Shown: positions 1 to 64,000 of the stretch, piece by piece
Layout of the letters: each line of letters starts with the position of its first letter
Numbering within the stretch: position 1 is the first letter of the stretch
DNA from: a virus
Strand: one strand, 5' to 3'
IMG/VR virus record: IMGVR_UViG_3300046532_001566
Location: 1-64,000 of that record
Length of the DNA: 64,000 nt
Notes under the pieces: model-generated
Databases searched by the model: none
Seen by the model: the letters and a program-made list of their open reading frames with translations, nothing else
What the model was told of the DNA's origin: nothing
Position numbers and translations under genes: made by a program

Positions 1-722
1 TCCTTGTCACCAGTTAGAAGCAATACCGGTCCCCAATATCCTTTGCCAGCAAGTGTTATAAAACGTTGGCCGTATCGTAGATTACCATTTGTATTGTAAT
101 TGTCACATACTGGGTAATAAGCAACACCACCAGCATAAAGTGGTTTAACTTCTGCAATCTGTACAGGTTCTGCTGTCATTGCTTTAAGTGTGGTCCACCC
201 ACCTTGTGATCCACCCATCATATATGTCTTCTTAGGATCAGTACCTTGATCTTTCAACCAACGTCCAACTGCAATAGCATCAAAAGTACGAACGATTGCG
301 TCTATTTCTTTGTTTCTCTCTCTATTCTGTGATACTCCACGTGACCAAAAACTATCAAGAACTAGAACATTTGCTTTATGTTTGATTTTAAGTTGCATTG
401 CAGTACGCCATACAACATTGCCAACTCCATGTCCTCCGTGCATAATAACATATGTAGGACTTTCAAATGGAGTTTTAGTTGGTGTCCAACTTACTGTTAG
501 CAAACCTTTACCATCATAAGATGGAACTTGTGAACTCATTGGTCCTAAGCCAAGTCGCTTAGTTAGATACCCCTTTTTATCGTCAATATCGTTAACTACA
601 ACAGGACTTGCTCCATTATAAGAAATAGCAGAATTAGCTGATCCAGACTTAGTTGTTTGGCAACCAGTCACTACACCAGCGACTGCGATTACAAGTACTA
701 AGTTTTTAAATTTAATATTCAT
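1..722 (-). CDS. Lipoprotein alpha/beta hydrolase (dienelactone-hydrolase-like), truncated by window edge
   Basis: Not in ORF track; manual translation from ATG 722 (TAATG overlap with upstream stop): MNIKFKNLVLVIAVAGVVTGC (lipobox), MHGGHG, LDSF, nucleophile elbow GGSQGG, AYYP, LLLTGDK at the edge. Confidence 0.75.
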   Translation of the reverse strand, partial: MNIKFKNLVLVIAVAGVVTGCQTTKSGSANSAISYNGASPVVVNDIDDKKGYLTKRLGLGPMSSQVPSYDGKGLLTVSWTPTKTPFESPTYVIMHGGHGVGNVVWRTAMQLKIKHKANVLVLDSFWSRGVSQNRERNKEIDAIVRTFDAIAVGRWLKDQGTDPKKTYMMGGSQGGWTTLKAMTAEPVQIAEVKPLYAGGVAYYPVCDNYNTNGNLRYGQRFITLAGKGYWGPVLLLTGDK

Positions 723-1252
723 TATGCTATTTCCCTTATCATTCCAAGTTCACGTAATTTAGTTGCCATATCAGCACCAACTAACTGTTCTAAAGTTTCA
801 ACTTCTTTTGTTGCTTTAGGAAGTTTAATTTTTAAACTTTTTCTTTGACCTTCTGGAGTTAGTAAGTAAGGCTTATCCCATGCTCCAATGTTAAAGCTGA
901 TGTAAAAAGCAGTATGGAAATAATCGCTTTGTGAATCGCTCTCATCAAACCAACCACGTCCTTTATGAAAACCTTCTCCGCGAGCTGGAGCCGTTTTAAT
1001 AATGTCAAGGACGTTATCACAAAATGCTTTATGCTCGCCATACATGTTAGTATGGAACTGGTTAATCTGCACATAATTGTCTTTACCATATGCATCTGTA
1101 CGATACAAATCATTAAAAGCAATATCACCCTGTAGCAATGTAACAGCCACTTGTGAATAATGTTGCTTACGAACAGAGAATTTCATAGCTGGAAAGGCTA
1201 CTTTAAGTTCCTGCCTAATTGCTTGAACATCTTTTGCATTAATAAAAGCCAT
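722..1252 (-). CDS. Early hypothetical protein, LPD29-like domain
   Basis: IRQELKVAFPAMKFSVR N-terminus and DSQSDYF motif resemble LPD29 small phage proteins; SD GGAG; sigma70-like promoter upstream. Confidence 0.55.
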   Translation of the reverse strand: MAFINAKDVQAIRQELKVAFPAMKFSVRKQHYSQVAVTLLQGDIAFNDLYRTDAYGKDNYVQINQFHTNMYGEHKAFCDNVLDIIKTAPARGEGFHKGRGWFDESDSQSDYFHTAFYISFNIGAWDKPYLLTPEGQRKSLKIKLPKATKEVETLEQLVGADMATKLRELGMIREIA

Positions 1253-1293
1253 ATATTCGTCTCCTGTTGTGTATCTAATTCCTCATTATATAC

Positions 1294-1322
1294 AGTATAC
1301 GACACTATGGTCCTAAAGTCAA
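1294..1322 (-). promoter_or_regulatory. Sigma70-like early promoter TTGACT-N17-TATACT
   Basis: Exact 17-bp spacing, preceded by AAAAAGG; near-copy at 61514-61542. Confidence 0.8.
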
Positions 1323-1349
1323 CCTTTTTCTGCATAAAAGTACAGAAAA

Positions 1350-1616
1350 TTAGTCTTGTTTATCAATGACTTCCAAATTAATTTGCTTAGGAGGCAAGTT
1401 TTTTGTAGCTAATTGTATAATTATAGACAAAAATACCGCAGATCCAACACACCACAATCCTTCAAATAGTATCAGAGACCAACCAGTGGCACTATATGTA
1501 ACCCATACCCAGATCTGTGATCCAACTAGTACTCCTAGCATGCCTAGCACCATTAACCAACCTACGAGCTTATGTAATATTGCAATACCAAGTTCTTCAT
1601 GCTTAGTATCACGCAT
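1350..1616 (-). CDS. Small membrane protein (2 TM)
   Basis: Two hydrophobic stretches; overlaps upstream gene stop. Confidence 0.55.
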   Translation of the reverse strand: MRDTKHEELGIAILHKLVGWLMVLGMLGVLVGSQIWVWVTYSATGWSLILFEGLWCVGSAVFLSIIIQLATKNLPPKQINLEVIDKQD

Positions 1617-1887
1617 TAATATAACCAGTTAACGGATCCATTGCTTCTGTGCGAGATTCACGATGCTGAACAATGTAATTTGCTTTAGGAAAAGCAAGAC
1701 GCAATGCTTTATCTAGTTTGCGTTCAAGCTCTTCTCGTCTGTTAGCAGTAATATGATGAGTTGAAGGTTGTTCATCATATAGTTGAGCGACTGCATCTGG
1801 ATTCTTAGGTGTCCAGGCGCCAAGCCATTTGCCTTCTTTTTTATTAATGCCTACATCAATGTGGACAATACCTATTGAACTTTTCAT
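1609..1887 (-). CDS. Hypothetical protein
   Basis: SD AAGGA, directly downstream of tRNA-Gly. Confidence 0.6.
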   Translation of the reverse strand: MKSSIGIVHIDVGINKKEGKWLGAWTPKNPDAVAQLYDEQPSTHHITANRREELERKLDKALRLAFPKANYIVQHRESRTEAMDPLTGYINA

Positions 1888-1903
1888 TTTTATTCCTTAA
1901 AGT

Positions 1904-1978
1904 TGGAGCGGGTGGACAGAATCGAACTGACATCAAAAGGTTGGAAACCTCTTATAATAACCATTATACGACACCCGC
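1904..1978 (-). tRNA. tRNA-Gly(TCC)
   Basis: Acceptor GCGGGTG/CACCCGC, anticodon arm AGAGG-TTTCCAA-CCTTT, TTCGATT T-loop, encoded CCA; promoter TTGACT-N17-TATAAT at 1988-2016. Confidence 0.92.
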
Positions 1979-2030
1979 TATTTTACTATTATACGGTATA
2001 TGTAAACTAAAGTCAACCATAAATATGCAT

Positions 2031-2711
2031 ATGGAACAACCTTATTTAACCGTTTCGTTCAGCCTTTCCAATGAATCATGGACATGGGCACAGGACATAA
2101 CTGCTCCGATGGTAAAGGATTACCAAGACAATGCTCCTCTTGATGCGGCCTTGATAACTCCTGAACCTGATATGATTCAGGCATGGAAAAAATCAAAGGC
2201 ATATACTGAAATTAATGCATTCACTAAAACATATGGATTAACCGATGGCGAGGTGAATTTTTTTATTTATAAATCTATCGATAAGCCATTAGATGATCCT
2301 CGAGGCAATCCTCATATTGATACTACTGGTCCAGATAGATATAGTGGTGATAAAATTAATATACCAGTTCGATTTAATATCCTATTAAGTGGAGAAGAAA
2401 ATCAAGAAATGAATTGGTGGAATTGTGATAGAGATCATTGGAAGGTGCGAGTTGCTGAATTTCCTAGACCTAATGGGGTGCCGGCAAAACGCCTACAAGC
2501 TAAAGGTGGGATAGAAAGAAGTCGAGCGGGGCAATATAAATTATTAGGTGAACCAGATTATAAATGCAATACACTGGCTAAACTAAACAAAGAATCTTCA
2601 TTTGTGAGGACTGATATTTTACATTCTATTAATTGGGATGGTAACAGCCCACGATTGCTATTATCATTACGATTCACGCAACCATGGGCTGATTTAAAAA
2701 TTCCTAGTTAG
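2031..2711 (+). CDS. 2OG-Fe(II)/cupin-like oxygenase (start revised from 1875)
   Basis: PHID...RFN...VRTDILHS...RLLLSLRF (HxD..H..R); the track's N-terminal extension is antisense to tRNA-Gly; TAAATA 5 nt before ATG. Confidence 0.65.
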   Translation: MEQPYLTVSFSLSNESWTWAQDITAPMVKDYQDNAPLDAALITPEPDMIQAWKKSKAYTEINAFTKTYGLTDGEVNFFIYKSIDKPLDDPRGNPHIDTTGPDRYSGDKINIPVRFNILLSGEENQEMNWWNCDRDHWKVRVAEFPRPNGVPAKRLQAKGGIERSRAGQYKLLGEPDYKCNTLAKLNKESSFVRTDILHSINWDGNSPRLLLSLRFTQPWADLKIPS

Positions 2712-4305
2712 GAAGTTTTCCATAATCAACTATATAATGTCCTTTTTCAACACTAACAGCATCTTGATACTTTGTGCCTAGTAAGTCCTGAGCCATAACA
2801 CCTGTATGTCTTGTCTCACTATCCCATACATAGTTATAAGAATACCAAGAAAGTCCATTCTCAACCTTAACTGGTTCAATGTTTTCTTTTAATCTAATAT
2901 CACTAAAGAATTTTTTAACTGACCTAGATGCTTTCTTAGCGGCATCTGCCGCGGCGTTTGCAGATCGTTGTGCCATTGCGGCGGCTTGTTGTGCTTGTTG
3001 TTCGGATGCTCTCCTAGCCGCTAGTGCCATCTGTTGTGCTTGTTCTGCTTTACGTTGAGCTTCTTCTTGAACTTTACGGGCTGTTTCAGCCGCTAATTGT
3101 TTAGCAAGGTTTGCCTGATGCTCGGCTTCAACTTGGGCCGCATGTGCTTTTGCCTGGGCAATCTCAGCTTGTTCTTTAGCGGCATTTGCAATTTCTTGGG
3201 CTTCTTTTTTTGCCTTCTCTACAGCTAACTTAGATGCTTCAACAGCTTCTTTTGCTACTCTAGCAGTTTCTTCTGCTATTGCTGTTGCGGCCTGTTCTGC
3301 ACCAGAAATAATCTTAGTACTCTCTTCTTCAACATGTTTCAATTCATGAGATGCGGCCTTCTTAACTCTATCTGCTTCGTCTGTTGCGGCTTTAATAACT
3401 GTTGCTTTAAGTTTGTCAGCTTGTTTAATAGCCTCTTCTGATTGTTGCTGTGCATCTTGAATAATACCTTTGGCTTGAGTCATTGCTTCTTGTGGATGAG
3501 TTAATACATCATATGTAAACTTACCTACATTTAATATTGGAGTTGTATCAATTTCAACATCAATATCTGCATCAATACCAATTAACACCGCGGCTTCTCC
3601 GGAAATGCCAACACTAACTACGCCATCATTCATAGTTGCATGAGCTTCACCTTCAATACCTACTTGTTCACCAATGCTAACTCCAGCAGTAGCATCGCCA
3701 CCAACAGAACCAATTGGTGTGTCTATTGTTCCTGATACCCCTGCATCTACTCCAGTACTTGCTCCAGCAATGGCTCCGGCACCTACATCAACTCCGTGTT
3801 CTCCAACACTAGCATGAATTTCTGCACCTGCATGAGTTTCTGCATAAGCACCTGCATGAGCGTCACCTTCTGCACCTGCAAGAGTAATATCACCTAATGG
3901 GGTATCAACTGTTGCATCTGCACTTCCGCCAGCATGTGCTTCTACACCTACTTTTGCTTCAATCATTGCTCCGGCTCCGACACTAGCATCACTACCATCA
4001 AATCCAGCTTCTGCATATGCTTCTGCACTAGCTTCAGCACTTGCACTAACACCAGCATGACCTTCTGCACTTTCACTCATTGCTCCTTGTGTAGCATGAG
4101 CTTCTGCTTCTGTTTCCGCATGAGCTTCTGCTTCTACGTGAGCTCCTGCTTCTGCCTTAACACCTGAATCTGTAACTTCTGTTCCAGCATGTGCATCAGC
4201 TTGAACGTGAGCTTCTGCTTCTGCTCCAGTAGAAGTTCCTGTAGCTTCATTGCCTGTTTGAGACGAAGTACTAGCACCTTTTTCTATTTCTCCTGATTGT
4301 TCCAT
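2704..4305 (-). CDS. Ala/Gly/His-rich beta-repeat + coiled-coil protein with C-terminal peptidase S74 intramolecular chaperone
   Basis: FSDIRLKENI...YNYVWD...GVMAQDL...VDY C-terminus; A/E/Q/K heptad-rich middle. Confidence 0.7.
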   Translation of the reverse strand: MEQSGEIEKGASTSSQTGNEATGTSTGAEAEAHVQADAHAGTEVTDSGVKAEAGAHVEAEAHAETEAEAHATQGAMSESAEGHAGVSASAEASAEAYAEAGFDGSDASVGAGAMIEAKVGVEAHAGGSADATVDTPLGDITLAGAEGDAHAGAYAETHAGAEIHASVGEHGVDVGAGAIAGASTGVDAGVSGTIDTPIGSVGGDATAGVSIGEQVGIEGEAHATMNDGVVSVGISGEAAVLIGIDADIDVEIDTTPILNVGKFTYDVLTHPQEAMTQAKGIIQDAQQQSEEAIKQADKLKATVIKAATDEADRVKKAASHELKHVEEESTKIISGAEQAATAIAEETARVAKEAVEASKLAVEKAKKEAQEIANAAKEQAEIAQAKAHAAQVEAEHQANLAKQLAAETARKVQEEAQRKAEQAQQMALAARRASEQQAQQAAAMAQRSANAAADAAKKASRSVKKFFSDIRLKENIEPVKVENGLSWYSYNYVWDSETRHTGVMAQDLLGTKYQDAVSVEKGHYIVDYGKLPN

Positions 4306-4321
4306 AAAATTATTACCTTTT

Positions 4322-5101
4322 CTAAATTTGAGGGCGTTCTTCGCCGTTCTTATACATTTCTAACTGTTTAACATATCTATCACTACTATGGTTAATAAAA
4401 AAGTTTACATTTCCTTTGAAAATACCTTTCCAAAACCCTCTCCATTGATCTTTGGTTGCTTGCCACCTTGTCATATCTCTTACATTACCCCAGTGATTCA
4501 TGTAATGTAATGTTCCGTGGTGTTTATATCTACCAAACAAATCAGGTGGAACTTTAGGTACAATATCAGCACCGTTAACCCAACGATGATGAGGCACACT
4601 TAAAGTCCTAACAAATGATTTGTTTCCAGATCTTGGTTCACCATAGGTAAAGACTCCTTCTACAGATGGTAAACTTTCTAGTTCATGAAACCTATTTCCA
4701 ATAAGGCACGCCATAGCGGCACCCAATGAATGTCCACAGACCCATACTTTTTGTTTTTTTAATTTTAGAATTTCTTGTATTGCAGGCCAAAGTCGATCTA
4801 CACTATGTTTAAATCCGTAATGCACTTTACCAGGTTGTCCTGTAATTGGCCTAACTAATTTAATTTGTAAATCTGCTTTAATATCTGCAAATTGCGTAGG
4901 CTCAGTGCCTCTACATGCTATAACTAAATCCTTTGTATTCCACGCAATATATGCTTGACTAGAATCAACATCAATAAACTTAATCTGAGTAAATCCAAGA
5001 TCTTTAAATACCTTTGTTGCTACCTTTACATCTTTATAAGCGTTTTTAGCTAATTGAGCAAACAAGAAACTTTGCTCTTTAAAACTTAATTTTGTTATCA
5101 T
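4322..5101 (-). CDS. Lipase class 3
   Basis: CRGTE, VHYGF, GHSLG nucleophile, TYGEPRSG, DIVPKVP. Confidence 0.9.
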   Translation of the reverse strand: MITKLSFKEQSFLFAQLAKNAYKDVKVATKVFKDLGFTQIKFIDVDSSQAYIAWNTKDLVIACRGTEPTQFADIKADLQIKLVRPITGQPGKVHYGFKHSVDRLWPAIQEILKLKKQKVWVCGHSLGAAMACLIGNRFHELESLPSVEGVFTYGEPRSGNKSFVRTLSVPHHRWVNGADIVPKVPPDLFGRYKHHGTLHYMNHWGNVRDMTRWQATKDQWRGFWKGIFKGNVNFFINHSSDRYVKQLEMYKNGEERPQI

Positions 5102-5160
5102 ATTGTTGACTCCTTATTACTCCGATATTTAGCATCGAGCTGAGTAAAGTAGCCATTTAA

Positions 5161-5517
5161 TTAATAATATAAGAAGTAAATAATAAGAAAGTATGTAGAA
5201 TAATGTAACAACTGATCTACTGTTAACAACCACCAATAACCTAAGTCAGCTTGTGCAAGTTCAAATCTATTGTTAATCCGTGTCTTTGTACAATCAATAT
5301 GCCAGTGAGCAATGTAATCAATTATTCCAGCAATAAGAGCAATATAAATTCCGCCTAAACATAATACTAAAAATGTACCAATGCCGTGGCCTAGATAATG
5401 TAACTGGGCTCGAGGACTAAAATATATATGTTTTTTCTGATATCCTAAATGTCGTTGTATTCCAACATCTACAATCGCATGCTTTACGATTAATCCAAAT
5501 AAAAATAGTGCTTCCAT
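5161..5517 (-). CDS. DUF3307-like membrane protein
   Basis: KHAIVD...H...HWHID..K...DQLLH pattern. Confidence 0.7.
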   Translation of the reverse strand: MEALFLFGLIVKHAIVDVGIQRHLGYQKKHIYFSPRAQLHYLGHGIGTFLVLCLGGIYIALIAGIIDYIAHWHIDCTKTRINNRFELAQADLGYWWLLTVDQLLHYSTYFLIIYFLYY

Positions 5518-5545
5518 AGTACTATTTATAAACTAGAAGTTGTAT

Positions 5546-5622
5546 TGGCCTGCCCGACAGGATTCGAACCTGTGACCTACGGTTTAGAAGACCGTTGCTC
5601 TATCCAGCTGAGCTACGGGCAG
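5546..5622 (-). tRNA. tRNA-Arg(TCT)
   Basis: Acceptor CTGCCCG/CGGGCAG, ACGGT-CTTCTAA-ACCGT, GGTTCGAATCC, CCA; promoter TTGACA-N17-TATAAT at 5669-5697. Confidence 0.95.
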
Positions 5623-5713
5623 TTATGTCAATACAACCCATTTACGGGCAGTAACAATTTATTAAAGTATTATACATTAATATTAGCTTAATGTCAACCT
5701 GTTTATTTGATCG

Positions 5714-6289
5714 TCATCCTTTGATCGTCATATGGCCTTCTAATTTCCAACGTTCTCTATTCAACTCTGTCCATGATTTTCCCTCTTCTTTAACAATAGC
5801 TTTCTTTCTCTCATACAAGCCAGGAGTTAGATCTTTATACAATCTATGAAATTGAGGTAACATTCCTTCCCTTGCTCCTGCTTTTAATCTAGGAGCATTA
5901 TCTGCATGGGCCATACTTGCAATACTAGTGCCTCCACATAGTACACTTTCTCTTTCAAGTTCATGTTGCAGGAGTGTATATAAATGTCTGCCTCTCCACT
6001 TATCTTCTGTCCAGATTAAAACAATCATTGCTTGTCTATTATACGAATGATATTCCCAAATGACTCCTCCTAAGAACTCCTCAGGATCTGTTGCAGTTGT
6101 TAAAAATATTGCTCTATGCGAACTTGCCGCAAGTTCATAAGGAGTCATACCCCAACCCTTTTCAAGTAAGAATAATGTTGCTTTATAGTAAGAAGCAGTT
6201 AAGGCTGGCTCTTGTCCTATTGTATCTGTGTGCCAGATTTGAACGTCCATTCCTTGTGCATCTTGTTTTACTGTTCCTTTACGCCTCAT
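5714..6289 (-). CDS. GNAT-family acetyltransferase
   Basis: IWTEDKWRGRHLYTLL (motif A-like), AHADNAP. Confidence 0.65.
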   Translation of the reverse strand: MRRKGTVKQDAQGMDVQIWHTDTIGQEPALTASYYKATLFLLEKGWGMTPYELAASSHRAIFLTTATDPEEFLGGVIWEYHSYNRQAMIVLIWTEDKWRGRHLYTLLQHELERESVLCGGTSIASMAHADNAPRLKAGAREGMLPQFHRLYKDLTPGLYERKKAIVKEEGKSWTELNRERWKLEGHMTIKG

Positions 6290-7602
6290 GTTGTCTCCTC
6301 ACTCCATGTTATCTTAAAATTTGAAAGATGGTGCCTAACATAATATTGAACCATAGGATCCATAATGTCTAACATAGTATAATCTGTTGTAATTCCAAAT
6401 CTATGAGAAGGTTTAGGATAAACATCAGTTATAACCGTTTGTCGCACAGAATTTTGTCCCATACTCTCTAACTTTAACTTAAAGTCACGATACCATACAT
6501 TATTATCTAGTTCGTAGATATAATCCCTTGCAACTTTTTTATAAGTGCCGGCGCCAAACCCAATCTTCTGACCGTTATTATTATTATTCATAGACCATTG
6601 CTGATAAGCCGGCCATAAGTACCAATTTTCAATTTTATTAATTGCTTTTTCCATATCATAACGATCATTATAATACATAGCACCACGCACTCCACAGTTA
6701 ATCATTTTAACATTAAAAATTAACCACCAAAAGAAATCATGTAAACTAATAACTGGGCAAGATGCTGTTTTTGCATTTAATGCATACTTGTCATATAATT
6801 TACGCCCAAACATAGGATCAGGATTTGGATTAGTTGGTATTGGAAATAAAGATGTATCTCCATACTGGAAATATGCTACCAATGCATCTTCGAATACACT
6901 AAAATGTGTATCCTTGTCGCTTAACTTATGTAAGTTATTTCTTACATGAGTTCGTTGTTCTGCTGTAAGTTTGTGACCTATTTTTTGTTCCCAGGCATGA
7001 TAAAAGTTAAGACCTAATACAGTGCCGTGAATACAATCTCCGTCGTCTGCTGTTACCGGTGTGTAACCTTGTTCAAGTAACATGTCATATTTGTTAATCA
7101 TAGAATCAATAATTTTAAATTTACCAAATATAAACTTACGCCAGTAATTTGGATTCTCTACTACTGCTTGAACACTTGTGCAGATAGCAACATTCTTAAG
7201 TTGTTCTTTTGTTAAATTTTTAATTAGAGCAGTTGTAATGATTGTTGAATCAATGCCACCTGAATACATAATAGCAAATTTCTCATTATTCTCATCAATG
7301 CGTCTAGCATAATCCATTGCCTGACTATCTGATGCTTCTGAAAATGTTCCAGTATAGGTTGAATCATATTGTATTAGTTTATACTTAGGTAAAATCTCAT
7401 CTGGCCAAGGTAGAGTCCATTCAGAACTATCTCTAGTTGAAAACCTATTAGGATTAATACGTCTAGCAAGATCAATTACAAACTTACCTCCAGGCCCTAC
7501 CTCATTATAAGTTTCCGTCCAAAAAGTGTTAGCTTCTGCTCCGTCCCAATTTACAGAAGAATAGTAAATCTTTGTATCTGCATTCATAGTATTAATGTTC
7601 AT
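6286..7602 (-). CDS. Asparagine-synthetase-like PP-loop ATP-dependent ligase (E1)
   Basis: YSGGIDS, ADDGDCIHG, DFFWW..F..K, YQQWS, K.K..S. Confidence 0.75.
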   Translation of the reverse strand: MNINTMNADTKIYYSSVNWDGAEANTFWTETYNEVGPGGKFVIDLARRINPNRFSTRDSSEWTLPWPDEILPKYKLIQYDSTYTGTFSEASDSQAMDYARRIDENNEKFAIMYSGGIDSTIITTALIKNLTKEQLKNVAICTSVQAVVENPNYWRKFIFGKFKIIDSMINKYDMLLEQGYTPVTADDGDCIHGTVLGLNFYHAWEQKIGHKLTAEQRTHVRNNLHKLSDKDTHFSVFEDALVAYFQYGDTSLFPIPTNPNPDPMFGRKLYDKYALNAKTASCPVISLHDFFWWLIFNVKMINCGVRGAMYYNDRYDMEKAINKIENWYLWPAYQQWSMNNNNNGQKIGFGAGTYKKVARDYIYELDNNVWYRDFKLKLESMGQNSVRQTVITDVYPKPSHRFGITTDYTMLDIMDPMVQYYVRHHLSNFKITWSEETT

Positions 7603-8411
7603 AGCAAGTACCCAGAGTAACCAGATAAATCTGTATCTGCTTGTGAAGTCTGTTTAGCTAAGTCTGCAGGTTCTGGATAATCTGGATTGTTTAAAATTGC
7701 GTAAAACATTTTACGCATAGGATAAGAATGAGGAGTATTGTTTTCCCTCCACATATCAGCAATCTTGTTCATTGCATCATCTACTGTATCTGCATTATAT
7801 AATATTCTACGGATCTCATTCTTAGGACCTAATGAAGATACTGTATTAGAACTATCTGCCGGAGTAGACATGCTAGTATCAACTTCCCCTGAAAGAAAAT
7901 CATTAACAAACTCTTCCATTGGTAAAAAGTTATGCACCATTTCAAATATCTTTGCAGTATGCCAGGTACGAATTACAAATTTTGCATATTCTGAGAATTC
8001 TATAAATGTATCGTATCCTTGTGTACCAGGAACATAATCTTTAGGCATTTGCAAGCATGGTACTAAGAATGGATCTTTCATTTTTCTAAAAACAGGAGTC
8101 TGTCTGCTAAACAACAATCCAGCAGAACCACCTATAATTTGTTTGTCGTTTACTGTAAAATTAGTAATGTTTCCGTTGTGTACATCAACCTTTTCATCTT
8201 TACCAATTACTAATACCGCAATAGCAGGCATCTTACTGCTTAATATCTTTGCACATTCAAATGCCGTGTAAGGATCAAATGTATCAACTGCGAAGCATCT
8301 GTCAACTCCCGGACTGTAAAATATATTACCATTAACTCTACGTCCTCTGGCATTCATATGGAAGAAGGATATCTTTTCGTTTATATTATTTCCCCAGGCC
8401 ACTGTACTCAT
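7599..8411 (-). CDS. Partner protein P1 of PP-loop ligase (hypothetical)
   Basis: ATGA-coupled to E1; likely start MSTVAWG. Confidence 0.65.
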   Translation of the reverse strand: MSTVAWGNNINEKISFFHMNARGRRVNGNIFYSPGVDRCFAVDTFDPYTAFECAKILSSKMPAIAVLVIGKDEKVDVHNGNITNFTVNDKQIIGGSAGLLFSRQTPVFRKMKDPFLVPCLQMPKDYVPGTQGYDTFIEFSEYAKFVIRTWHTAKIFEMVHNFLPMEEFVNDFLSGEVDTSMSTPADSSNTVSSLGPKNEIRRILYNADTVDDAMNKIADMWRENNTPHSYPMRKMFYAILNNPDYPEPADLAKQTSQADTDLSGYSGYLL

Positions 8412-8676
8412 CCTTTTTCTCATATTCTTTAGCAATGTCTTCTATTGCTTTCGCTAAGTGTGGCATACGTTTTAATTCTTCGTTGATTCTAATAATTCCG
8501 TGTGCGGCGTGAAACTTAAACAGCCAAGGAAAAATTGCATGAACGTAACTAGTAAACACATACAATAATAATCTACTACCATTATAGAACGAATGCCTGC
8601 AATGATATCCATAGGTCATATTGCTATGATCCAAATGGTGCAAGCCTCTAGCCCAGAATGGATATTTCTTTGTCAT
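8386..8676 (-). CDS. DUF6356-like small protein
   Basis: HL...NMTY..H...S...HAIFPWLF pattern. Confidence 0.6.
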   Translation of the reverse strand: MTKKYPFWARGLHHLDHSNMTYGYHCRHSFYNGSRLLLYVFTSYVHAIFPWLFKFHAAHGIIRINEELKRMPHLAKAIEDIAKEYEKKDEYSGLGK

Positions 8677-8718
8677 CTGTTTTATATATTACTTTATATT
8701 GTATATTTCTAGCCACAA

Positions 8719-9084
8719 TTAACTGGCTTGTCGAGTTATATAGTTAACCTTAATACGTTCAGGAGAGAAGTATTTCTCTACAACGCTTTGAGCTTTCTTT
8801 ATATCATATTCCATACAAGAAAAGACGTCAATATATAAGTCACCATTCTTATCAACAAAATGTCCTGTAATTGAACTAGTTTCAATTAACTGTACTAGAC
8901 TATGGCCAGCCGCATCTGGATCATGTGTAGCAAAATGTTCAATAATTGGTTCACCGTATGCCTGCATACCAATTGCAGGCACCAGTTCTAAAATAAAGTT
9001 TTTGATATTTTTTCCCGAACGTACTTGTTCTAGGTCTCCGTGCAAACAGTCAAATAGTGTATGATAACCCCAGTATTCTGACAT
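8719..9084 (-). CDS. speD: S-adenosylmethionine decarboxylase proenzyme
   Basis: GYHTLFD, QLIETSSITGHF, YIDVFSC; SD GGAG. Confidence 0.85.
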   Translation of the reverse strand: MSEYWGYHTLFDCLHGDLEQVRSGKNIKNFILELVPAIGMQAYGEPIIEHFATHDPDAAGHSLVQLIETSSITGHFVDKNGDLYIDVFSCMEYDIKKAQSVVEKYFSPERIKVNYITRQAS

Positions 9085-9171
9085 GAATTATATCTCCATT
9101 GAATAATTAATTCTATACTAATTGTACAACTATACTTAACCAAATAAGTCTAAAGTATGTTTTCCAATTTG

Positions 9172-9339
9172 TTATTTTCTAGAAGATTCTTTTATAAAAA
9201 ACAATCCAAAAAATACAGGCACTAACCATACCACTGATATATACACTATCGGATTATTGTAGTCATGCCATACAAACGAGTACAACACTACAAAAATGAT
9301 TGCTTGCAACACACCGGTAAAAGATATAATGTTCTTCAT
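9172..9339 (-). CDS. 55-aa two-TM membrane protein
   Basis: Manual ORF MKNIISFTGVLQAIIFVVLYSFVW...; TAAATA 4 nt upstream. Confidence 0.45.
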   Translation of the reverse strand: MKNIISFTGVLQAIIFVVLYSFVWHDYNNPIVYISVVWLVPVFFGLFFIKESSRK

Positions 9340-9380
9340 GGTATATTTAAAGTTAATGCAATAGTCGTTAAAGGTATAGT

Positions 9381-9587
9381 TTATGATTTTGCAGGCTTAG
9401 TAGTTGCAGATGCCTCTTTTTCAGGCTCTTTTTTCTTAACACGTCTGCCCCAGATATTAGTTGTAATATCTCCCTTTTCACCATAAGGAATTTTCTTAAT
9501 TACGCCACCCTTTGCTAAGAACGCATCAATTTCTTCTTTTGATGTGTTTTCTGATCTAGTTTTCTTCTTACTATTTTTATTGGCCAA
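9381..9587 (-). CDS. SutA RNAP-binding-domain-like small protein
   Basis: EEIDAFLAKGGVIKKIP resembles the SutA core (EEFLARGGKVQEI); TTG start with SD GGAG. Confidence 0.55.
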   Translation of the reverse strand: MANKNSKKKTRSENTSKEEIDAFLAKGGVIKKIPYGEKGDITTNIWGRRVKKKEPEKEASATTKPAKS

Positions 9588-9673
9588 TGTGTAACTCCAA
9601 ATGTGCTTGTTTCTAGTGTACTAATAATTATCGTTTAGAATAACAACTGTCTCGCCTAAATATAAATAGTAGT

Positions 9674-10438
9674 ATGAGAAATAGTAATTATCCAAGACAC
9701 TTTGAAGAAAAATATAAAGGAATACCTTTTATAGTATTAGACATACCTCCAATTATTATGGATGATACTTTTAAAGAAATGTGGGATACACATAATGCTC
9801 CTATTGTAAGATTAAAACCAGACGAAAGGTATACAGATACTCCAGAAGAAGCAGGACGTATGCATAAACTAACTGGAAAGCTCAACGAATATACAATGCC
9901 AAACTGGAATGGAATTAATGTAATAGATAGTCCAGGAGCAGATGATAGATGGACTAAACCAATGATTGATGGCTCTGCTGTAATACCTAAATTTATAGAT
10001 TATTTAAAAACATCACTTCCGACAAACGGAATAAGTCAGATACTATTTTGGAGTAACCAGCGACCTATTGGAATTCACAGAGATATGAACGAACAACTCC
10101 CTTATCCAAATAGTTTAAGAATTATGATACAGGATGAAAATCCTAAACCTACTTTCTGGTTACAACCATTAGGAAAGGGATCAAAAGGAATTGGATCCGA
10201 AAACATTAAATTTGATAAAGACAATGCAATATATGTAGACACTACTGAATTAGATAGTAATGCATTTGTTTACAATAATCAAACATGGTGCCACGGAGCT
10301 CATAAGTTACAGAAGATTTATGGTGAAGGTATGTATTATTCAAAGATACTTTGTAGTATTAGTTTATCCTGGGAATGGAAAGGCTATGAAGAATTATTAG
10401 ATCGTAGTATTGAAAAATACGGAAACAATATAAAATGA
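9674..10438 (+). CDS. 2OG-Fe(II)/cupin-like oxygenase
   Basis: GIHRD...NNQTWCHGA...KILCSI; TATAAATA 5 nt before ATG. Confidence 0.6.
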   Translation: MRNSNYPRHFEEKYKGIPFIVLDIPPIIMDDTFKEMWDTHNAPIVRLKPDERYTDTPEEAGRMHKLTGKLNEYTMPNWNGINVIDSPGADDRWTKPMIDGSAVIPKFIDYLKTSLPTNGISQILFWSNQRPIGIHRDMNEQLPYPNSLRIMIQDENPKPTFWLQPLGKGSKGIGSENIKFDKDNAIYVDTTELDSNAFVYNNQTWCHGAHKLQKIYGEGMYYSKILCSISLSWEWKGYEELLDRSIEKYGNNIK

Positions 10439-11094
10439 ATTTAGATTATCACATTGCAGTACCTCATTTAACTCCTACTAAAGAAGAACTAGAATGGGCT
10501 CAAAACGAACTATTGCCACATGCAGAAGTTGCGTTAGAAAAATTATTTGAAAAATATGGGGCAAAATTTGATAAAGCAAATATGGATCAGGAAATTTTTG
10601 CTAATAGCCCTATTGGCAATCGCATGAAAGATCATTTAGAAGAATTAGGATTAAGTTTTAGAAGATTTTGTTTGTTTATTGGATATAAAGGAGCTCATGC
10701 CGCAAAGCCACATTGTGATGCACATAAGTTTGATATTCCTATGATTGCTAGACTAAATGTTCCTATACAAGGTATTACTGGTGCTAAAATAAGTTGGTGG
10801 CCTACCGGAACTGATGATCCTAAAATGCTAGAAAGAAGATTTGAACAATGGAACAGCAAAACGCAGAAAATGGAACGTGGATTTAGTTATCTAGCAGATC
10901 CTGATGCTGATTGGGGAGAACCTATACATGTTGAAAGTGATCCAGGACCTTGCTGGAATCATGTTGATAAAGCTCATAAATTAGATTTAGATGACATTCA
11001 AGAACATAGGGTTAATATTACTGTTGAACTGGATCCGCAGATATCATGGATTGAACTTGTTGAACGTTTAGATAAAAGGGGCTACCTAGTTTAG
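10435..11094 (+). CDS. 2OG-Fe(II)/cupin-like oxygenase
   Basis: PHCD...RLNVPI...VDKAH...RVNITV; paralogous to 2031 and 19923 genes. Confidence 0.6.
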   Translation: MNLDYHIAVPHLTPTKEELEWAQNELLPHAEVALEKLFEKYGAKFDKANMDQEIFANSPIGNRMKDHLEELGLSFRRFCLFIGYKGAHAAKPHCDAHKFDIPMIARLNVPIQGITGAKISWWPTGTDDPKMLERRFEQWNSKTQKMERGFSYLADPDADWGEPIHVESDPGPCWNHVDKAHKLDLDDIQEHRVNITVELDPQISWIELVERLDKRGYLV

Positions 11095-11200
11095 TCTGTT
11101 ATATTTTTTTTGTAATTCGTAAATTACATTAGACCAATAATCTCTGCTCCATTGTTCTCTACAAGTACTGTAAGCAATCCGGGCATTATTAATTAATCTA

Positions 11201-11641
11201 TCAAGTTGATCGTCTGTGTACTGCAATACCACCATCCTCATCTGTACTGTAAACTACCCGTTTAAGTTTAAAATCTGCAATAGCTCTCATACATCCTTTG
11301 CATGGTTTTGCCATTCCTGAAACCCACTTAGTAGTATTACGTTGAGGGGGTCTCTTAACCCTTTGTACATATATAGTAGCTTTTTCCATATCAGTTTTGT
11401 CCATATGATTTAGACAATTTGAAATAGCACTAGTTTCAGCATGTAAATATATTGCTTCGCTATTCTTTCCGTATCTTGATTGAAAAGGGTGCGTTTTTTG
11501 TTGGTTGTGTCCTAAACTTATAACTCTACCTTTAATTGTAATTGCCGCGGCAAATTTAGCATTTCCAAAGCCGTCGTTGTCAATAGCACTCCTTCGCAAG
11601 AAATCCATTATTCTAACGTCTTTCTTAGATATATCATACAT
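11201..11641 (-). CDS. Cytidine/dCMP deaminase-family zinc protein
   Basis: HAE...KPCKGC, IADFKLKRVVYS. Confidence 0.85.
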   Translation of the reverse strand: MYDISKKDVRIMDFLRRSAIDNDGFGNAKFAAAITIKGRVISLGHNQQKTHPFQSRYGKNSEAIYLHAETSAISNCLNHMDKTDMEKATIYVQRVKRPPQRNTTKWVSGMAKPCKGCMRAIADFKLKRVVYSTDEDGGIAVHRRST

Positions 11642-11646
11642 TAAAT

Positions 11647-12084
11647 TTACTTCTTTTTAGTACTGTTAAGTTTATTAAGGGCTTCAGAATTTGCATTTAT
11701 TCTAGAATCTTGCAATGCATCAAGTTGAGATTGTATTTGCAAAGCACGTTCCATAGGAGTATCTAAGTGTACATGTTTATTAACTATTTTTTCTAGTTTT
11801 AAAAATGGTATTCTTTCATTTGGAACATATCTCCATGTGTATCCTTTTTCACTATAGAGACCAAACACTGTTTCTACTATGCCAATTTTTACAATGACTG
11901 CATCACAACCATCTAATATAACATGATCACCTTCGCCAAATGCAGGATTCATCTTGAATGCAAGTCCTTTAGCAATTCTGGTTGCCATATCTTTAAACCA
12001 CATAGTTGCAACTAATGCAATCAATACTGTTAGTCCTGGTGTGATAAATTGACTAAAATCAAGTGCTAATTTACTAGTGTCCAT
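11647..12084 (-). CDS. MscS-domain small membrane protein
   Basis: TM segment then FGEGDHVILDG..AVIVKIG beta-domain, YVPNERI. Confidence 0.65.
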   Translation of the reverse strand: MDTSKLALDFSQFITPGLTVLIALVATMWFKDMATRIAKGLAFKMNPAFGEGDHVILDGCDAVIVKIGIVETVFGLYSEKGYTWRYVPNERIPFLKLEKIVNKHVHLDTPMERALQIQSQLDALQDSRINANSEALNKLNSTKKK

Positions 12085-12126
12085 TATTGTATCCTCCGGT
12101 TTCGTTTATTTACCGAAATTTACAGA

Positions 12127-12444
12127 TTATTTAAATATAAAATTCATAATTCCTGATCCGAGAACTACAACAAGTACTCCATTAAGAACGATTAAAGCTC
12201 TATCATGCCATAACCATCCAACTGTCAACCATCCAAGGCATCCAAAACATGATAATACCAAATCGTATATCTTAGGAACATCTGGTGCAGATCTACACAT
12301 AACAGCAACAAGAATAATTGCACATGAAGTCCATTTAATATACCAGGATAAATCCCCTTTACCAGGTGTTACTTTCTTAATAACCCTAGAAGAATTTAAG
12401 TCTTTAATTTGCTGATCCAGCTCTTGTTCGTGCATATCTTTCAT
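12127..12444 (-). CDS. Small membrane protein (DUF6552-like)
   Basis: SWYIKW...GWL.VG.LWHDRALIVLN; promoter TTGACT-N17-TATACT at 12490-12518. Confidence 0.6.
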   Translation of the reverse strand: MKDMHEQELDQQIKDLNSSRVIKKVTPGKGDLSWYIKWTSCAIILVAVMCRSAPDVPKIYDLVLSCFGCLGWLTVGWLWHDRALIVLNGVLVVVLGSGIMNFIFK

Positions 12445-12537
12445 ATTACTCCACCAAAGGTTAACATACTAATTCTTACATTGATATATAGTATACAATA
12501 GAAAGACTAAGAAGTCAACCAGAAAATAGGAAAAACA

Positions 12538-13464
12538 GTGATTAAAAAAGTATTAATGATTGCCGGAATAGGGGCAATTTTATCAACCGGAGCGTATGCT
12601 AAAGATATTGAATTTACAGTACATCATGGACCAGGTGGTCCAAGTGATCAAACAACAAGACTTATTGCAAATACTATAAAAAGTAAAACTAATCAGTATA
12701 ATGTAGTAAATCGTCCAGGTGCGGCTGGCAAGATTGCAATTAGACAAATGTTAAAAACTAAGACTAGTATTATCACAGCTACTATGGCTCAGATCTATGT
12801 TACAAATACATTAATGTTTGATAAACTAGAATATAACCCAAAAAATAGTTTTAACTTAATTGGTGTAGTTGCTACTATGCCAAATGTACTTGTTTGTAAT
12901 AACGAAAGAAAATTCTTTACAGTATCGGATTTAGAAAAATATGGAAAAGGAAAAATACTATTTGGTGCCGCGGGTTATGGAAGTAGTGAACATCTTGCTA
13001 CAGAAGTACTTAGACAGAAACTTACTATTAAGAGTATAGTGATTCCATATGCAAAAGGCGGAACGACTGCTTTAACAGATTTACTTGCAGGAAATATTGA
13101 TTGTATGTTTGCAAACTATCCAACTGTTAAAAATCATATTGGAGAAAAGATTACAAGTATTATGTCAAGTCATGAATTAGGTTTAGATATTCCAACTTGG
13201 TATGATGTTTATACAGAAGATTTTCCGTTTGTTAGTCCAATTGGATTAATTGCTTCTGCTAGAACTAGTCGAACGGATTTACGCAACATTAAACAAGATA
13301 TTAATAATACGTTTAAGAATCCAGATTTCGTAAAAGGATTAAAAGATATTGGATTATTTCCAGTAGCTAGTACAAGTATTAGTTCCAGACTAAAGGTATT
13401 AAGAAATAATGATGCCTTAAGAATCTACATTAGTAGAAACAACATTCCTCTCAAGAAAGACTAA
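12538..13464 (+). CDS. Tripartite tricarboxylate transporter receptor (TctC/Bug family)
   Basis: Signal peptide (..GAYA), PGGPSDQTTR, VVNRPGAAG, GYGSSEHL, IPYAKGG..ALTDLLAGNID. Confidence 0.85.
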   Translation: MIKKVLMIAGIGAILSTGAYAKDIEFTVHHGPGGPSDQTTRLIANTIKSKTNQYNVVNRPGAAGKIAIRQMLKTKTSIITATMAQIYVTNTLMFDKLEYNPKNSFNLIGVVATMPNVLVCNNERKFFTVSDLEKYGKGKILFGAAGYGSSEHLATEVLRQKLTIKSIVIPYAKGGTTALTDLLAGNIDCMFANYPTVKNHIGEKITSIMSSHELGLDIPTWYDVYTEDFPFVSPIGLIASARTSRTDLRNIKQDINNTFKNPDFVKGLKDIGLFPVASTSISSRLKVLRNNDALRIYISRNNIPLKKD

Positions 13465-14771
13465 CGCATAAAAATATTAGAGCCTGGCGCCATTACTCGC
13501 AATCTACCAACTTCGTAGTTATGCAATACTGGTGCCAGGCCATCTGGACGCATGCCAATTAATCGTTCATCTTCTGAAAACGTATTCATTGCACTTGTAT
13601 TCCATTCTGTATTATCCGGGTCTTCAACATAACGTAAGAATGGCTTTAAGTTGTCAGACACATACTTTAGTCCTTCCATCCAAATTTGATATGCTTTGGT
13701 ATCAGAATACCCAATCCTAAACCATTGGTCAAATTCACTATCCCAATCTAATACTGCTTTCTGAGCCTGAAACCACCGCTTATCCCAAGTTGAATAAAGT
13801 AAGTTACGAAGTAATGGTTCATGCATTAACCTATAAACTTTACCAGTAGAATTTTCACTAGTAAAATACTGTTGCATTGAAGGATTTAATTCTAAATAAT
13901 TTTTAACAACATGAGCTTGTTTAATAAGCAAAGGAACACAATCCGGAGACCAGTAAAAGAACTCTACAGTAGAATTAGGATAGTCTTTTAAATGCTCTGC
14001 TACAGTAATCATATTAGTACTTCTGTCTGCAAATCTAACAAAGAATCGTCCTTGATGGACTAATGTTCTAGGCTTTTCAATGCCTACTATTAATCCAATT
14101 TTTTTATCTTTATCAAATCTCTTACGAACTTCCATAAAATGCAAATAGTTAAATCTTGTAATACCAGCTGGATTTAATCCTTCACGTTTATCTAACACCC
14201 AACTAGCATCACCTGACGCTTCTAGGCTTTCAAACAAATAATCACTCTGGTCAGTAATAGTAATCGTAGTCAAAGGCATTAATTTTTCAATTTCTTTTAA
14301 CCTAGGAATTGTATTTCTTACATGCTCACTTTCTGGCGCATCGTTAGCTTTAGTACTTGAGTCAATAACTAAGCCCTTACTTGCTTTAGACATAGTGTTA
14401 ACAATAACCTCATCAATATGTAGATTCTGTCTTTCAAACGCCTTAAAGATATTCCAAGAGTCACTTCCGCCACTAAAACTTAAAATTAAATAATCATACT
14501 TTGTTCTCAAATCAAATGCTCGGGCATCATACAGTTGATCTAATGTTTCTGTTGGTTCAACACTCCAGTCATGAGCTCTAAATTCCTTATTATTAAATAT
14601 CCATTGTACAGGCTTGTTTACTTTAACTGAATGTAACCCTGCTCTAATTTTAGAATCAAATTCAAATCCATCTACAATGTAATATCCAAGTTTCTTATTG
14701 ATATATGGATTTATAATTATCTTAGCCTCTGGTATAGATCCATTTGGATCTAGTAATGGAGTTATTACCAT
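13461..14771 (-). CDS. PP-loop (adenine nucleotide alpha-hydrolase) protein (E5)
   Basis: ILSFSGGSDS, GIEKP, EFFYWSPD. Confidence 0.7.
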   Translation of the reverse strand: MVITPLLDPNGSIPEAKIIINPYINKKLGYYIVDGFEFDSKIRAGLHSVKVNKPVQWIFNNKEFRAHDWSVEPTETLDQLYDARAFDLRTKYDYLILSFSGGSDSWNIFKAFERQNLHIDEVIVNTMSKASKGLVIDSSTKANDAPESEHVRNTIPRLKEIEKLMPLTTITITDQSDYLFESLEASGDASWVLDKREGLNPAGITRFNYLHFMEVRKRFDKDKKIGLIVGIEKPRTLVHQGRFFVRFADRSTNMITVAEHLKDYPNSTVEFFYWSPDCVPLLIKQAHVVKNYLELNPSMQQYFTSENSTGKVYRLMHEPLLRNLLYSTWDKRWFQAQKAVLDWDSEFDQWFRIGYSDTKAYQIWMEGLKYVSDNLKPFLRYVEDPDNTEWNTSAMNTFSEDERLIGMRPDGLAPVLHNYEVGRLRVMAPGSNIFMR

Positions 14772-15718
14772 TATACTTTTCCTTTATATTGATGCCATCT
14801 ACGAGTCTTATCTGAACCAAAGTCAGTAAGAAGTGCTATTAGTTCATCTCTGTCTATAAAAGCACATTTGTTCTTATAGTTATGTCTTAATCTATTATCA
14901 GGAGGATTCATAATCCAATCTATATTATTTGCACTAACGTCTTTTGGAAATAACTCTAGTTCGTCCTTCCAGTATAAACCATATAGTAAAGGTTTAACAT
15001 AATATTCCCATGAAAAAATTAATGGAGGTGCTTCTCCAGACTTTTTCTCTACTAATCCGTTACCAACAATATATCTAATAGACTTGCAATATCCTTCTAC
15101 TATAGGATCGTTTAATAATGCTAACGTAAATTCATTATTATCTGACCTACGATCAATAGCTACAATTTTTCCTACCCTATCTACTTCTCTAAGTGCCCGC
15201 TGACTTGCTACTTCTATTGCAGTCCAGCTTTCCATACAGTATGTTTTCTTATTACGGAATATAAAATCAAAACTTTCAATACCTTGCAATATGTCTACTT
15301 CACTTGGTAGTTGCTTTAAGAACATTTTCATTAAATGATGTTCAGCTGGTATTCCTGTTTTTATTGCTAACTTGTTAACTTCTTCTTTATGTTCGTCTGG
15401 ATTAATTTCAACAACTAAAGTTTTGTTGTTATATTTCTTATCTAATATATTAATGTTGTTAAGTTCGTTGTCATTGTAGCCGGGCCAATGGCAGAAAGCT
15501 GTAGAATATGGCAAACCGCAAGAATCAAAAGTGTGTAGTAATACTTGGCTGTCTAATCCGCTACTAAGACTAATTGTTACATGAGTATCTCTTGCATCTG
15601 CTTCTTCTGCTAAATTGGTGCAAGCAATTTCCATTTCATCTCGCATATTGCCAACTGGTCTAGTGCAAGGTGTGTACTCTACAAAGAATTCGTCATTGAT
15701 GTCTATACCATACTTCAT
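14771..15718 (-). CDS. PP-loop protein, divergent (E6)
   Basis: ISLSSGLDSQ, C-terminal KPLLY...FPK; TAATG-coupled to E5. Confidence 0.65.
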   Translation of the reverse strand: MKYGIDINDEFFVEYTPCTRPVGNMRDEMEIACTNLAEEADARDTHVTISLSSGLDSQVLLHTFDSCGLPYSTAFCHWPGYNDNELNNINILDKKYNNKTLVVEINPDEHKEEVNKLAIKTGIPAEHHLMKMFLKQLPSEVDILQGIESFDFIFRNKKTYCMESWTAIEVASQRALREVDRVGKIVAIDRRSDNNEFTLALLNDPIVEGYCKSIRYIVGNGLVEKKSGEAPPLIFSWEYYVKPLLYGLYWKDELELFPKDVSANNIDWIMNPPDNRLRHNYKNKCAFIDRDELIALLTDFGSDKTRRWHQYKGKV

Positions 15719-15756
15719 ATTAATAGTTATTACTCTGTTAAGTCCACTGCTAGCCT

Positions 15757-16857
15757 TTAGGAGAAGCTATTTGTTTGAAGTTTGTAAGGAGTTATATCAA
15801 AATGTGGAGGAAGAAATTCATAATTAGAATTTAATGCTCCAACATGTTCAATCGTCCTAAAGACATTTATAAGGCTTGCAATTTTAACTTTATTATCAAG
15901 ATATTCTTGATCTTTAGTAAAATCAAAGATAAATTCTTTTGCCGTAAACTTATATGTACTCCAATCTTTTGTAATTTTCTTATCTGGATTTGCAATACTC
16001 CATCTTTGAAAATCATCATTCATAAAGAACTGTATATAATTATTATCAAAGAAATCTTGATCTAAGGGAAAGGACATAAATTTACCCATATTAAAAAGCC
16101 TATAATATACGTTCTGCCATTTATAACAAAAATTATACCACCAAAAGAAATCTTTAAAATCTATAATTTCACAGGGTTGTTTTGCTTTAATTTGATCGTC
16201 CATAATGTCATACCAAATTTTAGCGGCTCGTTCAGACATTCCTTTATACATAAAAAATGCACCAACATTTTCAAAATTATATGGTTGAAACATAGCTCCT
16301 CGACCGTTATCCCATCTTTCAATTGCTTGATATATGTCCGTGCCAAACAACTGATCACACCCCTCACCACTAATAACAATATGGTCTTTGTTAATATGAC
16401 TAAACATAGTTTCACTTGCTATAATTTCAATCTTTCCTCTAATATATGTATAATAGAATCTAGGATTTTCTCTAATAGATTGAGCATTCATACAAATTTT
16501 AAGGTTGCTGTAATCCCCTTCAGATGCTATTATCATTGCTGTTAAAAGCGATGTACTATCAATGCCTCCGCTCCATAATATTAGGCATGGTTTATTTGTT
16601 GTTTTACTTAGATTAAGTAATTCAATTCCTCGAGCTATTGAAATTTCAGAAAATGTTCCAACATTAGTTTGTTCTTCTGGAATAGGAAGCATTACCTTAT
16701 AATTGTAAGGTGTCGTAACATGCCCTGTGCGATCGCATAAGTTAACAGTAGGAGCAATAACCTTATAAATTTCGTAGAAATCTTTTTGATCCTGTGTTCT
16801 TTCAGTTGCAGTATGAATTGCACTAGCAACGGTTGATAGTAATAATTCCCCCATCAT
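15757..16857 (-). CDS. Asparagine-synthetase-like PP-loop ligase (E2)
   Basis: WSGGIDS, SGEGCDQLFG (AsnB SGEGADE-like), DFFWWYNFCYKWQ, KVKIAS. Confidence 0.8.
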   Translation of the reverse strand: MMGELLLSTVASAIHTATERTQDQKDFYEIYKVIAPTVNLCDRTGHVTTPYNYKVMLPIPEEQTNVGTFSEISIARGIELLNLSKTTNKPCLILWSGGIDSTSLLTAMIIASEGDYSNLKICMNAQSIRENPRFYYTYIRGKIEIIASETMFSHINKDHIVISGEGCDQLFGTDIYQAIERWDNGRGAMFQPYNFENVGAFFMYKGMSERAAKIWYDIMDDQIKAKQPCEIIDFKDFFWWYNFCYKWQNVYYRLFNMGKFMSFPLDQDFFDNNYIQFFMNDDFQRWSIANPDKKITKDWSTYKFTAKEFIFDFTKDQEYLDNKVKIASLINVFRTIEHVGALNSNYEFLPPHFDITPYKLQTNSFS

Positions 16858-17552
16858 ACTGCCCCTAATCTTACATTGCTTTTAACGTCTATTAATATTT
16901 TACGAAAATCCTCTAATAATTCTACATTCATCATTATAGGTACATACTTTGTCCACATTGCATACGCACGAATACGTTGCTTTCTAATTGGCAACAGTTG
17001 TCTACATATTTCATCGTACGACTGTTCAGGAGTTAAATTATTAAAAGATCCATATTCAACAATTTCTTGTACATAACTATTTGTTGCCGGATCGCACTCA
17101 TTAATTGCATCTCGTAATTCAGGATAGAATCGTATAGCCATATCATTTTCAGGTGGCGTAAAAGTTAATGACGACATGATGTTTTGCCATACATTAGCAT
17201 ACATTACTTCAGCTAGATGAGCATCCATTTTGTCTGCAAGATATTCATCTGTTACATCCTCAGGTGGAATAAGTTCAAGGTAATGTCTACCAGTTTTTGA
17301 TGGTTCATTTCCATGAGTTTTATTATATACCATTCTATATAGTTTTTCTGTTTTATCAAATTCGTAATTGGTATTAAAAAATAATGCTTTAACCTGTTTA
17401 TGAGAATTATTCATCCAATCGATTTCTAATCTATAAAAAGATTTACGCATAACAAGTGCCGTAATAACGTCCATATTTGAAGTTCCTATTAGAACTCCGT
17501 TATTTCTACTGTCAATTATTAACCCGTATTGTGATGGAGCTGATGTAAACAT
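16854..17552 (-). CDS. Partner protein P2 of PP-loop ligase
   Basis: LIIDS..NGVL, FYP.L...INECDP..NSY, RAYAMW; ATGA-coupled to E2. Confidence 0.7.
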   Translation of the reverse strand: MFTSAPSQYGLIIDSRNNGVLIGTSNMDVITALVMRKSFYRLEIDWMNNSHKQVKALFFNTNYEFDKTEKLYRMVYNKTHGNEPSKTGRHYLELIPPEDVTDEYLADKMDAHLAEVMYANVWQNIMSSLTFTPPENDMAIRFYPELRDAINECDPATNSYVQEIVEYGSFNNLTPEQSYDEICRQLLPIRKQRIRAYAMWTKYVPIMMNVELLEDFRKILIDVKSNVRLGAV

Positions 17553-18202
17553 TATTTAGATCCCATTAAATACGTTCTATTAAGCATAGTATGATTATCG
17601 TCAGTAGGTCCCCAATCGCCATCTGGATGATATGCAATAATTTTCATTTCAGAATCAGTTGTTCTAAATCTATGATATTCACGTTCTTCAATACAAAAAA
17701 TATTACCAGCTTCTAACAAATTATATACTCCATCTGCTAGTTCAGCAATACCAGAACCACTTGCTACTAATCCTAATCTTACACTAGGATGGATATGAAA
17801 CGTTTGATCAATTCCTTTAGGAAAGTGTAGAAGATTAACACTAGGATCTCCAGCACGACTTGGATAGATTAATAAGCTATCACTGCACCCATCAATATAA
17901 CAAAGACGGCCACTATCTTCAATTGGACCACCTAAGTTATTCTGATGCATATGTCCTAGTCTAGTAAAGAATACTGCTGTTCCGGTTACTGAAATACTGT
18001 ATTCAGTTTTATCTGTGTAAGAAAAATATTCATTTGTTGTAGCAATCCAGCCATTTGGCAATGTAACATTACCTGTTAACACAAATCCATATGTTGAACT
18101 ATATGCTTCTGCATCCTTAGTGTCATCTGTTATGTTTTCTGCATATGAAGGATACATTGTATTTCGTTTGTCAACAATCCCGGTTGATTTTAGTAGTTGC
18201 AT
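17552..18202 (-). CDS. Bicupin / metal-binding cupin protein
   Basis: YIDGCSDSLL, FHIHPSVR.G.V.SG.G, EYHRF, YHPDGDWGP. Confidence 0.75.
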   Translation of the reverse strand: MQLLKSTGIVDKRNTMYPSYAENITDDTKDAEAYSSTYGFVLTGNVTLPNGWIATTNEYFSYTDKTEYSISVTGTAVFFTRLGHMHQNNLGGPIEDSGRLCYIDGCSDSLLIYPSRAGDPSVNLLHFPKGIDQTFHIHPSVRLGLVASGSGIAELADGVYNLLEAGNIFCIEEREYHRFRTTDSEMKIIAYHPDGDWGPTDDNHTMLNRTYLMGSK

Positions 18203-18207
18203 TATGT

Positions 18208-18462
18208 TTATACCTTAAGTTGATTATTATTGTTAACTTTAATTAATTTATCTAAGGCCTCTTTCGAGAGGCAGTATACAGTCTCTATATCTTGTGTAGG
18301 GAATTCGTATGACATTTTTGCAGTCAGTTCGTATTGGTTTGCTCCAACATAAGTTAAGCATTCTCTAGGATTATTAAACGTAGGTTCAGTAAGTAAATAC
18401 ATGTGGTCTTGTGCTGGTGCATTCTGTTGCATTAATATCAATATAAAAAATACCTTTATCAT
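18208..18462 (-). CDS. Small exported protein with two Cys
   Basis: Hydrophobic N-terminus, FNNPREC...YC; SD GGAG and TAAATA upstream. Confidence 0.55.
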   Translation of the reverse strand: MIKVFFILILMQQNAPAQDHMYLLTEPTFNNPRECLTYVGANQYELTAKMSYEFPTQDIETVYCLSKEALDKLIKVNNNNQLKV

Positions 18463-18515
18463 TTTAGTAGATCTCCATTCTTATTTATATAAGAATATTA
18501 GTTCCGTTATTACCT

Positions 18516-19367
18516 TTAATTTAAAACTAAGAAATCTCCCCAATGCTCGTTAGAGTGCTTATAAAAACTATAATAACGATTCTCTAGATCTACTGGGACT
18601 TTCTTTATAAATTGTTGCTTTGATGATTTGTTTATCAAAGCAACCCTGTGAGGGCTAAATGCAATTGGTTCTAAATCTGTATTTGTTAAAATATCATAAA
18701 ATAAACTCATCATCATCGGAAACTTAGGCAGTACATCATCTAAAATAACAACAGACTGCTCGTGCATACAGTTTTCTAGGACATCATAAAATAAAGATTT
18801 ATTTTCAAGATATCTACCAGCTGATAAATCAAAGGATACTAAATCATACTTGTCATAGTGCAATTCAGTGTACATTGTCATGTTAGGTTTAGTAACATTA
18901 AATTCTAATGCTAATTTATCCCAGTACTGATTGAACTCATTAAGTGTGCTTGGTGGCAGGCCGTTATTAAACAATTTGGCAACATGAGGTTGTAAATTTT
19001 TCCATTCATCATATATAAATTGAGGTAGCCAATGCCCACTTAATTGCTTGTCTTGTTGTAAACAAACTACTAGCTCGTTTGTATAAAGCATGTTGTCTAC
19101 TAAAGTCCATTCTGGTTGATAGACAGTGTTTGCTTTACGGCAGGCACCCTCAACAAAGAATGGTAAGCTACCAAAGAAGCTACCTAAGTCTAATATTTTT
19201 TTACTTGATTGGGAAACTGCTAGTATTGCAATAAATAAATTATCGATAAAAGATGCGTCATGTGGTACTAGCATACGCTTAGGATTTAAAAAAGCAGAAC
19301 TGTCTAGATTATATAAGCCTTTATCAAATCCATCAAATCCGCGGCCTAATTTTTCTATCTTTATCAT
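18516..19367 (-). CDS. Class I SAM-dependent methyltransferase-like
   Basis: ILDLGSFFG, YDLVSFD, VVILDD. Confidence 0.65.
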   Translation of the reverse strand: MIKIEKLGRGFDGFDKGLYNLDSSAFLNPKRMLVPHDASFIDNLFIAILAVSQSSKKILDLGSFFGSLPFFVEGACRKANTVYQPEWTLVDNMLYTNELVVCLQQDKQLSGHWLPQFIYDEWKNLQPHVAKLFNNGLPPSTLNEFNQYWDKLALEFNVTKPNMTMYTELHYDKYDLVSFDLSAGRYLENKSLFYDVLENCMHEQSVVILDDVLPKFPMMMSLFYDILTNTDLEPIAFSPHRVALINKSSKQQFIKKVPVDLENRYYSFYKHSNEHWGDFLVLN

Positions 19368-19398
19368 ATTATTAAATTTCCTCGAATATTTATAAGAA

Positions 19399-19474
19399 TG
19401 GTGCCGGCGCCAAGATTCGAACTCGGGACCTGATGCTTACAAAGCAACTGCTCTACCAACTGAGCTACGCCGGC
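19399..19474 (-). tRNA. tRNA-Thr(TGT)
   Basis: Acceptor GCCGGCG/CGCCGGC, TTTGTAA loop, GTTCGAATC, CCA. Confidence 0.93.
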
Positions 19475-19908
19475 ACTGAATATTCATAATTAATTGTCTC
19501 TTCGTTAACTTTATATATGACAGCTCCGTTCCTAAGATGGAACCTTTCAGCTATTCTTGTTTTTGGACTTAGTGTTACAAATCTTGTAATAGCTGTATTT
19601 TCTTTTAATATTGTGTCAACTGCATCAAAGATTATTTTTCTGCCGGCACCTGGTTTATTACTCCAGATAGTATAAAAAATTGCAATCTTGTTATTGCCCG
19701 CTAGATTAAACAGTTCAGATTCTGACTTAGGAACTTCTTCTGAGTAGGCTACACATACTACTGCATTAAATTCGCCATTATCAGATACATCAACAAAGAT
19801 GTCTTTATTTTCTCCAAGACGATCTTCTGCTTGTATACTGGGCCTAACCGGGTCGTTTAATAACTCTTCCCTAATTTCCGGCGTCAATTTCTCTACCTTG
19901 TTGATCAT
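19465..19908 (-). CDS. GNAT-fold protein resembling malonyl-CoA decarboxylase catalytic domain
   Basis: AIFYTIWS..PGAG..II...RFVTLSP; likely start MINKVE. Confidence 0.55.
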   Translation of the reverse strand: MINKVEKLTPEIREELLNDPVRPSIQAEDRLGENKDIFVDVSDNGEFNAVVCVAYSEEVPKSESELFNLAGNNKIAIFYTIWSNKPGAGRKIIFDAVDTILKENTAITRFVTLSPKTRIAERFHLRNGAVIYKVNEETINYEYSVPA

Positions 19909-19922
19909 CGTATTAAATATAT

Positions 19923-20597
19923 TTATTCTTCTTTTGCTAATAGATTGCATAGTCGTTCCCATGTATTTCTAGTACTTTTAGTTGTTTTGTCTACTACTTT
20001 ACATGTTACTGTTATTCGTAGTCCGTCACCTTGTATAACATGATGAGGCAAGTCTGTTCTTACTAATGCACTTGAACACGAAGTAGCAGTAGACCAAATT
20101 GGTAGAGGAATCTTACTCCAATCCCGATGCTGTTGTTTAAACTCGACAACCCAAGGCCAAGTATAATCAATAAAGTCATTACCGTCTAGATTTTTATGTA
20201 TCTCCTCATATCCATCTGTAGTATCCGGAAACCATCTAACAATTCCAGGTGAGGTTGTTAATTCGTAAAAATTTAACCTAGTTTCTAATCTAGCAGAATC
20301 GCTATGTATATTCCAATCATAAGTGTTTGCATTAACAATAAAGATACCCATTGTTTCTGCTTCTAAATTAAATTGGTCAAGGAATTTGTTTGCATGTTGA
20401 CGAGTATCTTCTAACGGATCACCAGTCGAAGTTGCTGTATTAAACCACAATCTGTCACTTAACGCATGTTTTTGTTTTAGATTTTTAATTATCCCGTTGT
20501 TAAGTTTATCAACATCTATTTTAGGAAGTGATAATGTAAGAGGTATAAAGAAATCTTTATGTGCTTGTACTGATTGTTCTAAACTGTCAGATACCAT
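19923..20597 (-). CDS. 2OG-Fe(II)/cupin-like oxygenase
   Basis: IHSD...RLNF...VRTDLPHHV...RITVT. Confidence 0.65.
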   Translation of the reverse strand: MVSDSLEQSVQAHKDFFIPLTLSLPKIDVDKLNNGIIKNLKQKHALSDRLWFNTATSTGDPLEDTRQHANKFLDQFNLEAETMGIFIVNANTYDWNIHSDSARLETRLNFYELTTSPGIVRWFPDTTDGYEEIHKNLDGNDFIDYTWPWVVEFKQQHRDWSKIPLPIWSTATSCSSALVRTDLPHHVIQGDGLRITVTCKVVDKTTKSTRNTWERLCNLLAKEE

Positions 20598-21318
20598 ATA
20601 TCTTCTTCCGTGGTATTGGAAATCCGTCTATATGGTCGATGTACTGATCGTATAACTTGTGTTCAGTTGGAAGTCCGTGTAATATATGCAAGGCATTTTG
20701 AGAGCCAAATGGTAGAATACTACGTTCTGTATACTGAAATACTTCTTTAGGCAAAAAGTCTACTACTAAATGTAACCTATTTGTATCTCCGAGATTCTTA
20801 ATATGATGTTTCCTTTTATTATTAAAAATAAAACTATCTCCAACTTTAAATTTAGGATCTTTGGACTCTGATGCAAATCTAAATAATACTTTATTATTTG
20901 TCTCTAATACAACATGACACCTTGTTGCGTAATCACTATAAAAATGATTATCCGTATGTGGTAAAATACTTGCGCCAGGAAAAACCACATTTAATTCTGC
21001 ACCAAATGGTATCCAATCTTTATGCTCTGTTGCCTTGTGTAAACTGACCCATAATTCTTTAACTATGTCGTTTGTTGAAGAGTGTAATTCTGATTGCATT
21101 AATCCAATAATGCTGTGATGATTAATAGGAGAATAATAAGGAACAAACGAACAATATGGAAATTTGTACCAACCACATTCTGCAAAGAAACTCTCGGACT
21201 TACGTTCTCTCCATACTGATTTGCTACGATAAAACGTATCAGTTAAGTTTTTTAATTGACCAGTACGAAAGACTGTTTCCAAATATTGATAATTTGGATA
21301 TTGCTCAATAAGCGGCAA
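20587..21318 (-). CDS. Aspartyl/asparaginyl beta-hydroxylase-like 2OG-Fe(II) oxygenase
   Basis: PGASILPHTD, RCHVVL.TN, FNNKRKH.I.N, RLHLVVD. Confidence 0.8.
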   Translation of the reverse strand: MPLIEQYPNYQYLETVFRTGQLKNLTDTFYRSKSVWRERKSESFFAECGWYKFPYCSFVPYYSPINHHSIIGLMQSELHSSTNDIVKELWVSLHKATEHKDWIPFGAELNVVFPGASILPHTDNHFYSDYATRCHVVLETNNKVLFRFASESKDPKFKVGDSFIFNNKRKHHIKNLGDTNRLHLVVDFLPKEVFQYTERSILPFGSQNALHILHGLPTEHKLYDQYIDHIDGFPIPRKKIYGI

Positions 21319-21321
21319 AGT

Positions 21322-21378
21322 AATACCCTCCTCTTAACGCATTACACTATTAGTTATGCATTTATAGAGGAGGGCATT
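21322..21378 (-). promoter_or_regulatory. RBS-sequestering hairpin enclosing a late promoter (TATAAATG)
   Basis: AATGCCCTCCTCT...AGAGGAGGGTATT 13-bp stem; the 3' arm is the SD of the 21318 gene. Confidence 0.6.
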
Positions 21379-21387
21379 TGTTCTAAA

Positions 21388-22299
21388 TTAGAACGTGAAG
21401 CTTAAACCTGTGCGTAAGGTAGCATCATCTGTAGTTAAATCATAGTCTACATTTGTAAAGAATACCGAACTCTTTGCAATTTTAAACTGTGACTCAAGTG
21501 TAGCATTACCATCATCAAGAGCAACATCTGTATCCTGATAACCGGCAAGTACTGTTAGGTTAGTAGAAACATCATATGATCCAGCTAATTCATAACCAAC
21601 TGCATCATTTGCTTGAGTATCATCATCTAATGCTGTTACACTTGCAAATAAGCCAGTTTTGCCTATTTTATGAGCAACACCAAAGCCATAGTAGTCTGAA
21701 GAGTTAATTTCGTCTCTTGCGTAAGTTACTCCGACTCCTTTGTAACCAACACCTACTTGATAAAGATCTAAATTATGGTTAGCGGCATCATCGGTCATTT
21801 GTGTCTGAAACCCTACATCAATGCCGTTGAATGAATTAGTATATTTTAAACTATTATTCATATAAAATGAAGTCTTTTGTACACCTTGATTACCAGCTCC
21901 GTAAAATACATCTGCTTTATCAGTAAATGTGTCTACTAGACTCATTGTGCGACCAATAGCTAAGTCACCATATTTGTCATTACCTACACCAATATAACCA
22001 AATCGGGTAGTAATGTCGTCTGCTCCGTCTGCACTTGAAAGATCAGCATCAAGTGAAATTTCTCCAAATACATAAACAGGCTGTTGTGTCTTAAATTGTA
22101 ATCCGAGCTTACTACTTGATGATTTGATTTCTGTATCAACGTTTGTAGCAGTTGAGCTTTCAACATATGCCCGGATTTCTCCATATGTTGTAATGTCTAC
22201 TCCATCGACTTTAGGGATTACGAGCTTATCAGCTTCCGCGGCCCATGCCGTAGAGATACCAGCGAACAAAATGATCGCAGTTAAGGGCAATATTTTCAT
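21388..22299 (-). CDS. Gram-negative porin
   Basis: Signal peptide (AWA), YGEIR, TRFGYIG...YG.L.IGR, NSLKY, C-terminal Phe. Confidence 0.85.
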   Translation of the reverse strand: MKILPLTAIILFAGISTAWAAEADKLVIPKVDGVDITTYGEIRAYVESSTATNVDTEIKSSSSKLGLQFKTQQPVYVFGEISLDADLSSADGADDITTRFGYIGVGNDKYGDLAIGRTMSLVDTFTDKADVFYGAGNQGVQKTSFYMNNSLKYTNSFNGIDVGFQTQMTDDAANHNLDLYQVGVGYKGVGVTYARDEINSSDYYGFGVAHKIGKTGLFASVTALDDDTQANDAVGYELAGSYDVSTNLTVLAGYQDTDVALDDGNATLESQFKIAKSSVFFTNVDYDLTTDDATLRTGLSFTF

Positions 22300-22462
22300 T
22301 GAATTTCCTTTTGTGAATGTGATTATCTATTAATCAACAGTCTTACTTATATAAAAATACCAATACACCGTTAACCAGATCGCCGTATAAAGTGGACCTG
22401 TTTTATAAATACAGTGAAACCCAATAATTGGTATTTGTGTCTCTTAGGAAAGGAGATTTGAA

Positions 22463-22936
22463 ATGATAGCAGAAACCCTAGCAGGAATCGCTTTGATCAA
22501 ACAAAGCGTGTCCTTTATTAAAGATCAGATTCAAGTTTGTAACGACATTGGAGACATAGCCGGTGCTATTGATAAGATGTTTGAAGGAAATAGTCAAATG
22601 AACTCTAAAAGGAGCGGGAACATTTCTATAGCAGACCAGTTTAGCACGGCAAATGTTGCGAGAGAAACTATCGATGCTAAGATAGCACAAGAGCAGATGC
22701 AAGAAGTAGCCACATTGATTAATTTACGTTTTGGACCAGGTACCTGGGCAGGTATAATTCAAGAAAGAGCTAATAGAATACAAGAAAGAAAAGAAGCCGA
22801 GCTAATAATGAGAAAGAAGAAAGCAAAAGAAGCAAAAGAGCTGATAGATGGACTTAAAATGATTGGTTGGATGGTATTATTTGCCGTTGTAGTACTTGGA
22901 GGAATGTTTGCCGCACTGAAATTTTATATGACATGA
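22463..22936 (+). CDS. Hypothetical protein with C-terminal TM
   Basis: SD AAGGAG, TATAAATA upstream. Confidence 0.7.
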   Translation: MIAETLAGIALIKQSVSFIKDQIQVCNDIGDIAGAIDKMFEGNSQMNSKRSGNISIADQFSTANVARETIDAKIAQEQMQEVATLINLRFGPGTWAGIIQERANRIQERKEAELIMRKKKAKEAKELIDGLKMIGWMVLFAVVVLGGMFAALKFYMT

Positions 22937-23118
22937 TACACGTTTTTGTATTATTCGTATTTCTAGGAATAGGTGAAGATAAACAGTTAAAATCCTCGGA
23001 CATGTATTTTTATGATATACAACGGTGCAATTACTTTGCAGATCAGATGAGGAAGAGTGATATTACCACATATTGCCTTCCTCGTAAAGTACCAGAGGAT
23101 ACAGTAGTATATAGATAG
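22933..23118 (+). CDS. Small exported two-Cys protein
   Basis: ATGA overlap; MIHVFVLFVFLG...RCNYFA...YCLP. Confidence 0.55.
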   Translation: MIHVFVLFVFLGIGEDKQLKSSDMYFYDIQRCNYFADQMRKSDITTYCLPRKVPEDTVVYR

Positions 23119-23126
23119 GAGGAAGT

Positions 23127-23447
23127 TTGAAATTATTAATGTTATTGGTATTAATACCCACTATTGCTTTAGCAGGTGCTAAAACAGTTGGTGAAAAAAA
23201 GCAATACACTAAACAGCAAAAGATACAACGAGGTGAAACTGAAATTATAAAGTATACTACTTGCAGACTTAAGAAAAGAGTTGTTACAGCAGGTGGAGAA
23301 GTTTGTATATATGTAGGCGGAAATAAAACACATGAAATGGTCATTGAAATGAAATGTCCAAGGTCTTTTAAATGTGTCTACAATCCAAACAGTCCAGAAC
23401 CCAGCATCAACGATGTTGTAGACAGTTTAAATAAGGTAGGAAAGTAA
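23127..23447 (+). CDS. Exported Cys-rich hypothetical protein
   Basis: SD GGAGG, signal peptide, four Cys. Confidence 0.65.
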   Translation: MKLLMLLVLIPTIALAGAKTVGEKKQYTKQQKIQRGETEIIKYTTCRLKKRVVTAGGEVCIYVGGNKTHEMVIEMKCPRSFKCVYNPNSPEPSINDVVDSLNKVGK

Positions 23448-23734
23448 TGATTTTTCAGCATGAAGATATAGAGCTAGATTCTACTATATCATCTAAGGCG
23501 AAATTATATAAGGCTGGTAGATTGCTTTTTATTGGAGATGGTTATAAAGCAATAACTATGATGCTTAATATAGCACAGGATAAAGAGCCAGTTAAAGCAA
23601 AGTTTCATGCTCAATTAACTTTAAGAGAGAAACCTAAATTTTCACCAATGGATGATATAGACAAAATAAGACGTGAAGCTCTAGAAGAACAACACGCCTT
23701 AGATTTAAAAAATAAAAAAGTAAAAAAACGTTAA
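23447..23734 (+). CDS. Hypothetical protein
   Basis: TAATG coupling. Confidence 0.6.
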   Translation: MIFQHEDIELDSTISSKAKLYKAGRLLFIGDGYKAITMMLNIAQDKEPVKAKFHAQLTLREKPKFSPMDDIDKIRREALEEQHALDLKNKKVKKR

Positions 23735-23735
23735 G

Positions 23736-24596
23736 CTATTTTACACCTAAGTCTTTTCTAACATTTGTTGCAGAGATACTAGTTATAGCTTCATCAAATG
23801 TCTCCTCGCCTGATGTGTAACCTACTCCTCTTCCCCAACCAATATGCACAATGTTAGGAACCACTTGAATTTCATATTGTCCTTGATACAATGGATCTAG
23901 ATCGGCTTTAATAAATCTAGTAACTTGCTCAATTTGAAAAGGATTTGATCCTTCCCATCCTTGCACATCTCTAATTTGTATAACTACTTGACCAGTTTTA
24001 CTTAATAGTCTTTCAAATAATGCTCTATGTCCGTCATGCCAAGGTTGCCAACGTCCTAGCATTTGTACTGTTTCTTTTTTCCAATCAAAAATTGGACGCC
24101 TATCATCTTCTGCAATCTTTTTACCAATAAATGCAGACCACTTGTCAGCATCTTGTTCCGGAACTCTGAAATCGTAAACTGTTGGTTCAGCAAATGCCTT
24201 ATTTGTATCTTCGTATCTACCTTCTTTAATAGAGTCTATCCAAATAGTCCAGTCTGCTTTATAATTGTTTCTCATCTCAACTAACGGAGCCACAAAATCA
24301 CAAATAACAAAGTCAGAAACTGACTTTTTAGATAATTCAAACATACGCAAACTTTGACGGATTCTGCCTTCAGGTGAAAAATCCCAGTCATTATATTGCT
24401 TTCGTATCTCGTCAGCATTAAACCATTCTACAGTACATTTATATTCATCTAATTTAGGTGATTCAATTATTCTAATTTGTTTATCTAATGGTGCTGAACT
24501 TATACCAGAATTATCTTCTAGATAAGTTTTTAATTTCTCTGCTAGTGTTGTTTTTCCTGCGCCTGGTAATCCCATAATTAGGATACGTTTTGCCAT
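23736..24596 (-). CDS. Adenylylsulfate-kinase-like P-loop kinase fused to HIGH-type nucleotidyltransferase
   Basis: GLPGAGKT, NADEIR, DFSPEGRIRQ; second domain LGRWQPWHDGH...ISATNVR. Confidence 0.8.
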   Translation of the reverse strand: MAKRILIMGLPGAGKTTLAEKLKTYLEDNSGISSAPLDKQIRIIESPKLDEYKCTVEWFNADEIRKQYNDWDFSPEGRIRQSLRMFELSKKSVSDFVICDFVAPLVEMRNNYKADWTIWIDSIKEGRYEDTNKAFAEPTVYDFRVPEQDADKWSAFIGKKIAEDDRRPIFDWKKETVQMLGRWQPWHDGHRALFERLLSKTGQVVIQIRDVQGWEGSNPFQIEQVTRFIKADLDPLYQGQYEIQVVPNIVHIGWGRGVGYTSGEETFDEAITSISATNVRKDLGVK

Positions 24597-24640
24597 ATTA
24601 ATCTCTCTTTCTTGCATCTATGCATGATACTTATGTCAAA

Positions 24641-24668
24641 GAAATAGGAGGCCGAGACCTCCTATTTC
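24641..24668. terminator. Intrinsic terminator hairpin
   Basis: GAAATAGGAGG-ccgaga-CCTCCTATTTC. Confidence 0.7.
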
Positions 24669-24690
24669 AAATCAGGTATGAAACTACTGT

Positions 24691-24987
24691 TTATACAGTA
24701 ATACCAAGTCCCTGTGCCTTATAGGCCAAGGCAACCATACGCCTAGAAGGTGTGCCATGTGTATATTCAGTAACAGCAACACCGTTTCCGGCTGTACGTT
24801 GGTTTGCATAGATAGCATAACCACGTTGGCGAATGTTCGATACAGTCGCGGTAGGATTTGCAATACCAAATCGCTTCTTAATTGCTGATTTAGTAAGAGC
24901 TTGCTTCTCTAGCACTAGTGCGTGAAAGAGCTTGCCTTGTTTTGTCTTAAGGTCGAAAGCCTTAATTGACTGGGTAGTTTTTGACAT
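24691..24987 (-). CDS. Small winged-HTH DNA-binding protein
   Basis: LTKSAIKKRFGIANPTATVSNIRQRGYAI; promoter TTGACT-N18-TATAAT at 25038-25067. Confidence 0.65.
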   Translation of the reverse strand: MSKTTQSIKAFDLKTKQGKLFHALVLEKQALTKSAIKKRFGIANPTATVSNIRQRGYAIYANQRTAGNGVAVTEYTHGTPSRRMVALAYKAQGLGITV

Positions 24988-25070
24988 AAATTTTCCTTTA
25001 TCAAAAGTAGTTAAAAGTTCGTTTTAACTATGTTACTATTATAACACATCATTGGTGTTGAAGTCAACCT

Positions 25071-26129
25071 CTATTTTAGCCATTTTGCAATAGAATTGTC
25101 CGGATTGTAAAATAACGCTGAATCAAAATCTTTAAAATTAATACGGTTCATATCTGTATCAATTGCACTAGCACTTTGGTGACCAAAATACAATGTAGTT
25201 GACTGGTGTTTGATTTTGTAATCATAATAACTTTGATCCTTAGTGTAATCAAATATAATATCTTTGGGAACCAATTTTAAAGTTTCTTGAGAAGTTAAAT
25301 TTGGTTTATGATTTACACTCCAATTTTGAAAATCATAAGAACTAAAGAAAGTTTGAAGCACATTACCTTTTGCAATCCTAGGCAAGAATTTAACTCCAAT
25401 CATTTGCCATTTAAAATTAAAATTGTGCCACCAACACCAGTCAAACATAGTGCTTATAGGTCTAGGTGAAAACTTGGTAGTTTGGTGGTAAATTTCATAG
25501 ATGCATTTATGAGTGTCTGAATCAGAAAGGCCCATAAACTCAAATACTCTAACAGTATTTTCATATGAATATGGTTCAAGTAATAAATCACGTTGTTGTC
25601 CTCTTAACAAAATATTTGCAAATGGAGAACCAAATAATTGATCAGCATGTTCAGAATTTACTATAGTTCCAGGTAAAACTCCTGCACTTGCTTTTAACAT
25701 GAATTCTTCAGTAGCCATTATATTAAACTTACCTAAGATAAATTTATTGTAAAATAATGCATATTCTCTTACACTATCTTTATTGCATATAATAGTAATA
25801 TTATCTAGTGGTACGTCTGCTTGTAAAAATGAGACTACAGAACATGTACTGTCTATTCCTCCTGACCAAAGTAAATATATTTTATCATTTATATTAACTA
25901 ACTCTTTGGCCCTATTAACGCAACACTCTTCAAAGGAAATTGCACTAGTATTAAAGTTAGGTAATTCATATTCTGGTAGTAGTTTGGTATGATAATAGAA
26001 GTCAACAGTTTTAGTACGATCTATCAGAAATGCATTTGAATCATATTTCCACATATTATCGTATATAATGAGGTCGGCAGGAGAATTATTAGTTATAACC
26101 CGTTGGCCCTGATGATATATTAATTGCAT
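25071..26129 (-). CDS. Asparagine-synthetase-like PP-loop ligase (E3)
   Basis: WSGGIDS, SEHADQLFG, DWCWWHNFNFKWQ, KIKHQS. Confidence 0.8.
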   Translation of the reverse strand: MQLIYHQGQRVITNNSPADLIIYDNMWKYDSNAFLIDRTKTVDFYYHTKLLPEYELPNFNTSAISFEECCVNRAKELVNINDKIYLLWSGGIDSTCSVVSFLQADVPLDNITIICNKDSVREYALFYNKFILGKFNIMATEEFMLKASAGVLPGTIVNSEHADQLFGSPFANILLRGQQRDLLLEPYSYENTVRVFEFMGLSDSDTHKCIYEIYHQTTKFSPRPISTMFDWCWWHNFNFKWQMIGVKFLPRIAKGNVLQTFFSSYDFQNWSVNHKPNLTSQETLKLVPKDIIFDYTKDQSYYDYKIKHQSTTLYFGHQSASAIDTDMNRINFKDFDSALFYNPDNSIAKWLK

Positions 26130-26851
26130 TACATTCCTGATCGTAATTTAAATTCTGCTAATGCTATTGTTTCTTGCATAAGACTTTGGTCGCTAAAATC
26201 TAATGAGTTTACATGTGATATAAACCATTTCCAATACGCATGTAAACGCATAATTGTAATATTTGTAGAACTTACCACCATTTTACATTCTTGGTATGCT
26301 TGTTTAACTGGAAGGCCGGCTGAAATTGCCCAGGCTTCTAAACCAGGTGTATAATAATTGTTCTCAGGAATACATTTGTCAATTTCTGTAGTCATATAAG
26401 GAATAAACACATCATCAACAGTACTATGTACTACCCTGCCAGCATATCGTTCTAATTTTGTTTCAATTGAAGCTAATACATGCTGACGTCTATTTGCTAA
26501 TTGTCTAGATACATTAAATTGTTCTGTAACATTATCCATTTTTTCTATATCAAAAATAATTTCTTGCTCAGGAACTACTTTTGCTACGCTTAATTCTGCT
26601 GACGGAATAGCATATCCTTTTTCTGAACCAGATGTTGTTAATATATAATTATTAGTTGAGCTTCTGTTATAATTTCTTATAATTTCATTGTGCTTTCCAG
26701 GAAGTTGTGCTACCATTAAAGACGAATTTGGTATGCCTTCTGCTAATGCGTTAATAACTGCTGGGCTAACTGAAACTGTTAGTATTCCAAATGTTTGTTG
26801 ATCTACTAACATTGAGGATATATTTGCTTTTTTTGAAAATGTATCAAGCAT
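26129..26851 (-). CDS. Partner protein P3
   Basis: LVDQQTFGILT, FIPYM..EIDKC.P.N.YY, RLHAYW. Confidence 0.7.
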   Translation of the reverse strand: MLDTFSKKANISSMLVDQQTFGILTVSVSPAVINALAEGIPNSSLMVAQLPGKHNEIIRNYNRSSTNNYILTTSGSEKGYAIPSAELSVAKVVPEQEIIFDIEKMDNVTEQFNVSRQLANRRQHVLASIETKLERYAGRVVHSTVDDVFIPYMTTEIDKCIPENNYYTPGLEAWAISAGLPVKQAYQECKMVVSSTNITIMRLHAYWKWFISHVNSLDFSDQSLMQETIALAEFKLRSGM

Positions 26852-27896
26852 TAATTAATCTCCTTAAAGTATTATCTGCATTGTAGTAATCTATTAAATT
26901 TAGATCTCTTACAGGAATTCTATCCCATTTCTCGGTTAAACCTGCAGGTGAAGATAGGCTGTAATATAATGTAGATGAAGCAAACTTCTCTTTAGTTTTC
27001 CAATAGTTTCCATCTAATGTATAATCTAATATAATCTCTTTAAATTCTGATTTTAAGTTTAAAACATTACCTGTTTGCTGTATGCTAGTATTTTGAAAAT
27101 CATTACTAGAGTAAAAAGTAATAAGTTTAGTTGGATCTGCCATTCTAACTGCTAATTTCATAGCTATTGTTTGCCATTTAAAATTAAATCCGTGCCACCA
27201 ACACAGATCCCACATAGTCTTAATAGGCCTTGGACTTTTTTCAATAGTCATATTGTAGATATTAATTAATATATCAATATGATATATTGGTACTCCTGCA
27301 CTTAGTAAGAATTTCTCAAAATTTTCATCATTATAAGGAAGCCCTAACATTGTTCTTCCTAGTTTCTTAACAACCAAGTCTGAAATTGGTGATCCTACTA
27401 GCTGATCAGCATGTTCAGCTGATATTAACAATCCGTTAAATAAATTAGACTGACCTACTAATAGCATTAATTCCTCTGTTGCTAATATTTGATAGGAAGG
27501 TAATATATTGGTTTTATAAAACCGAGGATACTCTTTAACAGAATCTTGATTCAGTACAACTACTATTTGATCATTAGGTGCATGTTTCATAAAAGAAATA
27601 AGCATTAACGTACTATCAATGCCGCCGCTCCACATTACATATAATTTTTCTCCAGTCTTAACAAGTTCTTTAACCCTGTTGTCTGCACACTCTTGCCAAG
27701 ATAAAGGTGTTGTTGTCGTTGTTAGCATTGGAAATATATTGTTTTCTGAAAACGGAAAAGATATTGTATCTGTTCTATCTACTAAGAAGGCATCTGCATC
27801 AATGTTAAACAAAGAACGAAATAACGTAATATCTTTATAATCATCATATATGTTAGAGTGTTTTAATTCAGTACTAAAGACATAATTTAATTTCAT
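26844..27896 (-). CDS. Asparagine-synthetase-like PP-loop ligase (E4)
   Basis: WSGGIDS, AEHADQLVG, DLCWWHGFNFKWQ, KEKFAS. Confidence 0.8.
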   Translation of the reverse strand: MKLNYVFSTELKHSNIYDDYKDITLFRSLFNIDADAFLVDRTDTISFPFSENNIFPMLTTTTTPLSWQECADNRVKELVKTGEKLYVMWSGGIDSTLMLISFMKHAPNDQIVVVLNQDSVKEYPRFYKTNILPSYQILATEELMLLVGQSNLFNGLLISAEHADQLVGSPISDLVVKKLGRTMLGLPYNDENFEKFLLSAGVPIYHIDILINIYNMTIEKSPRPIKTMWDLCWWHGFNFKWQTIAMKLAVRMADPTKLITFYSSNDFQNTSIQQTGNVLNLKSEFKEIILDYTLDGNYWKTKEKFASSTLYYSLSSPAGLTEKWDRIPVRDLNLIDYYNADNTLRRLINA

Positions 27897-28540
27897 AAAT
27901 GCACCTTGTTAGTCCAGGTGCTGTGTGCTTCTCTTATTGTAGACAATTCTTCCTTTACCTCAGTAGCTAACATACCAAATGCAGTTTTTATATCAACACC
28001 TCGTATTTTAGCCCAATCTTTTATAATATCAGTATATTCATCATTTTTATAATCACATTTCTCAAGTTCTCTTTTTATAAAAGGTAAAAATATAGCATCT
28101 CCCATAAAACGTTTATCTTGGGCACTATCGGCTATTAGTTTTGTTTCATTAATTCTATATTCGTATCTTAATTTAAATGCAAAATGCCGTGCTTCTATCC
28201 ATTCTGGAGTAATGTCGTCTAGGTCCATTTCTTCTATACCATATATTCCTGGACCTTTAGTTGTTTTTACTATTTTTCCAAGGTTTGCAGTAGATGACGG
28301 CATTAGGCTGTTATGTGCTTTTACTAAAATAAAATTTGCATCTTCATTAAATTTTTCATGCATTCCTATAAGATTTAATATTTCGGCATTAGTTGATTCA
28401 ATTATCATTAATTCTGCATTAGGTATAGTATAACAAATTGCATTTGATAAACTTACTGAATTACATAGAGTTAAAATTCCGTTGGTTACCGAATCTACTA
28501 CTAGAAATTTATTATTCTTTAATGCATATGTTGATAGCAT
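27893..28540 (-). CDS. Partner protein P4
   Basis: VVDSVTNGILT, FLPFI..ELEKC...N.EY, EAHSTW. Confidence 0.7.
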   Translation of the reverse strand: MLSTYALKNNKFLVVDSVTNGILTLCNSVSLSNAICYTIPNAELMIIESTNAEILNLIGMHEKFNEDANFILVKAHNSLMPSSTANLGKIVKTTKGPGIYGIEEMDLDDITPEWIEARHFAFKLRYEYRINETKLIADSAQDKRFMGDAIFLPFIKRELEKCDYKNDEYTDIIKDWAKIRGVDIKTAFGMLATEVKEELSTIREAHSTWTNKVHL

Positions 28541-28558
28541 AACAATATATAGTGCAAT

Positions 28559-28587
28559 AAAAAAATAGAGTCTAACCGTAGGACTCT
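28559..28587 (-). terminator. Intrinsic terminator
   Basis: AGAGTC-9nt-GACTCT followed by ATTTTTTT. Confidence 0.55.
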
Positions 28588-28704
28588 GCGGGTTTATTTG
28601 GTAACCACCCCTTTAATAGTGCTGATTTTATTGTAATCGGAATGTCAGCTACCGTCGGTTTCTCTGCTAATCTACTAAAGATGGCACAGGCTGTTTGACC
28701 AGGA

Positions 28705-28983
28705 TTACCTCTTATTAATAAAGTTGTAAAACTGCTCGGCTGTGTCAAGAATTGCGGATACTCCTGGTACTTCTGGAAGTACCGTTGTCGAAATTACTTC
28801 GCCATTTTCTGCACGAACTGTAGTTTGTTCCCAGGCGCCAAACTTAGCATGAAAGTCGTTCCATTCATGGGCATTGGCCATTTCTAAAACCTGTGTACGG
28901 ATTTCATAGCCATTTTTATTAAATGACATTTTAGGAATTGATGCAGAAATTGCATCATTAAGGTTCTTGATTGTATCAGACAT
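28705..28983 (-). CDS. Phage hypothetical protein (KNGYEIR...LEMA type)
   Basis: SD AAGGAG; C-terminal AEQFYNFI. Confidence 0.7.
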   Translation of the reverse strand: MSDTIKNLNDAISASIPKMSFNKNGYEIRTQVLEMANAHEWNDFHAKFGAWEQTTVRAENGEVISTTVLPEVPGVSAILDTAEQFYNFINKR

Positions 28984-29042
28984 ATTATGTCTCCTTCTGT
29001 GTGTGTGTTTTGTAACTTAATTAGTTACACATATAATTAGTT

Positions 29043-29813
29043 TTAATTATCGTTTAGATTAACCCTAAATGCTATTCTAACAGGCATCCCGTCGGAATCC
29101 GGTGCGTTCTTAAAACTTATATGATTCTGATCATGTCTATATACAATTATTCTACCAGGTTTGTGGCCAACAATCTGTTCCGGGAATCCTATGGGATAAC
29201 CACCTTTAGGATGAACTTCGCCGTCGTCTTGTTTGTCGCTATAAAAAACATATTCGGCGCCCCAACTTGGCAACCATTTTGAATTAGTAACAAACAATAC
29301 AGTTGCATAATTATTTTTATCAATATAACCAGGACCACTATCTTTATGGATATATCCAGGATTGTGATTTCTTATCTGTTGGACTCTTTTTGAACCTGAT
29401 GACTTTGCATTCATATAACATGTCCAACCTTTAATGGTATTATCATACTCGTATTTGTCAAAGAAATTCTTACCGTCACTATAAGAGGTTCGTATACTTT
29501 TAAGTCCGCCAATGTCTTCAGGTATGCCATCTATATTTGCTTTGCCTCCTAGTACTTTATCGTTTATATCTTGAAACAAATTATAAATTAATGGATGCCT
29601 AGTTTTCACCATATCAGTACTATTGCCAAACGGGTGTCGTATTATGCCTCGTTCTCCTTCTCCTAATTCAGTGTTTAAAGGATCTAGTGTAGCATCATAA
29701 TCGTTTAAATGACGTAATGCACTATACCAAGTATGATTACATGCATATTCATGAACTTCATTTTGCATTTCCTTACTAATTAATCCATCATACACATTAA
29801 TAACTTTTTCCAT
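29043..29813 (-). CDS. 2OG-Fe(II) oxygenase (prolyl-hydroxylase-like)
   Basis: YIHKD, W.PSWGAE.VFY, KPGRIIVY...H, RIAFRV. Confidence 0.8.
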   Translation of the reverse strand: MEKVINVYDGLISKEMQNEVHEYACNHTWYSALRHLNDYDATLDPLNTELGEGERGIIRHPFGNSTDMVKTRHPLIYNLFQDINDKVLGGKANIDGIPEDIGGLKSIRTSYSDGKNFFDKYEYDNTIKGWTCYMNAKSSGSKRVQQIRNHNPGYIHKDSGPGYIDKNNYATVLFVTNSKWLPSWGAEYVFYSDKQDDGEVHPKGGYPIGFPEQIVGHKPGRIIVYRHDQNHISFKNAPDSDGMPVRIAFRVNLNDN

Positions 29814-29847
29814 ATTTTTGTATCTCCTTAATTAATACATAGTAATT

Positions 29848-30109
29848 AAATGGCACTTCTGTTTCTAGGCAGTTCCCGCCCAGAGCAATTATGCCGCTAG
29901 GGCAAAATCCTCAGATGCAAAATTATCGTTTGCAATTATCGTTTTGTTCGCGTTAACCGAGCTTACATCCGGACAACTCCACATTCCTACTACTTGCCAG
30001 TCGATCCTATTTCGCCCCCATCATAAGCACTCTCAGTAAAAGTGTTTATGGTGGAGGCGCTGGGTACTGCCCCCAGGTCCTGTGCAACGTTTGTTATGCT
30101 TCAACATTG
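29848..30109 (-). ncRNA. ssrA: Circularly permuted two-piece tmRNA (alphaproteobacterial type)
   Basis: Acceptor piece ending GACCTGGGGGCAGTACCCAGCGCCTCCACCA (CCA at 30049), 29-nt intervening segment, coding piece starting GGGGGCGAAATAGGATCGAC at 30019, tag ANDNFASEDFALAA* at 29933-29889; outer ends approximate. Confidence 0.93.
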
Positions 30110-30181
30110 TATACTATTTATAGCACTATACTGCCTTAGAGTCAACCTTTATTTCTTCTTTTACGTCCGGAAATACTGGTC

Positions 30182-30210
30182 AAAAGAAAAGACGCACTAG
30201 GCGCCTTTTC
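30182..30210 (-). terminator. Intrinsic terminator
   Basis: GAAAAGGCGC-ctagt-GCGTCTTTTCTTTT. Confidence 0.7.
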
Positions 30211-30231
30211 AATATTAGTTGTAAAAAGAAT

Positions 30232-31170
30232 TTACTTAAGATCTTGGATCTTTTTAACTGTTCCCATTAGCTCAGGAAACATGTCATATACATGTGCTGT
30301 AGCTTCTTTGAAACGAGCTCTTTCTTCTTGTGACATTCTACGAACTTCAATGCCATCGCTTTCAGCTTTAGCTTGTGTAAGTGCAACGTCTTCAATACTA
30401 ATTACACGTTCGTAATTAGCGGCTACTTTAGCGGCGTCTGCAACAATACCTTGTAGTTCTTCACCTAAATCTGCCCAAAAGTCCTGGTTGATTAAGATGC
30501 TTGTTAGGAACAATGAGTGTTCTGTGTGGTTAATAACCTTAGAAACTTTGTCCTGTCCTAGAGCATAGATACGTGGGTAAGTAGACTCACCTACTTGAAT
30601 ATCTTTGTCTTGGATTGCGTCTGTCATTTCTTCAAGTTCCATAGGAACTACGTCTGCACCAACTGCTTTGAAAGTCTCAATAGCAACAGGTGAGAATGAA
30701 GTACGAAGTTTTAGACCTCTTAGATCTTCAATTCTTGAAACTTCTTCTTGTCCTGGAATAATTCTAAATCCACCGGAATATGTAAAGGCAAGACCTTTAA
30801 CTCCAGCTGACTGAGAAAGTCCTGCTAGTAGTGATTCACCAATTGGGCCTTCGAACACTCTAGTTGCGTGGTCATGAGACTCAAATAGGAATGGCATATC
30901 TAATGCACGGAATTCGTGATCATATTCGCCAATATCTACTGTGTAAGTTTGTGACATTTCAATGTCACCTCTGTTAATCATATCAACAAGTTCGTGCTTA
31001 GTAACAACGATACCGTTATTATACTTTGCAGAATACTCATTCATTGTCATAACTTCAATATCTAAAGCTCCGTTTGCTCTTGCATTAACTTCAGATGCAA
31101 AAACTTTTGCGGCTCTTAAAAACAATTCGATAGGCTCGTGTGCGAGTACCCATTTAATATTCTTTGTCAT
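30232..31170 (-). CDS. TRAP (DctP-family) solute-binding-fold protein without signal peptide
   Basis: LDMPFLF, GFRII, DLRGLKLRT, THSLF-like motif; start MTKNIKWV with SD GGAG. Confidence 0.85.
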   Translation of the reverse strand: MTKNIKWVLAHEPIELFLRAAKVFASEVNARANGALDIEVMTMNEYSAKYNNGIVVTKHELVDMINRGDIEMSQTYTVDIGEYDHEFRALDMPFLFESHDHATRVFEGPIGESLLAGLSQSAGVKGLAFTYSGGFRIIPGQEEVSRIEDLRGLKLRTSFSPVAIETFKAVGADVVPMELEEMTDAIQDKDIQVGESTYPRIYALGQDKVSKVINHTEHSLFLTSILINQDFWADLGEELQGIVADAAKVAANYERVISIEDVALTQAKAESDGIEVRRMSQEERARFKEATAHVYDMFPELMGTVKKIQDLK

Positions 31171-31310
31171 TATAGACTCCTTTTTCTTAAGAAAAACAAT
31201 TCTGCTACTGCAAAATTGTAGAAAGTTTTCAGCTTTTTCCGATAAGGTATTAGACTGAATTCTATCCAAGTGTATTTATGCATTTATGACAAATATAGAA
31301 ATAATAGCCA

Positions 31311-31341
31311 AAAAAATAGGATGCATAAGCACCCTATTTTT
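31311..31341. terminator. Intrinsic terminator
   Basis: AAAAATAGGATGC-ataa-GCACCCTATTTTT. Confidence 0.65.
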
Positions 31342-31361
31342 AACGTTATATGCTTTTAAAC

Positions 31362-32456
31362 TTACTTTTTCTTCCAGTAGTAGTCTGCGGCATAGTTATA
31401 AGGCGTAAATGCTACGTTCTTAAATGGAACTACTTTCCTTGCCCATGCTTTCTGAGAAGCAAGTACTTTTGCAAAATAAGGATCCTTAGCGGCATTTTCT
31501 GCTAACATGATATCAATAGTTTCTAACTCAGCAACCAGAATATCTGCTGGAGTTTTCATAACTCTAATTCCATGCTCTTTAATCATTCTAGCAAGTGCTT
31601 GACCATTCTTTGCTTGAATGTCAGTTAACCACCATAGATATGATTCATAAGAGGCAGAACGAATTGCTGTCTGCTGTTGCTTACTCATTGAACGCCATAC
31701 TTTACCATTAAGTAGTAAATCACCAGTATTTGAGTGCTCATGCAATGAATTCAAGTAGTAGTATTTCCATACTGTAGGAAATCCAAGACGTTCGTCTTCG
31801 AGACCGCCAACAAATTCAGCACAATTAATAACTCCTTTTGCGGCCGCTGCCATGATCTCACCACCTGGCATACCGATAGTCTGCATACCCATTCTAGCAT
31901 ATAATTCTACGTTGGCGCCAGTTTGACGACATTTAAAATTCTTAAGATCTGCTAGATTCTTAATTGGTCGATGGAACCAACCTAATGGCTGATTCTGTGC
32001 TGGCATAACTGGAAAAGGAACAACATCTAATTTAAGTTCATTCTTATAGAAGTCGTTATACAATTCAAGTCCACCACCGTGGAACATCCAACCTAGGAAG
32101 TCGATCCCGTCCATACCGTAAGGTCCACCTAAAGGACTATTAAATAGTGCAAGAGTCTTTGACTTTCCGACCCAGTAATAAGATTGCGTCCATGCACCAT
32201 CTACTGCACCTGACGCTGTAGCATCTAGCACCTTAAAAGAAGGAACTAATGCACCAGACGGTCTGATTTTCATATCAATTTTTCCGTCTGTTAAAATTTT
32301 AACTCTGTCTGCGAGAAAGTTTGCTTGCTCGTTAAAAGTTGAGATTGCTCCAAAACTAGATGCAATCTGTAGTTCTTTGGCATTAACTGTTGCTACTGAA
32401 GCAAACATGCCAAATGACATTGCGGTAGCTAATACCGCTCCGATGAAACGTTTCAT
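31362..32456 (-). CDS. dctP: TRAP periplasmic binding protein, TakP/FcbT1-like
   Basis: Signal peptide MKRFIG...VNA; GALVP..VLDA...G.VD, YYWVGK, GWF..PI..L.DL...K.R, AEFVG. Confidence 0.9.
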   Translation of the reverse strand: MKRFIGAVLATAMSFGMFASVATVNAKELQIASSFGAISTFNEQANFLADRVKILTDGKIDMKIRPSGALVPSFKVLDATASGAVDGAWTQSYYWVGKSKTLALFNSPLGGPYGMDGIDFLGWMFHGGGLELYNDFYKNELKLDVVPFPVMPAQNQPLGWFHRPIKNLADLKNFKCRQTGANVELYARMGMQTIGMPGGEIMAAAAKGVINCAEFVGGLEDERLGFPTVWKYYYLNSLHEHSNTGDLLLNGKVWRSMSKQQQTAIRSASYESYLWWLTDIQAKNGQALARMIKEHGIRVMKTPADILVAELETIDIMLAENAAKDPYFAKVLASQKAWARKVVPFKNVAFTPYNYAADYYWKKK

Positions 32457-32475
32457 ATTTTTATTCTCCAAAATA

Positions 32476-33870
32476 TTATTGTCCAAGGACACCCAAAAAG
32501 TCAACTTCTTGGCCTTTGACATCATCACCTAGTACTTCTTGTACTACGTTTTTTCTTTGCTCTGCTAGGTAATTAGGTAACCACGTTGCAAGGCCAGGCG
32601 TAATAAACAATATTACTACACAAATAACCTGAATATACATAAACGGCATCATTGCTTTGAATATTAATTTAAGGTCCCACGAAGGCACCACCTGTTTTAG
32701 ATAGTATCCAGTTAAAGCCACTGGAGGTGTTAGATATGCTGTTTGTAAAATAACACCCAAGGCGGCCGCAAACCAAATTAGATCAACTCCAGTATCAATT
32801 AATACTGGTAAGAATATTGGTAAGAACACTAGTACTACCACTGGCCACTCAAAGGGCCAGCCTAAAATATGACATAACACTAATATAGCTCCAACTACTG
32901 CCCATCCGGGTATGGGCAAAGAAGTTAACACTGATACAATGATTTTGTCACCACCCAAGGAAGCAAATACAGCACCAAAGATTGTTGATGTAATTGCTAA
33001 TAACATTACCACAGCCGAAGTATTGGTTGTTTTTAATAATGCTTCTTGAATATTTGTTAAAGTTAATTTTCTGTTAATGGCGGCTAAACATAAGGCGCCA
33101 AACGCACCAAACGCACCAGCTTCTGTGCTAGTTGCTAGTCCAAATAACATTGATCCTAATGTAATAAGAATCAATGATGCCAATGGTACAACATGCCATA
33201 ACAATAACATAATTAACTTAAAATCTATTTCTACTCTTTCTTCTAGAGGTACCATAGGTGCTACCCCTGGTTTTGTTTTTATAAGGAATACAACGTATAC
33301 TAGATACATAAATGCAATTAGTAATCCTGGACCTATTGCGGCCGCATACACATCAATAATATTAAGATTCATTGTGGGCGCCATTACAATAAGCGGAATG
33401 GATGGAGGAATCATAATAAGAGATCCACCTCCTGCAATTACTCCTGCTGATAGTTTAGCATCATACCCTTGTTTAATCATACTTGGAGCGGCCATAATGC
33501 CCAATAACGTTACTGATGCTCCGACTACTCCTGTTGCTAAACTGATCAATACTGCAATACAGATAACAACAATGTATAAGTTGCCTGGAACACCAGACAA
33601 TACCTTCTTTAAACTCTCAAATAAATTCTCTACCAGTCCGGCTCGTTCAGCAACGTAACCCATAAGGATAAACATAGGAATACTCATTAGCACTTCGTCT
33701 GAAAGTCCTCCTAATAGATTGAGATATGTAAGATCAAAAACACTTAATCCTAATCCCATCAATCCAAAAATTAATGCTAGAAATGTTAGTGTAAAACTAA
33801 CTGGAACTCCAACAAAGATGCCAGCAATCATTGTAAATAACATTGTCATTGCTAGCCATTCATTACTCAT
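32476..33870 (-). CDS. dctM: TRAP large permease
   Basis: G.PVSF.L, IPMFILMG, ATGVVGASV, IPPSIPLI, YLTPPVA. Confidence 0.93.
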   Translation of the reverse strand: MSNEWLAMTMLFTMIAGIFVGVPVSFTLTFLALIFGLMGLGLSVFDLTYLNLLGGLSDEVLMSIPMFILMGYVAERAGLVENLFESLKKVLSGVPGNLYIVVICIAVLISLATGVVGASVTLLGIMAAPSMIKQGYDAKLSAGVIAGGGSLIMIPPSIPLIVMAPTMNLNIIDVYAAAIGPGLLIAFMYLVYVVFLIKTKPGVAPMVPLEERVEIDFKLIMLLLWHVVPLASLILITLGSMLFGLATSTEAGAFGAFGALCLAAINRKLTLTNIQEALLKTTNTSAVVMLLAITSTIFGAVFASLGGDKIIVSVLTSLPIPGWAVVGAILVLCHILGWPFEWPVVVLVFLPIFLPVLIDTGVDLIWFAAALGVILQTAYLTPPVALTGYYLKQVVPSWDLKLIFKAMMPFMYIQVICVVILFITPGLATWLPNYLAEQRKNVVQEVLGDDVKGQEVDFLGVLGQ

Positions 33871-34360
33871 TATTGAAAATCCTTCTATAACATTTAATCA
33901 TCTGACTCAAGGCTTGTATCATTAGAAGTACTAAGCCAAGTGTAATGCCAATCTTCATTGGCCATATAACAAGCTGAGCCATTGTTTCAGAACTACGTTC
34001 GTTCATTTCAATAGCGGCATATGTGTCGTTAAAACTAATGTATGTGATAAGTGCAAAGGAAGGGAAGAATAATAAGATATAACTTATAAAGTCAATAATT
34101 GCTTTTGTACGATCTTTATAGTTGCTCCAGAATAAATCTGTTCTAATATGTGCTTCTTTGCCTAGAGAATAACTGCAACCAAACATAATAAGCATACCGT
34201 ATAGTTGCCAGGTTGTATCGACTACAAAATCATTACGAATGTCAAAGTAATACCTTCCTAGTACGTTAGTTACTACGAAAAGTACCATTAGTAATGCAAA
34301 CCACGAATAGAATTTCGCAAATCTGCTTACAATATTGTCAATAAATTGTGTTACTTCCAT
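33863..34360 (-). CDS. dctQ: TRAP small permease
   Basis: Four TM, V.GRYYF, HIRTD motif. Confidence 0.9.
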   Translation of the reverse strand: MEVTQFIDNIVSRFAKFYSWFALLMVLFVVTNVLGRYYFDIRNDFVVDTTWQLYGMLIMFGCSYSLGKEAHIRTDLFWSNYKDRTKAIIDFISYILLFFPSFALITYISFNDTYAAIEMNERSSETMAQLVIWPMKIGITLGLVLLMIQALSQMIKCYRRIFNNE

Positions 34361-34497
34361 CGACCAACTCTTTTAACCGTTTTGCTTTCTATAAGCAAAG
34401 TTTGTTATTATGTTTGATTGTTCAAAACAATCAAACTGATACATCATAACATTAGTTATATGCTATTTATACTGGCTATTAGCCATTGTAAATAAAT

Positions 34498-34719
34498 TTA
34501 CTCTGATTCTATAAGAGTTATGTTGGCGGCTTGACGACCTTTATCACCTTGAACTACTTCAAATGATACTGCTTGGCCTTCTTTAAGAGATTTAAAACCA
34601 TCAGAGTTGATTGCTGAATAATGAGCGAAAACGTCATCTGATCCATCGTCAGGTTTAATAAAACCCCAACCCTTTGCGTCTTGAAACCATTTTACTTTAC
34701 CTGTTACTTGTTCTGCCAT
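34498..34719 (-). CDS. cspA: Cold-shock protein
   Basis: [36 protein letters not shown]. Confidence 0.93.
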
Positions 34720-34786
34720 GTGTGTACTTCTTCCATTAATGTTGTAATGTGTTGTTATACACATTAACTTTATTTATCAAACTAAT

Positions 34787-34833
34787 AGGCTAGACAGGGT
34801 ATTAGAATCATTCTAAATTGCCCCATCTAGCCC
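34787..34833 (-). terminator. Long hairpin/terminator after second signal-less SBP
   Basis: GGGCTAGATGGG...CCCTGTCTAGCCT with inner TTAGAA/TTCTAA stem. Confidence 0.5.
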
Positions 34834-34845
34834 TGTTTTTATTAC

Positions 34846-35952
34846 CTACGCCGCTTGTATTTGCTCAACGAGGTTTTTACGTTTGTTATAAACATCAACT
34901 GACTGCTCACCTTGATGAACAAAGTTTGCATCTTCAGCTTCTTCTCTAGTTGCGAATGTTGTTGAATAAAACTGTTCATATGATCTATGAGCATTATTAG
35001 CAAGTATATCAGTTTCTTCTTGAGTAATTTCTCTTATCTGAACTCCATTTGCAACTGCGTCTCTCTCATATTTTTCACAGTCTTCAAGTGACCATTTTCT
35101 TTCAATTTTAGACACTGCATAGGCTGATTCTTTAAAAGCTTCTTGTTGTTCTAATGTTAACTTATCAAATAATTTTGATCCTGCTAAAATACTAGTTAAG
35201 AACATAGAATGATTTGTCTTCAAAATATGTGTTCCTTTGAATCTTAGATAAGTTGTCTCAATAGCAGATTTAACACCTTTAGCAAAATCTTTCATTTCCT
35301 GAACATCTAATGCTTTCCTTGGAAACGCCTTAGCTTTAATATCTGGACTATTAAACATTGCAGTTGTAGTTGGAACAGTTTGCATTGTTGTATCTTTTAA
35401 TTCAAGAACACTTGCAATGTCATGATTAGAACCAACAATTCTAAAACCACCAGAGTAAGTAAATCCTAAAGATTTAACACCAGTTGCAGTTTCTAGCATT
35501 CCACGAAGGTTTTCACCAATTGAACCATCTAACGCCCTGGTTACATGATCATGATCCTTAAACAAGAAAGGAAGATCTAATGTTTCAAAAGGCTTGAATA
35601 GGAATGATCCTATTACTGTAGCTTGTGTCTGACTAATATCAATGCGGCCATCTTTTATTGCGGTAAACAGTGATTTCCACTTTTTGTCGATTTCTTGTAC
35701 GGCGACTGGTGTAAAAGTGTTATCTGAATCTTTGCTTTCCCAATCTTTTTCTAAACCTTCCATTGACGCAGGTTTGTTATTTAATTCCGGAATTTCGTTG
35801 TATTTTGCAATATATGTTTTCATATCTAGAATTTCAATGTCAAATTCTCCAGGACATCTTTTTTCTAACTCATCACGGAATGCTTTCGCAGTACGGACAA
35901 ATAGATATTGTGGCTGGTGTGCAATGAGCCACTTTAATTTAATAGGTTCCAT
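34846..35952 (-). CDS. Second TRAP solute-binding-fold protein without signal peptide
   Basis: KWLIAHQP, LDLPFLFKDHDH, FTYSGGFRI, ETTY.R, HSMFLTSIL. Confidence 0.8.
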   Translation of the reverse strand: MEPIKLKWLIAHQPQYLFVRTAKAFRDELEKRCPGEFDIEILDMKTYIAKYNEIPELNNKPASMEGLEKDWESKDSDNTFTPVAVQEIDKKWKSLFTAIKDGRIDISQTQATVIGSFLFKPFETLDLPFLFKDHDHVTRALDGSIGENLRGMLETATGVKSLGFTYSGGFRIVGSNHDIASVLELKDTTMQTVPTTTAMFNSPDIKAKAFPRKALDVQEMKDFAKGVKSAIETTYLRFKGTHILKTNHSMFLTSILAGSKLFDKLTLEQQEAFKESAYAVSKIERKWSLEDCEKYERDAVANGVQIREITQEETDILANNAHRSYEQFYSTTFATREEAEDANFVHQGEQSVDVYNKRKNLVEQIQAA

Positions 35953-36006
35953 CTGGGGGTTAATACCTTTCAGTTTATAACATGCTCGAGCATTTATTAA
36001 CGTTAT

Positions 36007-36333
36007 TTACCTAATTGGTACAAGAACACTTATATTACAACCACAGTAAGAATCATATGCAGATACTCTCTTATATCCGTAAGGCGCATTATCTATAATA
36101 ATTGGTTGGTTATATGTTGGTGCTGATTCGTCTGCGTAATACCAATCCCAGTATTCGCGATCTCTTTGAGCATAATACCGATTATAATAAGGATTGTTAC
36201 TATTATACCCGTTAGTGTCCCAGGTATCATTGCTATTATGATAATGTTTGTACGAATATTCGTGTGCATTAACTGTCGATGAAGCAATTATTAAGCCAAA
36301 AGCAATTAACGCACCAGTTATAAGTTTAATCAT
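36007..36333 (-). CDS. Exported Tyr/Asn/His-rich small protein
   Basis: Signal peptide ..VNA; SD AAGGA; sigma70-like promoter 36368-36396. Confidence 0.6.
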   Translation of the reverse strand: MIKLITGALIAFGLIIASSTVNAHEYSYKHYHNSNDTWDTNGYNSNNPYYNRYYAQRDREYWDWYYADESAPTYNQPIIIDNAPYGYKRVSAYDSYCGCNISVLVPIR

Positions 36334-36404
36334 TATATCATCCTTTGAGTTAAGTAGCATTATGTATAATATAGCACCCTTATGCCAATAAGTCAACCTC
36401 TTTT

Positions 36405-38267
36405 TTAAGTTATTTTTATTAAACCGTAAATACTTCCATCTTCATTGCTGTATGTTAGGTAATCAGGGAACGTATCATCTACTTCAATAAGCATATTTTC
36501 ACCGTTTATTAAGTTAGCAATAGCACGTTTCCAGGTCTTAATAAGGATAGGAGTTCCTCCTGTTAGGCTATCGTATACTGTTGAACCGTCTTCTACCCAT
36601 ATCTCTCCTGGTTCGTCTGGTAACGGACTTTGAATTAAATTACTTTTAATTAATCTACCTTCAGCATCAATTATCTTGTTTATATCATTTGGATCTGGGA
36701 TAAAATCAGGAATAAATGCCTGTGCCCATGTTAAAAAATCTTCATTACGTCCATTAGCTTCATCTAAGAACTCAGAGAATTCAAAACGAACCAGCCCATT
36801 TGACCACCTTTTAGTTATGTCTGGTACTCTATTACTGTTACTGTCTAATTTGGCTTCGTATATGAAAAATTCCTGTCCAGGCGGTAAATTATACAAAATT
36901 CTGCTTCGTACGGCTGTTAAACCGTTATCTTTATAGCCATAATTGCTAATTTCCAAACTATTGACATTTGGGTTACTTGGTGGCAAACTTATTAGGTGTG
37001 TTTTACCTCTAAAAATTTCTATTTCAGGATTTAAAGATAATGCTGGAGTTAGTACTTTGCAATCAAACTCATCAAGTACCAATGTTTCTTCTGTAACTCC
37101 GGTAACCGCCCAACCAACCCTGTTTTGAGCTGGTGCATCAATCCATAATAGATTATAACTGGTATCTGTTTGAGTTAGATCTGCATCTGTTATGTCAGGT
37201 AACCCGGCACTTTCAATATCACCTGTAATTGCTGTGGTTACTTGACCTGTAACCCTGCCACAATAATCATACACATCTTCTGTTTGACCTACAAACGGAT
37301 CATCATTATTTAAAGCATCTAATGCTAATGCATATACTTCTGGACCTAATGTCCTAGCCCATAAATTCTTGTCACTGTTAATTGGATAACTTGCACTGTT
37401 AGCAACGTTTGCAACTAACGTCTGTGCTTGCTTTGTAGCATCAGTTAGGTTTGGTGTTTTAGCAGGAGGAAAGGAGCTTGCCGCTAGTTCAAACTCTGGC
37501 CCACTAGTTGATGTTAATCCAGCAACTGCGGCAATATCTGCATCTGATGGTCTTGGACCTATTGTTATAGCAGGAGCACCAGCAACAACCGGGGCACCTG
37601 TTAATAAATTATGCTTATGTCTAAAGTCAGGAAATAATTCCTTTGCCCTTGCTTGTTTAATACTTGTAGCAATTCCACCAATCTCATTTTTAAATCCAGA
37701 AGTTAGACTTGCTGGAATTGATGTACCAGCTGATAATGCATTCTGTGATGCTTTCCTAATATTATCAAGTATACTACCTGGGTTAAAAGATCCAGTATTG
37801 ATTTTCCCACTAGCATCAATACAGATTTTAGGTTTTAGCAATGGTCCAAATGCACTTAGTACACCTTGTAAGTTGTTAAAAACATTGTCAGTAACCTGAT
37901 CTAAAATGTCTCCGTTAATATTTGGAATTTTAATAGGAACTGGACATAGTCCTCCTAAACTCAACAAATAACGTACTTCTCCTAATGCATTATTAATCCT
38001 ATCTGTAATGTCAGATACTCCAAGGTGATCGTTAAATGCTTTAACTTCATCTTGCAGTAATCTTAATTCGTCTTTAATATCATATAGATTTGCATATCCA
38101 GCATCTTCTAGCATTTCATTAATGTTTGCTTCAATGCATATCAAGTTTCCTTTTAAAAGGTTACCAAGGCCGCCAAATAGTACTGCACAAATAATATCTT
38201 TAATAGACTTATTAAGTATGCCGCCTGTTTGCACTTTAATTCCTGGTATTACTGGGATAGAAACCAT
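36405..38267 (-). CDS. Putative baseplate/tail structural protein
   Basis: Immediately downstream of PAAR gene; NPEIEIFRG...PDYLTY...GLIKI resembles tail-protein cupredoxin-like module. Confidence 0.5.
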   Translation of the reverse strand: MVSIPVIPGIKVQTGGILNKSIKDIICAVLFGGLGNLLKGNLICIEANINEMLEDAGYANLYDIKDELRLLQDEVKAFNDHLGVSDITDRINNALGEVRYLLSLGGLCPVPIKIPNINGDILDQVTDNVFNNLQGVLSAFGPLLKPKICIDASGKINTGSFNPGSILDNIRKASQNALSAGTSIPASLTSGFKNEIGGIATSIKQARAKELFPDFRHKHNLLTGAPVVAGAPAITIGPRPSDADIAAVAGLTSTSGPEFELAASSFPPAKTPNLTDATKQAQTLVANVANSASYPINSDKNLWARTLGPEVYALALDALNNDDPFVGQTEDVYDYCGRVTGQVTTAITGDIESAGLPDITDADLTQTDTSYNLLWIDAPAQNRVGWAVTGVTEETLVLDEFDCKVLTPALSLNPEIEIFRGKTHLISLPPSNPNVNSLEISNYGYKDNGLTAVRSRILYNLPPGQEFFIYEAKLDSNSNRVPDITKRWSNGLVRFEFSEFLDEANGRNEDFLTWAQAFIPDFIPDPNDINKIIDAEGRLIKSNLIQSPLPDEPGEIWVEDGSTVYDSLTGGTPILIKTWKRAIANLINGENMLIEVDDTFPDYLTYSNEDGSIYGLIKIT

Positions 38268-38268
38268 A

Positions 38269-38553
38269 TCAGCTACCTACAAACACGTTAGGAGAACCCG
38301 ATGATGTACTTGGCTCACAGTGAGGTGGTATTGGACAAATTTTATCAGGATTTGCAGAGTCACCATTTTCAACAATTAATTCATTTTCTACATAAACATT
38401 TTTTGTGCTTGCAATAATATTGCCGGCGCCGTGATTATTTGGATCCTTATCAACACTTGCTAATAAGTTATTAACAAACACTGTCGAATTACCAGCAACT
38501 ACTGTTGCCGCACCGCATATCCTTGAATCAGTATCTCTGTGAACTTCTGTCAT
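38269..38553 (-). CDS. PAAR-like spike tip protein (gp5.4-like)
   Basis: HRDTD..CG, TVFVN, GSPNVFVG, His/Cys ligands. Confidence 0.8.
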   Translation of the reverse strand: MTEVHRDTDSRICGAATVVAGNSTVFVNNLLASVDKDPNNHGAGNIIASTKNVYVENELIVENGDSANPDKICPIPPHCEPSTSSGSPNVFVGS

Positions 38554-38564
38554 ACAAGTATTTA

Positions 38565-38891
38565 TTAAACTATTACCCCTGGGGAAGGCGGTGCTTGTAT
38601 AATTCCTGACATTGCTGAAGTATATTGAGTTGCTAATGGCTTATCTGTATCTGCAATCATAACAACTAAATTCCTATTCAATTCAATATCTCGAGTTGCA
38701 TCAGGTGATGCTGTTAAGAAAAAAGGCATTAATGCCGGGGCACCATTTGGCCCTGTTGACAATGAAACTGGTCTATCAATAATTAATACATCACTTCTTG
38801 CTTCACACCAACTAGCAATAAGCTCTTCGCCGTTACTTAATTTAATAGAAACAATGTCTCCTTTTGTTCTCGCCTTTGATGATATTATCAT
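38565..38891 (-). CDS. Sm-like fold hypothetical protein
   Basis: GDIVSIKLSNGEELIA...P. Confidence 0.55.
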   Translation of the reverse strand: MIISSKARTKGDIVSIKLSNGEELIASWCEARSDVLIIDRPVSLSTGPNGAPALMPFFLTASPDATRDIELNRNLVVMIADTDKPLATQYTSAMSGIIQAPPSPGVIV

Positions 38892-39997
38892 AATTTAAAT
38901 CCTTTAAAACTATCCTCTTTTACGTCTTGCTTAATGCCACCAATAACATAACTCTCAATCTCTGTTTCTTGAGGTGCATTTTGTACACCTTTATTTGAAA
39001 GCCAATGTGATGTCCAAGGTAATGGATTATCATTAGGACTTTGAGCATATCTTGTTGCTAATCCTAAACTTTTAAGACGCTTGTTTGCAATATGCTCAAT
39101 AAACATATGCAACAATTTCTCATTTAATCCAACAATAGAACCATTTGTAAACAAATAATCAGCCCATTCTTTTTCTTCTTCTACTACCTTGTCATATATA
39201 AGACCAATTTCTTCTTCGCACTCTTTTGCAATAGAAACCATATCTGGGTCATCACCTTTAATCCAATTCTTGATAATATGTGTGCTAATTGCTAAATGCT
39301 GGCTTTCATCACGAGCAATTAAACTAACAATCTTAGCAGAGCCTTCCATTGTTTTTAACTCGCCAAATGCAAACGTACATGCAAAGGAAACATAAAAACG
39401 CAAACCTTCTAACGCATTAACATTTACCATTGCTAGGTAAAGTTTCTTTTTAAGTTCTCTAAGATCTCCTTTACCAGTAGCAGTATAATATTGAGCATCA
39501 TTAATAAAATCATCATATGCTCTTGTTACACTTTCTGCCCTAGCAACAATCTTCTCATCATCAAGAATAGTGTTAAACACATCACTAGGATCAGGGTAAA
39601 TATTTTTAATAATATGTGTGTAACTACGACTATGAATTGTTTCAAAGAAATCCCAAGTAATTAAACATGCTTCTAACTCCGGTAAAGTACAATAAGGCAC
39701 AAATGCAAGAGCTGGTCCGCGTCCTTGAACACTGTCAAGTAATGTTTGATATTTTAAATTACTTGTAAAAATAAACTTTTGAGAATCTGTAAAATTTAAA
39801 TAATCACTTCGATCCTTTTGCAAACTAACTTCTTCTGGTCTCCAAAAATATCCAAGTTGTGTTTGTGTTAACTTATCAAATACCGGATAACGAAATTCAT
39901 CAAATCGTTGCGAGCTTAATTGTTCTCCAAAGAACATAGGTTGTTTTGTATAATCAATTTTGTTTTTGTTGAATACAGTTGTTTTTAAATGTTGCAT
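38888..39997 (-). CDS. nrdB: Ribonucleotide reductase class Ia beta subunit
   Basis: FWRPEEVSL, QTLLDSVQGR, ETIHSRSYTHI, EGLRFYVSFAC, DESQHL, APQETEI. Confidence 0.97.
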   Translation of the reverse strand: MQHLKTTVFNKNKIDYTKQPMFFGEQLSSQRFDEFRYPVFDKLTQTQLGYFWRPEEVSLQKDRSDYLNFTDSQKFIFTSNLKYQTLLDSVQGRGPALAFVPYCTLPELEACLITWDFFETIHSRSYTHIIKNIYPDPSDVFNTILDDEKIVARAESVTRAYDDFINDAQYYTATGKGDLRELKKKLYLAMVNVNALEGLRFYVSFACTFAFGELKTMEGSAKIVSLIARDESQHLAISTHIIKNWIKGDDPDMVSIAKECEEEIGLIYDKVVEEEKEWADYLFTNGSIVGLNEKLLHMFIEHIANKRLKSLGLATRYAQSPNDNPLPWTSHWLSNKGVQNAPQETEIESYVIGGIKQDVKEDSFKGFKL

Positions 39998-42300
39998 GCT
40001 TCACACTCTTCTTCCTCTTGATCAATGGTTATTGAAAATGCCGGTATTACTTCTTGGGAGATCTCAAGTTCGTCTAACATCTCTTCATCTTCTCCTTTTG
40101 AATCGTAAGTATTCTGGTAGTAACTTGTCTTCCAGCCATACTTGTATGTGGTTAATAAGTCATTAAACATGACACTCATTGGTACTTCGTTATCTGGATA
40201 AAATTTAGGATTGTAACTCCAATTACCACTAATTGATTGATCAAAGTATTTTTGCATTGCTGAAACAATACGGATATAACCTTCGTTAACACCTTCGTCC
40301 CATAAAAAGCTATAATGATTTTTAAGTTTATTATACTGAGGTACAATTTGCTTTAATGGACCTTTTTTACTTTTCTTAGTATTCATATATGCCCTAGGAG
40401 GTTCGATACCATTAGTTTCATTGCTAACAACAGACGAACTCTCTGACGGCATTTGTGCAGATAATGTGCTATGACGCATTCCATGTTTAGCTACCTTAAA
40501 TCGTAACTCTTCCCAATCGTACTGCAAATCTTTTCCTAGGAATTCGTCAACATCTGTTTTGTAAGTATCAATTGGTAATATACCTCTTGAATATTTTGTA
40601 TCATCGTATGCAGAGCAAGGTCCTTGCTCTTTTGCTAAGTCAACACTTGCTAAAATTAAATAATATTGGAATGCTTCAGACAATCTATTGACTTCTTTTG
40701 CTGATTCAACATCATTATAATGTAACTCACGTTTTGCTAGGTAATGTGCAAGCCCTATGTATCCTACTCCTAAACTACGTCTAGATTTAGTTGACAATTC
40801 TGCGGCTTTAACTGGATAACGTTGATAATCAATAATCTGATCTAATGCTCGGACTGCAAGATCACATAGATTCTTTAAGTCATCTAAATTTCGCAAGGTG
40901 CCAACATTGATAGCACTAAGAATGCATAAAGCTATCTCTCCCGATGCATCATCTAACCCTTGTATTGGTGTAGTTGGCAATGTAATTTCTTGGCAAAGAT
41001 TACTCATTCGAATCATAGGATCAAAACTACTATGACTATTACAATGATCAATATTCATAATATAGATACGTCCTGTTTCAGCACGTTCTTTTAATATATC
41101 GCCAAATAATTCTGTTGCCGGTACTTCAATGCGATCAATTGAGCTATCATTCTCGTAACTAGTATATAAATTATCAAACTTATCATTATCTCCAAATGCT
41201 TCATACAACCCAGGAACTTCATGAGGTGAAAAAAGGCTAATCTTAGTACCACTAATTAACCTTTCGTAGAATAGTTTGCTTATTTGAATTGAATAATCTA
41301 GTTTACGGACACGATTATCTTCTGTCCCTTTATTGTTTTTTAAAACAATGATATCTTGGATTTCTTTGTGCCATATTGGAAAATGCACTGTAGCACTACC
41401 ACCACGAACACCATTTTGTGTGCATGAACGCACAACTGATTCGTAAACTTTTAAGAAAGGAACTACTCCAGTATGTGCTACCTCACCACCACGAATTTTT
41501 GATCCAATGCTACGAATGCGTCCTAAGTTAAGTCCTATTCCAGCACGTTGAGCAATATAATATCCAACTGCTGAAGAACTATTAAAAATTGATGGCAATG
41601 TATCATCTACGTCAACTAAGACGCAGGAAGCAAATTGTCTAATAGGAGTACGAACACCTGACATTATTGGTGTAGGAATATTAATTTTAAATGTAGATAT
41701 TGCATCATAGTAACGACGGATATATCCAATCCTTGTTTCTGCTGGATAAGTTGAAAAGATAGTTGCAGAAATTAACATATACATATATTGAGGAGTTTCG
41801 TAAATATGACCCGTGCTCCTGTCTTGGACAAGATATTTGTCCGCTACTTGACGCATGCCAGCATATGTAAAATCTAAATCACGTTGATGATTAATATACG
41901 AATCTAATTGATTCCAGTCATCTTTTGTATATAGTTCTAATAATTCTGGATCATATACTCCTTGCTCAACATTTTTTACAACTATATCATATAACGGAGA
42001 GTAATCAAATTTTCCAAATACATCTTTACGCAGTCCGTATAATAGTAGTCGGGCGGCGACAAACTGATAATTTGGATTATCCAAACTAATCAAATCACTT
42101 GCACTTCGAACTAAAATTTCCTGAATGTCTGCTGTATTAATACCGTTTGTAAACTGTAAATCTGCATTCATTTCTACTTGTGAAACACTAACACCAGCTA
42201 ATCCTTCGCATGCTTCTTCGACCATCTTATGTATCTTGTTAATATCAAGAGATTCTATCTTTCCGTCTCGTTTTACTACATTTACTCCGGTGCTATTCAT
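39985..42300 (-). CDS. nrdA: Ribonucleotide reductase class Ia alpha subunit
   Basis: ATP cone VVKRDG, PTPIM, QFASC, SNLCQEI, KTSYY, C-terminal CEAC. Confidence 0.97.
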   Translation of the reverse strand: MNSTGVNVVKRDGKIESLDINKIHKMVEEACEGLAGVSVSQVEMNADLQFTNGINTADIQEILVRSASDLISLDNPNYQFVAARLLLYGLRKDVFGKFDYSPLYDIVVKNVEQGVYDPELLELYTKDDWNQLDSYINHQRDLDFTYAGMRQVADKYLVQDRSTGHIYETPQYMYMLISATIFSTYPAETRIGYIRRYYDAISTFKINIPTPIMSGVRTPIRQFASCVLVDVDDTLPSIFNSSSAVGYYIAQRAGIGLNLGRIRSIGSKIRGGEVAHTGVVPFLKVYESVVRSCTQNGVRGGSATVHFPIWHKEIQDIIVLKNNKGTEDNRVRKLDYSIQISKLFYERLISGTKISLFSPHEVPGLYEAFGDNDKFDNLYTSYENDSSIDRIEVPATELFGDILKERAETGRIYIMNIDHCNSHSSFDPMIRMSNLCQEITLPTTPIQGLDDASGEIALCILSAINVGTLRNLDDLKNLCDLAVRALDQIIDYQRYPVKAAELSTKSRRSLGVGYIGLAHYLAKRELHYNDVESAKEVNRLSEAFQYYLILASVDLAKEQGPCSAYDDTKYSRGILPIDTYKTDVDEFLGKDLQYDWEELRFKVAKHGMRHSTLSAQMPSESSSVVSNETNGIEPPRAYMNTKKSKKGPLKQIVPQYNKLKNHYSFLWDEGVNEGYIRIVSAMQKYFDQSISGNWSYNPKFYPDNEVPMSVMFNDLLTTYKYGWKTSYYQNTYDSKGEDEEMLDELEISQEVIPAFSITIDQEEEECEACNI

Positions 42301-42363
42301 CTATTTCATTTCCTTTAAATCGTCTATTGCTTATATTTATTTCGTTCTCATCATGCCATACAG

Positions 42364-42807
42364 TTATACTTTATCCACGGTATATACATCAGTAGGCTGG
42401 TAAATTCTTATAAGATCATACTGGGATTCTGATACATAACATGCATCACCCTCATAGTAATTTAACAGTTTTTCTTGGGCAGTTCTTACCAGAAGTGTTG
42501 TATCATCTTCAATTTTAGCAAGAATTAACTCCGATTGTATCTCCAATAATGTTAGTGTATAGTACATTCCTAATCCGCGTGCCGGACTACAAAAACTATT
42601 AAAAATAATCAATTCCCAGGGTGTGGGCCACGTGTCTTCACGCCATACATCTATGGTATTGCCTGCCATAGGAACCATTTTCCACCAATATGCTATAGTT
42701 TTGTAAATCTCATCTTCAGGGAGTGTCTGTAAATTGTTTCTCCAGTCTCTCCATTTAAGCATTCTAGTATGTTTATCTGATTCCCAAAACTCTAAATCAT
42801 ATTGCAT
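42364..42807 (-). CDS. Hypothetical protein, possibly transglutaminase-like cysteine-peptidase fold
   Basis: WPTPWEL....FC...GLGMYYTL. Confidence 0.5.
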   Translation of the reverse strand: MQYDLEFWESDKHTRMLKWRDWRNNLQTLPEDEIYKTIAYWWKMVPMAGNTIDVWREDTWPTPWELIIFNSFCSPARGLGMYYTLTLLEIQSELILAKIEDDTTLLVRTAQEKLLNYYEGDACYVSESQYDLIRIYQPTDVYTVDKV

Positions 42808-42828
42808 TTGATTCTACCTGTTGCATAT

Positions 42829-43497
42829 TTATACGTTATAGAAAGTTTCAACACGTTGAAGCCATTTATCAGTATAATTTTTAAAATCGTTACCTTCAAT
42901 AATATATGTCTTATACTTGTCATCTCTTGTAGTCATAAACAGTACACCTTTTTTAATATCAGTTTGATATAACTCATTATGGGCCAATGCATAAGCACAT
43001 GTCTGAATGAAATAATCTTCCATCCATTCAGGCTTCTTTAGTGCCTTAGACGTCTTGTGGTCCATAATAGCAGGAGTTCCTTTATGCGTACCAACTAAGT
43101 CTGTAGTGCCAGCATACAAGCCTGGAAAATATAGTTGCACTTCCATACCCCATACTTCTGTTACATCTGGTAGGCCTTCATTAATAATACGATCTGACAT
43201 CCGTGTGGCCATCTCATGTACAAGATTATTGCCCTTAGGACGATCTTTGCCAAGTAGATAGTTTTCAACATGGGTATGTACTAATGTGCCCAAGCCAGAC
43301 GATTCTTTAGATACTCTGTTTGCTTCTGCATCACCTACACGTTTACGCCAGGCAATAAGTCCGCTTTTATCGCTAGTCTTAGACAGGATTGTTGTAACAC
43401 TAGGCACTTTATCGCCACCAGGTGTTTCATACAAACGTTGTACTCCGTCTATCCTAGATAGTTTTTTGTAATTATATATTGGATTATGGTTTATCAT
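42829..43497 (-). CDS. PD-(D/E)XK exonuclease
   Basis: PSVTTIL, GT.VH, AGTTD, IMDHKTS, YFIQ..AYA. Confidence 0.88.
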   Translation of the reverse strand: MINHNPIYNYKKLSRIDGVQRLYETPGGDKVPSVTTILSKTSDKSGLIAWRKRVGDAEANRVSKESSGLGTLVHTHVENYLLGKDRPKGNNLVHEMATRMSDRIINEGLPDVTEVWGMEVQLYFPGLYAGTTDLVGTHKGTPAIMDHKTSKALKKPEWMEDYFIQTCAYALAHNELYQTDIKKGVLFMTTRDDKYKTYIIEGNDFKNYTDKWLQRVETFYNV

Positions 43498-43503
43498 CTG
43501 TTA

Positions 43504-43532
43504 AGTATAACAGAGATTTAATCAATAGTCAA
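43504..43532 (-). promoter_or_regulatory. Sigma70-like promoter, leaderless start
   Basis: TTGACT-N17-TATACT, 6 nt, ATG. Confidence 0.75.
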
Positions 43533-43539
43533 GAAGAAT

Positions 43540-43887
43540 CTACCAGGCAATACGCCATTTAAAGGTAGTTGTTGTTGCATTATTGGTTACCGGATCTATG
43601 GTATAACCAAGATCCGTAAAGTACTTAATTACCTTATCAATTTGTAAGGACTTTTGTCTATCATCTCTAGTGCCTACCAAGGTATCATAGTATTCAGATG
43701 CTAGAATAAAATTTGTATCAACTGCATTGGCGGCCATTGAGGTTGTTGTAATTACTTCTACCTCAACTGCTCCAGAACCAGTAGCTGTAATAACAGCAAG
43801 TTCTAAGTCTCGAACTTCATTCAAAATTACCAGGTCTTGTAAAGATTGAGATCTTGCTTCTGATGCTGTATAAAATATTCTACTCAT
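43540..43887 (-). CDS. Hypothetical (probably virion-associated) protein
   Basis: ATGA coupling; YFTDLGYTI...FKW.I.W. Confidence 0.65.
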   Translation of the reverse strand: MSRIFYTASEARSQSLQDLVILNEVRDLELAVITATGSGAVEVEVITTTSMAANAVDTNFILASEYYDTLVGTRDDRQKSLQIDKVIKYFTDLGYTIDPVTNNATTTTFKWRIAW

Positions 43888-44219
43888 ATTCCTAAATCTG
43901 CCTTTGCTGTTGATAATGCCATATCGTCAACTTTCTCTTCGTTGTCTTCTGCATCACCAGGATCACTTACCATCGTAGTTAAGATAATATCTGTGTCACT
44001 TACATCTGAAACTAAATCAGGGTTTCTATTCTTTAATGTAGTAATATAATTCCTAATTCCAGTTTCTTGCCCATTAGCCTGAAATCCTAACTTAGATAAC
44101 ATGCCAACAAGTTCTTCCATTGGTAGCGAGTCATTACCATCCAATGATGCTCTAATCAAGAACATCTTAATTGCACTAGCAAAGTCAGCATCAATCGATG
44201 TTATTTCACTCAAGTTCAC
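43884..44219 (-). CDS. Hypothetical acidic protein
   Basis: Coupled in operon; MNLSEI N-terminus. Confidence 0.6.
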   Translation of the reverse strand: MNLSEITSIDADFASAIKMFLIRASLDGNDSLPMEELVGMLSKLGFQANGQETGIRNYITTLKNRNPDLVSDVSDTDIILTTMVSDPGDAEDNEEKVDDMALSTAKADLGI

Positions 44220-44847
44220 TCTTTAGTTCCCTACCAAGTGGCTCTTCTTCTGGTCCTGACATTGCAGGCGTAACTGCCTCTACGTCATCGCCTAATTCTG
44301 GTTCCATACCAGGATCTGCTACTGGAGCAGACATAGGATCTTTTAACTGACTAATTGCGGCATCAATACCATCTTTAGTTGTAGTAAGGACATCCATTGC
44401 CGATTGCAATGAAGATCTAATAGCAGTTCCGAATTGTTCACCGGCGCCATCTCCAAATTTTGATTTGATTTGATCAACTAAAGTAATTAAATCGCTTCCA
44501 AGCATATCAGCTGAATCTTCAATCATATCTTGAAATTCTTTGCTCATGCCTGTTGCCGCTATAATAATTTCTGCTTGCTCGATATCATCATCACCAAATT
44601 CAGCTTCGACAATAACCTCTGCATCTACATTAGCCATATCTTCATAGACTGCCTTATGTAAAACTGCACGAGTGTATTCTGCTCCGCCTTTACTTGCTAA
44701 AGTATCAAGTTCTTTCTGAATATCACCTAAGTGATCTCGTAATGATGAACCACTTACTGATTCTTCAATTACAATACTTTGTTTTAACAATGCTTCGCGA
44801 GCCGCTTCGGCTGGAGCAGTGTTATTTGAAATGTCATTAAACTTCAT
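44206..44847 (-). CDS. Acidic putative prohead core/scaffold-like protein
   Basis: SD GGAGG before MKFND; helical, acidic, EEEPLGRE tail. Confidence 0.55.
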   Translation of the reverse strand: MKFNDISNNTAPAEAAREALLKQSIVIEESVSGSSLRDHLGDIQKELDTLASKGGAEYTRAVLHKAVYEDMANVDAEVIVEAEFGDDDIEQAEIIIAATGMSKEFQDMIEDSADMLGSDLITLVDQIKSKFGDGAGEQFGTAIRSSLQSAMDVLTTTKDGIDAAISQLKDPMSAPVADPGMEPELGDDVEAVTPAMSGPEEEPLGRELKSELE

Positions 44848-44900
44848 GGTAACCTCCTGGTAATTGTTTATCATTTATTTAGCCTTATAAGACTATATAA

Positions 44901-45221
44901 CTATCTTCGTTTTCTTGTTGTCTTACGCCCAATACTTGGTCTATTAGGATTACGATGACCTTTTTGCCTATTCAACCTTGCAACCCTGCGTGATACTGGA
45001 TTATAACGTTTTGTTCTCATTTGCTTGATTTTCATTCTGGCTTTGAAACGTTGTTTTGCACGTTTAAAGATATAACGTTTTTTAATATTAATGCGTTTGT
45101 TACAGGCGCCAATAGTACTGACAATACGGCCGCGGCGTTTTCCGGTAGTACAACGTATTTTGCGTTTTACCTTGTTACCAGACCTGGCCCATACTATTCG
45201 TGATTCTACTAAGACTTCCAT
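44901..45221 (-). CDS. Highly basic putative head/nucleic-acid-binding protein
   Basis: SD GGAGG; very K/R-rich, WARSG...RC..G.R.GRIV. Confidence 0.6.
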   Translation of the reverse strand: MEVLVESRIVWARSGNKVKRKIRCTTGKRRGRIVSTIGACNKRINIKKRYIFKRAKQRFKARMKIKQMRTKRYNPVSRRVARLNRQKGHRNPNRPSIGRKTTRKRR

Positions 45222-45234
45222 ATAACCTCCATTA

Positions 45235-45531
45235 CTAGTTATTAATAATTATATAACCTAGCATACCTATTAAAGCAACAATTACCGTTCCGGAAGTTGT
45301 TACCATTGTATTAAATCGTTTATTGGTGGATTGGTGGATTAAATCTTTAAGATCATTAAAATTTGAGTCTGCTTTTACTTTAAATTCAGAGAAATCTTTG
45401 TGAAGATGTTCTAGTCTGTTTTCCATACCAGTGAATTTCTCTTCTAGGCGATTATACCGACTTGCACATAATTCTACATGCAAATTAAGATCTGCCGCTT
45501 CACCTTGTACTACTTTTATCTTTTTTTCCAT
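45235..45531 (-). CDS. Coiled-coil protein with C-terminal TM (holin/XhlA-like)
   Basis: LHVELCA.RY..LE, TVIVALIGMLGYII. Confidence 0.55.
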   Translation of the reverse strand: MEKKIKVVQGEAADLNLHVELCASRYNRLEEKFTGMENRLEHLHKDFSEFKVKADSNFNDLKDLIHQSTNKRFNTMVTTSGTVIVALIGMLGYIIINN

Positions 45532-45670
45532 TATATAATATGTTCTTTACTGAGTGCGTGTGTAACGGTGACTTGCTTGCTCTTGAAGTAGTCCGCTATG
45601 TTCCGTAAAGTGCCAATATGAGCCATTATAAGTTTTTGTGAGCTATTGTTATACCAACGTATTTACCATT

Positions 45671-46099
45671 TTATAGAGATTCATGGCAGACAAAAAACAA
45701 GTTTGTGTTAACTCCTCTTGTATAAATCTTCTTACCTACTGTTGCTGTTTCTTGCAATCCAGTTAATAATTGTAATCCATGTGCTTCTTGATTTAATGTA
45801 TCTTCAGTCATTATACCCTTTTTATCAACAATCCATTTATACGCCCATACGTTATGGTTGCCTGTATGTTTACTACCAAATAATCCGTTAGTAACATCTT
45901 GATTAATAATCATTTCAACTCCAGCAAGTATAGGCTGAGAACGAGAAGAAGCAATAGCCATTATCTTCTCTAAATTTTCAGATGCACTAGTACCGTCATT
46001 ACTAATATCAAACAGCGTCCAACAAGAATAGAATTCTGGGTCTCCACCAAAGTGTGACCCAGGAATACTCCAGGAGCGTTTCTTTTCAACTGTTTCCAT
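45671..46099 (-). CDS. Hypothetical protein
   Basis: In operon; WTLFDIS motif. Confidence 0.6.
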   Translation of the reverse strand: METVEKKRSWSIPGSHFGGDPEFYSCWTLFDISNDGTSASENLEKIMAIASSRSQPILAGVEMIINQDVTNGLFGSKHTGNHNVWAYKWIVDKKGIMTEDTLNQEAHGLQLLTGLQETATVGKKIYTRGVNTNLFFVCHESL

Positions 46100-46105
46100 T
46101 ATTAA

Positions 46106-47056
46106 TTACCTAAGTTTACCTAGTGCTTTTGCGGCCGCATAACCTATAAATCCAGCTCCACCAACTTTTGCAATGCTTGATATAAAATTATCTGAACTAC
46201 TAGTGCCATGAATTGCATTGGCTGGACCTATTGCTTTAACTTCTGCATTATCTTTTGTCTTCTGTTCCCAGGATTTATGTTGTACAAATGTACTAAGTGT
46301 TCCAAACAAATCGCTACGTCTGCCACGTGTTCTATAATACTGTAAAAGCCTAGTTACACATGTCTGCTTTTGGAAAGTTGTTAAATGTTCCCAATCAGTT
46401 ATTAATCTGCGTAAACTTTTATAGTTACTAACTTGTATATTCATTTGACTTTCTAATTTATATAAGAGCCGTGTAGCTGTAATTCTGTCTAATCTTCCTG
46501 ATCCAATTCCTCGTAAGAAATCTTTAACATACTTCTCATTCATATGAAGTCTTACTCTCAAAGAAGCATTTTGTTCAGGTGCTTTAAGTCTATCACCTTC
46601 TTTAGTATCTCTATAAATTGAGATATGTAATGCTTGATATAAGTCAGTTGAACTAACTCGGCTCTGACTAAAGTTGCCATATACCATTGTTCGTCTTGCA
46701 TAGTTTTGTGCAAACGGTGCAGTCTCAAACTCTTGTGCTAACATATATAATGTAACCATATTTAAAAATGCGGCGTCAACAGTATCTCGTAATGTCAATG
46801 CAGTTAGGTAATTGTTACGAAACATTTTACTTTCATTACAGTTATCCTTGATAAATGAAAACATTTCAGGTTCTACTGATTCAGAAAATTTAGTAACTCC
46901 ATATCTGCTGTATTTGTTACCATCAGATCCAAGTAATTTATTACCTAAGATGCCTACAACTGTTAACTTCTTTGACGAATCGTCATCGTCACCGATAAGA
47001 AACTTATCGCCTACCTTCCAAATGTCGTACGTTTTTTCATCAATAACGTCTGTCAT
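46106..47056 (-). CDS. Hypothetical (putative virion) protein
   Basis: Long ORF; FSE/CNE putative cleavage-type sites; hydrophobic C-terminus. Confidence 0.65.
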   Translation of the reverse strand: MTDVIDEKTYDIWKVGDKFLIGDDDDSSKKLTVVGILGNKLLGSDGNKYSRYGVTKFSESVEPEMFSFIKDNCNESKMFRNNYLTALTLRDTVDAAFLNMVTLYMLAQEFETAPFAQNYARRTMVYGNFSQSRVSSTDLYQALHISIYRDTKEGDRLKAPEQNASLRVRLHMNEKYVKDFLRGIGSGRLDRITATRLLYKLESQMNIQVSNYKSLRRLITDWEHLTTFQKQTCVTRLLQYYRTRGRRSDLFGTLSTFVQHKSWEQKTKDNAEVKAIGPANAIHGTSSSDNFISSIAKVGGAGFIGYAAAKALGKLR

Positions 47057-47061
47057 ATTCT

Positions 47062-48234
47062 CTAGTCCTTTTTCATAAAAGATGGGCGATTAACAAATTT
47101 AATCTTACCATGTGGTGTAGCAGACACAAAGCCTTCGTGACCTCTATCAGTTTTAATCCCAGTTACATGAGTATCTAACTGGTCTTTAATAGTGTGCTTT
47201 ATATTACTTAGTGCAGACACAATTCGCCATGACATCTCAAAAGGTGCTTTAAACTGTTGCAAGTGTGCTAACACGTTTTTCTTTTTATTATCTGTTAATC
47301 CTGCTGGACCTTCTAGCCATTTAATAAAATCATTTGCTAACGCTGGGGCAGAACCAATATCTTCACCTGACCTTGCTTTAAAGTTTACAAACTTTTTAAA
47401 TAGTTCTGGTAAGTTTGCTATTTTAAGACTTCCCATTGCAAATGGATCTAACATATCATCAATTAGTTGTGCTGGTCCGCTTTTAATTAAGTTCCTCAAA
47501 GATTCTACTTCTGCCATTGGTAGTTTAATTTCAGTATCTGTTGGTATATTTGTCTCTGGACCAAAGATTACTAACTTAGGACTTTGCTTTAATCCTAATG
47601 TAGTAGGCGTTGCAGGTGATGGTTCTCCGTCTGCGGCACTAGCTGAGTTAACTGAATCAAAAACGCTATGTACTGCAATACCGCAAGCACTCTTCGCAAT
47701 CAATGCACCTATTGGATTATCTTTATCAATAGTATATTTAATTTTACTTGGGCCAAATGTAACATCTTCATCTGTATGTAAGATATCATCTGAACTCATA
47801 TAAAGCAAATCTCCTTGAATCATTTGTCCTATCAAACTTTTTGGGGTTGCTTTTTTAAGAAGTTCGTATATGCTTGCAAATTTGTTTGCATAATATTGTC
47901 TACCTTCTTGATCTGGCTTTCTGTTATAAATCATAGCCTGTACTTCTTTAGAACTAGTAGGCTTACCATCATATTTTGTTGCACCTATGCCAGCTTTGTC
48001 TGTTACAATAAATGAATTCTTATCTACCCAACCAAATATTACTGCTGGACTTCCGTCCCATTTAATTGAAGTTGTATCTCCGTGATTCTGTGAAGCATGT
48101 ACCATTGCATCGAGAGCTCGCATTGCACCCTGCGTTCCGTTATCATCAAAGATAATATCTTCTGGATGGTCAATTCTTGCTTTAGCTTCAATTAGCACCG
48201 GCTTTGTATTATTAACTACCTCTGTTATCTTCAT
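47062..48234 (-). CDS. RNA/DNA-ligase-like nucleotidyltransferase fold protein (DUF6267-like)
   Basis: SIKWDG (KxDG), QGDLL, HEGFV, KIKFV. Confidence 0.6.
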   Translation of the reverse strand: MKITEVVNNTKPVLIEAKARIDHPEDIIFDDNGTQGAMRALDAMVHASQNHGDTTSIKWDGSPAVIFGWVDKNSFIVTDKAGIGATKYDGKPTSSKEVQAMIYNRKPDQEGRQYYANKFASIYELLKKATPKSLIGQMIQGDLLYMSSDDILHTDEDVTFGPSKIKYTIDKDNPIGALIAKSACGIAVHSVFDSVNSASAADGEPSPATPTTLGLKQSPKLVIFGPETNIPTDTEIKLPMAEVESLRNLIKSGPAQLIDDMLDPFAMGSLKIANLPELFKKFVNFKARSGEDIGSAPALANDFIKWLEGPAGLTDNKKKNVLAHLQQFKAPFEMSWRIVSALSNIKHTIKDQLDTHVTGIKTDRGHEGFVSATPHGKIKFVNRPSFMKKD

Positions 48235-49844
48235 TTTATATTCTCCGGATTAATTTCAGCTTTAAATTCTTCTTGTTCTTTAGGAGAAAGTTTATTAAAC
48301 TCGTCCCATAAGTTGCTTGTTGCCTGTCTAGTTGCTGGAGGTAATGAAGCAAGATCTAGTTCGTATTGTCCGTCTTTCATCTGCGGAGTTTTACGAAGTT
48401 TAAGTTCCTTTGCATCTTTTTCACCTGGATTAGCCTCGTCAGGTTCTGGAATAGCTAAGTCTTTGAACGCAGATGCAATAACATCTGGCTGTACTTTATT
48501 CTTTGCTAATAAGCGAGCTATTACTTCACTATCTGTTGGACTACCAGCAGTTTTCCATGCTTTTTTAAGGATGTCTGCTGTAACAACATTCATTGTATTA
48601 CCAACAACAGTCTTTGTTTTATCTACAACTGGTTTAGCGGCCTGTTTTACTTTGTCAATTGCCTTCTTTTTAATATTATCCCATACAGGGCCTTCACCTA
48701 AGAATTCAATATTTGGATTTGAGTTATAATATTCTACTGTATCAAATAATCTTCCAATTTTTCTTTCTGTTAATGCAATTCCATTATTAGTATACGATTG
48801 AAATAGCTCTTGTTGATCTTCACCTCTATCATCACTAACACTCTTACCAGCAACTGCTCCTCCTGCTGTTGCGGCTAATGCTGTTTGAATTGCTGTAATA
48901 GCTTGGTATGTTGCATCATTCTGCAATGCAATATCTTTGGCCGCATTAGTGAACTTTGCCATCTCAGTGGCATATTCTGCAGTGTTAACACTCTTAGCTA
49001 ATTCTGCAAGTGAATCAAACGCAAATGGATCTCCCTTTGCAATGTCTGCTACTAACTGCATTGCTAAATCTGCATCTTTTGGAAGTACTGTTAAGTTTTC
49101 AAAATTCATCGACCTTGTCCATTCAAATCCAGGTGACTGAATTGACTTTGACGCTTCAAAGCTAATTCTATCTAACCCTTCAAAAGGTACAATCTCTGCT
49201 TGCATGCCTGAAAGCCAATCCCCAACTACATTTACTAAGCCTGCCGCTAGTCCGGAAATAACACCTGTCTTTAAACCTTTGCCAATTGCAGTAGATAGCT
49301 TCTCCCCTTTTAAAACTTCAACTGAACCTTTTAACAGTGCCGCCGCAACACCAATACCAATAACACTTCCACCTGTGCCAACTCCGACAAGTGCCGTCAT
49401 TACACCAACAGCAAATGCAGTTTTACCTGGATTCATTTTAGCATATTTGCCTAGGCTTTCAATACCTGAAGTAATTCTACTATCTTCACCAAGTTTGGCT
49501 TTAATATCTGTTTTTAGTTTCTCGAATTTAGCATCAAAATTTTGTACCGGTTCTGTATCTTGAATTAGTTTGCCAATTTTAGTTAAATATTCATTAGCAA
49601 CTTTTACGGTATCTACTACTGCATCTTTTGTTTTACCTACTCCAGATCTATTATTTCCTGTTTCATCTGATAGCTTTTGTACTAACGGAAATAAATTGTT
49701 AAGTTGGTCCTGCCTTAGATCGACTTCAAGTAAATCGTCCCAGGCTGTTACTACCCCTTCAACAACTACACGTTGTTCTTTAGTTAGATCAAAACACACA
49801 CTTTCTAACAATGCTGTTCGTTTATTTAAATTTGTTATTTTCAT
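48231..49844 (-). CDS. Putative internal virion/ejection protein
   Basis: MKITN..LLE leader, Gly-rich hydrophobic hairpin, AW..AGSPTDS. Confidence 0.6.
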   Translation of the reverse strand: MKITNLNKRTALLESVCFDLTKEQRVVVEGVVTAWDDLLEVDLRQDQLNNLFPLVQKLSDETGNNRSGVGKTKDAVVDTVKVANEYLTKIGKLIQDTEPVQNFDAKFEKLKTDIKAKLGEDSRITSGIESLGKYAKMNPGKTAFAVGVMTALVGVGTGGSVIGIGVAAALLKGSVEVLKGEKLSTAIGKGLKTGVISGLAAGLVNVVGDWLSGMQAEIVPFEGLDRISFEASKSIQSPGFEWTRSMNFENLTVLPKDADLAMQLVADIAKGDPFAFDSLAELAKSVNTAEYATEMAKFTNAAKDIALQNDATYQAITAIQTALAATAGGAVAGKSVSDDRGEDQQELFQSYTNNGIALTERKIGRLFDTVEYYNSNPNIEFLGEGPVWDNIKKKAIDKVKQAAKPVVDKTKTVVGNTMNVVTADILKKAWKTAGSPTDSEVIARLLAKNKVQPDVIASAFKDLAIPEPDEANPGEKDAKELKLRKTPQMKDGQYELDLASLPPATRQATSNLWDEFNKLSPKEQEEFKAEINPENIK

Positions 49845-51109
49845 TTGTTAAACAGTGCCTTTACTAGTGCCGTTTGCCCATCCGGATCTAAGGAATCGTA
49901 ACCTTGTTTTACTTTCATCCAATTAGGATCTGTTGCTTTAAGCAACGAATCTTGTGTTCCTCCACCTGCGTCTGAATCTGGTTTGGTTGCAGTTTGATTA
50001 GGTGTTGGTTTAGTAGCTCCTTTTGGTATATTAAGAGATTTAATATAACCTATAGATTTTTTAATCCAATCAAGCAATACTTTTGTCATTGAATATTCTA
50101 CATCATCAGCTTCATTTTGAGTCTTTTCAATGAGTGCTAACTTTAACCATTGCTTTGTAATTTCATCAAAATCATTTTTAAATTTTTCCATTGCAGTTGT
50201 AACATCTGGATTTTTTTGAATCTCTACAGCATCCTGTGCATCAAGGTGGCTAAAGAACGAAGTATTCCAGTCATTTGCATCAAATATTGGATCTGGAGAA
50301 TTAACTGCGGCTGTTAGTGTAGCAAGATCTGCATTTAAATATTTTGCTTTAATTTTAATTCCATAATCAACAATAAACATTTCTTGTTTTGCTGGATACT
50401 CGTTATTTGCTCTTATATCTGCTAGGAACTTATTTCCAGGCGTGTATAATTCTCCAGCAAGATTAGTTGATAATGTTTCAAAAGTTTTTAATTCTGCAAC
50501 ATATTCTGGATTTTTTACAATATCGTTATTAGCACGGTTTTCATCATCACTAGGTTCAGTTCCTGCCTGTGTAGGTTTTGCATCTGGGATTTCTATCTGC
50601 ATATGTAAAAATGTAACCGATGCAATTAATGCAATAGTCCTAATACATTCTGCAACTCCAAATCCATCTGGTGCAGTAGCATTTCCGCCTTGCAACATTA
50701 ACTGAATAATTTGATCAGCTCCAACTGCACCTCTATCTGCTACATTTACGTTTTTAATAATTTCTCGTTTATTATCCTTAAGATACAATAGTAATGTCTT
50801 ACCAACAACTGCACCATTGGTAGCTTTTTGTATTGAATTAAAAACTATTTTTGTAAGTCCTGCTAATGGCAGATCTTTTCCTTGTGCATCAACTAATCCT
50901 GGATTAGAAGTATTAAATGCTTTAACTGACGCTCCATCAATCATGTTTGTAAGTTTAGCAAATTCATTGGCACCTTGCCCTTTAACAGCAAGTCCTACTC
51001 CATTAACAACATCTTTTGTCTTATTCTTAATACGGCTTGCTAAATCGCCAAATACGTTCTCATTAACTAATAATGATACGTTTCCTTTATGTAAGTCTGT
51101 AATTTTCAT
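49841..51109 (-). CDS. Putative internal virion protein
   Basis: MKITD...VNE leader. Confidence 0.6.
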   Translation of the reverse strand: MKITDLHKGNVSLLVNENVFGDLASRIKNKTKDVVNGVGLAVKGQGANEFAKLTNMIDGASVKAFNTSNPGLVDAQGKDLPLAGLTKIVFNSIQKATNGAVVGKTLLLYLKDNKREIIKNVNVADRGAVGADQIIQLMLQGGNATAPDGFGVAECIRTIALIASVTFLHMQIEIPDAKPTQAGTEPSDDENRANNDIVKNPEYVAELKTFETLSTNLAGELYTPGNKFLADIRANNEYPAKQEMFIVDYGIKIKAKYLNADLATLTAAVNSPDPIFDANDWNTSFFSHLDAQDAVEIQKNPDVTTAMEKFKNDFDEITKQWLKLALIEKTQNEADDVEYSMTKVLLDWIKKSIGYIKSLNIPKGATKPTPNQTATKPDSDAGGGTQDSLLKATDPNWMKVKQGYDSLDPDGQTALVKALFNK

Positions 51110-51113
51110 AATG

Positions 51114-51368
51114 TTATTTATTTTCGTTTTCTTTAATCATTCTTACACCTCGGGTGAATTTATTTGGATCATTGTTTTTTACTGCTAATTGTAATCTTCG
51201 AGTTAAATCCTGTGCTTGTTCTTTTGGATACGAAGTTTCAATTATATGCAATAAGTTAGTTATCCTTGCTAATGCTTGTACTGCAAGACCTTCAACCATC
51301 AGATGTTTATCCTTCTTAGGAACAATGGTAGTAATTTCTTCTAATATTGATCTAGTTTTTATTTGCAT
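51114..51368 (-). CDS. Hypothetical protein
   Basis: Start MQIKTRSILEE after TAAATA. Confidence 0.65.
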   Translation of the reverse strand: MQIKTRSILEEITTIVPKKDKHLMVEGLAVQALARITNLLHIIETSYPKEQAQDLTRRLQLAVKNNDPNKFTRGVRMIKENENK

Positions 51369-51415
51369 TGTAACTCTATTTATGGTAAATACATCTGTAG
51401 GAGACATTTAATAAC

Positions 51416-51901
51416 ATGACATCAGCAACAGAAATACGTGAATTTATGGACCGATTAGCTATTATTACTGAATCTAATCCGGAGGATTCTGCTAGTAATG
51501 ATCCGCCAGCAGATGCGGTTGATAGTGAAACTGGAAAAAAAGCACATGACATTACAACAACTGAACTTAATCGCTTAAAAGTTACGTTAAGACCATTAGT
51601 AAGTGACGAATTGCAATCTAGATTTGTACAAGCATTAAATAAGATGCGAAGTAATGCTCCTATGTCTACTAGTGAAATGAAACTAATTACAGTAGCCTTT
51701 GTTGCTATGGCAGATGTTATTGCAGATGATGCGGCGTTAACTATTAGGATTAGAAACACCATTCAATCATACAACCTTTCAGCTACAGGTAATACTACTG
51801 ACGATAGTCCAAATCTAGAGTTTGACGATGGTGAGATTGAGGTTAAAGATGACGGTCCTGATGAAGAACAACTAGATCGCACCAGAGCTGAAAAAGAATA
51901 A
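51416..51901 (+). CDS. Acidic hypothetical (putative virion) protein
   Basis: TAAATA + SD AGGAG; IITE site near N-terminus. Confidence 0.65.
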   Translation: MTSATEIREFMDRLAIITESNPEDSASNDPPADAVDSETGKKAHDITTTELNRLKVTLRPLVSDELQSRFVQALNKMRSNAPMSTSEMKLITVAFVAMADVIADDAALTIRIRNTIQSYNLSATGNTTDDSPNLEFDDGEIEVKDDGPDEEQLDRTRAEKE

Positions 51902-53296
51902 TTAAACATCTCTAGTTAATCCTAATCCTCTTAATTTATCCCTATTAACAGATGAACTTGTAGATTGTGGTGTATCAGTTGGTACTACTATTGTACTAGT
52001 TGTCTTATGTAACTTGTTGAATACCGTTGTTGCTGATCCTGCAATAGGTTCTGCGTCATCAGCTAAGTCTGAAATTAACAATGTTACTGGATTAAAATCC
52101 ATTTCAAGTTTCTGCCCAACTGCACTACTACTCCTTGTTTTCATAAATTGTAATTGTACTCTGTTACGTTCTCGCATACTTGGTGTACTGTAGATACCAA
52201 ATACATTATCTGCTGTCTGGATTTTACTTAGGCCACCAGCAATCATGGAATGATCAAACTCAACACTTTCTACTGCACTTCTGTTTAACTGTGAAGCAGT
52301 AGCAAATAGCAAATTCTCGGTAACTGCTAGATTCCTTAATTCTTCACTAACAATCTTATCTTTAATATACAAATCAGCAACACTAATTTTCTGTGTAGCC
52401 GGCATCATAAGATCTAGGTAATCTACAAGTATTGCATCTACATGTATTTTACGTTGTGTCTGAAATTCTCTAATCCATGCTAACAAATCATTTGCAGTAA
52501 CACTGTTTGGTAGTTGTACAATCTGCAAGCCTCCAGATTTTTTACCAATCATACGCACTTTTAAATCAATATCATCAATTTGTTTATATACGTCTCTAGT
52601 TGCAGTTCCAGTAAGCATTGCATCCATTCTCATAGAACACAACCCTTCACTAAGCTCTAAACTAAAGTAAACAGTATTAAGTCCTGCTTTAGCCCAATTA
52701 AGTCCTAAATTTTGCAAGAACAAACTCTTACCTGCACCAGATGCTCCAGCAAAGATATTAAGTTCACCTTTATTAAATCCACCATACAGTTTATCATCAA
52801 CTGTTTTCCAACCAGTTGTTAACTGTCCGTTTGCATCTTTTAATCCATCAAGTCTTGCTTTAGGATTCTCAAAGTAATTAGTTCCAAACGTTTTAGGAAG
52901 TCCTACTTGTACAGCCGCTTTAATTAATGATTCAACTTCTCCGTAATTACTTTTTTCTAGTAAATCAGCACTAGTTAAGATTGCTCCTTCTAATGCTTTA
53001 TGTCTAGAAAATCCTTCAAACTCTGATAAAAACCATTCTTTATGTTCTTCTGCTTTACCGCCAATTTCCTCAATCTCAATAGAAGTAACTGCTGATAATT
53101 GCTTTGCATCAGGTACGTTACTATGTTCAGTAATATAGTCTTTAATAAACTGAGCCGCTGGGCGGAGTCTGCGATCAAAATAATCAGCATTTAATACATT
53201 ATTACATCTTGCCGCTAAATCATTATTACTAATTAAGAACTCTAAAAAGAGTTTCTGTAAATCATAACTATATTCTTTTACTTCAGTATCTGCCAT
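51902..53296 (-). CDS. Replicative DnaB/gp41-like helicase
   Basis: GASGAGKS, SLELSE, VDYLDLM, TASQLNR, KTRSS. Confidence 0.93.
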   Translation of the reverse strand: MADTEVKEYSYDLQKLFLEFLISNNDLAARCNNVLNADYFDRRLRPAAQFIKDYITEHSNVPDAKQLSAVTSIEIEEIGGKAEEHKEWFLSEFEGFSRHKALEGAILTSADLLEKSNYGEVESLIKAAVQVGLPKTFGTNYFENPKARLDGLKDANGQLTTGWKTVDDKLYGGFNKGELNIFAGASGAGKSLFLQNLGLNWAKAGLNTVYFSLELSEGLCSMRMDAMLTGTATRDVYKQIDDIDLKVRMIGKKSGGLQIVQLPNSVTANDLLAWIREFQTQRKIHVDAILVDYLDLMMPATQKISVADLYIKDKIVSEELRNLAVTENLLFATASQLNRSAVESVEFDHSMIAGGLSKIQTADNVFGIYSTPSMRERNRVQLQFMKTRSSSAVGQKLEMDFNPVTLLISDLADDAEPIAGSATTVFNKLHKTTSTIVVPTDTPQSTSSSVNRDKLRGLGLTRDV

Positions 53297-53553
53297 TACT
53301 TATTGTCTCCCCATCGTAATTTTGCAAGCATTGCATCTTCGGGATTACGGAATCTAAAGATCATGTCGTCTAAGGATGATTGATATGCCCAACGTTTTAT
53401 TGGCTTAGCTTGCCAATTACTTACTTTGTATGAAGGTAACCCAAATTCTGTAGTCATCCATAAAATAACTTCTTCCCAAAATGCATTGGTATCTTGTCCT
53501 GGTTTCCAATCTAACTTAAAACTATAATACGGTTTTACCTTATAACTAAACAC
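53296..53553 (-). CDS. Hypothetical protein
   Basis: FRFRNPEDAMLAKLRW C-terminus; coupled to helicase. Confidence 0.6.
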   Translation of the reverse strand: MFSYKVKPYYSFKLDWKPGQDTNAFWEEVILWMTTEFGLPSYKVSNWQAKPIKRWAYQSSLDDMIFRFRNPEDAMLAKLRWGDNK

Positions 53554-54502
53554 ACCATCTCCTCATTAATAATTTAACCTTCAAAGGCGAGTGTTCAATC
53601 GCCATTAATATACTTTGCAATGTTGCAACCCTCCCAAACTTTAAAATTGCATCATTAGCATCCTTTACACCCGAAGGCCATTCTGGAAAACTAACATTCC
53701 ATCCTAAATTTATTGCATCTTCTATTAACACTTTACCAGCAACATCTCTATCTGCTAAAATAACCGGTTCTGTATCCAAGTCTTCAATCATCTGTGCTTG
53801 TGGAAGACTAATCCTATTACTTAAGATAGCAACGCCGCCTATTGCTAGTGCATCGTATTCTCCTTCACAAACTATTGTATACTTACGTTTTGTTAATTGT
53901 TTATCTAAATTATAAACAAATTCGTTTGGAGATGTTCGTAGCATTTTAGCAGTACCTGATGGCGGATCATTAATCCATCGTCCCATATAACCTACAATAT
54001 TACTATTATCAGTATAAGGTAATATAATACGTTGCTTCATGCCTATTGCATTAGTTTGTTTCCAGTCTGCTAAGTTGTATAATCCTCTATTAGTAAGATA
54101 CTCGATAGCCTCATCTCGTAAATCAGTTAATTCCCAAGGATATGTATATTCAGGCCATTCTTTATTAAATATTACTTTCTCTGGTTCAACTTCCTCAATA
54201 ACTTGATCCCATAGTAATATTTTAAGACGCTGGATCTCTGCCTCATCAATGCCTAGTATTCGCATTAACTTTATTAATTTAAATCCTAATTTACTTCCGG
54301 GGCGCCATCCAGTTGTAAAGCCACAATTAAAACAATGATATGCTGTTTTATCATTATCAAATCTAATGCCACCTCGATGTTTAGTGTCAGGGCGACTTTC
54401 TCCATTATGTACACATACTGGACAGTTCATAGTAGACCAACCGCTACTATTATTCTTTAGTACAGGTAAGTTATTACGGAGTGTGGATTCAACAACATTC
54501 AT
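53546..54502 (-). CDS. DNA primase (DnaG/gp61-like)
   Basis: Zn finger CPVC...HCFNC, TOPRIM CEGEYDA...DRD, KDANDA. Confidence 0.9.
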   Translation of the reverse strand: MNVVESTLRNNLPVLKNNSSGWSTMNCPVCVHNGESRPDTKHRGGIRFDNDKTAYHCFNCGFTTGWRPGSKLGFKLIKLMRILGIDEAEIQRLKILLWDQVIEEVEPEKVIFNKEWPEYTYPWELTDLRDEAIEYLTNRGLYNLADWKQTNAIGMKQRIILPYTDNSNIVGYMGRWINDPPSGTAKMLRTSPNEFVYNLDKQLTKRKYTIVCEGEYDALAIGGVAILSNRISLPQAQMIEDLDTEPVILADRDVAGKVLIEDAINLGWNVSFPEWPSGVKDANDAILKFGRVATLQSILMAIEHSPLKVKLLMRRWCV

Positions 54503-54508
54503 AGTGTT

Positions 54509-54537
54509 ATTATACTACAATAAACGTATGAAGTCAA
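54509..54537 (-). promoter_or_regulatory. Sigma70-like promoter, leaderless start
   Basis: TTGACT-N17-TATAAT, 6 nt, ATG. Confidence 0.78.
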
Positions 54538-54584
54538 TAAGAAATTATGCCATAATGTTAATAAATTAGACCGTTTTTTATATA

Positions 54585-55397
54585 TTATACTCTTATTAAA
54601 ATTTTATCTAATGTGCCTGCGTTGGTAACATCAGTTGTAATTACAGTACGGAGCCATCTTACTCCTCCATAGTAATTGAATGGATCAATACCTGTGTATC
54701 CTGCATATGTAATTAGTGCTGAAGTAGCGTCCTGGGGAACCAAATCCGCCCACATAGTATTTCCAGTAATATTTTCATCTAGTGTTCCTTGTACTTTAAC
54801 AGTACCACTAAAATTACTTGCATAAACGGCAGTAGAAAATAAACTTGTATCTTTTCTATAATAACTTGGACCTTCTGTCGATGAACTAGCAAATTCGTCT
54901 GTAACAGATTGTGTTAAATCTACTGGCCATTCTGTAATCTCAAAGGTAGAACGGGAGAATGGAATTATAGCCTCGCAAATTTCAATATCCCAACCGGCTT
55001 TATATGCACGATCCCAGGTTAATGCTGTTTCAAGGCCTCTACCATCTACTACTGTGGCACTTAAAGTATAAATCCCAGGTGGTGAGGTCATTAGATCCCT
55101 TGCAAAAATTGTTAACCTTGCTTCACCATTTTCTGCGGTAGTAGGTATAGCACGCCTTTTAAAGATAGTTGTGCCTGTGTAACTATCCCATAAAGTAAAC
55201 ATTATCTCTTTATGCAATAGACTAAACGGACGTCTATCATCACCAGATACTGTAAGATCTAGTAAATTATCTACGCCTTGGTACCAACGTATCTTACGAT
55301 CTGTGTATCCTGCATGATGCCGTGTTAATGAGGAGCCTGTACCGGCGCCTGCATAGTTTAAATTAGCTTTCGCTACTGATGAATTGAGTGTTCCCAT
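54585..55397 (-). CDS. Putative structural beta-sandwich protein
   Basis: TAAATA 5 nt upstream; YQGVDN, F.G.V.VQGTL, LDKILIR. Confidence 0.55.
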   Translation of the reverse strand: MGTLNSSVAKANLNYAGAGTGSSLTRHHAGYTDRKIRWYQGVDNLLDLTVSGDDRRPFSLLHKEIMFTLWDSYTGTTIFKRRAIPTTAENGEARLTIFARDLMTSPPGIYTLSATVVDGRGLETALTWDRAYKAGWDIEICEAIIPFSRSTFEITEWPVDLTQSVTDEFASSSTEGPSYYRKDTSLFSTAVYASNFSGTVKVQGTLDENITGNTMWADLVPQDATSALITYAGYTGIDPFNYYGGVRWLRTVITTDVTNAGTLDKILIRV

Positions 55398-55460
55398 AAC
55401 TTTATTTATCAGTTATGACAAACAGACCACCGGTCCACTGACTAAATAGAATTACAAAAT

Positions 55461-55835
55461 ATGGACATTAAAATACAACAATTTTTAGAAGAATTCCCTT
55501 TTATGAGCCTTGTCAGATATGCTGATAAGGAAATCGTAGGAATAGTACAAAACAGTGATAATACCGTTGTCACTATGTACAAATATGATTTATTAAAAAC
55601 TCCTGGAGAGAAATTGGCTTTTATAGAAGCAGGTGAAGAATGGTGGTGGGGAAGTAATCGTTTACTACCAATTAACATTGTTTTAAAGGCTACTATGAAG
55701 ACTTTCGGATATGCCCTACAAACATATGCTACAAAAGATTTTGAGATGCTTGCTGGTCACTTAACTAGCCTTGAAAACGTAATTGTTAAAAGGACTAAAA
55801 GGCGTCAAATCAGTCTTGTTAAGAAGATGGAATAA
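55461..55835 (+). CDS. Phage hypothetical protein
   Basis: FPFMS, GEEWWW.SNR.LPINI; TAAATA upstream. Confidence 0.7.
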   Translation: MDIKIQQFLEEFPFMSLVRYADKEIVGIVQNSDNTVVTMYKYDLLKTPGEKLAFIEAGEEWWWGSNRLLPINIVLKATMKTFGYALQTYATKDFEMLAGHLTSLENVIVKRTKRRQISLVKKME

Positions 55836-56400
55836 GCTCTTCGCACAATAAATTCATTTGTGCTACAATCATAATTGCATATGCCGTTGCATGGGATTTC
55901 TTAAAGAAATATTCATCGGTTGTAGGTTTTACCCACACTTCCTTCATAATCTGAGTCCACTCTTTATTAACTAGGTACCTTTTTGCAGGTCTAATCATTC
56001 CTAGTACTGCCGCAAGTTGTTCAATGTTAGATGGTTTAGTTTTACGGAGTATCTCTCCGTGTCCGTTAACATGTAATAACTTGCTAGAAAATTCATCATG
56101 AGTTAACAGATCCCATATTGGTTCCTTAGCAATTAACCTATCTAATTGCTCTTTGTTTTTGATCTTAGAATAAAAACTAACGTTTAATAAATCTAATTTA
56201 AAAAATCCAAGTTCCTCTGCTTCTTTATGATCTAAACTGCACCATCCAGTGTACGGATTAATAGGTACTGGGTGAAAATAAACTCCTGTCTTATGTTTAG
56301 TAGCGCCATGCCCAGTTGTAATCATTGCTGGTACTCCGTTAAGTACATGCAATAACTCTTCCCTATTTCCAAAGTCAATATCTACATCAGGTCTACTCAT
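55819..56400 (-). CDS. Minimal DNA polymerase III alpha (DnaE)-like catalytic core
   Basis: PDVDIDF, KHKTGVY, GFFKLDLL, LAAVLGMIRP, YFFKKSHATAYA. Confidence 0.82.
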   Translation of the reverse strand: MSRPDVDIDFGNREELLHVLNGVPAMITTGHGATKHKTGVYFHPVPINPYTGWCSLDHKEAEELGFFKLDLLNVSFYSKIKNKEQLDRLIAKEPIWDLLTHDEFSSKLLHVNGHGEILRKTKPSNIEQLAAVLGMIRPAKRYLVNKEWTQIMKEVWVKPTTDEYFFKKSHATAYAIMIVAQMNLLCEELIPSS

Positions 56401-56606
56401 CGTAGACCTTGTTTAACAATATTAATCAATTCTTCTTGTTTACTTTTCATGTCTTGAATCTCTTTATAAAGTTGGATTAACTTTTCATCAAATAATATAA
56501 TACGTTTTTCTAATGTTTCAAGGTTTGCTACATGGGTCTGAAGCTTAGTATCTTGTTGCACCAACTCACTTCGGTTGGGCTTTTTGCTATTTTTCTTGTC
56601 CACCAT
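56397..56606 (-). CDS. Small coiled-coil protein
   Basis: ATGA coupling to DnaE-like gene; overlaps upstream gene. Confidence 0.45.
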   Translation of the reverse strand: MVDKKNSKKPNRSELVQQDTKLQTHVANLETLEKRIILFDEKLIQLYKEIQDMKSKQEELINIVKQGLR

Positions 56607-57217
56607 TCTGTGTCTATGCTCCTTGCTATAACATCTAATTGCCCTGGTTCCATTCTATCAAGTAAGGCTTGCGCCACATCTGATGAATAAAGTATCCAAG
56701 GACTTATTCTTCCCATGACTATCGAATTCATGGCTGTTGCTGTTGGTACTTCTTGAAAATAGTTCTCCCAAAATCTATCAGTGTCTTCTTCGCTCCATGC
56801 TTTCATTAATAACACTATGCGTTCTACTGCACGTTCTATTGTTTCAGTTTTACTGCTTTCCTGAATATAAAGAGAATATGTTCCTTTCTTTGTCCAGTTA
56901 CTTAGTTTAACACTATGTTTAAATAGCCATTTAATAAACTTTTGTGTTTCTGTCGGTCTGAGCTCAATTATATAATTAGAAAATTTAATAAATCCAATAT
57001 AGTCAAGACTACGAATAAAATCCTCAGTAGTTCTTTCTTTTTTAGTCTGAGGACTCACATACTTCATAAAATCATACCATACTTGAAATGCAATCCTAGA
57101 AGCTGGTTCATCTATACACATCCATCTGCGTTTCTTTTCACACATATGGCTAGATAAAGTGCGTTCTCTTGCAAACTTTTTCAAGCAATACTTACATTGG
57201 TAAGATTCTACTACCAT
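56528..57217 (-). CDS. Zinc-finger hypothetical protein
   Basis: CKYC...SHMC; GRISPW. Confidence 0.65.
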   Translation of the reverse strand: MVVESYQCKYCLKKFARERTLSSHMCEKKRRWMCIDEPASRIAFQVWYDFMKYVSPQTKKERTTEDFIRSLDYIGFIKFSNYIIELRPTETQKFIKWLFKHSVKLSNWTKKGTYSLYIQESSKTETIERAVERIVLLMKAWSEEDTDRFWENYFQEVPTATAMNSIVMGRISPWILYSSDVAQALLDRMEPGQLDVIARSIDTEWWTRKIAKSPTEVSWCNKILSFRPM

Positions 57218-57702
57218 TATTTAAACAAATCCTTCAATTTTTTATCTGGTGTGTTTTTAACCGTTGCAATGTCCTTAAGAACGTCTGATCCGTTGATTTC
57301 TCTGAATAATTCTATCTCTTCTTCATTACAATTAGGTAATAGCTCAATTAACCATTCTCTAAGTTTATCTTTCTTTGCACCTTTAGGAGGGACAAATTCA
57401 TGCCTCATTTTCTTGCCTAAACCAACTAATGCTAAAACTCTATAACGTAATTCCTCATGGGCACTAGTAGTAGCAATATAATCAACATTACTTAGATCAT
57501 TAACCATTAACAAATAATGTTCTTGTATCTCTGCTTGACCTTGTACTTGGCTTGCCCACCGTTGTGCCATATAAGTGCTAACCGACTTCTTACTCTCGTC
57601 ATCTAACTTAGTGTAATAGTCTCCGTTGCGGTAATCAATAGCATTCATAACTTCATGAATATTAACTTTGTGTACTGCGGTAGCTTTTTTCTTTGCAGGC
57701 AT
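57217..57702 (-). CDS. Clamp-loader small-subunit (gp62)-like protein
   Basis: MNAID......Y...YM..RW.S...L..VN helical pattern; replication context. Confidence 0.5.
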   Translation of the reverse strand: MPAKKKATAVHKVNIHEVMNAIDYRNGDYYTKLDDESKKSVSTYMAQRWASQVQGQAEIQEHYLLMVNDLSNVDYIATTSAHEELRYRVLALVGLGKKMRHEFVPPKGAKKDKLREWLIELLPNCNEEEIELFREINGSDVLKDIATVKNTPDKKLKDLFK

Positions 57703-57707
57703 ATTAT

Positions 57708-58214
57708 TTAAAACCAAATTTTATTAAGATCAAGTACCTCAGGAACCTTTGATGATTCTTTAAGGAAGAAACTACAAGGTGCACTCTCACCTGCCGTAAG
57801 AGGAACTGTTAATATATGCCCAAACTTTAATTTAGGAACATACCATTTTACTTCCTGATACACATTTACAATTTCTACCGGAACCCAGTTAGCCTTATAT
57901 CCGTTTACAGGATTAAATTCAAATGCACTAAATCCTCTGTCATTTAAACTCATAATGCTTACTACTTCTGGTTCACCGTGATCTGCTTCGCCAATTACTA
58001 AGCTCCAATCCAAGGGCATTTTAATTTCATGTTCGCCTATACGCAATACTGCGGCAGGGCAAGAGAAACTTTCTAAAAATACAAGTGGAATAAAAAGATA
58101 ATCTACGTCTTGAGGGGTGCTATAGTCTAACACACTATATCGTAAATCATTATCTACCTCTGTGGGCAACCTGTCTAAATCATATGAGTTATTGTCTACT
58201 GTTAAAATGTTCAT
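57708..58214 (-). CDS. Hypothetical protein
   Basis: TAATG-coupled to helicase; PLVFLESF, MPLDWS, WYVPKLK. Confidence 0.65.
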   Translation of the reverse strand: MNILTVDNNSYDLDRLPTEVDNDLRYSVLDYSTPQDVDYLFIPLVFLESFSCPAAVLRIGEHEIKMPLDWSLVIGEADHGEPEVVSIMSLNDRGFSAFEFNPVNGYKANWVPVEIVNVYQEVKWYVPKLKFGHILTVPLTAGESAPCSFFLKESSKVPEVLDLNKIWF

Positions 58215-59668
58215 TAATATTTTACCTTATGTGTTTCGTATGGATAATTTGCTTCGTTATAAAATTTCTTTCGCTTTGCAAGATGTCTTTTAGAGAATTT
58301 TGCATTACTTGTAATATCCCATATCTGAACAAAGTCTTTGTCGTCTGCTTTTCTAATTCCTCTACCAATGCTCTGTATTGTTCTTACAAAACTCTTACCT
58401 GGTTCAACTAGCACCAAGTTAAAGATACGAGGAATATTAATCCCTACACTAGCAACTCCATATGTTGCTACAATAATCTTATTGTTTAGTGTTTGAATTT
58501 CATTATATTCTGCTTTACGGTCTTTACTTTTCATAGAACCAGATACAAAAACACAATCTTCTAGTATCTCTTCTAGCATCTGGCCTGTTTTAATTCTATC
58601 AACTAATATAAGTGTGTTTCCTCCTTCACTTATTGATTCAAATTTCCTTGCTAGTTCGTCTATACGTTCTTTATTTGTAGTAAGGAAAGATAATTCTTCT
58701 TGGTAACTGTTATAGTCAACACTATCTTGGTATTGTAGTACTTTAACATGACAATTAGACAATACACCCTTGTCTTGTAGCTCACTCGCTTGTAGCCTGT
58801 GTAATACCTCGCCTAAACTGCATATTAGACTGATATATTCGTGTTCTTCTTTTGGTATTGTTCCTGTTAGACCCCAACGTATTGGAATATGTGCAAAAGG
58901 TCCTGTGAGCATTGTTCTAAGAACATCAGCTTTGGCCATATGCACTTCATCTACCATAACTGCTATTAAGTTATCTGTAATAATGTCAATACTAACATTA
59001 CTCTTACCATCTTTATATCGTTTGATTAACGAATTTAAGCTCTGCCACGTTGCAATAGTATGCTGGTGTCCTGCGTCCTTTTCGTCTCCAAAAAATACAC
59101 CTACATCTAATCCTAAATTGACATAATCTTCTTGTGTTTGTTTAACTAGATCCTTATTAGGTACAATAACTAATGTCCGACCATATGGCTCGCACATTAG
59201 ACTCATTGCGGCTGTCATTAATGTCTTGCCGGCACCAGTTGCAATCTCTTGTACACCATGAGGGTTAGCAAGGAACCTGTTAATACATTCTACCTGGTAG
59301 TCCCTTAATACAATAGACTTGCCTTCTGCTACATGTCCTTTTGGCCAAACTATATGCGAAAATGTATCTTCGGTAACTTGAACAAACTCAAAATTATGAT
59401 TAACACGGTTGTCAACAAGTTCAACACTCCATCCTTCATCATCTAATATAGGTAATACTCGATCTAGCAAATTTAAATAAGTTGCACCAGCGGCTGTAAA
59501 GAATCCAATCTTACCATCCCATCTACCTAGCCGATAAGCCGGTACATGATATGCATAAGGAAGCATATACTTTAACTTGTTTTCGCAAGTTCGTCGAGTA
59601 CTAGGTGAAAGATCGTGAAATCTAACATTAACTTCGTCTCGTATTTCTAATTTACATATGCCTGCCAT
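58214..59668 (-). CDS. uvsW: UvsW-like SF2 DNA helicase
   Basis: LRDYQ, ATGAGKT, DEVH, GLTGT, QSIGRGIR; start revised to MAGIC behind TTTACT-N17-TATAAT. Confidence 0.9.
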   Translation of the reverse strand: MAGICKLEIRDEVNVRFHDLSPSTRRTCENKLKYMLPYAYHVPAYRLGRWDGKIGFFTAAGATYLNLLDRVLPILDDEGWSVELVDNRVNHNFEFVQVTEDTFSHIVWPKGHVAEGKSIVLRDYQVECINRFLANPHGVQEIATGAGKTLMTAAMSLMCEPYGRTLVIVPNKDLVKQTQEDYVNLGLDVGVFFGDEKDAGHQHTIATWQSLNSLIKRYKDGKSNVSIDIITDNLIAVMVDEVHMAKADVLRTMLTGPFAHIPIRWGLTGTIPKEEHEYISLICSLGEVLHRLQASELQDKGVLSNCHVKVLQYQDSVDYNSYQEELSFLTTNKERIDELARKFESISEGGNTLILVDRIKTGQMLEEILEDCVFVSGSMKSKDRKAEYNEIQTLNNKIIVATYGVASVGINIPRIFNLVLVEPGKSFVRTIQSIGRGIRKADDKDFVQIWDITSNAKFSKRHLAKRKKFYNEANYPYETHKVKY

Positions 59669-59720
59669 AGTATTATTATACATCCTTATCAAGTGAAAGT
59701 AAAGCTTCTTGATAGCCGAA

Positions 59721-59749
59721 AGAAAAGGTACCCTCCCGAAGGAGGGTAC
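59721..59749 (-). terminator. cUUCGg-tetraloop intrinsic terminator
   Basis: GTACCCTCC-TTCG-GGAGGGTAC then CTTTTCTTT. Confidence 0.85.
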
Positions 59750-59790
59750 TAAATAGGTGCCACCACGCAAATGTCAACACCTATTAAACT

Positions 59791-60228
59791 CTAATTACAT
59801 GCCTTAACCGCAAGTGCCAATGTAGCAAGATTTAAATCTTGGAACATGGTCTTACCTTTAATGGTCTGACCTACGATTCTCATACGGTTCTTACCAACAT
59901 AGCTGGTAGCCGGAATCATAATAAAGCCTGTGTCTCGTTCTAAACGAGAAGCATCTACCTTAGGTAATGCTGGTTCCGAATCCAATCGAATTTGGTAATT
60001 CACAATACCGTTCTGCTTAAAATTAACATAAACTGTGTCTGCATTCGCAGTAACATTTCTTTGCTTAGTTGAGGTAACTTTGCAATATGAATTGTCAGAC
60101 ATTGCATTAACTGATACAACCGTCTTCCACATCTTACCTTTATACGTTGTCTTACTGTCCTCTGCCGCAAGAGCACTAGTACTTACTAGTGCCAATGTTG
60201 CTGTCATTAAAAATAATTTCTTAAACAT
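59791..60228 (-). CDS. Exported hypothetical protein
   Basis: Signal peptide ..SALA; SD GGAGG. Confidence 0.7.
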   Translation of the reverse strand: MFKKLFLMTATLALVSTSALAAEDSKTTYKGKMWKTVVSVNAMSDNSYCKVTSTKQRNVTANADTVYVNFKQNGIVNYQIRLDSEPALPKVDASRLERDTGFIMIPATSYVGKNRMRIVGQTIKGKTMFQDLNLATLALAVKACN

Positions 60229-60243
60229 TATTAAATGCCTCCT

Positions 60244-61284
60244 TTAAAAGCTTCGTTTCATTACTGTAGTTTCTGCAAGACGTTTCCATTTACCATCCAC
60301 ACCAGTCATCTTGCAAAGATCCGCAACCTTAATCACTGTACGAAGTGAAAGCTCACGAAGTCTGTCCTGGTTAGTTTCTACGTAATCGTATATCATCTTA
60401 TTTTCAGCTTCACTAAAGTTATAAGAGTTTAACATACCATCTCGCATAATTTGTTTGATACGAAGCATCTTGTCGTATGCTGAATCAAGTGTAAGATCCA
60501 AATAGTGACAACGTGACTCAAGAGCACTAAGATGATCTTTAAGTTTTGCACTTCGTACATGCTCAAATTTAATGTTAGTAATAAAAATTGCACTACCTTT
60601 AAATTCAAAACGATCCGGAACACCTTCCCTACGCAACATTGAGGAATCTGTGTTCCAGCAAATAATACGTTTCTTAGAACTATCTAATGCCGCTTTAAGA
60701 ATATTCAAGGACAAATCATCCATTAACACACTATCGCAATCATCAAATACTAATACGTTTCCGGCATCTGCATACTGAAACAATTTGCAGTACAAACCAA
60801 TTGGACTCATTGCACCCTTAACAACTTCAAAACGAGGAGTCATATTAGCAATTTTATCAAACATGGCCGCTTTTTCAAGTGTTCGTTCTACACCAAACGA
60901 TTTACCAACACCTGGAGGTCCTACAACAATCATTGCACGAACTGTACCTTCAATTGCCGCTTCTGTCATGTCCTCAAGGATTTCAAAACGTTCTGCAATC
61001 TCTTCCAAACGTGTTGCATCATATTCTGCATCGTGCTTTTCTGCTGACGGAAGATTACTATCTACTTCAGGAGTAAATGCTTCACTTGCATTAGCCGGAA
61101 CAATGTCTTCCATGCTTGCTACTTTAACACGAATCTGTTTGTCTGCAAAATCTCCAAATGAGTCATCTGCAACAACGGTTACATAACCGCCTTTTTCATT
61201 GTAGTCTGCTACTAATTGCAGTACTTTATTATGTACTGTAAAAGTGCGGTATTTTCCGTTTGTAATTTTTATAAAAGCTGACAT
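60244..61284 (-). CDS. AAA+ P-loop ATPase
   Basis: GPPGVGKS, VLVFDDCD, FITN, ALESR; promoter TTGACA-N17-TATACT at 61322-61350. Confidence 0.85.
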   Translation of the reverse strand: MSAFIKITNGKYRTFTVHNKVLQLVADYNEKGGYVTVVADDSFGDFADKQIRVKVASMEDIVPANASEAFTPEVDSNLPSAEKHDAEYDATRLEEIAERFEILEDMTEAAIEGTVRAMIVVGPPGVGKSFGVERTLEKAAMFDKIANMTPRFEVVKGAMSPIGLYCKLFQYADAGNVLVFDDCDSVLMDDLSLNILKAALDSSKKRIICWNTDSSMLRREGVPDRFEFKGSAIFITNIKFEHVRSAKLKDHLSALESRCHYLDLTLDSAYDKMLRIKQIMRDGMLNSYNFSEAENKMIYDYVETNQDRLRELSLRTVIKVADLCKMTGVDGKWKRLAETTVMKRSF

Positions 61285-61346
61285 TTAATTTCCTTTGCGT
61301 GGTTAAACTCTCATTATATATAGTATAGCACCAGTTGGACCTAATG

Positions 61347-61475
61347 TCAACCTTTATTTTGCTTTTTTTGCAAGTTTTTTTGATATAATTTCAAAAAATT
61401 ACGGCAATTTTGTTCAGCAACCTTATCGCCTAAACTTTTATAGTGTGCAATATTTGCTTTCATTGCTTCTTCCAT
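61347..61475 (-). CDS. 42-aa early hypothetical peptide
   Basis: Manual ORF MEEAMKANIAHYKSLGDKVAEQNCRNFLKLYQKNLQKKQNKG behind promoter TTGCTC-N17-TATACT (61514-61542). Confidence 0.35.
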   Translation of the reverse strand: MEEAMKANIAHYKSLGDKVAEQNCRNFLKLYQKNLQKKQNKG

Positions 61476-61558
61476 TTGCTTGACCTTTGTTGCTGTTTCC
61501 TTATTGTATATACAGTATACGGCCTTTTATCCTAAAGAGCAACCTTTTTCTGGTCCGC

Positions 61559-61628
61559 TAAGTCGTTGATTTATAAGGAAATAGTAAAATAATTGTAAAA
61601 TAATTTCTCTATATAAATCAACGACTTA
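61559..61628. repeat. Perfect 17-bp inverted repeat with internal 11-bp tandem repeat
   Basis: TAAGTCGTTGATTTATA-36nt-TATAAATCAACGACTTA; GTAAAATAATT x2 in the spacer. Confidence 0.85.
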
Positions 61629-62087
61629 CCGTAATTCCACATCTTCAAGTCCAGCCACCCGTAATTTAGTGATATTATTGATCTGAAACGACTTTGCATC
61701 CAGGGCTTTTGTGAGGCCTATAAACTTATTCCTCAATAATGCAAATTCATTGATGAGATTTTCCATTTGAGCCACTTCCGGCTCTCCATCTGTGTACTTT
61801 TCTGCGTCTCGACTGCTCAAAGTACGGTTGTAATGCTCTGTAAACTGTCTAAATTTAGCAGATCGTACTTTTCTAAGCTCAATGTTCAAATGTTCAAGGA
61901 TTGCTTCAATTTCTTGAAGCTGATTAAATCTCCATTCCACTTGTCCAGGCATTTCTCTGCTTTGCTTCTCTAAACTACCGTTCATTCTTAGCTCTTTTCT
62001 TGCTTCGTCTATTTCTGATTCAAAATATCCAATGCAAGCCGGCAAATGCGAGATATCTGTTTGAACTTTTCGGTACCAGGTGCTCAC
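61626..62087 (-). CDS. uvsY: UvsY-like recombination mediator
   Basis: Y...LSSRDAEKY.DGE..V, KALD.K.FQINNI.KLR.AG. Confidence 0.75.
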   Translation of the reverse strand: MSTWYRKVQTDISHLPACIGYFESEIDEARKELRMNGSLEKQSREMPGQVEWRFNQLQEIEAILEHLNIELRKVRSAKFRQFTEHYNRTLSSRDAEKYTDGEPEVAQMENLINEFALLRNKFIGLTKALDAKSFQINNITKLRVAGLEDVELR

Positions 62088-62327
62088 TTAGTAGTTCTCA
62101 TCTTCTTCATCATCTTCTTCATAGTCTACATCTCCAATTAAATCAGTTAAAGCCTGTGCTATTTCTCTACCTGCTACAACTAAGTCATCTCGTTGCACTT
62201 CTAGGTTGATATAATCCTCTGCAACCCTAATAAACGAGTGTGCGGCATCTTGTCTTTCTTTTTTATCTAAGTAAGGCTTTAATGCTACCCAAATCTCTGC
62301 AAGCATTTCTCCTGAATTATCCGTCAT
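62088..62327 (-). CDS. Acidic hypothetical protein
   Basis: SD GGAG; W..LK.Y.DKKER; D/E tail. Confidence 0.65.
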   Translation of the reverse strand: MTDNSGEMLAEIWVALKPYLDKKERQDAAHSFIRVAEDYINLEVQRDDLVVAGREIAQALTDLIGDVDYEEDDEEDENY

Positions 62328-62367
62328 GTATATCGCTCCTAATTTTTAATTGTCTAAGTTGCTATAC

Positions 62368-62796
62368 TTAGTTATATTTTTTAGCGAGTCTGTCCAAGTA
62401 TGTTTTATGATCTGTCCAAGTGATACCATCAACTAAGAATCCCCATTCTCGTTTTTGAATACCAGGTATGAATAAAGTCCAGGCATTAACATTAGGGTCA
62501 ATTTCTATCCTATGATAGCTTTCAGCTGATGAGATCCTGCAATGCCCAGGGCCTCTCCAGTGTTTGCCAGTTAGGGTATGCTCCCAATAACCGCCTCGAA
62601 GTATAAGAGTAAAGTATGACCACGGATGATCATGAAGGTCATCCGGGTCATTTTTCAGAAACTTATGAAGGAATATGTTAAATGGAAAATATTTACGATC
62701 TTTCAAGAACAAATAATATCGTTCTAAATAAGGCTCGTTACTATTTCTATCTAATATAAGTCTATAACGACCTATAGCTTTCATAAAACCTTTCAT
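62368..62796 (-). CDS. Cupin-fold protein
   Basis: LHDHPW...ILRGGYWE, YHRIE, WTLF. Confidence 0.75.
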   Translation of the reverse strand: MKGFMKAIGRYRLILDRNSNEPYLERYYLFLKDRKYFPFNIFLHKFLKNDPDDLHDHPWSYFTLILRGGYWEHTLTGKHWRGPGHCRISSAESYHRIEIDPNVNAWTLFIPGIQKREWGFLVDGITWTDHKTYLDRLAKKYN

Positions 62797-62797
62797 C

Positions 62798-63919
62798 TTA
62801 ACTCTCTACTGTTGTTTCTTCTACCTCTTCAGCTAATGCATCACCATCAGCTTCGCCGTTTGGACTAATTGCACCTTGATATGCCAAATCTTGACCTTTT
62901 GCAACAATATCTTTCATTACTTTATCAAGTACTTCATCAGTATATTGCTTGCGAAATTCTTTAATAATTTCACCATCAGTCATTGTGTATGCTAATTTGT
63001 TACCTTCCTTCTTTAACCAACCTCGAGCTTCAAATAATTCAACGAGACCACTATAAGGATCCATTCCAGTAGTGTACGGAATTTGTACTTGTACACTTTC
63101 AAATGGTTTTGAGTAACGTGTTTTCATAATCTTACAAGCGGCACGGATGCCATGTACCTGTGATGTCTTATTACCATCTGCATCAACTTTAAGTTTTAGT
63201 TTTTTCATTGCTACAACCATAGAACTTGCATAGATAAAACCAGCACCGCCGGTAATTTTGTCATCTGGATCAAACATATCCTGTGAAGCATATGTATGAT
63301 TAGTAACTACTAGTCCTACTGGGTGAGGTGCAATACGATTAACAGTATTTTTAATAAGAGCTGTCAATGCTTTGGCCTTACGACCCATATCACCTTTCAT
63401 ATCACCTGCTTCAAACTGGTTAACATCAGTTGGAGTAAGCAACATACCTACCGAATCGACAACAAACATAACTTTCTGTTGCTCTTCGTATGGCAGATCT
63501 GCATATTCGTCTTTGTAATTTTTCATGAATTCGGATAGAAATTTTGCTACCTCGTCAATCATGCTAACACCAAACCTCATTAACTTATCTGGTGAGGTAT
63601 CAATGTCTAATGCTTTCAACCAATCTTCATCTAGTGCATTCTCACTATCGAGAAGTACTGGAAGAATACCAAGGTGTTGTGCATTTCGTACAAGATTACC
63701 TGAACAAATGTAACTTTTACCTGATCCTGATTCTCCTGCAAACATAGTAACTTTGCCTAATGGAATTCCACGTTCAAAATCACCAGTCATTAGATAGTTA
63801 AGTGTGTGGTTGCCTGTACTAATCCAATCTCTTGGATCATTAAATCCAGTACTCATTCCTGGTACTGCTTTAGTTAAGTTTTTTCGAAACTTAGAAACGT
63901 CAAATGCTTTAGTTGTCAT
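62798..63919 (-). CDS. uvsX: UvsX/RecA-like recombinase
   Basis: WISTG, GESGSGKS, LDSENALD, VDSVGML, TNHTY, GG.G..YASS. Confidence 0.93.
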   Translation of the reverse strand: MTTKAFDVSKFRKNLTKAVPGMSTGFNDPRDWISTGNHTLNYLMTGDFERGIPLGKVTMFAGESGSGKSYICSGNLVRNAQHLGILPVLLDSENALDEDWLKALDIDTSPDKLMRFGVSMIDEVAKFLSEFMKNYKDEYADLPYEEQQKVMFVVDSVGMLLTPTDVNQFEAGDMKGDMGRKAKALTALIKNTVNRIAPHPVGLVVTNHTYASQDMFDPDDKITGGAGFIYASSMVVAMKKLKLKVDADGNKTSQVHGIRAACKIMKTRYSKPFESVQVQIPYTTGMDPYSGLVELFEARGWLKKEGNKLAYTMTDGEIIKEFRKQYTDEVLDKVMKDIVAKGQDLAYQGAISPNGEADGDALAEEVEETTVES

Positions 63920-63939
63920 AATTATCCTCTCTGTGTAAT

Positions 63940-63966
63940 TGGGGTGACTAATCTTCTAGCCACCCC
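63940..63966 (-). terminator. Hairpin upstream of uvsX
   Basis: GGGGTGGCTA-gaagat-TAGTCACCCC. Confidence 0.5.
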
Positions 63967-64000
63967 TTTATTACAAATTAGCTACCTGTTGTTTCTCTGT

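Follow-up and report, generated by a model that had tools for sequence, protein, structure and literature searches.

A 64,000-nucleotide stretch of DNA (the window) from the genome of an uncultured jumbo phage contains four copies of a two-gene unit that consists of an ATP-using, AsnB-like enzyme (E) and its own partner protein (P) encoded immediately upstream. Uncultured phages commonly carry the unit and some bacteria have it too, and, as the original prediction from this sequence had supposed, no description of it was found in any of the family libraries or the literature searched. We propose, with roughly even confidence, that each pair constitutes a two-component ATP-dependent amide ligase composed of an adenylating enzyme and a non-catalytic specificity partner.

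Organisation of the two-gene units

All eight open reading frames of the original prediction were found in place on the minus strand, and the entire 116-kb contig carries exactly four E genes (E1–E4). The partner ORFs (P1–P4) span 215–278 aa, although P1 could start either with the TTG at 8435 or with the ATG at 8411. The overlap of P3 with E3 is 1 nt, while that of the other three pairs is 4 nt; additionally, E4 and P3 overlap by 8 nt. The features considered here are as follows:

5714..6289, minus strand: GNAT-type acetyltransferase coupled to E1 (4-nt overlap with E1)
6286..7602, minus strand: E1, glutaminase-less AsnB-like PP-loop ligase of the E1-type clade (410–440 aa; alignment, relatives, tree)
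7599..8435, minus strand: P1, partner of E1, P1-type family (4-nt overlap with E1)
8386..8676, minus strand: 96-aa ORF two genes upstream of E1 (cluster 17)
8719..9084, minus strand: SpeD (S-adenosylmethionine decarboxylase), first gene of the E1 operon region (Pfam AdoMet_dc 1.8e-16)
13461..15718, minus strand: two more PP-loop proteins (315 aa and 436 aa) of other subfamilies, after E2 in the same direction
15757..16857, minus strand: E2, AsnB-like PP-loop ligase (motif alignment, BLASTP)
16854..17552, minus strand: P2, partner of E2, P2–P4 family (4-nt overlap with E2)
17552..18202, minus strand: 3-His cupin, leading enzyme gene of the cupin-P2-E2 operon (Cupin_2 8e-6, narrowly missing the Pfam cut-off)
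25071..26129, minus strand: E3, AsnB-like PP-loop ligase, sister of E4 (BLASTP, tree)
26129..26851, minus strand: P3, partner of E3, modelled copy (AlphaFold2)
26844..27896, minus strand: E4, AsnB-like PP-loop ligase, modelled copy (AlphaFold2, fold matches)
27893..28540, minus strand: P4, partner of E4 (4-nt overlap with E4; BLASTP against P3 5e-20)
30232..31269, minus strand: DctP-like solute-binding protein without signal peptide (Pfam DctP 1.6e-54)
34846-35952: second DctP-like copy

E is a glutaminase-less member of the asparagine-synthetase class by predicted fold

The E proteins had been described as four PP-loop paralogues, and alignment confirmed every quoted motif in E1–E4, namely [WY]SGGIDS, the AsnB-like xE/DxxD(Q/C)xxG, D[FWL][FC]WWxxFxxK and Y...KxKxxS. 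Their paralogy is far beyond chance in BLASTP comparisons (E3–E4 8e-75, E2–E3 1e-35, E2–E4 6e-30, E1–E2 1e-17, E1–E3 2e-14 and E1–E4 1e-6). E3 and E4, which are 39% identical, are sisters in the E tree, while E1 (433 database relatives, all unnamed) falls within a clade whose partners are P1-type; the four copies represent three old lineages and an E3/E4 duplication. Among 71 diverse E members, SGGxDS, W233 and K302 are invariant, and the AsnB-like ExxDQxxG and the KxK motifs are conserved in at least 90%. The PP-loop starts at residue 90–115 in E1–E4 and residue 2 is never Cys, so that a glutaminase domain cannot fit; the core is preceded by only about 60 residues, which align to the last part of the AsnB-class N-terminal domain.

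Neither E nor any partner scores above threshold with the Pfam, NCBIfam, PHROG or PADLOC models. An AlphaFold2 model of E4 (pLDDT 92.7) was compared with 48,161 chains, and the top five matches are all AsnB-class synthetase domains: the hydroxyamidotransferase TsnB9 (7ylz, Z 12.2), beta-lactam synthetase (1jgt, 11.9), human ASNS (9b6c, 11.2), carbapenam synthetase (1q15, 10.8) and E. coli AsnB (1ct9, 9.1). The next matches are generic PP-loop folds (Z at most 8.6), and Foldseek gave the same ranking. The model-based matches thereby support the original assignment of E as a glutaminase-less enzyme of the asparagine-synthetase class.

The partner proteins are diverse and appear non-catalytic

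P3 and P4 are clearly homologous, and P2, which is marginal to P3 and P4 by direct BLAST (1e-3 and 0.04, respectively), is joined to them through shared relatives and a profile, so that the predicted P2–P4 family (260 cluster representatives) holds. Conversely, P1, which had been thought a possible distant relative, shows no detectable homology to P2–P4 by BLAST or hhalign; it has at least 45 homologues immediately upstream of E1-type genes. The partners do not form one family as a whole, since at least five families, mutually without detectable sequence relationship, occur upstream of E. Bacterial E relatives have still other upstream proteins, upstream products range from 74 to 285 aa, and one family carries a membrane helix.

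The AlphaFold2 model of P3 (pLDDT 94.4) comprises an alpha/beta domain (residues 11–105) and a helical bundle (110–238), and matches no solved fold. P looks non-catalytic and well folded because 128 sequences contain no invariant columns, the model confidence is high and there is no flexible tail. P changes faster than E; for example, relative to the window copies, E and P are 58% and 43% identical, respectively, in one locus (L007), and 47% and 33% in another (L021).

Partner and enzyme are co-inherited and have recurrent neighbours

Across 160 fetched loci containing 185 E genes, 172 E genes have a coupled upstream gene on the same strand within 150 nt, and 69 of these 172 upstream genes overlap E by exactly 4 nt. 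Partner type requires 23 changes on the E tree, compared with 98.5 for shuffled labels, a phylogenetic pattern which supports the view that E clades track partner type. P is co-conserved with E in both phages and bacteria, so the first refutation test named in advance, that partners would not be co-conserved with the enzymes, does not refute the proposal. The system is indeed encoded by phages, but it is not exclusive to them, as 111 loci lie in cellular genomes.

Several neighbours claimed in the original prediction proved to be recurrent. The SpeD cluster lies three genes upstream of E1-type genes in five loci; in addition, the 96-aa ORF occupies position -2 in ten. The profile of the GNAT (eight homologues) matches GNAT structures (2aj6 1e-6, Naa30 4e-5), and in 18 loci its cluster (cluster 8) follows an E1-type gene on the downstream side. 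The 3-His cupin is the commonest third gene of these loci, adjoining E in 53 of them, in phages and several bacterial phyla and in either order; across 55 homologues its residues H136, H138, H177, Q133, R142, C106 and Y102 never vary, the metal ligands being among these positions. Furthermore, the 1335-aa protein P0317 fuses a region of unknown nature at its N-terminus to E, Methyltransf_11 and the same cupin (1e-64). Our best reading is that the cupin often works with the pair on a carboxylate. A methyltransferase neighbour, also predicted, could not be verified in the window. The PP-loop proteins at 13461..15718, whose clusters recur in seven and nine loci, have nothing but the PP-loop region in common with the E profile. 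An AspH-like hydroxylase is encoded at 20587-21318, and the region also encodes a dCMP deaminase and a P-loop kinase.

In 22 viral loci, E1-type genes are followed, at a distance of one to three genes, by a member of the DctP-like cluster (cluster 4), none of which has a hydrophobic leader. TctC-like binding proteins likewise adjoin E1-type pairs in many loci, as do the DctP-like proteins, a recurrent setting that favours a carboxylate as substrate. The DctP-like protein is possibly an associated ligand binder; the association of solute-binding proteins may be synteny inherited within one phage lineage.

Proposed mechanism and alternatives

In the proposed ligase, E, as a free-standing AsnB-class synthetase domain, would be the catalytic subunit, binding ATP at the PP-loop and adenylating a carboxylate, after which an amine would displace AMP. 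Since E has no glutaminase domain, the nucleophile would more probably be a specific amine than free ammonia. P would be synthesised in step with E via the overlapping stop and start codons, and we infer that it binds E as a specificity or scaffold subunit, taking the place of the N-terminal domain of AsnB, beta-lactam synthetase and the lasso cyclases. As enzyme and partner are inherited together and the partner is swappable, the four copies most likely differ in substrate. The metallo-cupin (with P2-E2) and the GNAT (with P1-E1) would act on the same molecule as the pair, probably a small carboxylate metabolite, which in the case of the SpeD-P1-E1-GNAT operon may be coupled to an amine of the polyamine type.

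The variety of upstream genes fits interchangeable subunits, but it fits interchangeable substrates just as well. P could be a protein substrate, with E adenylating either a small carboxylate or one carried by P itself and linking it to P, as Cap9 acts on CdnD or QatC on QatB, or in a leader-less RiPP-type maturation in which the cupin would be the tailoring oxygenase. A precedent exists in PP-loop enzymes that take the neighbouring protein as second substrate (PMC13376578; 9nto is a weak match, Z 5.5), and this reading accommodates an upstream gene that is always present yet highly variable in family and length, the faster evolution of P, its lack of invariant catalytic residues and the AspH-like hydroxylase. 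It is nevertheless fairly unlikely, as P is a compact two-domain protein in a high-confidence model and lacks a conserved Gly2, conserved residues at either terminus and any long terminal tail; in the long fusions the region preceding E shares a polypeptide with enzyme domains, and a stoichiometric substrate would be unusual in an auxiliary metabolic module. Ordinary ammonia-dependent asparagine or NAD synthetases, or MnmA-like tRNA thiolases, with unrelated upstream ORFs, are highly improbable: the PP-loop motif is shared and two E relatives in Pseudomonas phage Cygsa01 are annotated MnmA, but no family model reaches threshold for E, the E4 model matches NAD synthetase, TilS, LarE and TtuA-type folds at Z 5.4-7.4 (AsnB class 9-12), the upstream gene is translationally coupled, and four to six copies in one phage ill suit a housekeeping role.

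The tail-fibre-gene context and the vicinity of tRNA and tmRNA genes point to other kinds of target. The long E fusion recalls ALKBH8, which combines a methyltransferase and a dioxygenase acting on cm5U, and E might amidate a base carboxylate while P guides it to phage DNA, as for CmoY, or to a tRNA wobble base (cmo5U/cm5U-type). Such a nucleic-acid target would suit the fusion of E with a methyltransferase and a cupin-fold domain, the tRNA arrays or tmRNA within 6 kb of the pair in 18 of 60 viral loci and in the window itself, the dCMP deaminase and P-loop kinase, and the existence of CmoY, a free-standing phage ligase of AsnB-like type that has been characterised and has DNA as its target (PMC12783734). 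It appears unlikely, however, given that E shares only the PP-loop with CmoY and, unlike CmoY, does not pass the Pfam Asn_synthase cut-off, that E and P are acidic (pI 5.3-6.2), that the 116-kb contig (~35% of the genome) holds no CmoA, C5-cytosine methyltransferase or thymidylate-synthase homologue, and that the Bacteroidota cassettes of cupin, partner and E are chromosomal and lie outside any phage or DNA-modification context. Very unlikely is the maturation of a virion protein, with P resembling a fibre chaperone and E cross-linking or amidating a tail fibre or other structural protein. While P2-like prophages (Xanthomonas, Comamonas, Ralstonia, Undibacterium) show the order baseplate J, short tail-fibre protein, P and E, cargo genes commonly sit at the end of tail modules, and most loci, the Bacteroidota cassettes and the long fusions are without virion context. 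The P3 model also yields matches to DUF4376, a domain of tail-fibre chaperones (PMC7289586, PMC10579305), but these are weak (E 0.13-1.2) and the Pfam DUF4376 model finds nothing in the contig.

Comparison with known systems

The AsnB-class synthetase domains, the best structural matches to E4 (over 181–260 residues), share with E the SGGxDS PP-loop, the ExxDQxxG motif originally likened to AsnB and the C-terminal KxK lysine motif, and by analogy would be expected to share carboxylate adenylation followed by amide formation. E differs in lacking any N-terminal glutaminase-type domain, in sequence similarity below the Pfam Asn_synthase cut-off, in private invariant residues (WW..F..K) and in its obligatory separate upstream partner without known fold. 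Lasso-peptide cyclases (AsnB-like C proteins) also belong to this class, with a peptide amine replacing ammonia and a separate recognition or processing protein. Unlike E, they retain the N-terminal domain, and their accompaniments (a short precursor peptide and a transglutaminase-like protease or RRE) were not seen in the window or the fetched loci.

In the QatC-QatB (PMC13376578) and Cap9-CdnD (PDB 9nto) systems, a PP-loop adenylating enzyme is likewise encoded beside a family-less protein with which it forms a complex. These QueC-like enzymes represent another PP-loop subfamily, E lacks the QueC zinc cluster, and the systems are bacterial defences with further components, for which PADLOC models find nothing in the phage fragment. 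The originally suggested analogy, conjugation of a small molecule onto the partner, lacks its hallmark in P, as the acceptor amine of QatB and CdnD is a conserved Gly2 on a long N-terminal tail (PMC13376578), and P has neither.

CmoY of Synechococcus phage S-B43, a 5-carboxymethylcytosine-glycine ligase, is, like E, phage-encoded, free-standing, glutaminase-less and AsnB-like, and is an ATP-dependent amide ligase that uses glycine rather than ammonia (PMC12783734). This 271-aa protein passes the Pfam Asn_synthase cut-off (52.5 bits) and is encoded between CmoA and CmoX, neither of which is on the 116-kb contig, without a P-like partner; it is not found by the E profile, and hhalign aligns the PP-loop only. 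Although E is not a close relative, CmoY is the closest characterised phage enzyme, and the only one of this general kind found in the literature searched.

Genomic context and arrangement of the gene pairs

The viral contig, taken from IMG/VR, is 116 kb long, and the window covers its first 64 kb. As its completeness is estimated at approximately 35% (CheckV), the contig represents part of a jumbo phage. T4-like replication genes are present (class Ia ribonucleotide reductase, UvsX, a DnaB-like helicase and one further helicase), and the window, with a G+C content of 32-38%, carries three tRNA genes and one tmRNA gene. Four gene pairs, each consisting of a partner protein (P1 to P4) followed by a glutaminase-less AsnB-like PP-loop protein (E1 to E4), were located in the ORF list, all on the minus strand:

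6286-7602 (-), E1
7599-8435 (-), P1, overlapping E1 by 4 nt, with a start at TTG 8435 or ATG 8411
15757-16857 (-), E2
16854-17552 (-), P2, overlapping E2 by 4 nt
25071-26129 (-), E3
26129-26851 (-), P3, overlapping E3 by 1 nt
26844-27896 (-), E4
27893-28540 (-), P4, overlapping E4 by 4 nt
29798-30144 (-), tmRNA with the tag ANDNFASEDFALAA, between a DctP-like gene and the P4-E4-P3-E3 genes

Since E4 and P3 also overlap, by 8 nt, P4-E4-P3-E3 form one tight block. Neither sigma-70-like sites (83 observed against 80.7 expected) nor the motif TATAAATA (9 occurrences against 12.8 expected) were enriched; one copy of TATAAATA is found at 18482-18489, directly upstream of an 84-aa ORF that precedes a cupin gene. 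Genes for an AspH-like Asp/Asn beta-hydroxylase, a Gram-negative porin and a class-3 lipase lie among the modules (20587-21318, 21388-22299 and 4322-5101 (-), respectively), and none of the three recurs beside E in other loci.

The original prediction that the four E proteins are paralogues was confirmed by a full-length alignment of all four and by BLASTP (E-values from 8e-75 for E3-E4 to 1e-6 for E1-E4), and all of the motifs quoted in its support are common to E1-E4. The 116-kb contig contains exactly these four E genes. As regards the partners, P3 and P4 are clear homologues (BLASTP 5e-20), and P2 is linked to them via shared relatives and a profile. No homology between P1 and P2-P4 was detected by BLAST or profile-profile comparison, either with the whole proteins or with their N- and C-terminal halves separately, thereby upholding the earlier caveat that P1 is at best a distant relative of the others. 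A single weak hint of a connection is confined to the N-terminal 70 residues, in which two partner clusters, cB and 9, matched at 36% probability and cluster 9 matched the P1-type at 94%.

E is predicted to be a free-standing member of the AsnB class

No Pfam, PHROG, NCBIfam or PADLOC model matched E above threshold, and by sequence E is a family of its own. The Pfam Asn_synthase model (PF00733, cut-off 21 bits) scored 12.7 bits with E1 and 14.5 bits with E2 and did not match E3 or E4; it was the sole recurrent sub-threshold match, being detected in 20 of 71 E relatives at E-values no better than 7e-4, and the Pfam QueC model matched one of the same 71 at 0.029. Sequence profiles from the PDB matched E exclusively in the region around the PP-loop. 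In the alignment of these 71 sequences, S90, G91, G92, D94 and S95 (the SGGxDS PP-loop), W233 and K302 are invariant, while R41, E122, N123, D164, G168, W234, K240, Q268, W270, K282, Y298 and K304 are at least 90% conserved. An N-terminal class-II (Ntn, Cys2) glutaminase domain, intact or degenerate, is lacking, as the PP-loop begins at residue 90-115 and position 2 is occupied by N, M, Q or K.

Structure prediction was performed for one E (E4) and one P (P3). The AlphaFold2 model of E4 (pLDDT 92.7, pTM 0.91) was compared exhaustively with 48,161 chains, and the top five were all synthetase domains of the AsnB class (Z 12.2-9.1), namely TsnB9 (Z 12.2 over 260 residues), beta-lactam synthetase (11.9), human ASNS (11.2), carbapenam synthetase (10.8) and E. 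coli AsnB (9.1). Foldseek concurred with this ranking, at E-values of 3e-4 to 1e-3. Other PP-loop folds (FAD synthase, GMP synthetase, PAPS reductase, TilS, NAD synthetase and LarE) reached a Z of at most 8.6, and Cap9 (9nto_B), at 5.5, fell far under the AsnB class. Furthermore, E aligns through its first 60 residues to the final part of the AsnB N-terminal domain, the remainder of which is absent. The fold ranking and this truncation place E, according to its model, within the AsnB structural class, as a free-standing member that lacks the glutaminase domain and has its predicted adenylation site intact.

The partner is predicted to be a well-folded protein of rapidly diverging sequence

A profile built from P2-P4 and three relatives retrieved 260 cluster representatives, 186 of them at E <= 1e-10, all 200-245 aa in length and free-standing; a weak search for fusions of P2-P4-type partners to E found none. 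None of the partners, bacterial ones included, matched Pfam, PHROGs, PADLOC or NCBIfam above threshold, and an alignment of 128 P sequences has no invariant or near-invariant columns. The AlphaFold2 model of P3 (pLDDT 94.4, disorder confined to residues 1-3) consists of an alpha/beta domain (11-105) and a bundle of long helices (110-238). It found no match in the PDB by Foldseek, and the exhaustive fold search returned only generic three-helix bundles (Z <= 8.7) for the C-terminal half; predicted viral structures yielded uncharacterised phage proteins (TM 0.68-0.77) and weak DUF4376 matches. No usable match was obtained in the ESM Atlas, where the model has a pLDDT of 0.38. The prediction of a complex between E4 and P4, both supplied as alignments, scored 0.02 and is uninformative either way.

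The possibility that P represents a split-off glutaminase domain was rejected, as the P3 model does not have an Ntn fold and no Ntn or AsnB chain was among its matches. In addition, a 598-aa ORF (L065:18-1814) was observed in which a helical region and a collagen-like Gly-Pro-Thr-Gly repeat precede an E domain. Its N-terminus matched the P1-type profile at 1.5e-4 when cut out and gave no match within the whole protein; this ORF may be a partner-E fusion, or its start may be miscalled.

Distribution and co-inheritance of the pair

Searches of a collection of 5.8 billion proteins identified 433 E relatives, all unnamed, and E loci were found 341 times in IMG/VR and 111 times in cellular genomes, the latter including isolates of Aquimarina, Tenacibaculum, Neolewinella, Duganella, Comamonas and Xanthomonas as well as MAGs of CPR bacteria, Chloroflexota, Bdellovibrionota and others. 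Among the 185 E genes of the window and 160 fetched loci, 172 have a same-strand gene ending no more than 150 nt upstream, and in 69 of these 172 the overlap with E is exactly 4 nt. These upstream genes fall into groups between which no homology is detectable: the P1-type and its relative, cluster 9 (P1-type in 45 loci); the P2-P4 type together with clusters cB and 36, for which hhalign gave link probabilities of 93-98%; families of 127 aa (Bacteroidota), 165 aa (Saprospiraceae, with an apparent membrane helix) and 268 aa; and many singletons. On a tree of 168 E proteins, partner type requires 23 changes as opposed to 98.5 for shuffled labels, and P1-type partners accompany a single well-supported clade, which comprises 61 E proteins, E1 among them. 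E3 and E4 are sisters on this tree and E2 stands alone on a long branch; the four copies thus represent three old lineages and one duplication. Other phages, too, carry two or three pairs in tandem.

Among cultured phages, tblastn with E1 and P3 produced no match, and E4 matched solely Pseudomonas phage Cygsa01. This phage (locus L165, PP179332.1 11421-14448) possesses two PP-loop genes annotated as MnmA, an identity that is unsupported by the fold comparison. A hypothetical ORF lies ahead of each (278 aa and 90 aa, respectively); as this arrangement fits the partner-E pattern, the MnmA annotation is probably wrong.

Recurrent neighbouring genes

Several genes recur beside the pairs, including the following from the minus strand of the window:

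17552-18202, cupin, in the order cupin-P2-E2
5714-6289, GNAT, overlapping the E1 stop codon, recurring in 18 loci
8719-9084, SpeD, upstream of E1, recurring in 5 loci
a 96-aa ORF upstream of E1, recurring in 10 loci

A methyltransferase, which had also been listed among the neighbours, was not found near the modules of the window. The commonest neighbour is the cupin, a protein of approximately 215-230 aa present in 53 loci (43 cellular, nine viral and the window); its gene either follows E immediately or precedes that of the partner. It had no match above threshold in Pfam, PHROGs, PADLOC or NCBIfam, and its ESM Atlas matches are unnamed, largely viral cupin clusters alone. Across 55 sequences, H136, H138 and H177 (a three-histidine metal site), Q133, R142, C106, Y102, H192 and H204 are invariant. 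The same cupin (residues 1072-1324, 1e-64) is fused to E in a 1335-aa database protein, P0317, in which approximately 320 residues of unknown nature are followed by an E domain (327-639) and Methyltransf_11. A relative with the same beginning, the 900-aa P0318, carries the E domain and then Methyltransf_11, and in these two proteins the unknown N-terminal region measures 320-390 aa. The P0317 fusion suggests that the region ahead of E can belong to the enzyme, and no other observation speaks as strongly for a substrate on which both E and the cupin would act.

In other phages, pairs of the E1 clade are followed by DctP-like proteins, all lacking a signal peptide, or by TctC-like proteins, which have one; the window holds two DctP-like genes and one TctC-like gene. 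The DctP-type proteins (window 30232-31269 and 34846-35952 (-); cluster 4, 25 loci) start directly at the mature domain (M..IRWVIAHEP) and, being without signal peptides, are probably cytoplasmic, while the TctC-type proteins of the same phages, including that at 12538-13464 (+), have normal signal peptides. The link between binding proteins and E1-type pairs may in part reflect shared phage ancestry. Additionally, two PP-loop genes (13461-14771 and 14771-15718 (-)) follow E2 in the same direction, bearing SGGSDS and SSGLDS; their products have the PP-loop alone in common with E, lack a partner gene and belong to clusters found in nine and seven loci, respectively.

RNA genes were also observed in the vicinity of E genes. 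A tmRNA lies within 6 kb of them in six other viral loci (L015, L016, L017, L052, L053 and L060), and arrays of 4-22 tRNA genes adjoin E1-type pairs in L012, L014, L037, L039, L040, L055 and L063. In related phage contigs, ARAGORN identified a tRNA whose anticodon has four bases (ttga; L039:1324-1397) and two potential amber suppressors, with the anticodon CTA (L015:10422-10497 and L017:10079-10153). In the P2-like prophages or tailocins L111 (Xanthomonas sp. GPE 39), L149, L098, L118 and L096, the pair follows a short tail-fibre gene, the order being baseplate wedge/J genes, a 342-aa tail-fibre protein, partner and E, at the usual site of the fibre chaperone.

Proposed function and alternative explanations

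With moderate confidence, E and P are proposed to form a two-component amide ligase, because the AsnB-type site is predicted to be intact, an ammonia-generating domain is absent, and P is co-inherited with E and predicted to be translationally coupled to it, well folded and non-catalytic. In this scheme, adenylation of a carboxylate would fall to E and recognition of the substrate or of the nucleophile to P, with tailoring of the same molecule by the cupin and GNAT. A different role for P, as the acceptor protein in the manner of Cap9-CdnD and QatC-QatB, appears unlikely: the Cap9 and QatC partners have a conserved Gly2, carried on an extended N-terminal tail that reaches into the active site, whereas P has neither. 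Residue 2 is L, N, K, S, F or others in the P2-P4 family and T, K, W, S, G or others in the P1-type family, and the C-terminal residues of both families are not conserved.

Amidation by E of a base carboxylate in DNA or tRNA, for which the phage DNA 5-carboxymethylcytosine amide ligase CmoY (PMC12783734) provides a precedent and the tRNA or tmRNA genes within 6 kb of the pair in 18 of 60 viral loci scanned (a raw count) some encouragement, is judged distinctly unlikely. E is unrelated to CmoY beyond the PP-loop (a search of the S-B43 genome with the E profile gave no match at E <= 1, and hhalign aligned 21 columns around the PP-loop at 23% probability), both E and P are acidic, and the 116-kb contig, representing approximately 35% of the genome, contains no match to CmoA (Cx-SAM synthase), CmoX (C5-cytosine carboxymethyltransferase) or thymidylate synthase. 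It is very unlikely that E and P mature a virion protein; the position of the pair directly 3' of the tail-fibre gene in P2-like prophages and the weak DUF4376 resemblance of P3 would accord with such a role, but most loci lack a virion context and the DUF4376 model (PF14301) matched nothing in the contig at E <= 10 and none of the 128 P family members. Finally, that E is an ordinary housekeeping enzyme is considered extremely improbable; no model of the tRNA-modifying PP-loop families (TilS, MnmA, TtuA/NcsA) in NCBIfam or Pfam matched E above threshold, and the corresponding folds scored Z 7.4 and 6.0-6.1 (TilS), 6.5 (NcsA) and 5.4 (TtuA) against E4, compared to 9-12 for the AsnB class.

Extending the two-component ligase to the family as a whole is more tentative: it is possible that interchangeable, fast-evolving partners program a common AsnB-like adenylating core in a large, mostly viral family of amide ligases. 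If so, jumbo phages would, with the three-histidine cupin, GNATs and cytoplasmic binding proteins, make new amide-linked metabolites (e.g. polyamine conjugates). Four pairs and two more PP-loop enzymes within 23 kb represent a heavy investment by the phage in such chemistry during infection, and the product, be it a metabolite, a modified protein or a modified nucleic acid, is likely to be something new in the biology of phage takeover or counter-defence. The E enzymes could moreover serve as tools for amide-bond formation.

Comparison with known systems

No published description of the partner, the cupin or the cassette was found in the literature, and no member of the family has been named, is covered by a family model or has an assigned substrate, even though the family is large in public data (433 E relatives, 260 representatives of one partner type and 341 IMG/VR loci). 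By its modelled fold and probable chemistry E groups with the AsnB class, from which it differs in scoring under the curated cut-off of that family and in lacking the N-terminal domain that is kept even by the non-glutaminase members. E would therefore represent a new split form of the AsnB class. The asparagine-synthetase superfamily, already the source of beta-lactam, carbapenem, lasso-peptide and DNA-hypermodification chemistry, would thereby gain an architecture that is split and programmed by a partner.
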